Below, piece by piece: positions 1 to 32,000 of a stretch of DNA of 32,000 bases. The stretch is taken from the NCBI RefSeq assembly GCF_000017845.1, contig NC_010546.1, positions 3,090,001-3,122,000 of the forward strand, in the 5' to 3' direction. The notes under the pieces are model-generated. The model was not told where the DNA came from. It made no database searches and worked only from the letters and a program-made list of their open reading frames with translations. Every line of letters begins with the position of its first letter. Position 1 is the stretch's first letter. This stretch comes from Crocosphaera subtropica ATCC 51142. GTDB lineage: Bacteria > Cyanobacteriota > Cyanobacteriia > Cyanobacteriales > Microcystaceae. The translations under genes were made by a program, and so were the position numbers.

Positions 1-3000
1 ATCAAGTTCAAAATCGGTGATGGTATCAATATCATTAGGTATTTCACCTAAAGCAAACCAAAACTGATCGGCTCCTGTTCCCCCTGTAATAACATTGCGA
101 TCGCCAAGAAGATAAAAAATATCATCTCCGCCACCTCCAAAAGCTCGGTTGTTGTCACCCAAGAGGAAAGTATCATTACCAGATCCACCATATAAACGGT
201 TACCACCAGTTCCTGCTGTTGTGTCAATGAGATCATTTCCTGAGCCTGCGAAAACGATATCATCAGTCCCATTAAAGTCGGGAGTAACGCCAGCGTCAAA
301 GGTATCATTCCCAACAGTCCCAAAGGACAAGATTTCTTCGGTAACAGGTGCTTCAGTCACTTCGAGGGTAACAGTTGTCGTGTCAGAATTATCAGTTCCG
401 TCATTTGCTTGATAGGTAAAGCTATCTGTCCCTGAAAATCCTTCATTGGGGGTATAGGTAAAGGAACCATCTTCATTGAAATCAAGGGTTCCATTACTTG
501 GCCCTTCGTCCACAATAGCACTTAAAGGATCACCATCAGCATCTGTATCATTATCTAACACATTACCGGTAATAGCAGCATTTTCTTCCAGGCTATAGCT
601 ATCATCAGTGGCCACAGGAGGGGTATTCACAGGAGGTGGCGTAATACCGTCAATGGTAATAGTTGCTGTGGCTGTATCCGTTCCTCCTTGTCCATCACTG
701 ACAGTGTAGTTAAAGCTATCAGTGTCGGTTTCTCCGTCTTCTAAGTTGTCAAAGACTCCATTGGGGTCATAACTATAACTGCCATCACTGTTGAGGGTTA
801 ATAATGCACCTGAAGCTAAGGTAACTTGACTACCAACATCAGAAGCTTGTCCATTAACTTCAGTAACACTGAGACTGTCTCCATCCGCATCACTATCGTT
901 GGTTAAAACATTACCAGCAAGAGAAGCATTTTCAGGGGTACTGTTGCTATCATCAGTGGCCACAGGAGGGGTATTCACAGGAGGTGGCGTAATACCGTCA
1001 ATGGTAATAGTTGCTGTGGCTGTATCCGTTCCTCCTTGTCCATCACTGACAGTGTAGTTAAAGCTATCAGTGTCGGTTTCTCCGTCTTCTAAGTTGTCAA
1101 AGACTCCATTGGGGTCATAACTATAACTGCCATCACTGTTGAGGGTTAATAATGCACCTGAAGCTAAGGTAACTTGACTACCAACATCAGAAGCTTGTCC
1201 ATTAACTTCAGTAACACTGAGACTGTCTCCATCCGCATCACTATCGTTGGTTAAAACATTACCAGCAAGAGAAGCATTTTCAGGGGTACTGTTGCTATCA
1301 TCAGTGGCCACAGGAGGGGTATTCACAGGAGGTGGCGTAATACCGTCAATGGTAATAGTTGCTGTGGCTGTATCCGTTCCTCCTTGTCCATCACTGACAG
1401 TGTAGTTAAAGCTATCAGTGTCGGTTTCTCCGTCTTCTAAGTTGTCAAAGACTCCATTGGGGTCATAACTATAACTGCCATCACTGTTGAGGGTTAATAA
1501 TGCACCTGAAGCTAAGGTAACTTGACTACCAACATCAGAAGCTTGTCCATTAACTTCAGTAACACTGAGACTGTCTCCATCCGCATCACTATCGTTGGTT
1601 AAAACATTACCAGCAAGAGAAGCATTTTCAGGGGTACTGTTGCTATCATCAGTGGCCACAGGAGGGGTATTCACAGGAGGTGGCGTAATACCGTCAATGG
1701 TAATAGTTGCTGTGGCTGTATCCGTTCCTCCTTGTCCATCACTGACAGTGTAGTTAAAGCTATCAGTGTCGGTTTCTCCGTCTTCTAAGTTGTCAAAGAC
1801 TCCATTGGGGTCATAACTATAACTGCCATCACTGTTGAGGGTTAATAATGCACCTGAAGCTAAGGTAACTTGACTACCAACATCAGAAGCTTGTCCATTA
1901 ACTTCAGTAACACTGAGACTGTCTCCATCCGCATCACTATCGTTGGTTAAAACATTACCAGCAAGAGAAGCATTTTCAGGGGTACTGTTACTATCATCAG
2001 TGGCCACAGGAGGGGTATTCACAGGAGGTGGCGTAATACCGTCAATGGTAATAGTTGCTGTGGCTGTATCCGTTCCTCCTTGTCCATCACTGACAGTATA
2101 GTTAAAGCTATCAGTGGCGGTTTCTCCGTCTTCTAAGTTGTCAAAGACTCCATTGGGGTCATAACTATAACTGCCATCACTGTTAAGGGTGAGTAATGCA
2201 CCTGAAGTTAACGTGATTTCAGTACCAACATCAGCACTTTCTCCATTGACCTCTGTAACCGTTAAAGCATCCCCATCAGCATCTGTGTCATTATTCAAAA
2301 CATTGCCAGCAAGAGAAGCATTTTCAGGGGTACTGTTACTATCATCAGTGGCCACAGGAGGGGTATTCACAGGAGGTGGCGTAATACCGTCAATGGTAAT
2401 AGTTGCTGTGGCTGTATCCGTTCCTCCTTGTCCATCACTGACAGTGTAGTTAAAGCTATCAGTGTCGGTTTCTCCGTCTTCTAAGTTGTCAAAGACTCCA
2501 TTGGGGTCATAACTATAACTGCCATCACTGTTAAGGGTGAGTAATGCACCTGAAGTTAACGTGATTTCAGTACCAACATCAGCACTTTCTCCATTGACCT
2601 CTGTAACCGTTAAAGCATCCCCATCAGCATCTGTGTCATTATTCAAAACATTGCCAGCAAGAGAAGCATTTTCAGGGGTACTGTTACTATCATCAGTGGC
2701 CACAGGAGGGGTATTCACAGGAGGTGGCGTAATACCGTCAATGGTAATAGTTGCTGTGGCTGTATCCGTTCCTCCTTGTCCATCACTGACAGTGTAGTTA
2801 AAGCTATCAGTGTCGGTTTCTCCGTCTTCTAAGTTGTCAAAGACTCCATTGGGGTCATAACTATAACTGCCATCACTGTTAAGGGTGAGTAATGCACCTG
2901 AAGTTAACGTGATTTCAGTACCAACATCAGCACTTTCTCCATTGACCTCTGTAACCGTTAAAGCATCCCCATCAGCATCTGTGTCATTATTCAAAACATT

Positions 3001-5508
3001 GCCAGCAAGAGAAGCATTTTCAGGGGTACTGTTACTATCATCAGTGGCCACAGGAGGGGTATTCACAGGAGGTGGCGTAATACCGTCAATGGTAATAGTT
3101 GCTGTGGCTGTATCCGTTCCTCCTTGTCCATCACTGACAGTATAGTTAAAGCTATCAGTGGCGGTTTCTCCTGTTTCTAAGTTGTCAAAGACTCCATTGG
3201 GGTCATAACTATAACTGCCATCACTGTTGAGGGTGAGTAATGCCCCAGAGGCTAAAGTGATTTCAGTACCAACATCAGCACTTTCTCCATTGACCTCTGT
3301 AACCGTTAAAGCATCCCCATCAGCATCTGTGTCATTATTCAAAACATTGCCATTAACAGATGAATCTTCAGACGTGCTGTTACTATCATTGCTGGCAACG
3401 GGAGGGGTATTAGGAGTAAAGCCATCAATAGTAATGGTTGCTGTAGCTGTATCCGTTCCTCCTTGTCCATCACTGACAGTGTAGTTAAAGCTATCAGTGG
3501 CGGTTTCTCCTGTTTCTAAGTTGTCAAAGACTCCATTGGGGTCATAACTATAACTGCCATCACTGTTGAGGGTGAGTAATGCCCCAGAGGCTAAAGTGAT
3601 TTCAGTACCAACATCAGCACTTTCTCCATTGACCTCTGTAACCGTTAAAGCATCCCCATCAGCATCTGTGTCATTATTCAAAACATTGCCATTAACAGAT
3701 GAATCTTCAGACGTGCTGTTACTATCATTGCTGGCAACGGGAGGGGTATTAGGAGTAAAGCCATCAATAGTAATGGTTGCTGTAGCTGTATCCGTTCCTC
3801 CTTGTCCATCACTGACAGTGTAGTTAAAGCTATCAGTGGCGGTTTCTCCTGTTTCTAAGTTGTCAAAGACTCCATTGGGGTTATAACTATAACTTCCATC
3901 ACTGTTGAGGGTGAGTAATGCCCCAGAGGCTAAAGTGATTTCAGTACCAACATCAGCACTTTCTCCATTGACCTCTGTAACCGTTAAAGCATCCCCATCA
4001 GCATCTGTGTCATTATTCAAAACATTGCCATTAACAGATGAATCTTCAGACGTGCTGTTACTATCATTGCTGGCAACGGGAGCAGTATTAGAACTATCAG
4101 CAAAGGTTACAGTAGCTTCATTGGTACTTGAGTCAACTTCGTAACCATCACCAGGGACTAGGGTATAAGTTACTGTTGAGGGTTCTTCAGGGGTTCCATC
4201 ATTAAAAATAGGGGAACTAATTGTGGCAGTTTGTTCAGTAATGGTAAAGGAAAAACCCGTATTATCAAAATCGGGAACCGGGAACTGACCCCCTGTGACA
4301 CTAACATTAAACAGGTCTAACTGATTCAAATTTTGTGCCACGTCTCCATTAACCGTAACCGTGACTCCTTCTGGTGGTGGGGGTTCGCTAAGGGTAAAGG
4401 TAAAGGTTAAAACCGTTCCGTCTGACTCGTAGAGAATATCGGTGTTAGTTTCTAGGGAAACAGTGGGAGGCGAGGGAGGAGGGGCAAGTTGGGAACGAGT
4501 ATCAGCTAGAGTAAAAGTGATCTCACTGGCGTTAGGATCAACATCATACCCATCTCGAGGCAGCAACCTAAAAGTGGATTCTTCCACCCCTTGATCGTCA
4601 TTGCGGAATTCAGTATTGGGAAAATCGATATTACCCTGTGCTACACGATCGCGATCGTTAAAAATGGGAAAGGTAATAGTGGCAGTTTGAGCAGTAATTT
4701 GAAAGTCAAATGCACTGTTATTACTATTACCTCCAAGGGGTCGTCCCCCGCTAAAAGGTGGAGGAGGAAAAAGAGTAAAGTCTCCTAAAGACCAAGGTAC
4801 ATCATTGGCAATGGTAACAATAACCCCATCTGGAGGGGGTGGTTCACTCAGGGTGAAGGTAATAGTGGTTGCAGTGCCTTCATCTTCAACTAAAACTAAG
4901 TTATCGGCGGTAATACCAATCCTAGGCTGGAATACACCGGCGTAAGCTCGTTGTGTTTGGGGTAAAAAGGCTAATTTTTCTGTAATCTGCCCAAGTTTAA
5001 AATTAAGATCCCAATTTCCCCCTTTTAAGGCATTACCCACACGATCGCTGGATGCTGCAATATTTGCCCCAGTAATCTGGTGTAAACGGTCTAAGAAGCG
5101 ACGGCCTTGTTCTCCTAATGCCACCTGACAGCCATAGAGTAGCATTGATACTCCACTCAGTTTACCAGACCAACTTTTTAGTTGACTAAGATACTTATCG
5201 AAAGTATGAAGGCTCAGTTGGGTGTTTCCCAGTTGTATTCCTCCTGCCCAACCATGAGAAACGAGGTGAATACTCGCAATATTCCTGTGGGTGGCTAAAA
5301 CTTCGGTGATTTGTTCAATGCCGTCTCGATGACGATCTAGAATAATACTGGTTACTCCTTCGGCAACCCCTTGTTGCAACTGTTGAGGATGATCAACGTT
5401 GCCGTCGATGATGACTAATCTTGTATTTTCTATCATAGAAGTCTGATTGTCCTGTACAAATTGTGAAAATAACTGTCTGTGATCTTGATGGTTACGATAG
5501 GTTTCCAT
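1..5508 (-). CDS. Giant secreted repeat adhesin-like protein, C-terminal end cut by the window edge (1836 aa visible). Domains: DUF4347, two Calx-beta-like modules, at least 10 near-identical plus flanking degenerate ~113-116-aa VCBS/cadherin-like repeats, and RTX Ca-binding nonapeptides. Likely a type I secretion substrate.
   Basis: Absent from the ORF track because it has no stop in the window. Reverse-strand translation from the ATG (complement of 5506-5508, with AGGAAA 6 nt upstream) gives METYRNHQDHRQLFSQFVQDNQTSMIENTRLVIIDGNVDHPQQLQQGV...IHLVSHGWAGGIQLGN...MLLYGCQVALGEQGRRFLDRLHQITGANIAASSDRVGNALKGGNWDL, which is the DUF4347 pattern. Two ~115-aa modules follow (TFTLSEPPPP[DE]GV.VT...TATI..PIFND). 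The repeat units read NDSNSTSEDSSVNGNVLNNDTDADGDALTVTEVNGES..GSYSYNPNGVFDNLETGETATDSFNYTVSDGQGGTDTATATITIDG. The last residues in the window are ...FAGSGNDLIDTTAGTGGNRLYGGSGNDTFLLGDNNRAFGGGGDDIFYLLGDRNVITGGTGADQFWF..ITDFELD (RTX GGxGxD, about nt 40-320). Frame check: 5506 and 1 are both 1 mod 3, and both repeat periods are multiples of 3. Confidence 0.85.
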   Translation of the reverse strand, partial: METYRNHQDHRQLFSQFVQDNQTSMIENTRLVIIDGNVDHPQQLQQGVAEGVTSIILDRHRDGIEQITEVLATHRNIASIHLVSHGWAGGIQLGNTQLSLHTFDKYLSQLKSWSGKLSGVSMLLYGCQVALGEQGRRFLDRLHQITGANIAASSDRVGNALKGGNWDLNFKLGQITEKLAFLPQTQRAYAGVFQPRIGITADNLVLVEDEGTATTITFTLSEPPPPDGVIVTIANDVPWSLGDFTLFPPPPFSGGRPLGGNSNNSAFDFQITAQTATITFPIFNDRDRVAQGNIDFPNTEFRNDDQGVEESTFRLLPRDGYDVDPNASEITFTLADTRSQLAPPPSPPTVSLETNTDILYESDGTVLTFTFTLSEPPPPEGVTVTVNGDVAQNLNQLDLFNVSVTGGQFPVPDFDNTGFSFTITEQTATISSPIFNDGTPEEPSTVTYTLVPGDGYEVDSSTNEATVTFADSSNTAPVASNDSNSTSEDSSVNGNVLNNDTDADGDALTVTEVNGESADVGTEITLASGALLTLNSDGSYSYNPNGVFDNLETGETATDSFNYTVSDGQGGTDTATATITIDGFTPNTPPVASNDSNSTSEDSSVNGNVLNNDTDADGDALTVTEVNGESADVGTEITLASGALLTLNSDGSYSYDPNGVFDNLETGETATDSFNYTVSDGQGGTDTATATITIDGFTPNTPPVASNDSNSTSEDSSVNGNVLNNDTDADGDALTVTEVNGESADVGTEITLASGALLTLNSDGSYSYDPNGVFDNLETGETATDSFNYTVSDGQGGTDTATATITIDGITPPPVNTPPVATDDSNSTPENASLAGNVLNNDTDADGDALTVTEVNGESADVGTEITLTSGALLTLNSDGSYSYDPNGVFDNLEDGETDTDSFNYTVSDGQGGTDTATATITIDGITPPPVNTPPVATDDSNSTPENASLAGNVLNNDTDADGDALTVTEVNGESADVGTEITLTSGALLTLNSDGSYSYDPNGVFDNLEDGETDTDSFNYTVSDGQGGTDTATATITIDGITPPPVNTPPVATDDSNSTPENASLAGNVLNNDTDADGDALTVTEVNGESADVGTEITLTSGALLTLNSDGSYSYDPNGVFDNLEDGETATDSFNYTVSDGQGGTDTATATITIDGITPPPVNTPPVATDDSNSTPENASLAGNVLTNDSDADGDSLSVTEVNGQASDVGSQVTLASGALLTLNSDGSYSYDPNGVFDNLEDGETDTDSFNYTVSDGQGGTDTATATITIDGITPPPVNTPPVATDDSNSTPENASLAGNVLTNDSDADGDSLSVTEVNGQASDVGSQVTLASGALLTLNSDGSYSYDPNGVFDNLEDGETDTDSFNYTVSDGQGGTDTATATITIDGITPPPVNTPPVATDDSNSTPENASLAGNVLTNDSDADGDSLSVTEVNGQASDVGSQVTLASGALLTLNSDGSYSYDPNGVFDNLEDGETDTDSFNYTVSDGQGGTDTATATITIDGITPPPVNTPPVATDDSNSTPENASLAGNVLTNDSDADGDSLSVTEVNGQASDVGSQVTLASGALLTLNSDGSYSYDPNGVFDNLEDGETDTDSFNYTVSDGQGGTDTATATITIDGITPPPVNTPPVATDDSYSLEENAAITGNVLDNDTDADGDPLSAIVDEGPSNGTLDFNEDGSFTYTPNEGFSGTDSFTYQANDGTDNSDTTTVTLEVTEAPVTEEILSFGTVGNDTFDAGVTPDFNGTDDIVFAGSGNDLIDTTAGTGGNRLYGGSGNDTFLLGDNNRAFGGGGDDIFYLLGDRNVITGGTGADQFWFALGEIPNDIDTITDFELD
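603..4064 (-). repeat. In-frame tandem repeat array inside the giant adhesin gene, with ten units in three homogenised blocks. A-type is 4 x 348 bp (603-1994), B-type is 3 x 348 bp (1995-3038), C-type is 348 + 2 x 339 bp (3039-4064). Degenerate units flank the array at about 350-602 and 4065-4140.
   Basis: The anchor string catcagtggccacaggagg / cattgctggcaacgggagg recurs at 603, 951, 1299, 1647, 1995, 2343, 2691, 3039, 3387, 3726 and 4065. Units within a block are identical or differ by 1-3 nt by eye. The repeated antisense ORFs in the track (2189/2537/2885 and 3227/3566/3905) show the same 348- and 339-nt periods. Confidence 0.95.
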
Positions 5509-5648
5509 AAGAGATTTCCTGTGCTGACAAAAATAGGGAGTGATTCTTGAAGCAGCAGATGACCTTGGCTGTTTGTTGAGCCTATAAAAATGATATCTAT
5601 TAATGATAGTGATCATAGAAAAACATAACACTTTTCATCGAATGCTGC

Positions 5649-5727
5649 TAATATGAAATCTCTTTGAATACTATACTTGATAGCAGAGGGAGCAGAGGAG
5701 GCAAAGGGAGGAGGGGATCTCATATAA
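5649..5727 (+). mobile_element. MITE-like small dispersed repeat, copy 1 (short form, internal module deleted)
   Basis: The left end taatatgaaatctctttgaatactatacttgatag is shared with the copies at 26368 and 31365. A purine-rich core follows (agcagagggagcagaggaggcaaagggaggagggg). The right end gatctcatata is the inverted complement of the left terminus (atatgaaatc vs atatgagatc). Confidence 0.6.
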
Positions 5728-5750
5728 GATAACAATCAACTTCCTGTGAT

Positions 5751-5794
5751 AAAAAGCGTCTCAATCCTTTATTTTTCATAGACTTGAGACGCTT
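5751..5794 (-). terminator. Rho-independent terminator downstream of the 616-aa PEP-CTERM gene
   Basis: An 11-bp perfect stem, aagcgtctcaa (5754-5764) pairing with ttgagacgctt (5784-5794), has a 19-nt loop. On the minus strand it is followed by TTTTTATCAC. It lies 34 nt after the stop at 5828. Confidence 0.7.
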
Positions 5795-5827
5795 TGGCAT
5801 GGCAGAGGTTAATACAGAAGTTTAAGA

Positions 5828-7678
5828 TTATTTCCGTTTTAACTTAGACCCCACTCCTAAAGCACCGAGGGACAATAACCCTAACACTGAAGCCGGTTCA
5901 GGGACACTTTGACCAGGCATAGGTTGATTAGGAGAGGGTAATAATCGCTCAGTAAAAACAATGTCTTGGATTAATTCATCAGGAGGAATAATGGCTGTAA
6001 TTTCAGAGGTGGTAAACAGATCCAAAATGTCATTAATATCCGTTGACGGGAAAGGTTCAGCAAATTCTAAGATAAACTCGAAATTATCAAACGTGATCGT
6101 ATTCTCATCAGCATTGATAAATAGTTGCAACGGCCCTGTTAAATCGGTGTTACGAGTGCCATTAAGGTCAACAAATAACACCCGATCGCCATCAATAAGG
6201 GTACTCCCCACAGGGTTATCAGGCGCAACCGCTAAGGCAATATCGAAGAGGCGAGCCGTTTCTGGTAAGGTTTCACGATTAATGGTCAAATCATAAACAA
6301 TATTACTTAATCCATCTTCTTCAAATCCGAGGATAGTATTAACAGGGCCCAGTTCTAAAATCGGCTCATTGCCAAACGTGGTAATGGCAGCATAATAAGT
6401 ATCATCTTCAGGAACCAAGAAATTAAGCACCCTTGACTCAAAACTATCGGGTGAATCATCTCCTACCGCCAGAACGTCTCCGGCACTATTGTAAAGATAA
6501 AGTACCGAGTCATCGTCCTTATAGCCGGTTCCTGATAAGATATCACTCACCTCAACCCCAAAGGTGAGTAATTCCCCTGCTTTAGCTTCAAAGGCAAACA
6601 CTTCATTACCCGTACTGACTGCACCCGAAGCACTCCCGACACCGCTAGAGAGATCAAGAAAAGCAATGGGATCAAAGGGATTCATATCAGGGGTTGCTGG
6701 GGTAGACGGCGTGGCACTCACCCGCAACACTTGACTGCCTAATCCTTCAGTTTCAATGTAAGTGGTCATTAGGATGTCTCCGGTTAAGGGATCGATAATC
6801 ATCCCTTCAGGTCCGCCACTTTTGAACTTCGGCCAATTTAAAAATTGTCGTGCTGTGTCAATGATGGGATCGCCGTTGCCATCCACTTCATAGGCAGTTA
6901 CCCCAAAGCCTTGCCCCCATTGAGCCACTAACAGACTAGGACCTTCAAATCCAGGTTTTTCCTCGTCTACATAGATAAATGCCTCTGGTCCTACAAAGGT
7001 TTCCTCTGGCCCACCGAGATGAACACTACTGCCTGGGGTGGCAATATTAAAAGTACCTGAGCCATCTGGAGAAACAGTGGTATCGTAAATGGTACTGCCA
7101 TTATAGGAGCCAATTTTGAGGCGACCTTCTCCGGGAAATCCCGCTGGAACAAAGCGTAAAGCCCCAGTAGAAATTTCGACCCCTAAACCGGTTAGATCCA
7201 CCAGTTTGTCAGGGGTACTACTTCCAGGCAAAACTTGACCAAGGGTATTATCAAAGGTGGTATAAAACAAAACGTTGTTGGGACCGAAGGTTAATCCGCC
7301 ATCAGCCCCGGCAAATTCAGCATTGGGGCGACCCTCTCCCCCGATACCAGGAACTGTGGTGACAACAGTGGCTTCCCCTGAAAACCCAGTAATACGGTTA
7401 TTGCTATCCCGAAGTACCCCGATGGAATAGGCTGTAGCATCAGGAAAATCTGAACGCCCTGTAATTAATAAAGTGTTGGGATCATCGGGAAGAAAGGTTA
7501 TTCCTCCGTAGGGGTTGGGAACCCCTGGAACTTGTCCGAGGCCTAGGGACGAATAGGAACCCGCAAACGACTCTCCAAATAGGGAAAGGGCTTGTGCTGG
7601 TTTGACCTCAAGGGTTCCCAGTCCGAGTAAAGCAACACCAGTGGCAACAAAGGTTAATGTTTGAGCAATTTTCTGCAT
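5828..7678 (-). CDS. PEP-CTERM sorting-domain protein (secreted). It has a beta-propeller-like N-terminal region, a pre-peptidase-C-terminal (PPC)-like middle domain and a conserved ~110-aa module before the anchor.
   Basis: 616-aa ORF. Signal peptide MQKIAQTLTFVATGVALLGLGTLEVKPAQA. The C-terminus VPEPASVLGLLSLGALGVGSKLKRK is the PEP motif plus a TM helix plus a basic tail. The middle region GELLTFGVEVSDILSG..DDSVLYLYNSAGDVLAVGDD..DDTYYAAITTFGN resembles PPC domains. Confidence 0.85.
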   Translation of the reverse strand: MQKIAQTLTFVATGVALLGLGTLEVKPAQALSLFGESFAGSYSSLGLGQVPGVPNPYGGITFLPDDPNTLLITGRSDFPDATAYSIGVLRDSNNRITGFSGEATVVTTVPGIGGEGRPNAEFAGADGGLTFGPNNVLFYTTFDNTLGQVLPGSSTPDKLVDLTGLGVEISTGALRFVPAGFPGEGRLKIGSYNGSTIYDTTVSPDGSGTFNIATPGSSVHLGGPEETFVGPEAFIYVDEEKPGFEGPSLLVAQWGQGFGVTAYEVDGNGDPIIDTARQFLNWPKFKSGGPEGMIIDPLTGDILMTTYIETEGLGSQVLRVSATPSTPATPDMNPFDPIAFLDLSSGVGSASGAVSTGNEVFAFEAKAGELLTFGVEVSDILSGTGYKDDDSVLYLYNSAGDVLAVGDDSPDSFESRVLNFLVPEDDTYYAAITTFGNEPILELGPVNTILGFEEDGLSNIVYDLTINRETLPETARLFDIALAVAPDNPVGSTLIDGDRVLFVDLNGTRNTDLTGPLQLFINADENTITFDNFEFILEFAEPFPSTDINDILDLFTTSEITAIIPPDELIQDIVFTERLLPSPNQPMPGQSVPEPASVLGLLSLGALGVGSKLKRK

Positions 7679-7694
7679 GATCTGATTCCTTGAA

Positions 7695-9632
7695 TTAAGA
7701 AAGGTTATTGTGAGGTGAGGTGTAAAACTGTTTTTTCCGTTTCAACTTAGAACCCATCCCTAAAGCACCGAAGGACAGTAACCCTAATACTGAAGCAGGT
7801 TCAGGGACACTTTGACCAGGAAGAGGTTGATTAGGAGATATTGGCGATGATAGCGATCGCTCAGTAAAAATAATGTCTTGGATTAATTCATCAGGAGGAA
7901 TAATGGCTGTAATTTCAGAGGTGGTAAACAGATCCAAAATGTCATTAATATCCGTCGATGGAAAAGGTTCAGCAAATTCTAAGATAAACTCGAAATTATC
8001 AAACGTGACCGTATTCTCATCAGCATTGACAAACAGTTGTAGTGGTCCGGTTAAATCGGTGTTACGAGTGCCATTGAGGTCAACAAATAACACTTGATCC
8101 CCATCAATGAGGGTACTCCCTACAGGGTTATCGGGATCAATGGCTAAGGCAATATCAAACAGTCGGGCGGTTAGAGATAGAGAGGTGCGACTGACATTTA
8201 AGTCGTAGACTACATTGGCTAAACCCGTTTCTTGAAAACCCAGTAACTGGTTAACGTCCCCTAGCTCTAAAATGGCTTCATTACCGGCTGTGGTAACAGC
8301 GATGTAATAAGTTCCGTCTTCGGGAACTAAAAAGTTTAACACTCTTGAGGCAAAACTATCGGCCTTGTCTTCTGAAAATGCGAGAATATCCCCCTCGCTA
8401 TTGTAAAGATAGAGTTGTGTGTCATCGTTGGTATAACCCAGTCCTGAGAGGATCTCTGTCACGTTAACATCAACACTAACTAATTCTCCGGCTTGGGCTT
8501 GGATGGCATAGACATCATTACTGGTACTCACTGCCCCTGATGCGGTGGTTGCCCCTGTGGAAAGATCCAGGAGAGTAATAGGGTCAAAGGGATTATTATC
8601 AGGGGTAGTTGGTGGTGGGGCTTCTGCTTTGAATAATACGAGTTGACTTCCTAGATCACGACTGCCATCGTTGGTAAAGGCTGAGTCCGTTGAGAGCAGT
8701 AAATCGCCAGTAACGGGATCAACGATGAGTCCCATGTGTGAACCTGCTCCAGATCGAGGAAATCCACTGACAAAAAGCCTTTCCGTTTCCTTAATGGGAT
8801 CTCCGTTTTCGTCTATTTCGTAGGCCCCAATATTGTTGTTGTTGTATTCCGCAATTAAAACGCTGTCGGTGGTAAAATTGGGATAGCTATTATTGAGGTA
8901 GACAATACCTTCTAATCCTTTATTACTGCCATCATCGGGGTTGAGATTAATACTTCCCTCAACACTAATGTCGTAAGTCCCTTGACCGTCAGGCAGTAGC
9001 AAAGCATCATAGAAATTGCCGTTATCGTAAGAGGAAATTTTTAGTCTTCCCGCCCCAGGAAATCCTTCAGGAACAATAATTAAACCCCCTGTAGAGGGGG
9101 GATCAATGCCCAAAGGGGATAAATTGATAAATTTGTCGGGATTGGTGCTTCCTGGCTTGATTTGACCAATACTGTTATCAAAGTAAGTGGTGTACAGTAA
9201 GGTTCCGTTGGGAGCAAAGATTAAACCACCGTCTAACCCCCCTGCTTCGATATCGGGATCGACACTACCAATACCAGGGGCATTGGCAAAGAAGGTTGCT
9301 GGTGCTGAATAACTAATAATACGATTGCTGCTAGGATCACGGACTAAATCCACTTGATAGATAGCTGCTTCAGGGCTGTAGGCACTTCCCCCAATAAGCA
9401 GGGTATCGGCATCCATAAAGGCCAACCCCCCATAGCCACCAGGAATATTCCCCCCAGTATCTAAGGGAATGGGGCCAAGGCTTTGAGAGGAATAAGAATC
9501 CCGAAAATCGAAACCAAAAATAAAGGCTTGTGCAGATTTTGCACAAATGGTTCCCTCTCCCCATAGGATTAAGCCGGTTGTTATAGCCGTTATTATCTGT
9601 CTATTTATTTCAACCATAAAATTCTCCGACAT
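7695..9632 (-). CDS. PEP-CTERM sorting-domain protein, paralog of 5828..7678
   Basis: 645-aa ORF with the same architecture. C-terminus VPEPASVLGLLSFGALGMGSKLKRKK plus an 11-aa extension (QFYTSPHNNLS). The signal peptide ends ..CAKSAQA. The true start may be the second Met (MVEINRQ, 9617). It sits only 16 nt upstream of the paralog, so the two are probably co-transcribed. Confidence 0.85.
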   Translation of the reverse strand: MSENFMVEINRQIITAITTGLILWGEGTICAKSAQAFIFGFDFRDSYSSQSLGPIPLDTGGNIPGGYGGLAFMDADTLLIGGSAYSPEAAIYQVDLVRDPSSNRIISYSAPATFFANAPGIGSVDPDIEAGGLDGGLIFAPNGTLLYTTYFDNSIGQIKPGSTNPDKFINLSPLGIDPPSTGGLIIVPEGFPGAGRLKISSYDNGNFYDALLLPDGQGTYDISVEGSINLNPDDGSNKGLEGIVYLNNSYPNFTTDSVLIAEYNNNNIGAYEIDENGDPIKETERLFVSGFPRSGAGSHMGLIVDPVTGDLLLSTDSAFTNDGSRDLGSQLVLFKAEAPPPTTPDNNPFDPITLLDLSTGATTASGAVSTSNDVYAIQAQAGELVSVDVNVTEILSGLGYTNDDTQLYLYNSEGDILAFSEDKADSFASRVLNFLVPEDGTYYIAVTTAGNEAILELGDVNQLLGFQETGLANVVYDLNVSRTSLSLTARLFDIALAIDPDNPVGSTLIDGDQVLFVDLNGTRNTDLTGPLQLFVNADENTVTFDNFEFILEFAEPFPSTDINDILDLFTTSEITAIIPPDELIQDIIFTERSLSSPISPNQPLPGQSVPEPASVLGLLSFGALGMGSKLKRKKQFYTSPHNNLS

Positions 9633-10002
9633 TGAAATTTTTTTTGCATGACAAAGCAGTGACGCTGCTGTCCGGTTAGCTCCTACAGCGAGATGACATT
9701 AACACCTGAAAATTGCCTGTCAACTTTGGAACAGATTGTTTAATTCCTTATTTTTTGAGAGCTATTGTCAATAGATGAAAATTTAGCAGAAAATACTGAT
9801 TCTGACAACGTGATGGGATTTTTTTTTGATTAAATTTACTGATTGTTCCAATTGATTTTTATAAATAAATAAGATACTTGATATCCAAGGAAGTCCTGTA
9901 ACCCCCTAATTTTCAAGCTCAGGGGTTCATTACACCCTCCCCATGAACCCGACTCTTCTCGTCAATTTTACTTTCATCCCTTAATACATGAGGACTAAGG
10001 AG

Positions 10003-10066
10003 TTGACAAAAATCTCTATTTTATTGCCTAATAGTCAATGACTTATTAAAAATAATTAGCATTAAA
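10003..10066 (+). promoter_or_regulatory. Candidate sigma70-type promoter (TTGACA-N18-CCTAAT) followed by an AT-rich palindrome that could be a Fur-type operator
   Basis: TTGACA is at 10003-10008 and CCTAAT at 10027-10032. TTATTAAAAATAATTAGCATTAA at 10043-10066 contains the palindrome TTATT-AAA-AATAA. It lies about 160 nt upstream of the operon that includes the TonB-dependent receptor. This is pattern only. Confidence 0.2.
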
Positions 10067-10225
10067 AACCGTGTTATGAAAAATTTACAACCAATCACAA
10101 CAATATTTGCAATATCTAGGGAGTTTCAAATGAATAGAACGATCCCATACTGATCCTCTGGTCTAAAACGAAAATCCCTTTGAGCCATTTTTCAACAACT
10201 TTAGCCAAAACCACTGTTTTCAACC

Positions 10226-10954
10226 ATGATATTATCATCCCCCCCTGTGAATACAGACCCCTTTTTACTTGAAATTGACCACCTTGTCATTTACACAGCA
10301 GAGCCGATCGCTGCCGTCTCCATGTTGCAAGAACTGGGACTCCATAGCTCTAGTCAGACATTGCGACGAAACAATCAAGGAACGGCCTCAACGATCTTTT
10401 TCTTTGAAAATATCTATCTCGAAATTGTCTGGATCGAAGATTACCAAAAAGTTCAGCACTATAGGACACAAACAAACATCGATATTCTCTCTCGGGTTAA
10501 CTGGAAACAGACCGGAGCCTCTCCCTTTGCCATCGGTTTACGTCAGACAACCAGTCTCAGTCGTTTACCCTACGGTGATGATGATAATGGAATCTCCCAA
10601 AGGCTTAACGTGAATGGATGGGTAAACTTTGCCTCGGATAATCTGGCCACCCTATCCGAACCAATTTGTTATAGTATTTCTAATTTAATGGCCTTAACCA
10701 CCTGGCTCGATAATTCTTCTGAAGAACATCAACAATTGATCACCCATCCCCTTAACATCAAAAAATTAACAGACCTTCAGATCACCTTGACCCAACATAA
10801 CTTACTGACTCAAGCCGTTTCCTTGCTAGAGTCTCATAACCTTGTGTCCATCAACCGAGGAACAGCCCCCCAATTAGATTTAACCTTTGACCATCACCAA
10901 CAAGGGCAATACATTGATGTTCGACCAATTTTACCATTGGTACTGAAATATTAA
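10226..10954 (+). CDS. VOC-superfamily (glyoxalase-like domain) protein
   Basis: 242-aa ORF. The N-terminal LEIDHLVIYTAEPIAAVSMLQELGL...GTASTIFFFENIYLEIVWIED matches the Glyoxalase_3-type pattern (IDHLV...A...LGF...GT.N..F....YLELI.I.D). The stop is 3 nt before the receptor start, so the two look translationally linked. Confidence 0.55.
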   Translation: MILSSPPVNTDPFLLEIDHLVIYTAEPIAAVSMLQELGLHSSSQTLRRNNQGTASTIFFFENIYLEIVWIEDYQKVQHYRTQTNIDILSRVNWKQTGASPFAIGLRQTTSLSRLPYGDDDNGISQRLNVNGWVNFASDNLATLSEPICYSISNLMALTTWLDNSSEEHQQLITHPLNIKKLTDLQITLTQHNLLTQAVSLLESHNLVSINRGTAPQLDLTFDHHQQGQYIDVRPILPLVLKY

Positions 10955-10957
10955 GTA

Positions 10958-13630
10958 ATGAAGCAATCTCTTTTTTTTCCCAGTCTTTTTGTGAGTAGTG
11001 CGATCGCCGTATGTGTTTCCCAACCTGCTTGGAGCCAGCCACTTCCCCCCATTGTCCAGATCACCGATCTACGGTTAGAGGCAACGGCAGAAGGGTTGGC
11101 TTTGGTCATTACCACCGCCGACGGTTCACCCCCGCAATTTTTTGAAACCCGCTCAGGGAACACCCTCGTCATCGATTTATTGGATGCTCGGTTGAGCTTA
11201 CCGGGGGGAGGAAAAGAGTTTGTTCAGCAAAACCCCGTCGAAGGGATTGCTTCAATTACCATTAAACAACAGTATCAAACAGGGGTATTCGTCACCATTG
11301 TGGGAGAAACAGAGGTTCCCGTTGCCCAACTGACCACAACCCCCTCCGGACTGGCTGTTCGCTTGCCTGAAACGGGAACAGGGGCGATCGCCCGAACCGA
11401 AATCCCCTCACAAGCCCCTGAAGTTTCTACCACCCCCCCTGACTTGCAACCCCCTGGGTCAACGACTGCCCCGCCGATACCTGGGGAAGAGCCTCAAACT
11501 CCAGTTCAGCCCCCTACCGGTCCCGAAGAATTGCCCGAAGTGATGGTCACTGCCGAACCAGATCCACCACCCCCCCCAGAACCTACCCCAGACCCTCCCC
11601 CGCAACCCCCTCGCTCTCCCTTAGCCGACCGAAGCTATACCCCTCCGAAAACCTCCTCCGTCTCTAGGGATGATTCGCAAATCTTAGACACAGCCCAAGA
11701 CATTGATGTGGTGACAGAAGAAATCATTGAAGACCGTGCTGACCGAACGGTAGGAGAAGCCTTAGAAAATATTAGTGGGGTCACCAGTGGTCGCGCTCCC
11801 ACCAGTTCTGTGGCCTTAACGCCGATTATTCGGGGGTTTGAGTCACAAAATATCCTGAGAAACGGGATGAGAGATGATACCCAGCGATTTTTTGGAGGAA
11901 TTACCACTAATGTAGAACGGATCGAAGTGTTGAAAGGGCCTGCGTCCATTTTGTTTGGTCAAGGAAACCTAGGGGGAACGGTGAATTTAGTGACGAAAGT
12001 TCCCCAACCTGAGTCATTCTTTTCCTTTGAATTTCGAGCCGGGGAATACGATTTTTATCGCCCTGAAATCGATCTTACCGGACCGCTTAATGAGGATGGG
12101 ACAGTGTCCTATCGTCTTGCTGCGTCCTTTGAAACCGCCCGTACCTTCAAAGACTTTGAAGACATTGAAGAGCGTATTTTAATTGCTCCTTCTGTGCGTT
12201 GGGATATTAGCGATCGCACACAAATGATCATTGAAGCAGAGTATATTAAAGAAAAAACCAATGCTCTGGCTCCTGAGTTGCCCGCCGAAGGTACGGTTTT
12301 GAGGAATCCCAACACAGATTTTGAAGGGGAGTTACCCATTGACCGAAATTTAGGAGAACCCTCCTTAGTCGAGAGTTTTGGCTATGTTTCGAGGGTGGGG
12401 TATCGCTTTAAGCATGAGTTTAGTGATAATTGGACCTTTAAAAACGAATTTCTAGCTGCTTTTGGACGAGTGCCAGAAGGGGATGGTAGTGTCTTCATTT
12501 TACCTGTTTCCCTCGGAAGAGATTTGCGGACTTTGACCCGTTTACTGGCAGAAAATCCCTCGAAAGCAGATAATTTCACCATCAATACTACCCTGGTGGG
12601 TAATTTTAAGACTTGGGACATTGACCATAAATTGCTCTTAGGGTTTGAGTATGCTGAAGAACAAACCGAAGATGTGTTAGTCTTTCGGCAAATCGATCCC
12701 ATTGATATTTTCAACCCTATCTATCGTCCTGAGTCCGTAGACCAACCGTTAACCTTCCAAGATTTTCAGTCCCATTTGAATGCGTCAGGGTTTTATTTTC
12801 AAGACCAAATTACCTTATTTGACCGTTTTATTGTGGCCTTGGGCGGACGGTTTGATTATACAGATTTAACCTATACTGATTTTCTGCGAGAAGAAACCCT
12901 AGAAATCAACGATGAGGTGTTTAGTCCCCGTGTTGGCCTCGTTTATAAAGTAACCGATAATATTTCCCTGTATGGTAGCTTTGCCCGTTCCTTTGAACCC
13001 GTTGTTGGCCAAAGTTTTGAGGGAGAGGTATTTGACGCAGAGCGAGGAAAACAGTATGAAGTGGGGGCAAAAGCTCTTTTGTTAGACGAAAAGCTTTCCC
13101 TTTCTGTGTCATTCTACGATTTAACCCGAACCAATCAACTCGAACAAGATCCCGAAAATGCCGGGTTCCAAATCCAAATTGGAGAACAGAGAAGTAGTGG
13201 CTTTGAATTTGATATGATTGGGGAAATTTCACCAGGATGGAATATTATTGGGACATATAGTTACACCGATGCCTTTGTTTCGGAAGACTTAAGACCCGAA
13301 TTTGAGGGGCGCAAACTCCCTAATGTTCCCCTCCACGCAGCCAGTCTCTGGACAACTTACACGTTCCAAGAAGGAACCTTTGAAGGGTTAGGATTTGGGT
13401 TTGGTTTATTTTACCAAGATGAGCGTCAAGGGGATTTGGCCAACACTTTTGTCCTTCCTGCTTATATCAGAACGGATGCTGCTTTATTTTATCGTCTTGG
13501 AGATATTCGGATAGCTTTTAATGTCAAGAACCTATTTGACCACGAATATTATGAAGGAGCGAGGAGTCGTAGTAGAGTTAATCCAGGCGCACCCTTTACC
13601 TTCCAAGGAACCCTCTTTTGGCAATTTTAA
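10958..13630 (+). CDS. TonB-dependent (siderophore-type) outer-membrane receptor with an N-terminal AMIN-like domain and a proline-rich linker
   Basis: 890 aa. Signal peptide MKQSLFFPSLFVSSAIAVCVSQPAWS. AMIN-like segment ITDLRLEATAEGLALVITTADG..NTLVIDLLDARL. Pro-rich segment at about aa 150-215. Plug motifs: DIDVVTEEIIEDRADRTVGEALENISGVTSG and IERIEVLKGPASILFGQGNLGGTVNLVTK. The beta-barrel ends in the aromatic terminus FQGTLFWQF. Confidence 0.9.
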   Translation: MKQSLFFPSLFVSSAIAVCVSQPAWSQPLPPIVQITDLRLEATAEGLALVITTADGSPPQFFETRSGNTLVIDLLDARLSLPGGGKEFVQQNPVEGIASITIKQQYQTGVFVTIVGETEVPVAQLTTTPSGLAVRLPETGTGAIARTEIPSQAPEVSTTPPDLQPPGSTTAPPIPGEEPQTPVQPPTGPEELPEVMVTAEPDPPPPPEPTPDPPPQPPRSPLADRSYTPPKTSSVSRDDSQILDTAQDIDVVTEEIIEDRADRTVGEALENISGVTSGRAPTSSVALTPIIRGFESQNILRNGMRDDTQRFFGGITTNVERIEVLKGPASILFGQGNLGGTVNLVTKVPQPESFFSFEFRAGEYDFYRPEIDLTGPLNEDGTVSYRLAASFETARTFKDFEDIEERILIAPSVRWDISDRTQMIIEAEYIKEKTNALAPELPAEGTVLRNPNTDFEGELPIDRNLGEPSLVESFGYVSRVGYRFKHEFSDNWTFKNEFLAAFGRVPEGDGSVFILPVSLGRDLRTLTRLLAENPSKADNFTINTTLVGNFKTWDIDHKLLLGFEYAEEQTEDVLVFRQIDPIDIFNPIYRPESVDQPLTFQDFQSHLNASGFYFQDQITLFDRFIVALGGRFDYTDLTYTDFLREETLEINDEVFSPRVGLVYKVTDNISLYGSFARSFEPVVGQSFEGEVFDAERGKQYEVGAKALLLDEKLSLSVSFYDLTRTNQLEQDPENAGFQIQIGEQRSSGFEFDMIGEISPGWNIIGTYSYTDAFVSEDLRPEFEGRKLPNVPLHAASLWTTYTFQEGTFEGLGFGFGLFYQDERQGDLANTFVLPAYIRTDAALFYRLGDIRIAFNVKNLFDHEYYEGARSRSRVNPGAPFTFQGTLFWQF

Positions 13631-13648
13631 AAGATAGGAGTTATAAAA

Positions 13649-14398
13649 TTGACAGAAAATTTAGCCCAAATTGATCAATCCCCTCTCTATCATCCCGCAA
13701 TCATTCGTTTAGAAAATATCACGAAAACCTATGGCAGCAATGACATAATGGTGAAAGCGTTAGACAGTGTGAATGTAACGATAGAAAGAGGGGAATACTG
13801 TACCATTATGGGGGCATCAGGGTCAGGAAAATCGACTATGATGAATATTATTGGCTGTCTTGATCGTCCGACATCAGGAGAGTATCATTTAGATAATCTG
13901 GAGGTTTTCAATTTATCTAATTTAGAACTTGCTACTATCCGTAATCATAAAATTGGTTTTGTGTTTCAACAGTTTCATTTACTGCCTCAAATGACTGCCC
14001 TTGATAATGTAATTTTGCCCATGATCTATGGAGGTGTTTCTCGTCAGGAACGCCAAGAAAGGGCGAAATACGCCTTAGAAAGAGTGGGATTAGGAAATCG
14101 TATCCATAATCGACCCAATCAACTCTCAGGGGGACAGCAACAGCGAGTGGCCATTGCCCGTGCTATTGTTAATAATCCCATCCTCTTGTTGGCCGATGAA
14201 CCCACCGGCGCACTGGACTCCAAAACCACTGAGGAAGTTTTAGAAATTTTTGAAACCTTAAATCGATCAGGGATGACTGTTGTGGTAGTTACTCATGAAG
14301 CTGAAGTTGCTCGTCATTCTCAACGGGTAATCTGGTTTCAAGATGGCCAAGTGGTTCATTCCCATCTGAGTCCTGAGAAGGTTGGGATAACTGTTTAG
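13649..14398 (+). CDS. ABC transporter ATP-binding protein, MacB/LolD-type, stand-alone ATPase
   Basis: 249 aa. Walker [11 protein letters not shown]-loop FQQFHLLP, signature [14 protein letters not shown], Walker [14 protein letters not shown]-loop VTHE. It uses a TTG start with AGGAG 8 nt upstream. No FtsX-type permease or membrane-fusion gene is adjacent. Confidence 0.9.
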
Positions 14399-14471
14399 AG
14401 TAATCTATATGAGTATAAGAAATTTTTTAGCATAAGTAAAAAAGAATGGTCTTTTAATCAGGAATTACGTT

Positions 14472-15293
14472 ATGGAATGGTTGTCTGCTCCCCTTAGCTT
14501 TGCCAAGTATGTATTAACGGCCTTTATCATGTATGGTTGTTTTATCCTCATTGAGCGTTTACGTCCCGTTGAACCGCATCAACCCCTAAGTCATCTCTGG
14601 TTTAACTTACGATGGTATGTTGTTTATACGTTGGTAAGTTTTGCCCTTCAAGCCATAGGAATAGGTATTGTAATTAATTTAATGCAAAATTGGTTAGGAT
14701 TACCGTTAATTAACTTACCGGTGCCGGATACCCCTTGGCTTTATGGACTGATGGCATTATTCTATTTTTTAGTTACAGATTTTTTCTATTATTGGTTTCA
14801 CCGTTGGCAACATACCACCCGGTTATGGGAACAGCATAAGTTTCATCATAGTGAAATGTCTCTGAATGTGACCAGCACACGACGGGTACATTGGTTAGAA
14901 GATCCCTTGTTACTGTTATTTTTAGGGCTTCCTATGGGATTATTGTTTCAGTTTAATGGTCTGGCGTTAGGAATTTTAACGTTTATTGAAATTCTTTGGT
15001 TACAGTTTATTCATTTGAATCTACGATTAAACTTAGGTTGGTTATCCCCTGTGATCACCGGTCCACAATATCATCGTCTCCATCATTCCTTTCAAACGGA
15101 GCATTTAGATAAGAATTTTGCTGCTTTTTTCCCGTTATGGGATATTCTATTTGGAACTTATTATCATCCCCGTCGTGATGAGTTTCCCCCCACAGGATTG
15201 ACAACAGGAGAAACTTACAATAATTTATGGGAAGCGAATCTTTTGCCCTTTCGAGGATGGCTCGGTTCTCAGTCAGTACCTGAACATAAATAA
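14472..15293 (+). CDS. Fatty acid hydroxylase / sterol desaturase superfamily integral membrane di-iron enzyme
   Basis: 273 aa with several hydrophobic helices. Histidine boxes: HRWQH (HX3H), HKFHH (HX2HH) and HRLHH (HX2HH). AGGAA lies upstream of the ATG. Confidence 0.8.
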   Translation: MEWLSAPLSFAKYVLTAFIMYGCFILIERLRPVEPHQPLSHLWFNLRWYVVYTLVSFALQAIGIGIVINLMQNWLGLPLINLPVPDTPWLYGLMALFYFLVTDFFYYWFHRWQHTTRLWEQHKFHHSEMSLNVTSTRRVHWLEDPLLLLFLGLPMGLLFQFNGLALGILTFIEILWLQFIHLNLRLNLGWLSPVITGPQYHRLHHSFQTEHLDKNFAAFFPLWDILFGTYYHPRRDEFPPTGLTTGETYNNLWEANLLPFRGWLGSQSVPEHK

Positions 15294-15362
15294 ATGTTAC
15301 TGGTTAAGTGAAGCAGGGGAAGCAGAAGGAAAGATTTTTAGTAACCAATAAAGTTTAGCGTA

Positions 15363-18300
15363 ATGATGAAAACGATTGATGAATTTTTAGCCCATCTTTA
15401 CCGTTTAGAGGTTAATCTTTGGTTAGAAGGCGATCGCCTACGCTGTAGCGCACCAGAAGAAGTATTAACCCCTGATCTCACAGAAGCACTTCAGTCCCGA
15501 AAAGGGGAGATAATTAACTTTCTCAAGCAAGTGAATCTTACGGTTAATACTGACTTAGAACCTATTAAACCCATTAACAGGGATCAACCTCTTCCCCTCT
15601 CTTTTGCTCAACAACGGTTGTGGTTCCTCGAACAGTTACAACCAGGGAGCTTTACCTATCATATTCCCACTGCGGTACGATTAACGGGTTCCCTTAATAT
15701 TCCTGTCCTAGAACAGAGTTTTAATGAAATTATTCGTCGCCATGAAACCCTACGCACCCATTTTACAATGGTCGAGGGGGAACCTGTTCAGGTTATTGAT
15801 GCAACGTTAACCCTATCTCTTCCTATTTTAAGCTTAGAATCCTTGGATGAGAGGGAGCAAGAGGCAGAAGTATTCCGTTTAGCTAGCCAAGAAGCGCAAA
15901 AACCTTTTGATTTAGCCCAAGATCCCTTACTCAGAGTTACCTTGCTGCGACTCAACCCAGCCGATCATGTGGTGCTATTGACCCTACACCATATCATTGC
16001 TGATGGTTGGTCGATGGATATTTTGATCCGAGAGTTAACCTGTCTCTATGAAGGGTTTTTAAAGGGTGAGTCGTCTCCTCTTCCCCCGTTACCGATCCAA
16101 TATGGAGACTTTGCCGCTTGGCAACGGCAACGCCTTCAAGGGGAAAAACTCGCTCAGCAACTGGCTTACTGGAAAGAGCAACTACAAGGCAGTCTCAGTG
16201 TTTTACAACTGCCCACTGATTTTTTACGCAGTAGAATACAAGGGTTTCGAGGGGGCAATGAAACGTTTACGTTATCCCCTAGGTTAACAGACAAACTTAA
16301 AGCCCTGAGTCAACAGGAAGGGGCTACTCTTTTTATGACCCTGTTGGCTGCGTTTAAGGTGCTGCTTTACCGTTACACTGGCCAGGAAGATATCATTGTT
16401 GGTTCTCCCATTGCTAACCGTAATCGTTCGGAAATCGAAGGATTGATCGGTTTTTTTGTTAACACTTTGGTATTGCGGACAAATGTAGCAGGAAATCCCA
16501 GTTTTCAGTCTTTATTAAATCAAGTGCGAGGAGTAACCTGGGGAGCTTACGATCATCAGGACTTGCCCTTTGAAAAATTAGTGGAAGAGTTACACCCAGA
16601 ACGGGATTTGAGTTACAATCCTTTGTTTCAAGTAAAATTTCGCTTAGAAAATGCGCCAACGGAGTCTTATTCTCTACCCGACTTAACCTTACGTTCTTTG
16701 AAACAGGCTTACTCTACTGCTAAGTTAGATTTAAGCTTGGATATGTATGAAACAGCAACGGGTTTAGTCGGTGGTTTTGAATATAATCGAGATTTGTTTA
16801 CCCCAGAAACCATTAACCGTATGGTAGGGCATTTTTGTACCCTGTTGGAAAGCATTGTTGATGATCCCACTCAACCGATTTCTGAATTATCTCTGTTGAG
16901 TGAAGAAGAAGAACAAACCATATTATACGACTGGAACAATACTCAAATCGATTATGCTGAAAATTGCTGCTTCCATCAACTATTTGAGGAACAAGTTGCA
17001 AAAAATCCTGATGCAGTTGCGTTAATCTTTGAAAGCCAGTCCTTAACTTATCAAGAACTGAACCAACAAAGCAATCAACTCGCCCATTATCTGCAAACGT
17101 TGGGAGTCAAACCAGAAGTTAAAGTGGGGATCTGTGTCGAGCGATCGCCTGAGATGATTATTGCGTTATTAGCCATTTTTAAGGCAGGAGGGGCTTATGT
17201 TCCCCTTGATCCGGCCTATCCCCAAGAACGGCTTGCTTTTATGGTGTCTGACTCGCAAATTTCGGTGTTATTAACCACAGAAACCTTAGCCCCAACCATT
17301 CCCCAAGCTCAAGCTCAGGTGATCTGTCTTGATAGGGACTGGAAAACGATTCGTCAAAAATCACAGGATAATCCTATCGGTGGGGTAACACCACAAAATT
17401 TAGCCTATCTCATCTATACGTCAGGCTCAACTGGCACGCCAAAAGGGGTTTTGGTGAGTCATGGAGGCTTAGTTAACTTAACCGAAGATAAAATTCGGGT
17501 GTGTCAAGTTTCCCCTGATAGCTGCGTTCTTCAGTTCTTCTCCTTTAGTTTTGATGCGTCTATCCCTGAAATAATCATGGCCTTGGGTTGTGGGGCAAAG
17601 CTTTGTTTAGCAAAATTAGAATCTTTGTTACCTGGCCCTAATCTCCTAAAATTGTTAAAAGATGAAAAAATTACCCATATAACAATTACCCCCTCTGCCC
17701 TATCGAACTTAGCCGTTACCGACTTACCCGACTTGGAAATGGTTTTAGTAGGAGGTGAGGCCCCCTCCCCTGAGCTTATAGACAACTGGTCAGGCGATCG
17801 CCTATTTATTAATGCCTACGGCCCCACAGAAGTAACCGTTAACGCCAGTATGGTTCCCTGTGGTAACGGCCATCCCACCCTTCCCACCCTTCTTCCCAGT
17901 GCCAATAAACAGCTTTATATTTTAGATCGTCATCTGCAACCCGTTCCTGTCGGAGTCTTAGGAGAGCTCCATATTGGGGGTGTGGGGTTAGCAAGGGGTT
18001 ATCTCAACCGTCCTGACTTAACTGCAGAAAGATTTATCCCCAGTCCTTTTGATCCCCCCCTTCCACTCCTTAGGAAAGGGGGGAAGAAGCAGGGAGCAAG
18101 ATTATATAAAACGGGGGATCTGGCCTGTTATTTGCCTGATGGTCGCATTAAATTATTAGGTCGTCTGGATAACCAGCTTAAAATTAGAGGGTTTCGCCTA
18201 GAAACCGGGGAAATTGAAACATTATTACAACAACATCCCCAGATTAAAGCGACTGTGGTCATAGGGCGAGAAGAGGTATCAGGAGATAAACGTTTAGTGG

Positions 18301-18785
18301 CTTATTATGTGGCTGAACCTACTGTTCCCTCGGCTAGTGAACTGCGACAGTTTTTAAGGGAAAAACTGCCCGAATATGCCATTCCTAGTGCGTTTGTTTC
18401 TTTAGAGGCTTTCCCCCTCACCCCTAACGGAAAAATTGATATAAAGTCCCTTCCTGCCCCAGAGCAGAGCCGTTCTACAGGGGACTGGTACGCCCCAAGA
18501 ACGGAAACGGAAAAAGCAGTGGCGCAGGTTTTTTCCCAAGTGTTGGAAGTGGAAAAAGTGAGCATTAATGATGACTTTTTTGACCTAGGGGGTCATTCCT
18601 TATTAGCTACTCGTTTAATCGCCCAATTACTCGAAATCTTTCCCGTTGATATCACTATTATCGATCTCTTTGAAGCTCCTACCATTATGGGACTAGCTGA
18701 ACGCATTGAAGGGAAACAAATGCGCGATCGCCTTCAAACCGTTGAAGAAGAGGTTACAGAGGAACGAGAGGAGATTGAAATTTAA
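15363..18785 (+). CDS. Non-ribosomal peptide synthetase, one module: N-terminal TubC-type beta-hairpin docking domain, C, A, T, and an acidic C-terminal tail
   Basis: 1140 aa. Dock: aa 1-55, IDEFLAHLYRLEVNLWLEGDRLRCSAPEEVLTPDLTEALQSRKGEIINFL. C domain: SFAQQRLWFL, HHIIADGWS (aa 209-217), IGFFVNTLVLR. A domain: LTYQELN, LAYLIYTSGSTGTPKGV, FDAS, NAYGPTE, YKTGDL, GRLDNQLKIRGFRLETGEIE, PNGKID. T domain: FFDLGGHSLLATRL (Ser1079). The tail ends ...VEEEVTEEREEIEI. Confidence 0.97.
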   Translation: MMKTIDEFLAHLYRLEVNLWLEGDRLRCSAPEEVLTPDLTEALQSRKGEIINFLKQVNLTVNTDLEPIKPINRDQPLPLSFAQQRLWFLEQLQPGSFTYHIPTAVRLTGSLNIPVLEQSFNEIIRRHETLRTHFTMVEGEPVQVIDATLTLSLPILSLESLDEREQEAEVFRLASQEAQKPFDLAQDPLLRVTLLRLNPADHVVLLTLHHIIADGWSMDILIRELTCLYEGFLKGESSPLPPLPIQYGDFAAWQRQRLQGEKLAQQLAYWKEQLQGSLSVLQLPTDFLRSRIQGFRGGNETFTLSPRLTDKLKALSQQEGATLFMTLLAAFKVLLYRYTGQEDIIVGSPIANRNRSEIEGLIGFFVNTLVLRTNVAGNPSFQSLLNQVRGVTWGAYDHQDLPFEKLVEELHPERDLSYNPLFQVKFRLENAPTESYSLPDLTLRSLKQAYSTAKLDLSLDMYETATGLVGGFEYNRDLFTPETINRMVGHFCTLLESIVDDPTQPISELSLLSEEEEQTILYDWNNTQIDYAENCCFHQLFEEQVAKNPDAVALIFESQSLTYQELNQQSNQLAHYLQTLGVKPEVKVGICVERSPEMIIALLAIFKAGGAYVPLDPAYPQERLAFMVSDSQISVLLTTETLAPTIPQAQAQVICLDRDWKTIRQKSQDNPIGGVTPQNLAYLIYTSGSTGTPKGVLVSHGGLVNLTEDKIRVCQVSPDSCVLQFFSFSFDASIPEIIMALGCGAKLCLAKLESLLPGPNLLKLLKDEKITHITITPSALSNLAVTDLPDLEMVLVGGEAPSPELIDNWSGDRLFINAYGPTEVTVNASMVPCGNGHPTLPTLLPSANKQLYILDRHLQPVPVGVLGELHIGGVGLARGYLNRPDLTAERFIPSPFDPPLPLLRKGGKKQGARLYKTGDLACYLPDGRIKLLGRLDNQLKIRGFRLETGEIETLLQQHPQIKATVVIGREEVSGDKRLVAYYVAEPTVPSASELRQFLREKLPEYAIPSAFVSLEAFPLTPNGKIDIKSLPAPEQSRSTGDWYAPRTETEKAVAQVFSQVLEVEKVSINDDFFDLGGHSLLATRLIAQLLEIFPVDITIIDLFEAPTIMGLAERIEGKQMRDRLQTVEEEVTEEREEIEI

Positions 18786-18960
18786 GTGTTTAATTTAGAA
18801 CTCACATCTTGCACCTTCGCTCAAACAAAGCTCCTTTAGAGAGGGAAAAGGGAACAGAGTTTATTTTGACATTGATTTTCTGTCCTTGGTTATGGAGTTT
18901 TCCTGTACTGGTGCAAGCTATCAGTAGAACCTACTTGAATTATTAAAAAAATTCTCAAAA

Positions 18961-21900
18961 ATGACCAATATTCCTGTTTATCTCAAAGCTAATGTTATTG
19001 TCGAACCCTTGATCAATCAATGGTATGCTTGGTCCTATTTAATTTCTCCTGCAACGGCGGCCATGTATGTGGCTAATGCTCACATTGAAATGATGGAATC
19101 ATTTGTGGCTGCACCTCACGTCCATTGTTCGGCATTGAAAAATCCTGCTATGATTGGGGGGCCGTTTATTAATTATGATGAAAGTCGCTTAGGAGAAATT
19201 AAAGGATTATTGGAGAGAACGAAACAGGAACAAAGACATTTAATAAACTTGGCACGAGCTATTGCTCAATTAGAACAAATTTTGAGCGAAGAAGCAAAGG
19301 GTTACTCGTTAGAACCCTTATATGAAAAGGTTCCAGAGGAGTTAAAAGGCTATGTAGAATTAGTTTATGACAGTTATAATCATCCGTCCATTCGTTTGAT
19401 CGAAAGATTGCTTTACCACAGCCCTTACTATAACCCTCACAGTCAAAGCATTGCCCTATCCTTAGAAAACCCCGATCGCCGTTCTTTTGTTCTTAGTACC
19501 CCTCGCTTGCCTTCTGTGCAAAATTTGCACATTAATTTACCGTTCAACGCACCACCACTGGATCAGTTCTTTGCAATGCGTCATACCCCTCAATCTTATG
19601 ATGAGATTAAAGAGGCTTTATCTATAAAATCAGACCAAGAAGCCTTATTTTCCTCCTTTTTTACCGAAGAAATTCCTAAAACGACGAAATCCTATGAAGG
19701 AGAAGGGGTAAGAATTCGTTATTTTGGTCATGCCTGTATCTTAATAGAAACCCAAGGGGTGAGTATTCTTTGTGATCCCCTCATTAGTAATGAAAACCCC
19801 ACAGGAATGCTTCGTTATAGCTATGCTGATTTACCACCTAAGATTGATTATGCTCTGATCACCCATAATCATCAAGATCATGTGATGCTAGAAACCTTGT
19901 TACAAATACGCCATAAAGTAGGTACGGTGGTGGTTCCGAAGAGTCACAAGGGACTGTTAATTGATCCGTCTCTGAAACTGGCTTTGGAATTTATCGGGTT
20001 TACTCAGGTGAGGGAAATGGATGAACTGGATACCATTGAGATTCCTGGGGGACAGATTATTAGTTTACCGTTTTTGGGGGAACATGGAGACTTAAATATT
20101 GGGGCAAAAACGGCTTATTTAATACAGGTAAAAGAGCGTTCGATTTTATGTGCAGCAGATTCCAATAATATTGAACCAAGGCTTTATGATCACTTATATG
20201 ATTTATTTGGCAATCTAGATGTTTTATTTATTGGCATGGAATGTGACGGTGCGCCCTATACTTGGGCTTATAACCCGTTATTAACAGGAACCCGTGCTAA
20301 GAAAATGGCAGAAACCCGGCGACTGGATGGCTCTGATGCTGAAAAAGCGATAGGATTGGTAGAACGGTTTTCTCCTCAACAGGTTTATGTCTATGCGATG
20401 GGTCAAGAACCTTGGTTAACCTATATTACGTCTCTTCAATATACGGATCAATCTCGTCCTATCATTGAATCTAACCGACTGGTGGAATATTGTCGCAACC
20501 GTAATATTATCAGTGGGCGATTATTGGGTCGTCAGGAGATGTTTTTGGAGGCAGAAGCAGGGAGTAAGGAGCAGGGAGTAGGGAGCAGGGAGCAGGGAGC
20601 AGAGGGAGCAGAGGGAGATCAGGTGAATAGGAAAGAGGGGGAGAAATCAATGAATGAGTTTTTAGCGGAATTGGAGCGTTTGGATATTAAACTACGGTTA
20701 GAAGGCGATCGCCTGCGATGTAATGCGCCGAAAGGGGTGTTAACGCCAGCTATCAAAGAAGCACTACAAACCCGTAAGTCTGAAATTATCGCTTTTTTGA
20801 CGCCACCAAAAACACAGGCAAATTTAAACGCTGAAGCGGTTATTGATTCCACCATTGTCCCCCAAACTCCCATCAAAATAGTTACAAAACCCGCTACAAT
20901 CTTTTTAACGGGCGCAACGGGGTTCTTAGGAACGTCCCTACTTTATGACTTATTAAAAGAGACTTCAGCGACCCTCTATTGCTTAGTTAGGGCTGAAACC
21001 GTCGAAGCAGGAAAAGAAAAACTCTGCCACGGACTAAAATTAAATTATGGTTGGGATGATGCCTTTGCGCCTCGTATGATTCCTCTGCTTGGAGACTTAT
21101 CTAAACCCTTACTAGGACTCTCCCCAGAACAGTTTCAGCAGATAGCAAGGGAAAGCGAGGTTATCTATCATAATGGGGCATGGGTGAATCATACAGCCCC
21201 TTATTCTCGCTTAAAGTCTACCAATGTTTTAGGAACCCAAGAAGTGCTACGCCTAGCCTGTGAGGGAAGGGCTAAACCCGTTCATTTTATTTCTACCGTC
21301 AGTGTGTTTAACCCTAATGATCTGTCTCAAAAACGGGTGATTAAAGAGAGCGATGCGTTAGACCCAGAGGAAGTTCCATTAGGGGGTTACGCCCAAAGTA
21401 AATGGGTTGCGGAAAAATTGGTTAAAATAGTGGAGGAAAGGGGTTTACCTGTGTCTATTTACCGCATTGGCCCGATTTCAGGTCATAGTCAAACGGGCCT
21501 TTTTAATCCCCATGATTTCCTGTATAAATTAATTATGGGCTATGTTCACTTAGGATCGGCTCCTGAAGGGGAAATGTTGTTAGATATTTTACCTGTGGAC
21601 TATGTGAGCCGTGCTATTGTTGATTTATCTCGGCAACCAGGATCGTTGGGTAAAGCTTTCCATTTGATTCATCCTCACCCTGTTTCTTCTAACCTTCTAT
21701 TTGAGCAACTGGAGGAGATGGGTTATCCTATTGAGCGGATTGCCTATGAACAGTGGTATACTAAGCTTTTAGCGGTGGCAAAGACTTCCTCGGAGCATCC
21801 TTTATATCCTTTAGTTCCCCTCTTCTCTGCTGTTCGCTCTGATGATGCCTCAGCTAAATCGTTTAATTTAAAATTTGATTGTTATAATACTTTCGAGGGA

Positions 21901-22008
21901 TTAAAGAATAGTTCTCTTACCTGTCCTCCTATCGATCACCCATTACTTAAAACTTATATCTCCTTTCTACTCGAAAACGGCTTTTTATCTACATCAAATG
22001 ATGATTAG
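18961..22008 (+). CDS. Tripartite fusion protein: CmlA-like di-iron (metallo-beta-lactamase fold) beta-hydroxylase (aa 1 to ~529), a low-complexity linker, an internal TubC-type docking domain (aa 564 to ~613), and a thioester reductase (TD/R) domain (aa ~645-1015) with no carrier domain
   Basis: 1015 aa. An N-terminal ~250-aa helical region (YLKANVIVEPLINQWYAWSYLISPATAAMY) is followed by an MBL core, YFGHACILIETQGVSILCDPL...ITHNHQDHV. The HxHxDH residues are H302/H304/D306/H307, with later acidic residues E374 (LGEHGD), D400 (AADS) and E427 (MECDG). Dock: MNEFLAELERLDIKLRLEGDRLRCNAPKGVLTPAIKEALQTRKSEIIAFL. R domain: IFLTGATGFLGTSLL (NAD(P)-binding), YCLVRA, GGYAQSKWVAEKLV (YxxxK), PVDYVSRAIV. 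Confidence 0.85.
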   Translation: MTNIPVYLKANVIVEPLINQWYAWSYLISPATAAMYVANAHIEMMESFVAAPHVHCSALKNPAMIGGPFINYDESRLGEIKGLLERTKQEQRHLINLARAIAQLEQILSEEAKGYSLEPLYEKVPEELKGYVELVYDSYNHPSIRLIERLLYHSPYYNPHSQSIALSLENPDRRSFVLSTPRLPSVQNLHINLPFNAPPLDQFFAMRHTPQSYDEIKEALSIKSDQEALFSSFFTEEIPKTTKSYEGEGVRIRYFGHACILIETQGVSILCDPLISNENPTGMLRYSYADLPPKIDYALITHNHQDHVMLETLLQIRHKVGTVVVPKSHKGLLIDPSLKLALEFIGFTQVREMDELDTIEIPGGQIISLPFLGEHGDLNIGAKTAYLIQVKERSILCAADSNNIEPRLYDHLYDLFGNLDVLFIGMECDGAPYTWAYNPLLTGTRAKKMAETRRLDGSDAEKAIGLVERFSPQQVYVYAMGQEPWLTYITSLQYTDQSRPIIESNRLVEYCRNRNIISGRLLGRQEMFLEAEAGSKEQGVGSREQGAEGAEGDQVNRKEGEKSMNEFLAELERLDIKLRLEGDRLRCNAPKGVLTPAIKEALQTRKSEIIAFLTPPKTQANLNAEAVIDSTIVPQTPIKIVTKPATIFLTGATGFLGTSLLYDLLKETSATLYCLVRAETVEAGKEKLCHGLKLNYGWDDAFAPRMIPLLGDLSKPLLGLSPEQFQQIARESEVIYHNGAWVNHTAPYSRLKSTNVLGTQEVLRLACEGRAKPVHFISTVSVFNPNDLSQKRVIKESDALDPEEVPLGGYAQSKWVAEKLVKIVEERGLPVSIYRIGPISGHSQTGLFNPHDFLYKLIMGYVHLGSAPEGEMLLDILPVDYVSRAIVDLSRQPGSLGKAFHLIHPHPVSSNLLFEQLEEMGYPIERIAYEQWYTKLLAVAKTSSEHPLYPLVPLFSAVRSDDASAKSFNLKFDCYNTFEGLKNSSLTCPPIDHPLLKTYISFLLENGFLSTSNDD
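20547..20617 (+). repeat. Purine-rich short tandem repeat inside a CDS: seven consecutive heptamers AG[C/T]A[A/G][A/G]G (20556-20604), then 2 x AGCAGAGGG. It encodes the linker EAEAGSKEQGVGSREQGAEGAEG.
   Basis: Read directly: agcaggg agtaagg agcaggg agtaggg agcaggg agcaggg agcagag ggagcagagggag. The same motif family forms the cores of the three MITE-like copies and occurs at 15310-15333 and 18072-18100. Confidence 0.9.
20650..20799 (+). other. Internal TubC-N-type (beta-hairpin) docking domain, preceded by its own SD-like GAGGGGGAG and an in-frame ATG. This is a possible internal translation start for a dock-reductase protein.
   Basis: ATG at 20650-20652 is residue M564 and is in frame ((20650-18961)/3 = 563). 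gagggggag lies at 20635-20643. The domain is roughly 50% identical to aa 5-53 of NRPS-1, and this domain class is normally at a protein N-terminus. Confidence 0.6.
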
Positions 22009-22076
22009 GAAGAGTTTGAACCGTCTCAAACAAATTTTCCCCTATTTATAACTTTTGACTTCTTCACTTATGTCCT

Positions 22077-22991
22077 ATGACTTCCCAAACCCCCCACACG
22101 TCCCCAACCATGCTTACTGAAGACCGCTATACTGAATACGATACTTGGGCCTGGCTTTATAACGAAACGATGGGGCCTGAGTATGGTAAAAATCAAGAAA
22201 AGCCGATAGAAACCCTGTTACTGTCTCGCCTAGGAGAAGAGGCCACACTGCTGGATCTCTGTTGTGGAACGGGGCATTTAACTCAACAATTACTAGAAAA
22301 AGGGTATCAAGTTACGGGATTTGATGGCTCTGAGGGAATGTTAGCTTATGCGAGACAAAATGCCCCAAACGGTAGGTTTTTGGTCGGAGATGCCCGTGGG
22401 TTCAATTTGCCGAATGAGTTTGATGGGGTTGTTTCAAGCAGTGCTTCTCTCAATCATATTTTAAGTCTAGAAGATTTAAAAAAGGTCTTCGAGAATGTTT
22501 ATATAGCTTTGCGAAACAATGGGTTATTCTTATTTGATATGAATCATCCCGAACAGATGAAAAAATGGTGGAAAGGTAAAATTGTTGAGGGAGAAATTGC
22601 TGATGAGTATGCTTGGATGTTAGTTCCTAATTATAATGCTGAAGATAAGACAGGGAATTTTGCCATTACCCTTTTCCAAGCTCCCAATAGTCAATATTTT
22701 TCTTTATGGTCTGTGTTGAAATATCCTTTTAAGCAACTTTTATATAAACTTTTAAACTTAAGGCTATTGACTCGATTTCGGTTAAAATTATTAGCCAATT
22801 TTTCAACATGGGAAAAAGAATGGCAGCGATCGCAAATGGTTTATCAAGTAAGAGGATATGATGTAGAAGAGATTAAAATGCTTTTAGAATCAGTAGGTTT
22901 TGTTGACGTAGAGATCCGAATTATTGACGGAAGTTGTAACTTAGATAGTAATCATTCCGCTTATTTTATCTGTCGTAAACCAAGTACATAA
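22077..22991 (+). CDS. Class I SAM-dependent methyltransferase
   Basis: 304 aa. Motif I LLDLCCGTGHLTQQLLEKGYQVTGFDGSEGML, post-I GDARGF, motif II/III region FDGVVSSSASLNHI...LRNNGLFLFD. An alternative start is Met12 (22110). Confidence 0.85.
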   Translation: MTSQTPHTSPTMLTEDRYTEYDTWAWLYNETMGPEYGKNQEKPIETLLLSRLGEEATLLDLCCGTGHLTQQLLEKGYQVTGFDGSEGMLAYARQNAPNGRFLVGDARGFNLPNEFDGVVSSSASLNHILSLEDLKKVFENVYIALRNNGLFLFDMNHPEQMKKWWKGKIVEGEIADEYAWMLVPNYNAEDKTGNFAITLFQAPNSQYFSLWSVLKYPFKQLLYKLLNLRLLTRFRLKLLANFSTWEKEWQRSQMVYQVRGYDVEEIKMLLESVGFVDVEIRIIDGSCNLDSNHSAYFICRKPST

Positions 22992-23013
22992 TTAATTATA
23001 AATCAGTAACCAT

Positions 23014-24504
23014 ATGCAAGTTAGTTCTAAAAATAAATCAGAGATTCAGGCACAAGCTCTAAAAAACTTAATTGAATCTCATACCCAAAAAACGGCTAAA
23101 TCAAAACAACTCGCCCAACAAAACCGTCCAATTTTAGCCGATCGCAGTGCCTTGGGCATTAAGTTTTCTCCTAACCTCAAAGAAATCTGTTATCCTATTA
23201 TTATAGAACGCTCTAAAGGGCCCAAAATTTGGGATATTGACGGCAACGAATACGTTGATATTCTGATGGGATTAGGGATTAATTTATTTGGTCATAATCC
23301 CGACTTTATCAAAAAAGCGATCGCTCAACAACTAGAACAAGGTATACAAGTCGGTTCTCAAACCACCTTAGCTGCTGAAGTCGCCCAGTTAGTCAAAGAC
23401 TTGACAGGTGTGGAACGGGTGGCCTTGAGTAATACAGGAACAGAAGCGATCATGGCGGCCATTCGGATAGCCAGATCAGTCACCAAACGTCCGAAAATAG
23501 CCCTATTTACCAACTCCTATCATGGTCATAGCGATCAAACTTTGGTCAGAGCAACCTTGGCTGAATATGCGAAAAAAGCCATAAATCGTAAAATTGTTGA
23601 AAAAACAGCCAATAATAACTGGTTAAACAAGCTAACTCGTCCCCTACAAAGCCAACTGCAAAACAACCTTAACCCCAAAGCGGTTCCGGCTGCCTTGGGT
23701 ATTCCCCCCAGTCTAGCCAAGGATGTCTTGGTGCTAGAATACGGTAACGATCGCTCCCTAGACATCATTAAAGCCTACCGCCAGCAACTGGCCGCCATTT
23801 TAGTCGAACCCGTTCAAAGTCGATGTCCAGAGTTGCAACCCCAAGCTTTTCTCAAAACCTTACGGCAAGTGACCCAAGAAGCAGATATTGCCCTTATTTT
23901 TGATGAAATGGTGACTGGGTTTCGTATTCATCAGGGAGGCGCACAAGCATGGTTTGGGGTAGAAGCTGATATTGTCACCTATAGTAAGATTGCGGGTGGA
24001 GGGTTACCTTTATCTATTATTGCAGGGAAAGCAGCTTATTTAGACCGTATTGATGGGGGAATGTGGCAGTTTGGGGATGACTCATCTCCCCTTGTTGAAC
24101 CCACCTTTTTTGCAGGAACCTATTGTAAACATCCCCTCTCCTTAGCTGCGGCCAAAGCAACTTTAGATCATCTCAAAACTGAGGGGCTTAGCCTTCAAGA
24201 CGGACTTAACCGCAAAACAGCGAAATTCGTTACTATTTTAAACAGTGAACTGAAAGCTAGAGATAGGCCCATACAATTCACTTATTTTGGCTCATTTTTC
24301 GCCTTGGATCTTTCTCAAAGTGTTATTTCACCCTTAGCCCTCAACTTACTGTCCTATTATTTACTCCGTCGAGGGGTGCATTTACGGCAAGGTGATCGGG
24401 GTGGCTTTTTATCCACAGCCCATACTGAGGATGATATTAAGTTTATCATCCAGGGCTTTTTAGACAGTATCAATGACTTACAAATGGGAGGATTTTTAGG
24501 TTAA
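23014..24504 (+). CDS. Class-III PLP-dependent aminotransferase (glutamate-1-semialdehyde aminomutase-like, of the kind found as AMT domains in hybrid NRPS/PKS lines)
   Basis: 496 aa. KGPKIWDIDGNEYVDILMGLGINLFGHNP, SNTGTEAIMAAIRIARSVTKRPKIALFTNSYHGHSD, FDEMVTGFR, and the PLP-lysine context DIVTYSKIAGGGLPLS. It contains a ~55-aa insertion (AEYAKKAINRKIVEKTANNNWLNKLTRPLQSQLQNNLNPK). Confidence 0.85.
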   Translation: MQVSSKNKSEIQAQALKNLIESHTQKTAKSKQLAQQNRPILADRSALGIKFSPNLKEICYPIIIERSKGPKIWDIDGNEYVDILMGLGINLFGHNPDFIKKAIAQQLEQGIQVGSQTTLAAEVAQLVKDLTGVERVALSNTGTEAIMAAIRIARSVTKRPKIALFTNSYHGHSDQTLVRATLAEYAKKAINRKIVEKTANNNWLNKLTRPLQSQLQNNLNPKAVPAALGIPPSLAKDVLVLEYGNDRSLDIIKAYRQQLAAILVEPVQSRCPELQPQAFLKTLRQVTQEADIALIFDEMVTGFRIHQGGAQAWFGVEADIVTYSKIAGGGLPLSIIAGKAAYLDRIDGGMWQFGDDSSPLVEPTFFAGTYCKHPLSLAAAKATLDHLKTEGLSLQDGLNRKTAKFVTILNSELKARDRPIQFTYFGSFFALDLSQSVISPLALNLLSYYLLRRGVHLRQGDRGGFLSTAHTEDDIKFIIQGFLDSINDLQMGGFLG

Positions 24505-24561
24505 GCTAATTAATTTATTTATTGATGAAACAGTTTAAAACAATCAAGGAGGTTTACCAAT

Positions 24562-24861
24562 ATGGCAGTTATGGGAAAATATTGTAAGGCATATCTTTTA
24601 AAAGATTTACGTCAATTTAGTCAGTGGACTGAACAAGCAGAAAATGTCAGGGAAGAAACCCAAGAGGTTGAAGGGAAGCAAGTTCAAGTTAAGCGAAAAT
24701 TAAGGGATGATGATTTTCTCTATTTACAAGAAAATTATGTGGTTACCGATGGCATTTTTAAGGATGAAAACATTATTTTTGACAAGGTAACTGATGACTG
24801 GAAAGACTTTTGTAACAATAGACTCCAGTTTGAAATCCCTTTAGCTGTTGAGTCTAATTAA
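24562..24861 (+). CDS. Conserved hypothetical protein (99 aa)
   Basis: AGGAGG lies about 10 nt upstream. The N-terminal GKYCKAY.L..LR.F..W motif resembles a small cyanobacterial protein family of unknown function (from memory). No catalytic motif was recognised. Confidence 0.55.
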   Translation: MAVMGKYCKAYLLKDLRQFSQWTEQAENVREETQEVEGKQVQVKRKLRDDDFLYLQENYVVTDGIFKDENIIFDKVTDDWKDFCNNRLQFEIPLAVESN

Positions 24862-25008
24862 TGGGAAAAGTTGTAATTTTCCTTGATAAATCTGAGCAAT
24901 GATTTATGGAGCAACTATGTTTATTCCTTGAGTTGAAAAATCAAAATGAACCCAGTATAATCATTCCATGAAAAGCTGACAATCAATCTAAATTAATTGG
25001 AGAAAACC

Positions 25009-25230
25009 ATGCAACAAGATCACAGAGAAGATACAACGATCTATCGAGTTGTGGTCAACCACGAAGAACAATATTCTATTTGGCCAGAGTATCGAGACAT
25101 TCCTCCAGGTTGGCGAGATACAGGAAAAAGTGGACAAAAACAAGAGTGTCTTGACTATATCAAAGAAGTTTGGACAGATATGCGTCCTCTCAGTTTACGC
25201 AAAAAAATGGAAGAATCTGCTCATGGTTAG
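25009..25230 (+). CDS. MbtH-like protein (NRPS adenylation-domain chaperone)
   Basis: [49 protein letters not shown] carries the N.E.QYS.WP...P.GW...G....CL.YI...WTDMRP signature. I chose the ATG at 25009 (GGAG 7-10 nt upstream) over the track start at 24997, which is a TTG. Confidence 0.9.
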
Positions 25231-25272
25231 CTTGCCTAAAATCGAGCAGCTAATCGATCAATTGACCACTTT

Positions 25273-25734
25273 ATGACCCAACCTTATCCTAACTATTTAC
25301 TTGAGTTGCTAGTTCCTTGGGACTTACCCATCGAACAGCAACTTGATGAGTTTGATAAGGAACAATTAACCAAAATACTTGATCAATTTTTACAAGCTTT
25401 AGAACAACCATCCCCAGAAAAAGAACGCATTATTATTGAGCAAATATTAGTCTCCCTTGAAACAATAGAAGTGTTTCCTGTTGAGATTCCCTCAACAAAA
25501 TCTTATCTTGAAAATTGGGAGGTTGCTGATTACGATAAATATTTTGATGTTATGCGTGTACAAAGTGCTAAACCTGCATTTTCCCTATTAAAAGGAGTTG
25601 TGATCGCTTACCACGCCTTTTTATCACTTCATTATCAAAATAAACAATTAAACTCAACACAAATAGTATTGCAAAAGCAAGGATTTATTAGTTATGCTTG
25701 TTTACTGATTAGAGTGTGTGATTTACCCTTATAA
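25273..25734 (+). CDS. Hypothetical protein (153 aa), acidic and predicted helical, no recognisable motif
   Basis: The ORF follows the MbtH-like gene after 42 nt on the same strand inside the NRPS cluster. I recognise no family. Confidence 0.45.
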   Translation: MTQPYPNYLLELLVPWDLPIEQQLDEFDKEQLTKILDQFLQALEQPSPEKERIIIEQILVSLETIEVFPVEIPSTKSYLENWEVADYDKYFDVMRVQSAKPAFSLLKGVVIAYHAFLSLHYQNKQLNSTQIVLQKQGFISYACLLIRVCDLPL

Positions 25735-25842
25735 AAACCGATGATTTTTTTGAATAAGTATTAACAAAAAACCAGAATAAGTGGCTAAACAAAATTACTT
25801 ACACATCAACACTAGCGAATTAATTTTGCACAACTACTGAAT

Positions 25843-26370
25843 ATGAATAAACTTAACTCTGTACAAACTTGGAAAGGCTTTCACTGGGCTTTTTTTATCA
25901 ATATCCAGGGACTCATTATCTGTCTACAACGCTTTGAAAAATATGTAATGACTGAGGATATTCCCAAAGCAAAAATTGAACTAGAAACAGCAACACAGCT
26001 AATTTTAGCCTCTGGTGCAGCCATGCAACTCGCAGGAAGTTTTAACCGACAAGAATATGAAAATAAAGTGCGTCAAACCATGACTCCGCCTTCTGTACAG
26101 TCAGAAAATTTTAGCGGTTTGATGTCTTGGGAACACGCTTCTTTAATACAGCTTTGGAAAAAACTTCGACCTGTTTTTGAAACTTTACCACCGTCTTTAA
26201 AACCACATCATGAAAAGTTTGTTGCTGCTTATTTTAGTCTGATTAATTCCCATAAAAAAGTTTGTAAAAAATTTGGTGGTGGCGAATCAGGAAGTTTACG
26301 GTTTGGTAATACAAAAGCCGTTGATACCTTGGAAAAATTTGGTCATGGGCGAGCTAAACTGATTAAGTAA
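25843..26370 (+). CDS. Hypothetical protein (175 aa), helical. The stop codon lies in the terminus of MITE copy 2.
   Basis: ORF in the cluster. Motifs FSGLMSWEH and SHKKVCKKFGGGESGS are noted, but I cannot place them in a family. Confidence 0.5.
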   Translation: MNKLNSVQTWKGFHWAFFINIQGLIICLQRFEKYVMTEDIPKAKIELETATQLILASGAAMQLAGSFNRQEYENKVRQTMTPPSVQSENFSGLMSWEHASLIQLWKKLRPVFETLPPSLKPHHEKFVAAYFSLINSHKKVCKKFGGGESGSLRFGNTKAVDTLEKFGHGRAKLIK

Positions 26371-26500
26371 TATGAAATCTCTTTGAATACTATACTTTAT
26401 AGTAGGATAAGTAGGGGGAGCAGAGGAGGCAGAGGAAGCAGGGGAGAAGGGGTTTACAGTCATGATTTTAATGATGAGGAATTAAGCAGATTTTATATAA
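26368..26500 (+). mobile_element. MITE-like small dispersed repeat, copy 2 (full length, ~130 bp), filling the gap between two convergent genes
   Basis: Terminal inverted repeats: atatgaaatct (26370-26380) versus agattttatat (26488-26498), 10/11 complementary. The body has a purine-rich core (26411-26452) and the module gtttacagtcatgattttaatgatgag.attaagc, which is shared with copy 3. Confidence 0.7.
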
Positions 26501-26519
26501 CTCTTTTTAAGAATTGGTA

Positions 26520-29500
26520 TCATTTCAATTTTTTGACCGACTGTTTGAGTTTACCCAAAAACTGATCCAGTTGCTTTTGATCGAGGTTGGCTGAAGCAAA
26601 GTCTGAAGGGGTATAACCGCCAGTCTTGGAAGACTGACAATGGACAATAAACGCTTCTAGGGTACTCAGAACTTTCTTCCCTAGGCCTTCTATGGTTTCA
26701 CGACGATGGATCTGCTGACTATAGGTCAAGGTTAATTGTAACTGTTTTTGAGCGATCGCCCCTGTTATTTCCAGTAAGTAACGACGACTTCCTTGAGGAG
26801 AACGAACCCACCCTGTTGACTCCTCCGCTAGTCCTGAGATAAATTCTTGAGTGGTGATCCGATCAACTTCACCCAGATAGTTAAAATTGATGGAAGATGA
26901 CCTTTTATTGAGGATTTTTCGCCCCAAATAACGCAGAATACCGTAATTAATTCCCTGTTTAGCGACCTGACGATACTGTTCTTTTACAGACTTGATCACG
27001 TCTCCCAAAGACCCCATAGACTTTAATTCTAATCGTACAGGAAAAATGACAGTAAACCAGCCGACGGTACGGGAGAGATTAACCGTTTCAAAGATATCTT
27101 CCCGTCCATGACCCTCTACATCAATGATCAGCGATCGCTCACCAGTCCATTGAGAAATACTTTGATACAATGCAGCAAGTAACACCTCATTGAGTTGGGC
27201 ATGATAAGCTGAAGCCACTTCTTCTTGTAAAGCATTGGTTTGTTCGATACTGAGGGTAAGGGAAATGCGATCGCTTGACCCTACAGTATTATGATTCAAG
27301 CTTGTATAGTCTGTCGGTAGAGAAACCCCCTCAGACATTGACCAGACATCACTATCTAACCCCTCAGACTGACTATAATTAAGTAGCTGGTTGGCCCAGG
27401 TTTGATAAGCAGTGGTTTTCGGTGGCAGTTTAACCAGTTCTCCGTGTAATAATTGCTGATAAACAGTGACAAAATCTTCTAATAAAATGCGCCAGGACAC
27501 GCTATCTACTACCAGGTGATGAATAACGAATAAAAGACGACTTTTTTGCCCTTTTCCTAAGTCAAACCAAGCACCTCGAACCAGTAGCCCTTCCGATAAG
27601 TTCAAGGTAGTTTGTAACCTAGCACAGATGGATTCTATGGCTAAACTTTGAGCTTTTTTGCTTAAATTTTCGAGATTAATGGTTGAAAAAGGAATATTAT
27701 TATCAGTATTCCCATAAAACTGTTTCCATGCTTCCCCCTGCTGCGTAAATCGAAGTCTGAGAGCATCATGATGGATTAATAAGTGATGTAATGCCTGTTC
27801 TAAATAGTAGGGATTAAGATCAGGGAGAGCCTCTAACAATAAGGTTTGATTATAGTGGTGAGGGTCAGGTAACTGCTGCTCAAAAAACCAATGTTGAATA
27901 GGGGTCAAAGGCACCGAACCTGTTACCATGCCTTGCTCTGCTGAGGTTGTGGCTAAAACATTGGCAACGGAGGCTAATTCGGCGATGGTTTGACACTGAA
28001 ATAACTGCCTTGGGGTTAATTGTAACCCCGCTTGATTCGCCCTAGCAATGATTTGCAGACCTAAAATAGAGTCTCCCCCCAATTCAAAAAAGTTATCATA
28101 AACACCAACCTCCATCTTGCCTAAAACATCCCGCCAAATCTCGGTTAGCGTCGCTTCTTGGGGGGTACGAGGTTCTATTAGGCTTTTTTTGACATTTCTC
28201 TGGGAAAAGTCCGCCACAGGGAATCTTTGACGGTCAATTTTACCGTTTGGGGTCAAAGGAAAAGCATCTAATGAAATAAATAACGTCGGAACCATATAGG
28301 CCGGCAGCTTCTCAGACAAAAACTGACGCAGATCAGGGGGTTCAGAGGAAGCCACCACATAAGCCACTAAACGAGGAGTCTTGTTATTATCTTCTTGAAC
28401 AACAGCGATCGCCTCTTGAACCTGGGGATGCTGTCTTAACATTCCTTCAATTTCCCCTAATTCAATGCGAAATCCCCGAATTTTAACCTGATTATCAATA
28501 CGTCCTAAATATTCTATTGTTCCATCTGGTAGGTAACGAGCCAGATCCCCCGTTTTATACAAACGACTCCCTTCGATCCCCCCAACCCCTCTTAGTAAGG
28601 GGGGCGAAGGGGGGAGCGGAATAAACCTTTCTGCGGTTAAGTCGGGTCGGTTAAAGTACCCTCTAGCAACCCCAACCCCACCGATATAGAGTTCCCCTGG
28701 AACCCCTATGGGAGTTGGTTGTAAGTATTGATCTAAGATGTAAAGTTCAGTATTAGCGATAGGACGACCGATAGGAACATTCTCTGTCTGAGAGACTTGA
28801 GACGGAACTTCATAAACACAGCAACCGACAACGGTTTCGGTGGGGCCATATTCATTGATCAGACGAGTCTGGGGACATTTTTCTTGCCAAAAGGTCAAAC
28901 TGTGTTGCGATAAAGCTTCACCCCCAATAATTAAAGCATGACTTTGAGGGATTTTTTCTTTTTCAGCTAATAAAGAATTTAAAATACTTAAGTGAGCGGG
29001 AGTTAGCTTAACTAAACTTAAGTTTTCTTGGGTAAATACTTCACTTAACGCTTCAATTTCCCCTGTTTCTGGCAATAAAATTACTTTTTGTCCCACTAAA
29101 AGGGGAGTCAATAAACTGGTAATGGTGGCATCAAACGCAATAGAAGAATTAACAGGAGAACCACACCCTTCCGTCACAGGATAAGTAGCGATCGCCCAGG
29201 TTAAATAATTACTCAAACCACCATGAGTGATCAAGGTTCCTTTGGGTTTTCCTGTCGATCCTGATGTATAAATCACATAAGCTAAATTATCTTCAAATAA
29301 GGAAATAACGGAATTTTCCTGACTTTCAGAGGCAATAAGTGGCCAATCTTGATCAAGGGTTATTTTGGAGGCAGAAGTAGGGAATGTTTGAGAAATAGCT
29401 GTTTTTGTCTCCGTTAACAACACTGCTATTTGAGCATCTTCAACCATAAAAGCAATGCGTTCAGACGGGTAAGTAGGATCAATGGGAACATAAGCGGAAC

Positions 29501-31265
29501 CTGCCTTGAGAACCCCTAAAATAGCAATTAATAGATCAGGCGATCGCTCCATCAAAATGCCTACTTTGACCTCTGGTTTCACCCCCAAAGTTTGTAGATA
29601 ATGGGCTAGTTGGTTCGCTTTGCTGTTGAGTTCTCGATAGGTTAGTTGTTGTTGTGCAGAAGTAACAGCAATATTATTGGGCGTTTTTTCAACTTGTGCT
29701 TCAAACAGTTGAGAAATAAAAATATTTTCCAGTTGCTTAGTCTCTGTTTTATTCCACTCAAGCAATAACTGTTTTTCTTCCTTTTCAGTCAATAAAGACA
29801 GTTCAGAAATATGAGCTTGAGGCTTACTAATAATATCCCTTAAAAGTACCTGAAAATGACCTAACATACGGGCGATCATTTCAGCCTCAAACAGATCAAG
29901 ACTATATTCGACCACCGCTAACAGTCCCGTTTCCCGTTCTACTAGATGCCAAGTCATATCAAACTTAGTAGACTGGGTATCGATCCAAGACTGAGAGAGA
30001 CTTAACCCAGGGATAGCCAGTTCAGGAGAAAGAGCATTTTGTAGTTGATAGGCTTCATTTTGTACTTGAAACATTACCTGAAATAGAGGATTATGACTTT
30101 CATCCCGTTCAGGTTGCAGGGTGTCTACTAACTTGGCAAAGGGTAAATCTTGATGTTGGTACGCTTGGGAAGTTGTCTGTTTAACTTGCTTCAATAAAGC
30201 TACAAAAGAAGGATTACCAGATAAATCACTGCGTAAAACCAACGTATTAACAAAAAAACCAATTAATGGCTCCGTTTCCGCCCAATTTCGATTAGCAATA
30301 GGCGAACCGACTACAATATCATTCTGACCACTATAACGATGGAGTAAAATTTTAAAGGCAGTCAACAGGGTCATAAATAAAGTGACTCCCTGCTGACGAC
30401 TCAGGGTTTTTAGCGCATTAGTTAACGCTTTATCCAGAGTAAAAGATTGAATGCCACCTCGCAACGTCGGTACATGAGGACGAGGGTAGTCTGTGGGAAG
30501 ATTAAGCACAGAAACATTAGCTAATTGTTTCTTCCAATAGTCTAAGTGTGCTTGTAACTCTTCTCCTGCTAACCATTGTCTTTGCCAGGCTGCAAAATCA
30601 CTGTATTGAATAGATAACTCAGGTAAAGAAACGGACTCACCCGAAGAAAATGCTTTGTAAACAGTCGCTAACTCTTTTAACAAAATACCCCTTGACCAAC
30701 CATCGGCAATAATATGGTGAAGAACAACCAATACAGTCGATTTTTGGGGACTTAATTGAAGCAACCACACCCGTAATAATAAATCTTCTGCTAAGTTAAA
30801 AGGTTGTTTTGCTGCTTTGTTTTCCAAATACTTTACTTCTTTTTCTCGTTTCTTTTCTGGTAATTGTTGTAAATCAATTTTTGGAACTGTTAACGTTAAA
30901 TTAGGGATTATTTCGACAATAGGGTTCCCCTCAACGGCCATAAACCTTGTTTTTAAAGACTCATGACGCTTAATAATTGTATTAAAACTTTTTTCTAAAA
31001 TAGTATGATCAAGACTTCCCGTAAACTGCCAGGCGATCGCAATATTATAGGCAGGACTTTCAGGATCTAGTTGATGTAGAAACCATAATCTTTCTTGGGC
31101 TAAAGACAGCGGTATATTCTCATAATTTTGCCGTTTAGGAATAGTTTGCTGGGGAATTTGTAGATTTTTTTCTTTTAATTGTTGCTCAAAAATTGCCCGT
31201 TTTTCAGGAGGTAAAGCAGCAATTCGTTGTTTTAAAGCTTCTAAATTTGTTTTTTTTCCAGACAT
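26520..31265 (-). CDS. Non-ribosomal peptide synthetase, one module: C-A-T-E (A-domain code matches Asn, with a terminal epimerisation domain)
   Basis: 1581 aa. C domain: LSLAQERLWFL, HHIIADGWS (aa 183-191), IGFFVNTLVLR. A domain: LAYVIYTSGSTGKPKGT, FDATITS, NEYGPTE, YKTGDL, GRIDNQVKIRGFRIELGEIE, PNGKID. T domain: FFELGGDSILGLQI, the GGDSI form typical of carriers that feed an E domain. E domain: HHLVVDSVSWRILLEDF, ending ..GGYTPSDFASANLDQKQLDQFLGKLKQSVKKLK. Confidence 0.97.
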   Translation of the reverse strand: MSGKKTNLEALKQRIAALPPEKRAIFEQQLKEKNLQIPQQTIPKRQNYENIPLSLAQERLWFLHQLDPESPAYNIAIAWQFTGSLDHTILEKSFNTIIKRHESLKTRFMAVEGNPIVEIIPNLTLTVPKIDLQQLPEKKREKEVKYLENKAAKQPFNLAEDLLLRVWLLQLSPQKSTVLVVLHHIIADGWSRGILLKELATVYKAFSSGESVSLPELSIQYSDFAAWQRQWLAGEELQAHLDYWKKQLANVSVLNLPTDYPRPHVPTLRGGIQSFTLDKALTNALKTLSRQQGVTLFMTLLTAFKILLHRYSGQNDIVVGSPIANRNWAETEPLIGFFVNTLVLRSDLSGNPSFVALLKQVKQTTSQAYQHQDLPFAKLVDTLQPERDESHNPLFQVMFQVQNEAYQLQNALSPELAIPGLSLSQSWIDTQSTKFDMTWHLVERETGLLAVVEYSLDLFEAEMIARMLGHFQVLLRDIISKPQAHISELSLLTEKEEKQLLLEWNKTETKQLENIFISQLFEAQVEKTPNNIAVTSAQQQLTYRELNSKANQLAHYLQTLGVKPEVKVGILMERSPDLLIAILGVLKAGSAYVPIDPTYPSERIAFMVEDAQIAVLLTETKTAISQTFPTSASKITLDQDWPLIASESQENSVISLFEDNLAYVIYTSGSTGKPKGTLITHGGLSNYLTWAIATYPVTEGCGSPVNSSIAFDATITSLLTPLLVGQKVILLPETGEIEALSEVFTQENLSLVKLTPAHLSILNSLLAEKEKIPQSHALIIGGEALSQHSLTFWQEKCPQTRLINEYGPTETVVGCCVYEVPSQVSQTENVPIGRPIANTELYILDQYLQPTPIGVPGELYIGGVGVARGYFNRPDLTAERFIPLPPSPPLLRGVGGIEGSRLYKTGDLARYLPDGTIEYLGRIDNQVKIRGFRIELGEIEGMLRQHPQVQEAIAVVQEDNNKTPRLVAYVVASSEPPDLRQFLSEKLPAYMVPTLFISLDAFPLTPNGKIDRQRFPVADFSQRNVKKSLIEPRTPQEATLTEIWRDVLGKMEVGVYDNFFELGGDSILGLQIIARANQAGLQLTPRQLFQCQTIAELASVANVLATTSAEQGMVTGSVPLTPIQHWFFEQQLPDPHHYNQTLLLEALPDLNPYYLEQALHHLLIHHDALRLRFTQQGEAWKQFYGNTDNNIPFSTINLENLSKKAQSLAIESICARLQTTLNLSEGLLVRGAWFDLGKGQKSRLLFVIHHLVVDSVSWRILLEDFVTVYQQLLHGELVKLPPKTTAYQTWANQLLNYSQSEGLDSDVWSMSEGVSLPTDYTSLNHNTVGSSDRISLTLSIEQTNALQEEVASAYHAQLNEVLLAALYQSISQWTGERSLIIDVEGHGREDIFETVNLSRTVGWFTVIFPVRLELKSMGSLGDVIKSVKEQYRQVAKQGINYGILRYLGRKILNKRSSSINFNYLGEVDRITTQEFISGLAEESTGWVRSPQGSRRYLLEITGAIAQKQLQLTLTYSQQIHRRETIEGLGKKVLSTLEAFIVHCQSSKTGGYTPSDFASANLDQKQLDQFLGKLKQSVKKLK

Positions 31266-31364
31266 TTAATTTCAATAAAATTATTGTTACTAATTGTTTG
31301 AGGAAACAAGCTAAACTCGATCTGACTTTTAACCTGAGTTCGACGGAAGAGAATCTATGGAGAA

Positions 31365-31481
31365 CTGATATTAAATCTCTTTGAATACTATACTTGATAG
31401 TAGGGTAAGCAGGGGGAGCAGAGGAGGAAGGGTTTGCAGTCATGATTTTAATGATGAGTCATTAAGCGTATTTCATATCAG
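31365..31481 (+). mobile_element. MITE-like small dispersed repeat, copy 3 (117 bp), between the MFS gene stop and the NRPS-2 start
   Basis: Terminal inverted repeats: ctgatattaaatct (31365-31378) versus gtatttcatatcag (31468-31481), 12/14 complementary. The internal sequence is nearly collinear with copy 2. Confidence 0.7.
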
Positions 31482-31493
31482 GTAATGAAAGGA

Positions 31494-32000
31494 TTAATCC
31501 TCTGTCTTGAAAAGGAAAAGTAAACTAGCAGTCAACGCCAACCCACTCCCCACCAAAAAAGGAGCTTGAGGATTCACCTGTTGCCACAAGAAACCGGCTA
31601 AGAGACTTGCAGGTAACAAAACGATACCAATGACTAAATTAATAACACCAAAGGCAGTCCCACGCAACTCTCCAGGGGCAAGGTCAGCCACCAACGCCAA
31701 CAAAATACCTTGACTCATGCCCAAATATATACCATAAAGCGCAAACAGCCCCCAAATTTGTCCAGGTCGATCAGCTAAAGCAAAACCGAGATAAACCAAA
31801 GAAAATAACCAGAATGCCCCAATAAGTAACCCTTTTCTACCGATACGATCAGACAGTAACCCCAAGGGATAGGCACTCAACAGATAGGAAAAATTCATAA
31901 TAATCATGGATAAAGGAACCCAGGAAGCAGCAATACCTACCTGTTGGGCTTTTAACAGTAAAAACGCATCGCTGAAGTTTCCTAAATTAAAGACAACCGC
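31494..32000 (-). CDS. MFS transporter, N-terminal part off-window (C-terminal ~168 aa visible)
   Basis: The track ORF (137 aa) starts at an internal Met. The frame stays open to nt 32000 (AVVFNLGNFSDAFLLLKAQQVGIAASWVPLSMIIMNF...). The MFS loop motif LSDRIGRKGLL and several TM helices are present. Confidence 0.8.
   Translation of the reverse strand, partial: AVVFNLGNFSDAFLLLKAQQVGIAASWVPLSMIIMNFSYLLSAYPLGLLSDRIGRKGLLIGAFWLFSLVYLGFALADRPGQIWGLFALYGIYLGMSQGILLALVADLAPGELRGTAFGVINLVIGIVLLPASLLAGFLWQQVNPQAPFLVGSGLALTASLLFLFKTED

Follow-up and report, generated by a model that had tools for sequence, protein, structure and literature searches.

A putative Dmaq-family catecholate siderophore locus with a docking-recruited hydroxylase–reductase fusion in Crocosphaera subtropica ATCC 51142

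Genes and features of the locus

The DNA analysed here, a 32-kb window from Crocosphaera subtropica (Cyanothece) ATCC 51142, carries twelve co-oriented genes on the forward strand (10226–26370) followed by a convergent NRPS gene on the reverse strand (26520–31265), and all 13 are intact. Our ORF and domain calls agree with the original prediction on this layout (ten or more co-oriented genes plus one convergent NRPS), on the presence of a reductase–CmlA fusion, a methyltransferase, a class-III aminotransferase, an MbtH-like protein and a membrane di-iron hydroxylase, and on the domains of the two modules, C-A(Asn)-T-E and dock-C-A-T. The features are as follows.

10226–10954, +, Glyoxalase_3-like (VOC-fold) protein, first of the co-oriented string (PF13468, 26.5 bits, barely over the cutoff)
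10958–13630, +, AMIN-domain TonB-dependent siderophore receptor (AMIN, Plug and 22-strand barrel domains)
13649–14398, +, MacB/LolD/DevA-type ABC ATPase subunit (Pfam ABC_tran)
14472–15293, +, integral-membrane di-iron FA_hydroxylase-family enzyme (PF04116, 97.8 bits)
15363–18785, +, NRPS-B, TubC_N docking-C-A-T with an A domain predicted to take L-DOPA (Pfam domains)
18961–22008, +, CmlA_N/MBL-TubC_N-thioester reductase fusion, CmlA-dock-R (Pfam domains), comprising the next three entries
18961–20565, +, CmlA-type non-haem di-iron beta-hydroxylase domain, N-terminal part (CmlA_N, PF18456, 322 bits; MBL fold)
20656–20799, +, internal TubC_N docking domain (PF18563, 74.9 bits, residues 566–613)
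20896–22008, +, thioester reductase (R) domain, in trans (TIGR01746, 341 bits; cutoff 213)
22077–22991, +, class-I SAM methyltransferase (Pfam methyltransferase domains)
23014–24504, +, class-III (HemL/GSA-aminomutase-like) aminotransferase (PF00202)
24562–24861, +, orf99, small conserved cassette protein (homologues in related loci)
24997–25230, +, MbtH-like protein, A-domain chaperone (PF03621, 87 bits); the public gene call starts at 25009, giving 73 aa
25273–25734, +, orf153, FbnL-like putative partner subunit of a two-protein haem peroxidase (homology and gene position)
25843–26370, +, orf175 (cce_3049), FbnM-like, counterpart of SfmD's haem-binding C-terminal half (match to SfmD 6VDP)
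26366–26500, no strand, direct repeat (copy 1), in the gap separating the orf175 and NRPS-A stop codons
26520–31265, −, NRPS-A, C-A(Asn)-T-E with a COM-donor-like C-terminal tail (Pfam domains)
31364–31480, no strand, direct repeat (copy 2), in the gap separating the start of NRPS-A from the MFS stop codon
31494–32000, −, MFS transporter gene, 3' part, leaving the window (MFS_1 match)

The cassette genes and NRPS-A are under purifying selection, with dN/dS values against C. watsonii of 0.12–0.18 (0.14 for orf99). As anticipated from the start, release would fall to a reductase: a domain search of the ORFs found no thioesterase domain in any of them, and an R domain is present. The window contains no initiation (loading) module and no NRPS gene besides NRPS-A and NRPS-B. 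No Fur box was found in the intergenic regions using the E. coli consensus, which is a weak test for cyanobacteria.

The receptor had been placed in an operon upstream of the cluster; it lies inside the interval and in the same gene string. It scores 376.5 bits against TIGR01783 (siderophore receptor; cutoff 223.5) and has an orthologue in C. watsonii (locus L011, 75% identity) that also adjoins NRPS genes, and by this analogy it is likely to be the importer of the cluster's ferric complex. The AMIN-TBDT class has been described (bioRxiv 10.64898/2026.07.30.741596). The Glyoxalase_3-like protein that precedes the receptor has no NCBIfam match and no homologue in the related loci L004–L097. The ABC ATPase is closest to the NCBIfam models for MacB, DarD, LolD and DevA, each under its cutoff, and no permease gene adjoins it. 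The FA_hydroxylase is weakly similar to the ornithine-lipid hydroxylase OlsE and has homologues (59–73% identity) in five other loci, all with a CmlA-type cassette and no visible tyrosinase gene. The MFS reading frame stays open between 32000 and 31494 and runs beyond the window, and the locus therefore extends further than the original prediction had it; the MFS product is a candidate exporter.

Predicted DOPA supply, the fusion protein and the cassette family

The product of orf175, 100% identical to cce_3049, has a precomputed PF27188 match and aligns with residues 183–336 of SfmD (6VDP, E 3.5e-10), the H-x3-C stretch included; its match to RenD has a probability of 99.2% (hhalign). It is 65% and 48% identical to the corresponding genes of A. 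cylindrica and Agrobacterium. The orf153 product shares 42% identity with its A. cylindrica counterpart, encoded immediately 5' of the FbnM-like gene there, and 30% (E 5e-12) with the 'siderophore biosynthesis protein' of Agrobacterium at the same position, and showed no significant similarity to the N-terminal half of SfmD/RenD. Based on these homologies orf175 is predicted to hydroxylate tyrosine to DOPA, and we infer that orf153 and orf175 together form an FbnL/FbnM-like two-protein haem peroxidase of the SfmD type. The product of orf99 is 70% identical to Limnoraphis orf112a, and homologues occur in both cassette classes, in 25 other loci among those fetched. The three ORFs originally listed as unknown are all conserved members of the cassette.

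NRPS-B has the A-domain code DAPTLGAVNK, which recurs unchanged in the anachelin locus (L009), the Agrobacterium fbn-like locus (L098) and at least 47 loci overall; the C domain of NRPS-B is closest to solved structures of the LCL type, not DCL. NRPS-B ends with an acidic docking tail, EEREEIEI, and the corresponding motif ...EREEIE[FIL] is conserved among CmlA-type loci. In 41 loci CmlA-dock-R always follows a C-A-T protein with this ending. Within the fusion, a low-complexity linker and an internal Met precede a TubC_N domain that shares 65% identity with the one at the N-terminus of NRPS-B. The tail of NRPS-B, which fits the motif conserved in 36 loci, and this PF18563 domain form a matching docking pair.

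The CmlA domain matches PDB 8A90 over its full length (residues 6–529, E 8e-142), with the metal-site stretches HNHQDH, GEH, ADS and MECDGAP retained, and its residues 7–522 align with CmlA 4JO0 (E 1e-115); the individual metal ligands we take to be those of the CmlA structure. The docking-domain fusion and the conserved tail of the T domain suggest that it may beta-hydroxylate carrier-bound DOPA. The R domain displays the GATGFLG and YAQSK motifs, over its full length it is most like MxcG's R domain, and it would release the chain reductively as an aldehyde. The aminotransferase, which resembles HemL and GntE and is 53% identical to that of the Agrobacterium cassette, is predicted to turn the aldehyde into a primary amine. 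The methyltransferase is predicted to N,N-dimethylate this amine; it is 42% identical to that of the Agrobacterium fbn-like cassette, and its best NCBIfam similarities, all below cutoff, include the daptide methyltransferase and BioC as equals and a weaker glycine/sarcosine N-methyltransferase. A naturally fused CmlA-dock-R-methyltransferase protein also exists (P0064).

Judged by homology and gene order, the set of dock-C-A-T, reductase, methyltransferase, class-III aminotransferase, orf99, MbtH, orf153 and orf175 is a Dmaq cassette of the anachelin/fabrubactin family: the locus has an FbnM-like gene with an FbnL-like gene directly 5', the A-domain code, and adjacent R, aminotransferase and methyltransferase genes. 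The gene set had seemed unrecognisable at first, yet its core is the Dmaq cassette of anachelin, for which a cluster model is published (Calteau 2014, PMC4247773), and of fabrubactin, as summarised in an eLife 2026 paper (PMC12971057). That paper also reports that FbnL/FbnM make L-DOPA, describes FbnL/FbnM-type split peroxidases as marking metallophore clusters, and regards Dmaq as among the oldest chelating groups; the antiSMASH NRP-metallophore rule likewise uses FbnL plus FbnM as its marker. In a sample of 53 Dmaq cassettes, taken as one genome per species and only from loci with the 5' part of the cassette visible, 41 have the CmlA-dock-R form (38 intact, 3 split), and no product of any CmlA-type cassette is described in the literature searchable here.

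Taken together, the region probably represents the C-terminal, chelator-forming half of a Dmaq-family catecholate siderophore pathway along with its uptake genes. Several observations count against this reading: CmlA-type cassettes have no described product in the searchable literature, the window carries neither an initiation module nor a tyrosinase gene, the NRPS-A tail is of the wrong type for the DOPA module, both C domains look LCL-like, the Fur-box scan was negative, and orf153 did not match the SfmD N-terminal half significantly. The receptor and the beta-hydroxylase had been read as hints of an iron-chelating product; such a product is indeed likely, but the signal for it stems from the catechol (DOPA/Dmaq) pathway and not from the beta-hydroxylase.

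NRPS-A and alternative readings

Reading of the A4/A5 motifs gave the NRPS-A code DATKIGEVGK, against the canonical Asn code DATKVGEVGK, and the Asn assignment holds; automatic alignment had given C at position 9. The E-domain motifs HHLVVD, EGHGRE and FNYLG are present, and the conserved tail follows the pattern YTPSDF..NL.QKQLD.FL. Orthologues of NRPS-A (77–78% identity) were found only in Crocosphaera, in varying contexts. The gene is flanked by direct repeats of about 135 bp (82% column identity including one 18-nt indel), whose 22-mer core has exactly two occurrences in the window against none expected by chance, and public short-read contigs break at copy 1.

One reading of the window, in line with the original prediction of only two modules, is a self-contained line, in which NRPS-A passes epimerised Asn to NRPS-B for an (acyl-)D-Asn-DOPA-derived diamine and nothing outside is needed. 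In its favour, the two NRPS genes are adjacent, intact, under purifying selection and of the same dS (NRPS-A against C. watsonii has dN/dS 0.14 and dS 0.92, similar to the cassette genes), and the 32-kb window has no other NRPS gene. We nevertheless consider this arrangement unlikely, and the claim that only two modules are involved doubtful, because the tail of NRPS-A, ...LDQFLGKLKQSVKKLK, resembles a COM donor (TPSDF...LDQFL) and is without the ...RKEIEL motif that precedes the DOPA module in 18 loci, and so does not fit the TubC_N domain of NRPS-B; because NRPS-A lies between the 135-bp repeats and, in other Crocosphaera genomes, shows no linkage to the cassette; and because a Ser module present in C. 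watsonii, DCL/COM-acceptor-like at its N-terminus and ending in a ...RKEIEI tail, fits at both ends between NRPS-A and NRPS-B. In addition, NRPS-A ends in an E domain, yet both C domains look LCL-like. By analogy with C. watsonii, NRPS-A probably contributes D-Asn to the upstream chain, and a Ser module encoded beyond the window probably acts next.

The absent loading module and the mismatched docking ends could also be taken as signs of decay, the upstream modules having been lost and the siderophore no longer made. In the same direction, the locus of C. watsonii WH 8501 is broken by a transposase with its receptor in two ORFs, and in Crocosphaera sp. Alani8 the cassette is spread over several contigs. 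Against this, 13 of 13 genes are intact here, the dN/dS values are low, and the docking domains and tails are conserved, and a non-producing remnant appears improbable. A product other than a siderophore, for example a bioactive catecholamine-like peptide alkaloid beside a receptor that is adjacent by coincidence, would be in keeping with the use of SfmD-type enzymes in tetrahydroisoquinoline antibiotics (saframycin, renieramycin) and with the frequency of R-domain release among non-siderophore peptides. We regard it as very improbable: FbnL/FbnM-type split peroxidases are themselves metallophore-cluster markers (PMC12971057), iron-uptake genes (ExbB/D, TonB, TBDR and periplasmic binding protein) recur beside Dmaq-type cassettes in many species, and the linkage of receptor and NRPS is kept in C. 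watsonii.

Proposed pathway and comparison with known systems

For the siderophore half-pathway, the homologies, the identical A-domain code, the gene order, the conserved docking tails and the purifying selection lead us to propose the following sequence of catalytic steps. L-DOPA would be made from L-tyrosine by orf153 and orf175, adenylated by NRPS-B with the MbtH-like protein and coupled to the upstream peptidyl or acyl chain. The acidic tail EEREEIEI would then recruit CmlA-dock-R through its internal TubC_N, the di-iron domain would beta-hydroxylate the carrier-bound DOPA residue, and the R domain would free the chain as an aldehyde, to be converted by the aminotransferase to a primary amine and N,N-dimethylated by the methyltransferase. 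Finally, the catechol may be oxidised to the o-quinone, and the tertiary amine may attack it to close a Dmaq-like tetrahydroquinolinium catechol, probably with an extra hydroxyl; because the window is without a tyrosinase gene (one is present in 15 related loci), we infer this ring closure rather than assign it to a gene. The product may be exported by the MFS protein and its ferric complex imported by the AMIN-type TonB-dependent receptor.

The cluster is thus of a known kind, and what sets it apart is that the R domain is detached from the NRPS, fused to a CmlA-type hydroxylase and recruited by docking. Characterised cyanobacterial siderophores are few, with 24 structures in six families (2026 preprint). 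The Dmaq compounds of known chemistry both come from hydroxylase-free cassettes, whereas the fusion is the majority form in the sampled species genomes, and its product would therefore complete the chemistry of most cyanobacterial Dmaq clusters. We tentatively suggest, as a possibility somewhat short of even, that the CmlA-dock-R cassette makes an undescribed chelating unit, a beta-hydroxylated Dmaq or an uncyclised beta-hydroxy-catecholamine, which would be the commonest version of an ancient cyanobacterial chelator, and that the marine diazotroph genus Crocosphaera has its own multi-locus catecholate siderophore. ATCC 51142, a laboratory strain in wide cultivation, would be convenient for such work. 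Such a siderophore, if true, would bear on iron acquisition by unicellular marine nitrogen fixers, and a docking-recruited, fused tailoring and release protein is a neat case for NRPS engineering.

The anachelin locus of A. cylindrica PCC 7122 has the same order of DOPA/Tyr module, reductase, methyltransferase, class-III aminotransferase, FbnL-like and FbnM-like genes, with the same DAPTLGAVNK code and an N-terminal TubC_N on the module. Close by are an AMIN-type TonB receptor and an MFS gene transcribed towards the FbnM-like gene. The anachelin locus differs in that its R domain is in cis (dock-C-A-T-R) with no CmlA domain, in the salicylate, PKS and Thr-Ser-Ser modules and PLP-decarboxylase-like gene beside its cassette, and in its receptor, which is only 34% identical to that of ATCC 51142. 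Fabrubactin (Agrobacterium fabrum C58) was compared through the fbn-like locus of A. tumefaciens 15955 pAt, which shares the A-domain code and the order dock-C-A-T-R, methyltransferase (42%), aminotransferase (53%), MbtH (60%), FbnL (30%) and FbnM (48%). This locus is proteobacterial, again has R in cis without a CmlA domain, and carries FAAL, PKS and flavin-monooxygenase genes and large multi-module NRPSs.

In chloramphenicol biosynthesis the di-iron CmlA acts on an aromatic amino acid bound to its carrier, adding a beta-hydroxyl before a thioester reductase sets the residue free, and the logic of hydroxylation before reductive release would be the same here. CmlA is free-standing there and R is in cis on CmlP (A-T-R), whereas in ATCC 51142 the two are fused and docking-recruited, the predicted substrate is DOPA within a peptide, and transamination and N-methylation would follow release. 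Myxochelin is a catecholate siderophore released as an aldehyde by an R domain and then transaminated by a HemL-like aminotransferase (MxcG/MxcL); the R domain of ATCC 51142 is most similar to that of MxcG, but the myxochelin catechols are 2,3-DHB units, and its pathway has no methylation, ring closure or hydroxylase. Lastly, orf175 resembles the haem-binding C-terminal half, with its H-x3-C stretch, of the saframycin and renieramycin 3-methyltyrosine peroxygenases SfmD and RenD; SfmD comprises about 350 aa in one polypeptide, whereas its predicted counterpart in ATCC 51142 is split over two genes.

Gene content and the Dmaq cassette

ORF listing and Pfam scans of the window gave 12 genes in one orientation at 10226-26370, with a C-A-T-E peptide synthetase convergent on them and no thioesterase (TE) domain in any window ORF by Pfam, which bears out the gene set described in the original prediction, although the TonB-dependent receptor that it had placed upstream of its interval lies inside it.

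Genes of the region in window coordinates; the 12 co-oriented genes are numbered from 10226. Assignments are from the ORF listing and Pfam.
Gene 1, from 10226, +, Glyoxalase_3-like protein
Gene 2, +, TonB-dependent receptor, AMIN-Plug-barrel
Gene 3, 13649-14398, +, ABC ATPase
Gene 4, +, FA_hydroxylase-family membrane protein
Gene 5, 15363-18785, +, NRPS-B, TubC_N-C-A-T, predicted DOPA module
Gene 6, 18961-22008, +, CmlA-dock-R fusion: CmlA_N/MBL hydroxylase, internal TubC_N docking domain, thioester reductase (R)
Genes 7 and 8, +, SAM methyltransferase (MT) and class-III aminotransferase (AT)
Gene 9, 24562-24861, +, orf99
Gene 10, +, MbtH-like protein
Gene 11, 25273-25734, +, orf153 (FbnL-like)
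Gene 12, 25843-26370, +, orf175 (FbnM-like), end of the string
26520-31265, -, NRPS-A, C-A-T-E, convergent on the string
From 31494, MFS gene, ORF open at the right edge of the window

A peptide synthetase of Crocosphaera subtropica ATCC 51142 (formerly Cyanothece sp.) matches NRPS-A at 100% identity, as cce_3049 of the same organism does orf175. At its Stachelhaus positions NRPS-A has DATKIGEVGK (automatic alignment gave C at position 9), an Asn-like code that upholds the earlier Asn call. An Rfam scan of the window returned 0 matches, and we found nothing specific in the literature on the cce_ locus tags of the region, PDB 8A90 or any siderophore of the strain or the genus Crocosphaera.

orf175 aligns with SfmD residues 183-336 (PDB 6VDP), with a histidine and the H-x3-C stretch matched up, and its family profile matches RenD, the SfmD orthologue, at 99.2% probability; SfmD is a 3-methyl-L-tyrosine peroxygenase. 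Between orf153 and the N-terminal half of SfmD/RenD no significant match came from a profile search of the PDB or from hhalign (E 0.25); orf153 is homologous to the gene directly before the FbnM-like gene in A. cylindrica, Agrobacterium and related loci. Members of the small-ORF family of orf99 occur in 25 further loci, which include both types of cassette, and the NRPS-B adenylation code, DAPTLGAVNK, recurs unchanged in the anachelin and Agrobacterium modules, and in 47 loci overall. Dmaq serves as the catechol chelating group in both anachelin and fabrubactin, and its synthesis starts with a haem peroxidase made up of two proteins, FbnL and FbnM, that converts L-Tyr to L-DOPA (PMC12971057); FbnL plus FbnM is also the antiSMASH detection rule for Dmaq, and Calteau et al. 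gave its formation in the anachelin cluster to an NRPS, a reductase, a methyltransferase, an aminotransferase and a 'tyrosine hydroxylase' (PMC4247773). Judged from sequence, the cluster is a member of this known siderophore family and its product is likely a siderophore. The iron-related interpretation put forward originally thus stands, together with release by a reductase, whereas the view of an unrecognised pathway has to be given up, and the three ORFs listed as unknown (orf99, orf153 and orf175) are all conserved members of the Dmaq cassette.

The receptor scores well above the NCBIfam siderophore-receptor cutoff, and an orthologue with 75% identity adjoins the C. watsonii NRPS genes; AMIN-type TonB-dependent transporters are a cyanobacterial siderophore-uptake class (bioRxiv 10.64898/2026.07.30.741596). 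In many related loci exbB/exbD/tonB, binding-protein or ferredoxin-like genes directly follow the FbnM-like gene, and this speaks for the family as a whole making siderophores. The best intergenic match in a Fur box scan, 13/19, lies outside the cluster, the E. coli consensus being a weak test for cyanobacteria. The GC peak at 11378-11663 (0.54 vs ~0.42) was rejected as foreign DNA, being the proline-rich linker from the AMIN domain to the plug of the receptor. The MacB/DevA-type ABC ATPase gene that comes next to the receptor is isolated, with no permease or membrane-fusion gene in the window, and the glyoxalase-like gene has no counterpart among the related loci.

At the left end, the first 1878 aa of a giant protein are encoded at 1-5634 (-), and its gene continues beyond the window. 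They comprise DUF4347 followed by 11 cadherin-like/Big_9 repeats, encoded by a tandem array of 348-bp units (522-4067; 10.2 copies, 96% identical), with hemolysin-type GGxGxD repeats near the end. C. watsonii has a DUF4347 gene as well, after its FbnM-like gene, and in Crocosphaera sp. Alani8 a neighbour of the NRPS-A orthologue is a cadherin-like gene. Two tandem paralogous PPC-domain proteins, 5828-7678 and 7695-9632 (-), are nearly identical over their C-terminal ~170 residues; the former has a Pfam PEP-CTERM sorting-signal match and the tail of the latter is near-identical.

The hydroxylase-reductase fusion and product release

FbnM-like genes were sought in one genome per species and the best 80 loci were annotated with the domains of the window. 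The reductase is in cis (dock-C-A-T-R) in 12 of them, A. cylindrica loci included, and also in the Agrobacterium locus, which was fetched separately. An intact C-A-T protein followed by CmlA-dock-R occurs in 38 of the 80, the window counted in, and three more have a split form; the fusion protein has >100 relatives, which share 47-79% identity with it and come almost all from cyanobacteria. Over its first 530 residues the protein is homologous to CmlA along the full length of the latter (PDB 8A90, E 8e-142; CmlA, E 1e-115), and the metal-site stretches are conserved. The T domain before it carries the C-terminal motif ...EREEIE[FIL] in all CmlA-type loci (EEREEIEI in the window), and the internal TubC_N domain probably pairs with this tail.

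Since the CmlA domain is found with the DOPA module regardless of which module lies upstream, Ser in several loci and Asn in the window, its substrate is most likely the carrier-bound DOPA residue. In chloramphenicol biosynthesis CmlA acts together with CmlP, and a CmlA domain acting on DOPA bound to NRPS-B would follow a similar logic. In the literature found, no product is described for a CmlA-type cassette; what appears to be new is this fusion type, common and with a product lacking description, together with the split architecture. Variants were also seen: a 1342-aa relative (P0064) carries the methyltransferase as well (CmlA-dock-R-methyltransferase), the release protein of one locus (L038) has two docking domains, and another (L066) has dock-R without CmlA. 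In Crocosphaera sp. Alani8 (L007, L010) an AraC-type regulator, not a DOPA module, precedes CmlA-dock-R, and the FbnM-like gene is on a separate contig with a 10-kb upstream flank free of cassette genes.

By NCBIfam, the R domain is nearest to that of MxcG and AT is similar to HemL and GntE, which fits a predicted route in which R would yield an aldehyde, AT an amine and MT a dimethylamine; release would thus be by reductase rather than TE. The top similarities of MT, all sub-threshold, include a daptide MTase and, equally strong, O-methyltransferase BioC, so that its chemistry is not settled by NCBIfam. In 15 loci (among them L012, L013, L015, L020, L022 and L026) the FbnM-like gene is closely followed by one for a tyrosinase, which fits the catechol oxidation proposed to precede Dmaq ring closure (PMC6562677). 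The window has no tyrosinase gene. FA_hydroxylase homologues occur in five other loci (L027, L034, L055, L073, L088), all CmlA-type with no tyrosinase in view, and in L055 and L073 they lie just after the FbnM-like gene, as tyrosinase does elsewhere. Within the sequence in view no locus has both genes (15 loci for tyrosinase and, window included, 6 for FA_hydroxylase), the expected overlap being ~1 locus, a hint, from too few loci, that FA_hydroxylase may replace tyrosinase. As a maker of beta-OH-Asn it was dropped; the cyanochelin 'CyanoBH_Asp' hydroxylases are TauD-family proteins unrelated to either window hydroxylase.

Relationship between NRPS-A and NRPS-B

The cluster had been described as only two modules, and a closed line from NRPS-A to NRPS-B is probably wrong. 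In 18 loci the protein before the DOPA module has the tail ...GRKEIEL. The tail of NRPS-A, YTPSDFASANLDQKQLDQFLGKLK..., is instead a COM-donor-type helix of the kind usual at E-domain termini, and it is kept in three Crocosphaera genomes. The C domain of NRPS-B is much nearer to LCL-type solved structures than to DCL examples. The C. watsonii WH 8501 locus encodes, at L011:14122-17271, a C-A(Ser)-T protein with an N-terminus, MIDKRKNIADIYPLSPLQEG..., of the DCL/COM-acceptor kind and the tail ...QRKEIEI, and by these termini the Ser module would fit exactly between NRPS-A and NRPS-B. Orthologues of NRPS-A (77-78% identity) were found in Crocosphaera only and in differing neighbourhoods, one of them after PKS and exbB-exbD-tonB genes.

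NRPS-A is also bracketed by direct repeats of 135 bp (26366-26500 and 31364-31480), both of which contain a 9-nt microrepeat of the GGAGCAGAG type as well as the start of a small minus-strand ORF, MT[AV]NP...YPTIKYSIQRD; public short-read assemblies end contigs at both. They could be copies of a dispersed element, or could have arisen by duplication when the NRPS gene was inserted. Against C. watsonii, dS of NRPS-A is 0.92, the same as for the cassette genes, and dN/dS is 0.12-0.18 in all tested genes, so the genes are not decaying. It is the NRPS-A tail, the LCL-like NRPS-B C domain, the Ser module, the orthologue neighbourhoods, the repeats and the contig breaks that argue against a closed line, and we read the Crocosphaera pathway as probably spread over several loci, with the window containing the Asn module, the receptor and the end that forms the chelator. 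The C. watsonii WH 8501 locus (L011) has an IS with HTH and DDE_3 transposase (12344-13631) between cassette and Ser module, and its receptor (17600-20303) is two overlapping ORFs and may be a pseudogene.

Comparison with the anachelin and Agrobacterium loci

The anachelin locus of A. cylindrica has, in order, dock-C-A-T-R, MT, class-III AT, a 157-aa ORF and the FbnM-like gene, followed by MFS, binding-protein, AMIN-receptor and AraC genes. Only a PLP-decarboxylase-like gene separates its FbnM-like gene from the convergent MFS gene, whereas the window has NRPS-A there. The A. tumefaciens pAt locus has the same cassette as the window, its proteins being 30-60% identical, with adjoining FAAL, PKS and flavin-oxidoreductase genes; such genes reportedly lie beside the cassette in the fabrubactin cluster. 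In both loci the reductase is in cis, whereas in the window it is part of a separate protein, fused to CmlA.

Follow-up and report, generated by a model that had tools for sequence, protein, structure and literature searches.

A probable trans-acting hydroxylase and thioester reductase fusion of a Dmaq-type siderophore assembly line in Crocosphaera subtropica ATCC 51142

We analysed a window of 32,000 nucleotides from Crocosphaera subtropica ATCC 51142, in which a single open reading frame joins a CmlA-like hydroxylase, an internal docking domain and a thioester reductase (R) domain. The features of the window are listed below; positions are those of the window and residue numbers those of the respective protein.

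10958..13630, + strand, AMIN-domain TonB-dependent receptor (Pfam AMIN, Plug and TonB_dep_Rec)
15363..18785, + strand, NRPS1, with beta-hairpin dock 5-56, C 77-521, A 541-1024, T 1052-1115 and an acidic tail (Pfam)
18708..18782, + strand, acidic C-terminal tail of NRPS1 after T, residues 1116-1140, ...RLQTVEEEVTEEREEIEI, which the internal dock is presumed to bind
18961..22008, + strand, fusion gene (CmlA-like hydroxylase, linker, dock, linker, thioester reductase), a single ORF of 1015 residues
18961..20550, + strand, CmlA-family di-iron beta-hydroxylase half, residues 1-530 (CmlA_N 7-237, metallo-beta-lactamase-fold core 251-530)
19864..19881, + strand, HNHQDH motif (H302, H304, D306, H307)
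20080-20082, 20158-20160 and 20239-20241, + strand, the other di-iron ligands E374, D400 and E427
20551..20649, + strand, low-complexity linker, residues 531-563, AEAGSKEQGVGSREQGAEGAEGDQ... (AlphaFold2 pLDDT <50 for residues 533-560)
20650..20799, + strand, internal TubC-type beta-hairpin docking domain, residues 564-613, lysine type (..LRCNAPKGVLT..)
20896..22005, + strand, thioester reductase domain without a carrier, residues 646-1015 (TIGR01746 and 4u7w matches)
22077..22991, + strand, SAM-dependent methyltransferase (Pfam), presumed source of the two N-methyl groups of the amine
23014..24504, + strand, class-III aminotransferase, presumed to convert aldehyde to amine (Pfam, NCBIfam, synteny)
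24562..24861, + strand, conserved 99-residue ORF without a family match, present in a subset of cassettes
25009..25230, + strand, MbtH-like protein (PF03621)
25273..25734, + strand, FbnL-like protein, 153 residues (synteny; 30% identity to an Agrobacterium 'siderophore biosynthesis protein')
25843..26370, + strand, FbnM-like protein, 175 residues, SfmD_perox (PF27188), identical to cce_3049 and 49% identical to the Agrobacterium homologue
26520..31265, - strand, NRPS2, interpreted as C-A-T-E (Pfam finds C, A and T followed by a second stretch of the Condensation family)

Dmaq is the catechol-quinolinium unit with which cyanobacterial siderophores such as anachelin bind iron. A DOPA-type A domain, the reductase, the aminotransferase and the methyltransferase all lie within one operon of the window, which also encodes homologues of both FbnL and FbnM. 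These two proteins form a haem peroxidase, which makes L-DOPA from Tyr, and their homologues together serve as the antiSMASH marker of Dmaq pathways (PMC12971057). The nine specificity positions of NRPS1 (DAPTLGAVN) are identical in the Dmaq modules of Anabaena cylindrica and Agrobacterium, which points to the same substrate in all three, and NRPS1 is the synthetase of the Dmaq module and presumably carries the substrate for both fusion enzymes. The siderophore context is supported by the AMIN-type TonB-dependent receptor, a type that also adjoins the anachelin cassette. NRPS2, whose A domain has an Asn-like code (DATKIGEVG) and whose second Condensation-family stretch we read as an epimerisation (E) domain, probably belongs to the same assembly line as NRPS1. 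The original prediction, made from the sequence letters, had not recognised the locus as the known Dmaq (anachelin/fabrubactin) chelator cassette.

That prediction had described a fusion of a CmlA-like beta-hydroxylase, an internal dock and a carrier-less R domain, and all of its domain calls hold in Pfam and NCBIfam: CmlA_N, Lactamase_B_3/Lactamase_B_2, TubC_N and NAD_binding_4 are recovered with matches far beyond chance, and its coordinates and residue numbers are correct throughout. The interdomain segments comprise only 33 and 32 residues. In the AlphaFold2 model, residues 533-560 are disordered, the dock folds as helix-strand-strand-helix-helix (564-573, 577-581, 584-588, 596-604 and 606-613), and a confident Rossmann-type domain extends from residue 646 on. 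No PP-binding domain was found anywhere in the fusion protein by the same Pfam scan that detects one in the neighbouring NRPS1.

The N-terminal half is a full-length member of the CmlA family. CmlA_N (PF18456) matches residues 7-237 (E 1.6e-96) and Lactamase_B_3/Lactamase_B_2 residues 251-425, and the structures 8a90 (E 1e-141) and 4jo0 (CmlA; E 1e-115) both align over the whole of the hydroxylase half. The di-iron ligands named beforehand, HxHxDH at 302-307 with E374, D400 and E427, match the aligned positions of CmlA exactly; all seven are likewise identical in 8a90 and, together with long flanking stretches, invariant across 24 diverse cyanobacterial, betaproteobacterial and myxobacterial family members with 47-79% identity to the window protein. 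Outside the family, the nearest relatives are stand-alone CmlA-like enzymes encoded beside large NRPS genes, on a Ralstonia megaplasmid (~51% identity) and a Nostoc flagelliforme plasmid (59%). Known enzymes such as CmlA and FrsH hydroxylate amino acids tethered to T as aminoacyl-S-T (PMC7794379), and the window domain would by analogy act on the beta-carbon of a T-bound amino acid.

The C-terminal half is matched by NAD_binding_4 at residues 649-886 (E 3.8e-64), by the thioester reductase family TIGR01746 over 646-1009 (341 bits against a cut-off of 213) and by the R domain of MxaA (PDB 4u7w, E 1e-96). It carries the Rossmann motif GATGFLG at 651-657 and the catalytic Tyr-x3-Lys as Y810-x3-K814, and G651, T653, G654, G657, Y810 and K814 are invariant among the 24 diverse family members. 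Unlike the usual terminal thioester reductases of NRPS and PKS systems, this domain is not covalently fused downstream of a T/ACP. NRPS1 residues 2-1121 align to residues 1-1112 of the C-A-T-R protein of the anachelin locus (62% identity), while residues 620-1011 of the fusion align to residues 1124-1515 of the same protein (55%), the segment from 620 onward corresponding to the post-T linker of this cis enzyme. NRPS1 and the R half are thus collinear with a single C-A-T-R protein, indicating that the T-R junction has been split. We suggest that a canonical C-A-T-R Dmaq module was cut between T and R; an acidic tail, a stop codon, the hydroxylase and the dock now occupy this place.

The match to TubC_N (PF18563) covers residues 566-613 (E 5.2e-21; 74.9 bits against a cut-off of 26), the dock also matches the AerJ docking domain (PDB 8aqq, E 4e-7), and its predicted boundaries, 564-613, coincide with the modelled fold. 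Docks of the TubC type usually stand at the subunit N-terminus, whereas this one is internal, with 563 residues upstream. Among all six frames of the window, the NRPS1 tail is the only docking-type acidic C-terminal tail. NRPSs upstream of the fusion in ~60 loci end in ..E[ED]REE[IFM][EA][ILF], with E at position -5. Of 91 unique docks joined to CmlA or R, 83 have a lysine after the conserved 'AP'; docks of NRPS N-termini have E or D at the same position in 50 of 63 cases. The partners of the latter are upstream tails that end in G[RH]KEIEL: for 26 of the E/D-type docks this tail is readable, and in 23 of the 26 it has K at position -5. Only a single K-type NRPS dock has a readable junction, and its upstream tail is EREEIEL. 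The NRPS tail (..EREEIEx) thus appears to co-vary with the lysine-type dock by charge swap, a correlation across ~60 loci. Split variants also occur, in which separate CmlA-dock and dock-R proteins each have their own K-type dock, C-terminal on the hydroxylase and N-terminal on the reductase. From these comparisons we infer that the internal dock binds the NRPS1 tail and so would recruit both enzymes to the NRPS1 T domain; the proposal that one dock lets both serve this carrier is supported comparatively by the collinearity, the tail, the co-variation and the split variants. No protein of the window, in six frames, has a GRKEIEL-type tail matching NRPS1's own N-terminal dock.

The exact four-domain fusion is present in more than 120 protein clusters at 90% identity, and its carriers include Anabaena PCC 7120, Crocosphaera watsonii, Nodularia and Lyngbya besides C. 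subtropica ATCC 51142. Homologues are named just "thioester reductase domain-containing protein". The original prediction named no earlier description of the architecture, and no paper describing it was found in the literature searched, which did not include Vinnik et al. 2021 (fabrubactin); it is however not rare, its many occurrences bearing generic annotation only. Literature searches likewise returned no compound reported from any fusion-bearing strain. The order NRPS, fusion, methyltransferase, aminotransferase, (99-residue ORF), MbtH, FbnL-like, FbnM-like recurs in ~60 of 80 genome loci, and the methyltransferase position is kept in ~60 loci as well as in the Agrobacterium and A. cylindrica cassettes. 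Of the FbnM-anchored metagenome loci, 25 can be read upstream of R; among these, the R domain lies in the fusion in 17, in the canonical cis arrangement in seven, and in a dock-R protein without an adjacent CmlA gene in one. The PCC 7120 orthologue lies inside an NRPS/PKS cluster, which appears to be the FurA-regulated all2641-all2649 siderophore cluster. The fusion represents a widespread, apparently uncharacterised variant of the Dmaq siderophore pathway.

We propose that the fusion probably works in trans, as a bifunctional enzyme for tailoring and release in a siderophore assembly line of the Dmaq type, and that it most likely would beta-hydroxylate carrier-bound DOPA and then release the chain reductively. 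In the scheme that we infer for docking, substrate, order of steps and product, the FbnL/FbnM-like proteins would supply L-DOPA, which NRPS1 would load onto its own T domain. The lysine-type dock (564-613) would then bind the post-T tail (..EREEIEI), with flexible linkers keeping both catalytic domains close to the carrier. The CmlA-like di-iron domain would hydroxylate the tethered DOPA at its beta (benzylic) carbon, most likely before condensation by analogy with CmlA and FrsH, and the peptidyl thioester would leave after condensation as an aldehyde through R and NAD(P)H. The aminotransferase would turn the aldehyde into an amine, the methyltransferase would dimethylate it, and oxidative ring closure would yield a catechol-quinolinium of the Dmaq type, either still bearing a 4-hydroxyl or formed by way of one. 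Since the shared dock would keep the reductase constantly near the carrier, premature release must be prevented, and we assume that substrate selectivity does so. Given the additional hydroxylase, an altered product is likely, and hydroxylation together with release would predict a modified Dmaq.

The fate of the hydroxyl admits another reading, in which it is cryptic, being introduced and then lost as water. Either a quinone methide or o-quinone would supply the two-electron oxidation for ring attack by the tertiary amine, giving ordinary Dmaq without an external oxidase, or 3,4-dehydration would give an unsaturated, pyoverdine-like dihydroquinolinium chromophore. By general chemistry, a benzylic alcohol para to a phenol readily loses water, which we extend to this intermediate; the rest of the cassette does not differ from that of Dmaq producers; the canonical cassettes of Agrobacterium and A. 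cylindrica have no dedicated ring-closure oxidase; and ring closure to Dmaq has been achieved in vitro only with tyrosinase (PMC6562677). However, those same A. cylindrica and fabrubactin-like Agrobacterium loci lack the hydroxylase, which is therefore dispensable for Dmaq itself, no dehydratase candidate was identified, and the argument is purely chemical, so that we regard cryptic hydroxylation as rather unlikely.

It is less plausible still that the hydroxylase acts on another carrier-bound residue, such as the Asn of NRPS2, to give a beta-hydroxy-amide or -acid chelator, with the fusion serving co-expression only. The Asn-like code of NRPS2 would fit, the beta-hydroxy forms of Asp and His are classic ligands in siderophores (PMC12971057), and CmlA-family enzymes accept varied amino acids, for example Leu in the case of FrsH (PMC7794379). 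Yet the known siderophore Asp/His hydroxylases are Fe/2-oxoglutarate enzymes of a different family (PMC12971057), the fusion always accompanies a DOPA module while the upstream modules vary between loci, the sole matching tail in the window sits on NRPS1, and stand-alone CmlA-dock proteins bear the same K-type dock as dock-R proteins; we consider this improbable. A catalytically inert CmlA-like half, acting as a scaffold or adaptor in what would functionally be just a trans-acting reductase, is more doubtful again: Dmaq pathways of the A. cylindrica and Agrobacterium types work without a hydroxylase and a dock-R protein without an adjacent CmlA gene exists (L144), but this reading is hard to reconcile with the invariance of the seven ligands and their flanks and with the full-length identity to active-enzyme structures (8a90, 4jo0). 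As for the open reading frame itself, a missed stop codon or a misassembly could have joined two genes, and separate CmlA-dock and dock-R genes do occur in some genomes. The identical ORF is nevertheless present in two independent assemblies, and the single-chain form recurs across the clusters described above and in complete genomes, among them those of Crocosphaera watsonii WH 8501, Calothrix NIES-267 and the PCC 7120 group; the comparative data refute an artefact, to which we give almost no credence.

If the fusion is indeed a tailoring-and-release enzyme acting on DOPA held by NRPS1, a hydroxylase and a chain-release reductase would time-share one carrier-protein tail through one internal dock, a naturally occurring example in which a single dock permanently joins two trans enzymes that compete, and a simple lysine/glutamate code would separate the contact between fusion and NRPS1 from the NRPS-NRPS contacts of the same line. 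We hold it possible, rather than probable, that most cyanobacterial BGCs called 'Dmaq' make an undescribed, benzylically oxygenated or 3,4-dehydrated quinolinium chelator, with the extra oxidation coming from the dock-sharing hydroxylase. Current genome-mining rules label fusion-bearing and canonical clusters alike as "Dmaq", and the finding changes the product prediction for a large set of siderophore clusters in cyanobacteria, whose hosts include model and ecologically important cyanobacteria. It also offers a natural example of an assembly line gaining a tailoring step through a T-R cut, a docking tail and an enzyme fused to the release domain, with split and unsplit forms both at hand for comparison. 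The tail/dock pairs EREEIEx–APK and GRKEIEL–APE form a compact, directly testable putative specificity code, which could be reused in engineered NRPSs to recruit trans enzymes to chosen carriers.

Among known systems, the anachelin and fabrubactin modules share with the window cassette the gene order, the A-domain code, the methyltransferase, the aminotransferase and the FbnL/FbnM pair. The fabrubactin-like locus on an Agrobacterium plasmid reads C-A-T-R, methyltransferase, aminotransferase, MbtH, FbnL, FbnM, and the anachelin-type locus of A. cylindrica reads C-A-T-R, methyltransferase, aminotransferase, FbnL-like, FbnM-like, with no MbtH called. The window R domain is orthologous to the R domains of both (55% identity in A. 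cylindrica, 42% in Agrobacterium), but these are covalently attached to T and neither locus has a CmlA-like enzyme, whereas in the window T and R are on separate proteins, T ends in an acidic tail, and a hydroxylase and a dock precede R. Both characterised Dmaq siderophores lack a benzylic hydroxyl. In myxochelin biosynthesis, MxcG (C-A-T-R) and the aminotransferase MxcL follow the same logic from thioester through aldehyde to amine, and the C-terminal R region of NCBIfam NRPS_MxcG matches residues 619-1010 of the fusion (268 bits, far under the full-length cut-off of 2300); MxcG, however, has its R in cis and works without hydroxylase or methylation, whereas the window R is in trans with both in its cassette. 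Zmn14 of zeamine biosynthesis is, like the window R, a thioester reductase unfused to its carrier; such enzymes are not known to have a docking domain or a fused oxygenase, and no mention of thioester reductases as stand-alone, discrete or trans-acting was found by phrase search in the literature searched. CmlA (with CmlP, chloramphenicol) and FrsH (FR900359) share the two-domain fold and all di-iron ligands with the hydroxylase half, but are free-standing and have no known docking domain, whereas the window hydroxylase bears a C-terminal dock and a release domain. Finally, TubC-type docks at NRPS N-termini have in common with the window dock the Pfam match, the topology and a short charged C-terminal partner tail; they usually recruit the next elongation module, whereas the window dock, with a lysine-type recognition residue unlike that of the NRPS-NRPS docks of the same clusters, would recruit tailoring and release enzymes.

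The ORF at 18961-22008 encodes a 1015-residue protein that joins a CmlA-like hydroxylase, a docking domain and a thioester reductase (R) domain without a carrier (T) domain, as follows.

18961-22008, + strand: fusion ORF, a single frame of 1015 aa
Residues 7-237: CmlA_N (Pfam, E 1.6e-96)
Residues 251-425: metallo-beta-lactamase-fold models (Pfam)
Residues 566-613: TubC_N (Pfam, E 5e-21)
Residues 649-886: NAD_binding_4 (Pfam, E 4e-64)

The NCBIfam thioester reductase model TIGR01746 covers residues 646-1009 with 341 bits (cut-off 213), and the Pfam scan, which detects a phosphopantetheine-binding domain in the neighbouring NRPS, finds none in the fusion. Residues 1-530 can be aligned over their full length with the structure sequences of a non-haem di-iron monooxygenase (8a90, E 1e-141) and of CmlA (4jo0, E 1e-115). 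For the reductase half the structural match is the R domain of MxaA (4u7w, E 1e-96), and for residues 564-613 it is the docking domain of AerJ (8aqq, E 4e-7). HNHQDH occupies residues 302-307, followed by E374, D400 and E427, and all of these ligand positions are identical in both hydroxylase alignments. An AlphaFold2 model built with 24 family members as input (mean pLDDT 79.8) has a disordered stretch at 533-560, a helix-strand-strand-helix-helix fold at 564-613 and a confident reductase domain from 646; Richter and colleagues reportedly described this dock topology for TubC-type docks in 2008. The original prediction, made from the sequence alone, had named this ORF, its domains and its metal ligands in the order expected for CmlA. 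Given the domain matches, ligand positions, structure alignments and modelled dock topology, it was right in every detail. The protein belongs to the CmlA and thioester-reductase families and carries a TubC-type dock, and it departs from the usual arrangement in two positional features, namely that R is not joined to its own carrier and that the dock is not N-terminal.

The gene lies in a cassette that begins with NRPS1, a dock-C-A-T synthetase directly 5' of the fusion, and the surrounding features are listed below.

10958-13630, + strand: TonB-dependent receptor with an N-terminal AMIN domain (Pfam)
14472-15293, + strand: fatty-acid-hydroxylase-family (membrane di-iron) gene directly 5' of NRPS1 (Pfam)
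15363-18785: NRPS1, dock-C-A-T (Pfam)
15375-15530: N-terminal dock of NRPS1, glutamate-type
3' of the fusion: SAM methyltransferase, then class-III aminotransferase
24562-24861, + strand: 99-aa ORF between aminotransferase and MbtH, no family match
3' part of the cassette: MbtH protein, then a 153-aa ORF, the FbnL counterpart
SfmD_perox-family ORF of 175 aa: the FbnM counterpart, identical to cce_3049 of Crocosphaera subtropica ATCC 51142, which assigns the window to that genome
26520-31265, - strand: NRPS2 (Pfam: C, A, T and a second Condensation-family stretch)
In the neighbourhood: glyoxalase-like gene
Also neighbouring: ABC ATPase gene

NRPS2 is probably C-A-T-E, with E assigned to the second Condensation-family stretch; its A code is Asn-like (DATKIGEVG). 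Homologues of the fatty-acid-hydroxylase-family gene (63-86% identity) adjoin the cassette in four other loci (L037, L039, L061 and L063). The 99-aa ORF recurs at 41-78% identity across many, not all, cyanobacterial cassettes and is absent from the Agrobacterium and Anabaena cylindrica cassettes among the loci compared. An AMIN domain is also found on the receptor adjoining the A. cylindrica anachelin cassette, and a July 2026 preprint is said to describe AMIN-domain TonB-dependent transporters as an exclusively cyanobacterial siderophore-import class. At the left of the window, 10.2 copies of a 348-bp unit (96% identity) occupy 522-4067, inside a minus-strand frame (1-5634) of at least 1878 aa that is open at the window's left edge. 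This frame has 116-aa acidic repeats (..NDTDxDGD..), an RTX-like Gly-rich C-terminal part and an N-terminus that looks DUF4347-like by eye; the short plus-strand ORFs at 348-bp spacing are shadows of the repeat. Next to it, 5828-7678 and 7695-9632 (both minus strand) encode adjacent paralogues, both of which combine a PPC pre-peptidase domain with a PEP-CTERM sorting signal.

In Reitz et al. (eLife 2026, PMC12971057), Dmaq is the dimethyl-amino-tetrahydro-dihydroxyquinolinium chelator of anachelin and fabrubactin, FbnL and FbnM form a two-protein haem peroxidase converting tyrosine to L-DOPA (citing Vinnik et al. 2021), and the pair serves as antiSMASH markers for Dmaq. An Agrobacterium plasmid locus, which we call fabrubactin-like because it also has a MupA/Atu3671-family monooxygenase, encodes an NRPS of 1522 aa with a C-terminal R domain, a methyltransferase, an aminotransferase, MbtH and two "siderophore biosynthesis proteins". 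The A. cylindrica locus, which agrees with the anachelin cluster as published (compare Calteau et al. 2014), encodes a TubC_N-C-A-T-R protein of 1519 aa, a methyltransferase, an aminotransferase, a 157-aa ORF and an SfmD_perox ORF, followed by an MFS exporter, a Suc_Fer-like protein, a binding protein and the AMIN-type receptor. Its 3' flank (L085, 10606-11988) also holds a gene for a 460-aa PLP-dependent decarboxylase/beta-eliminating-lyase-like protein that is not in the window cassette. Neither locus has a CmlA-like gene. The A. cylindrica NRPS corresponds, in collinear order, over its residues 1-1112 to 2-1121 of NRPS1 (62% identity) and over 1124-1515 to 620-1011 of the fusion (55% identity), and the nine-position A-domain code DAPTLGAVN is identical in NRPS1, A. 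cylindrica and Agrobacterium. The positions were indexed on a PheA fragment, which gave the textbook code DAWTIAAIC. Since both halves are collinear with one protein and the A code is shared, the window encodes the Dmaq module interrupted precisely at the T-R junction. The interruption consists of an acidic tail of 25 residues, a stop codon, an intergenic stretch of 175 bp (in many relatives 0-30 bp), the hydroxylase, and the dock with a linker on either side.

How the separate R domain might find its carrier is suggested by the protein termini. In essentially every locus with the NRPS just 5' of the fusion, and across phyla, that NRPS ends after T in ..E[ED]REE[IFM][EA][ILF]; across six frames of the window, NRPS1 has the sole such C-terminus, and NRPS2 ends in a basic ..GKLKQSVKKLK. 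At a second class of junction in these clusters, the N-terminal dock of NRPS1 faces the NRPS before it, whose tail is G[RH]KEIEL, and no protein in the window has a tail of this type that would fit the N-terminal dock of NRPS1 itself. The two dock types differ in the residue after a conserved AP: of 91 unique docks on hydroxylase or reductase proteins, 83 have K there (..NAPKG..), and of 63 NRPS N-terminal docks, 50 have E or D (..APE or APD..). In the window protein this lysine, within LRCNAPKG, is residue 591 by count. Tail position -5 is E where the partner dock is K-type; for E/D-type docks, it is K in 23 of the 26 upstream tails that could be read. Only one NRPS junction with a K-type dock was readable (L014), and there the tail is EEREEIEL. 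Among the computational evidence for binding of the NRPS1 tail by the internal dock, this charge-swap co-variation, a correlation, is the strongest.

In some marine cyanobacterial genomes hydroxylase and reductase are separate genes. L073 has a 619-aa CmlA-TubC_N protein with a C-terminal dock and, 26 bp downstream, a 464-aa TubC_N-R protein with an N-terminal dock; in L072 the CmlA-dock and dock-R genes are parted by two small ORFs, and L071 has the CmlA-dock protein only. Because the docks of the split CmlA-dock and dock-R proteins are both K-type, each enzyme can presumably be recruited separately. The suggestion of the original prediction that a single dock serves both hydroxylation and reductive release agrees with the fused form set against these variants. 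Elsewhere, a free-standing 498-aa dock-R protein with a K-type dock (L144, 3203-4699) starts an operon with a methyltransferase, with no CmlA gene or NRPS immediately upstream, and appears to be a trans-acting docked reductase without a hydroxylase. The metagenomic family member P0064 (1342 aa) carries a C-terminally fused methyltransferase, giving CmlA-dock-R-MT.

The same four Pfam domains occur in all of the best 120 of 484 protein matches, most of which span ~99% of the query at 47-79% identity; Cyanobacteria supply most of them, Burkholderiales and Myxococcota a few, and such names as they bear go no further than "thioester reductase domain-containing protein" or the like. A genome scan returned 430 relatives, from which 80 loci were kept. 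About 60 of these, with enough flank, have the order NRPS, fusion, methyltransferase, aminotransferase, (99-aa ORF), MbtH, FbnL-like, FbnM-like, with carriers including Crocosphaera watsonii WH 8501, Lyngbya aestuarii, Calothrix parasitica, Nodularia, Nostoc, Leptolyngbya JSC-1, Methyloversatilis and Aquincola. BAB74340.1 of Anabaena sp. PCC 7120 falls in one 90% cluster of the fusion, and its locus has the same cassette within a large NRPS/PKS cluster, which we infer to be the FurA-regulated all2641-all2649 siderophore cluster (PMC4005646). To escape the bias of querying with the fusion, metagenomes were scanned with FbnM as the anchor: where the region 5' of R was visible, 17 loci encoded CmlA-dock-R, 7 cis C-A-T-R and one a dock-R protein with no CmlA adjacent, and nine more had FbnL/M with no reductase nearby. 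In L131, L134, L135, L139, L140, L151, L152 and L155, the 6.5 kb upstream of the FbnL/FbnM-like pair, which is in many cases accompanied by MbtH, hold no reductase, methyltransferase or aminotransferase, which indicates that the DOPA-forming pair is also used outside Dmaq cassettes; a rule resting on FbnL and FbnM alone may therefore yield false positives. In an R-domain neighbour-joining tree, drawn without support values, proteobacterial cis forms lie outside and cyanobacterial cis forms, the anachelin-type locus included, nest inside the fusion-type clade. The original prediction knew of no description of the architecture. This stands for the literature searched, to which the fabrubactin study did not belong and in which we found no description of a CmlA/reductase fusion, a docked trans-acting reductase or a hydroxylated Dmaq, but not for the databases, where the architecture is common under generic names. 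The fusion is common, its mechanism is testable, and it probably has consequences for the chemistry of many cyanobacterial siderophores.

In the most likely course of biosynthesis, L-DOPA made by the FbnL/M-like proteins would be loaded by NRPS1, and the fusion would be tethered through the tail-dock contact. By analogy with CmlA and FrsH, which act on an aminoacyl thioester before condensation (PMC7794379), the di-iron domain would hydroxylate the benzylic carbon of DOPA-S-T before condensation. After condensation, the R domain would free an aldehyde, to be transaminated and N,N-dimethylated, and ring closure would give a Dmaq-type unit. Activity of the hydroxylase is very likely, because its ligands are invariant in members only 47-79% identical to the window protein and because its closest non-fused relatives, on a Ralstonia megaplasmid (~51% identity) and a Nostoc flagelliforme plasmid (59%), adjoin large NRPS genes. 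Since a benzylic hydroxyl is absent from the two characterised Dmaq siderophores, and the hydroxylase from the Dmaq loci of A. cylindrica and Agrobacterium, the product would either be a 4-hydroxy-Dmaq or lose the hydroxyl. On chemical grounds, the hydroxyl could be lost along a quinone-methide route that leads to ring closure, or through a dehydration that leaves an unsaturated chromophore.

The AMIN-type receptor and the R domain had raised the suspicion of a cyanochelin-type cluster, which we reject because the aspartate hydroxylases used for cyanochelin B are Fe/2-oxoglutarate enzymes, its reductase domain is in cis and Dmaq genes are absent. Nor is the window the anachelin cluster itself, as the A. 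cylindrica locus has a cis C-A-T-R protein and no CmlA. The window locus has the markers of a Dmaq cassette and, unlike the known cassettes, it separates T from R and adds an oxygenase.

Follow-up and report, generated by a model that had tools for sequence, protein, structure and literature searches.

The window that we analysed, a stretch of 32,000 nucleotides from Crocosphaera subtropica ATCC 51142 (contig NC_010546.1, positions 3,090,001 to 3,122,000), contains a release region that lies inside an NRPS-PKS siderophore cluster of about 75 kb, and it raises the question of how the chain is released and which end group it then receives. A preliminary description had predicted reduction of the thioester, followed by transamination and methylation. 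We found that the domains, the catalytic motifs, the lineage of the aminotransferase, the synteny with the anachelin cluster and a shared A-domain code all favour this prediction. The release region is very probably the tail-forming part of a Dmaq-type (anachelin/fabrubactin) cassette. Dmaq, a 1,1-dimethyl-3-amino-tetrahydro-dihydroxyquinolinium unit, binds iron at the end of these known siderophores. Two features make it a variant: the thioester reductase (R) works in trans, as one polypeptide with a CmlA-type beta-hydroxylase, and the aminotransferase (AT) carries an insertion of about 37 aa. The coordinates are collected in Table 1.

Table 1. Features of the release region, with positions counted from the first nucleotide of the window.
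Feature	Position	Strand	Evidence or remark
NRPS-1: TubC-type docking, C, A, T (1140 aa)	15363..18785	+	Pfam; code DAPTLGAVNK
CmlA-type non-haem di-iron beta-hydroxylase part	18961..20550	+	PF18456 1.6e-96
TubC-type docking domain, internal, between hydroxylase and R	20650..20799	+	PF18563 5.2e-21, residues 566-613
Carrier-less terminal thioester reductase R	20893..22008	+	PF07993 3.8e-64; TIGR01746 341 bits (cut-off 213)
Class I SAM methyltransferase, predicted N,N-dimethyltransferase	22077..22991	+	Pfam; SAM motif LLDLCCGTG 22248-22274
Stand-alone class-III aminotransferase, NRPS/PKS AMT lineage, 496 aa	23014..24504	+	
AT insertion, about 37 aa, residues 181-217, starts TLAEYAKKA	23554..23664	+	
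Conserved 99-aa ORF	24562..24861	+	recurs at this place in many related loci, of either type
MbtH-like protein	24997..25230	+	PF03621 4.8e-25
153-aa ORF, candidate FbnL-like N-terminal half of split SfmD-type haem peroxygenase	25273..25734	+	
175-aa ORF, putative FbnM-like C-terminal half of SfmD-type haem peroxygenase	25843..26370	+	

R, the SAM methyltransferase (MT) and the AT are contiguous, an arrangement far beyond chance. Their adjacency and coordinates had been given exactly, but the order is R-MT-AT and not R-AT-MT. A scan for PF00975, which left out the 1275-aa ORF at C1:3176016-3179843, found no thioesterase in the scanned ORFs of the window, nor in those scanned beyond it, as far as C1:3174913, that reach 200 aa. 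Genome-wide there are three thioesterase domains, at C1:1.43, 1.48 and 3.90 Mb. With the window at 3.09-3.12 Mb, none of them is within about 700 kb, which bears out the earlier statement that no TE is present. The thioester reductase is the only chain-release domain of the cluster, as is expected of a Dmaq-type member.

R occupies residues 645-1015 of a 1015-aa ORF (18961-22008) and thereby forms the C-terminal end of a fusion protein, CmlA-dock-R, which the preliminary description had overlooked. It is the sole strong NAD_binding_4 match of the genome, and it aligns end to end, motifs included, with the MxaA terminal reductase (PDB 4u7w, E 2e-95). We looked for loss of the catalytic Tyr or Lys and found that the Rossmann TGxxGxxG signature (TGATGFLG, 20908-20931) and the Thr/Tyr/Lys set of SDR enzymes (STVS within 21286-21306; YAQSK at 21388-21402) are intact. 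The Pfam scan revealed no PP-binding domain in the fusion protein. Its hydroxylase part has full-length matches to PDB 8a90 (E 8e-142) and CmlA 4jo0 (E 1e-115), and it combines CmlA_N with the metallo-beta-lactamase fold and the HxHxDH motif (HNHQDH, 19864-19881) that define the CmlA family. In the chloramphenicol pathway, CmlA beta-hydroxylates a carrier-bound aromatic amino acid, and the thioester reductase of CmlP (A-T-R) then performs the release. The end there is an alcohol, whereas here hydroxylase and R form one trans-docking polypeptide followed by MT and AT.

NRPS-1, which ends in the acidic tail EEEVTEEREEIEI, would load the residue that R releases. Its A-domain code was read by motif anchoring, with Leu at position 299 where Val had been reported before. 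The same code was invariant in all R-preceding modules of related loci where it was readable (62/62), including Anabaena cylindrica, and the A domain of the last module in the Agrobacterium tumefaciens cluster carries it too. Neighbouring modules have other codes; in A. cylindrica, for example, a Ser code precedes the DAPTLGAVNK module, as anachelin requires. Judged by this code identity, NRPS-1 probably provides the terminal module of a Dmaq cassette, with an A domain for the predicted DOPA/Tyr precursor, and the MbtH-like protein is likely the partner of this A domain.

The downstream ORFs of 99, 153 and 175 aa had no Pfam or NCBIfam match, even at E 10. The family profile of the 175-aa protein matched residues 181-353 of SfmD (PDB 6vdp, E 1.4e-16), and the ESM Atlas assigned it to SfmD_perox (0.93). 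The family keeps an invariant H98 and an HxxxC motif (H137/C141), and the protein is 48.5% identical to its A. tumefaciens homologue and 28.6% to RenD. A homologue of the 153-aa protein always lies directly upstream of that of the 175-aa protein, often overlapping it, and the 153-aa protein is 30% identical to one of two A. tumefaciens genes annotated "siderophore biosynthesis protein". Its family profile found no relative by sequence among solved structures. Foldseek placed SfmD first for its AF2 model (pLDDT 84), but at E 0.25, and VIA-align returned generic helical bundles only. SfmD, the saframycin 3-methyl-L-tyrosine peroxygenase, is one 365-aa chain, whereas two genes are present here, as reported for FbnL/FbnM. 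The SfmD match, the pairing and the Agrobacterium homologues suggest an FbnL/FbnM-type Tyr-to-DOPA pair, a two-protein arrangement that antiSMASH uses as a marker for Dmaq; the 153-aa half is a candidate, its fold being suggestive. This putative pair had also escaped the preliminary description.

The MT weakly matches DesVI/TylM1 N,N-dimethyltransferases, glycine/sarcosine N-methyltransferases and a daptide methyltransferase model. Orthologues in synteny, from Agrobacterium and from loci of the anachelin type, are 39-42% identical to it. The weak similarity to N-methylating enzymes, together with elimination within the anachelin cluster, points to a probable N- rather than O-methyltransferase. 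The PLP lysine of the AT is K325 (within 23977-24003). In a quick IQ-TREE analysis with SH-aLRT support, all 30 R-linked stand-alone ATs formed one set (support 99), and AMT domains integrated in megasynthases, taken from ten cyanobacterial examples, lay outside it. Integrated AMT domains are embedded beside a carrier domain, and the AT is a stand-alone ORF. The insertion, earlier put at about 55 aa, measures about 37 aa and marks one clade. Neither HemL nor the R-linked ATs of loci other than Dmaq ones carry it, the A. cylindrica-type AT lacks it as well, and the A. tumefaciens AT has a shorter homologous version. We rejected the idea that the insertion is specific to CmlA-linked loci: the shorter form occurs in A. 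tumefaciens, where there is no CmlA, and at three CmlA-linked loci the insert of the AT is short or lacking.

We compared the locus with anachelin through locus L060 of A. cylindrica UHCC 0172, in which dock-C-A-T-R, MT, AT and two small ORFs are followed by an MFS gene, a thioredoxin-like gene, a binding protein and an AMIN TonB receptor. The synteny of L060 agrees with the layout of Calteau et al. 2014 (PMC4247773), in which Red, MT, AmT and TyrH of the anachelin cluster were assigned to Dmaq formation, and the parallel with anachelin drawn earlier is upheld. Both loci share the DAPTLGAVNK module followed by R, MT, AT and two SfmD-like ORFs, as well as an AMIN-domain TonB receptor, with identities of 52% (AT), 39% (MT), 54% (R) and 65% (175-aa ORF). 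L060 differs in having R in cis, no CmlA-type hydroxylase, an AT without the 37-aa insertion and other upstream assembly lines. Fabrubactin (fbn, Agrobacterium fabrum C58, Vinnik et al. 2021 via Reitz et al.) was compared only through the A. tumefaciens plasmid pAtAF1_95, where the shared order is an NRPS (C-A-T-R) whose A code is identical, then MT, AT, MbtH and a pair of small genes annotated "siderophore biosynthesis". Identities there are 42% (MT), 52% (AT), and 30% and 48.5% (small genes); R is again in cis, the CmlA domain is lacking and the host is alphaproteobacterial.

The AT and MT thus share order, 39-52% identity and, for the AT, one clade with the known cassettes. Since gene order and the invariant A code are shared with the anachelin and Agrobacterium loci, the locus can with good confidence be counted as a member of the Dmaq family. 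Dmaq biosynthesis has been established for the fabrubactins (Reitz et al. eLife 2026), with a Tyr-to-DOPA peroxidase, FbnL/FbnM, at the first step, and a review gives the proposed Dmaq path as Tyr to catechol diamine to quinone to aza-annulation. Given the gene-for-gene match, there is good support for the predicted chemistry, but others have described it before, so that on this point our analysis is a confirmation and not a discovery. The preliminary description had overlooked this published status of the family's chemistry. The order R-MT-AT-(99 aa)-(MbtH)-153-175 was found in 11/11 full-length orthologous loci (401 cyanobacterial genomes sampled) and recurs in most of 80 named loci. Among these 80, the CmlA-dock-R form accounts for 39, including Crocosphaera watsonii WH 8501.

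Based on these comparisons, we propose the following route. The 153-aa and 175-aa proteins, as a split SfmD-like haem peroxygenase, would convert L-tyrosine to L-DOPA, which the NRPS-1 A domain with MbtH would load on T, the C domain joining it to the upstream peptide. The CmlA-dock-R protein would dock on the acidic tail of NRPS-1, where its di-iron domain may beta-hydroxylate the tethered residue. R would then reduce the thioester with NAD(P)H in a presumed two-electron step and free a peptidyl aldehyde, which the stand-alone AT would convert to a primary amine and the MT would dimethylate. Finally, the catechol would be oxidised and attacked by the tertiary amine, closing the quinolinium ring. 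Myxochelin offers a precedent: MxcG and MxcL carry out reductive release to an aldehyde and then transamination to a terminal amine, like the route proposed here. The match of our R domain to the MxcG model (E 1.3e-79) covers the R portion of that model. Myxochelin differs in having no methylation, no DOPA unit and R in cis.

The release logic may be the same and the end group still other than Dmaq, if beta-hydroxylation of the tethered residue takes place. Neither characterised pathway has the beta-hydroxylase, so that the final compound may differ from plain Dmaq, and we give this reading nearly even chances. One candidate for the end group would then be 4-hydroxy-Dmaq; others would be a dehydrated chromophore and the uncyclised 1-aryl-1-hydroxy-2-acylamino-3-dimethylaminopropane. 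The CmlA-family domain is intact, full length and in one frame with dock-R in 47 of the 50 loci that have both, and neither the A. cylindrica cassette nor the Agrobacterium one has it. The majority of the ATs and MTs linked to CmlA fall into a separate group of greater similarity, and a 2026 preprint counts 24 siderophore structures from cyanobacteria, none of them from a CmlA-linked Dmaq cluster. On the other hand, the hydroxylase may have a different carrier-bound residue as its substrate. An anachelin-type AT is also present at three of the CmlA-linked loci, so that the hydroxylase and the enzymes downstream of it do not always change together.

A more distant reading lets R perform a four-electron reduction to a C-terminal alcohol. 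In that case AT and MT would have other targets: the AT might, for instance, serve as a trans AMT for a beta-keto intermediate of the PKS, and the MT might methylate O or C. The best solved relatives point in this direction: MxaA reduces by four electrons to an alcohol, which counts against aldehyde release, and the AMT domain of MycA (mycosubtilin synthase, PDB 6kfm; E 4e-121 to our AT) takes a carrier-bound beta-keto thioester and not a free aldehyde, which counts against aldehyde transamination. The cluster also contains a KS-AT-KR-ACP module. However, MycA AMT is megasynthase-integrated, while the AT here is stand-alone and R-linked and has 37 additional aa, and the clade of such ATs stands apart from the integrated domains. 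The adjacency of R, MT and AT is kept across cyanobacteria and an Agrobacterium plasmid though the rest of the cluster varies, and Red, MT and AmT were assigned to the N,N-dimethyl Dmaq unit (Calteau 2014, PMC4247773). We therefore consider the alcohol end quite improbable. A reading in which the AT belongs to tetrapyrrole metabolism as a glutamate-1-semialdehyde aminomutase, either a spare copy or a diverged one, and sits in the cluster by chance has a negligible probability, even though several sources annotate its relatives as such and the TIGR00713 hemL model matches at E 8e-74. The score of 248.7 bits falls below the equivalog cut-off of 527.3, the true hemL of the genome lies at C1:160799-162064 (608 bits), and the closest solved relative is MycA, with HemL reaching only 1.8e-52. 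In the tree, HemL rows split off with support 100 on the longest branch, and the linkage to R and MT is conserved. Clustering with true HemL, a point on which the preliminary description had left the assignment to depend, was not found, and the identification of the AT as HemL was rejected.

Returning to the Dmaq-type cassette, its CmlA-linked form is common in cyanobacteria. We tentatively suggest, at somewhat less than even odds, that the CmlA-dock-R cassette defines a siderophore sub-family in which one trans-docking protein both beta-hydroxylates and reductively releases a DOPA-derived residue. If this is true, one would expect a new chromophore, for example 4-hydroxy-Dmaq or a derivative formed by dehydration, that has iron-binding or photochemical properties of its own. 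Among the members of Crocosphaera are marine nitrogen fixers, to which iron supply matters. The literature searched contained no paper with anachelin and CmlA together and none with guanitoxin and GntE and GntF together, and in the cyanochelin C preprint there is no mention of a reductase, an aminotransferase or a methyltransferase. The DAPTLGAVNK code combined with the split SfmD pair may serve as a simple and specific marker for mining Dmaq-type clusters. The trio of R, AT and MT was also found without DOPA genes, beside modules with different codes, which suggests that it represents a more general cyanobacterial route to a dimethylamine peptide end.

Gene content, synteny and the A-domain code together make the known route to Dmaq, the iron-binding end group of the siderophores anachelin and fabrubactin, the best reading of the window. 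A preliminary description had placed a thioester reductase domain (R), a class-III aminotransferase and a SAM methyltransferase consecutively at 20893-24504. These bounds were exact and the three are indeed adjacent, in the order reductase, methyltransferase, aminotransferase rather than with the aminotransferase second. The host genome comprises 5.46 Mb in six contigs, with the window at C1:3090001-3122000, and the cluster runs on for about 55 kb downstream with exbB, tonB, transporters, a further three NRPS genes of several modules each, an NRPS with one C-A-T module, an oxidase domain and a KS-AT-KR-ACP module.

Features of the cluster within the window
Feature	Position	Strand
AMIN-domain TonB receptor	10958-13630	+
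ABC ATPase and fatty-acid-hydroxylase-family gene		+
NRPS-1, dock-C-A-T	15363-18785	+
CmlA-type di-iron hydroxylase with internal TubC-type docking domain and thioester reductase (CmlA-dock-R), 1015 aa, carrier-less	18961-22008	+
SAM methyltransferase	22077-22991	+
Class-III aminotransferase	23014-24504	+
99-aa ORF without family match	24562-24861	+
MbtH gene, then 153-aa and 175-aa ORFs		+
C-A-T-E NRPS		-

Reductive release without a thioesterase had been predicted, and the sequence supports it. The genome has no strong thioester-reductase-type domain other than R, which scores 341 bits against TIGR01746 (cut-off 213); it is matched end to end by the MxaA reductase (E 2e-95) and retains the motifs TGATGFLG, STVS and YAQSK. 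No thioesterase was found in the ORFs scanned, which covered the window and ORFs of at least 200 aa downstream to C1:3174913, short of a 1275-aa ORF at the far edge; the three thioesterase domains encoded in the genome map to 1.43, 1.48 and 3.90 Mb.

We then compared the window with related loci. Among 401 evenly sampled cyanobacterial genomes, 11 carried a full-length orthologue of the aminotransferase, and all 11 loci kept the order CmlA-dock-R, methyltransferase, aminotransferase, 153-aa gene, 175-aa gene. A second scan, with the 175-aa family as query and one genome per species, yielded 128 relatives, of which the best 80 were all cyanobacterial, most with the same gene order. The parallel with anachelin raised in the preliminary description was borne out by a locus of Anabaena cylindrica UHCC 0172 (L060), where dock-C-A-T-R, methyltransferase, aminotransferase and two small ORFs precede an MFS exporter, a thioredoxin-like protein, a periplasmic binding protein and an AMIN TonB receptor. 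This layout is the same as that published for the anachelin cluster, in which Dmaq formation was assigned to Red, MT, AmT and 'TyrH' (Calteau et al. 2014, PMC4247773). An Agrobacterium tumefaciens plasmid encodes NRPS(C-A-T-R), methyltransferase, aminotransferase, MbtH and a pair of small 'siderophore biosynthesis' genes, matching the window in order and at 30-52% identity. After its two small ORFs, L060 has a gene resembling PLP-dependent decarboxylases (10570-11937), for which the window shows no equivalent in the same place. The whole gene set also occurs on the Crocosphaera watsonii WH 8501 chromosome (4562290-4582811) at 65-87% identity, with CmlA-dock-R, methyltransferase, aminotransferase, 99-aa ORF, MbtH, both small ORFs and a module with the same A-domain code.

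That ten-residue code, DAPTLGAVNK in NRPS-1, was unchanged in all 62 related loci with a readable module before R, A. cylindrica included, and is shared by the Agrobacterium module. The module ahead of it in A. cylindrica carries a code for serine, as expected from the structure of anachelin.

The 175-aa ORF had no match in Pfam or NCBIfam. A profile of its family, built from eleven homologues, matched residues 181-353 of SfmD (E 1.4e-16), and ESM Atlas concurred; every family member keeps one histidine and an HxxxC motif. SfmD is a haem peroxygenase that hydroxylates the tyrosine ring. The homologue of the 153-aa ORF always lies directly upstream in related loci, often overlapping, and the best Foldseek match of its structure model was SfmD, at a non-significant level. 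The candidate pair shows the same two-gene pattern as FbnL/FbnM, which, according to Reitz et al. (eLife 2026), quoting Vinnik et al. (2021), is a two-protein haem peroxidase converting L-tyrosine to L-DOPA and the antiSMASH marker for Dmaq biosynthesis. In the window the two genes are 108 nt apart (25734-25843); in most relatives they adjoin or share a few bases. The 99-aa ORF is kept between aminotransferase and MbtH in many loci, with and without CmlA.

The aminotransferase is not a HemL enzyme, an identity that the preliminary description had held to be incompatible with its prediction: it falls under the hemL cut-off (248.7 vs 527.3 bits), the genome's true hemL lies at C1:160799-162064 on the same contig, and HemL separated at support 100 in a tree of 14 HemL, 10 integrated AMT domains and 30 stand-alone R-linked aminotransferases. 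All of the last formed one set (support 99). Among solved proteins, the aminotransferase is closest to the MycA AMT domain (E 4e-121), with HemL far behind (1.8e-52); the GntE model is its fourth-best NCBIfam match, under the cut-off, and the PLP lysine, K325, is invariant in the alignment. The unusual insertion reported in this protein exists, at about 37 aa (residues 181-217) instead of about 55. The A. cylindrica type and HemL lack it, whereas most CmlA-linked loci have it and Agrobacterium has a shorter version, so that it is the mark of an enzyme clade and not of this gene alone. Three loci (L044, L126, L130) have the CmlA-dock-R fusion, yet their aminotransferases belong to the anachelin-type clade and have a short insertion or none, which means that hydroxylase fusion and downstream enzymes have recombined at least once.

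The methyltransferase is a class I enzyme, and its informative similarities are all weak: the N,N-dimethyltransferases DesVI and TylM1, glycine/sarcosine N-methyltransferase and a daptide methyltransferase model. Myxochelin B is an established case of reduction with subsequent transamination (MxcG/MxcL), and guanitoxin one in which an aldehyde is transaminated and then N,N-dimethylated (GntE/GntF). For the Dmaq route, we infer the substrates, the step order, the two-electron reduction and the N-methylation. Tyrosine would be converted to DOPA and loaded on NRPS-1; the thioester would be reduced, releasing the peptide as an aldehyde, which would be transaminated to an amine and N,N-dimethylated. 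Oxidative ring closure would come last; the route follows a proposal summarised in a review. The reduce-aminate-methylate chemistry was predicted correctly, and had already been published for such gene sets.

The remaining interest lies in the CmlA-linked form, as yet uncharacterised. In the window R stands apart from its carrier; a CmlA-family hydroxylase and docking domain precede it in one frame, as in 47 of 50 loci with both parts. In chloramphenicol biosynthesis, a hydroxylase and a reductase act on one carrier-bound aromatic residue. By that logic, and with a full-length hydroxylase that has its HNHQDH motif, the end group is probably beta-hydroxylated.

Reduce-aminate-(methylate) release seems to be a module of wider use among cyanobacteria, since R and aminotransferase, some with a methyltransferase, also stand without the SfmD-like pair next to modules whose codes differ from DAPTLGAVNK. 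Seven loci combine R with a same-lineage aminotransferase and no pair (L045, L046, L047, L049, L051, L052 and L053, in genomes G302, G107, G083, G242, G162, G020 and G372), four of them (L045, L051-L053) with a shorter methyltransferase alongside; neighbouring codes include DLTKIGHVGK, DVGEIGSIDK and DSALIAEVWK.

Genes for two DUF4347 proteins border or break up the siderophore cluster, at 1-5631 of the window (minus strand) and at G000:C1:3134604-3137078 of the same contig. In one of these proteins, eleven Big_9/cadherin-like repeats occur together with an RTX motif; the other adjoins HlyD and C39-ABC export genes.
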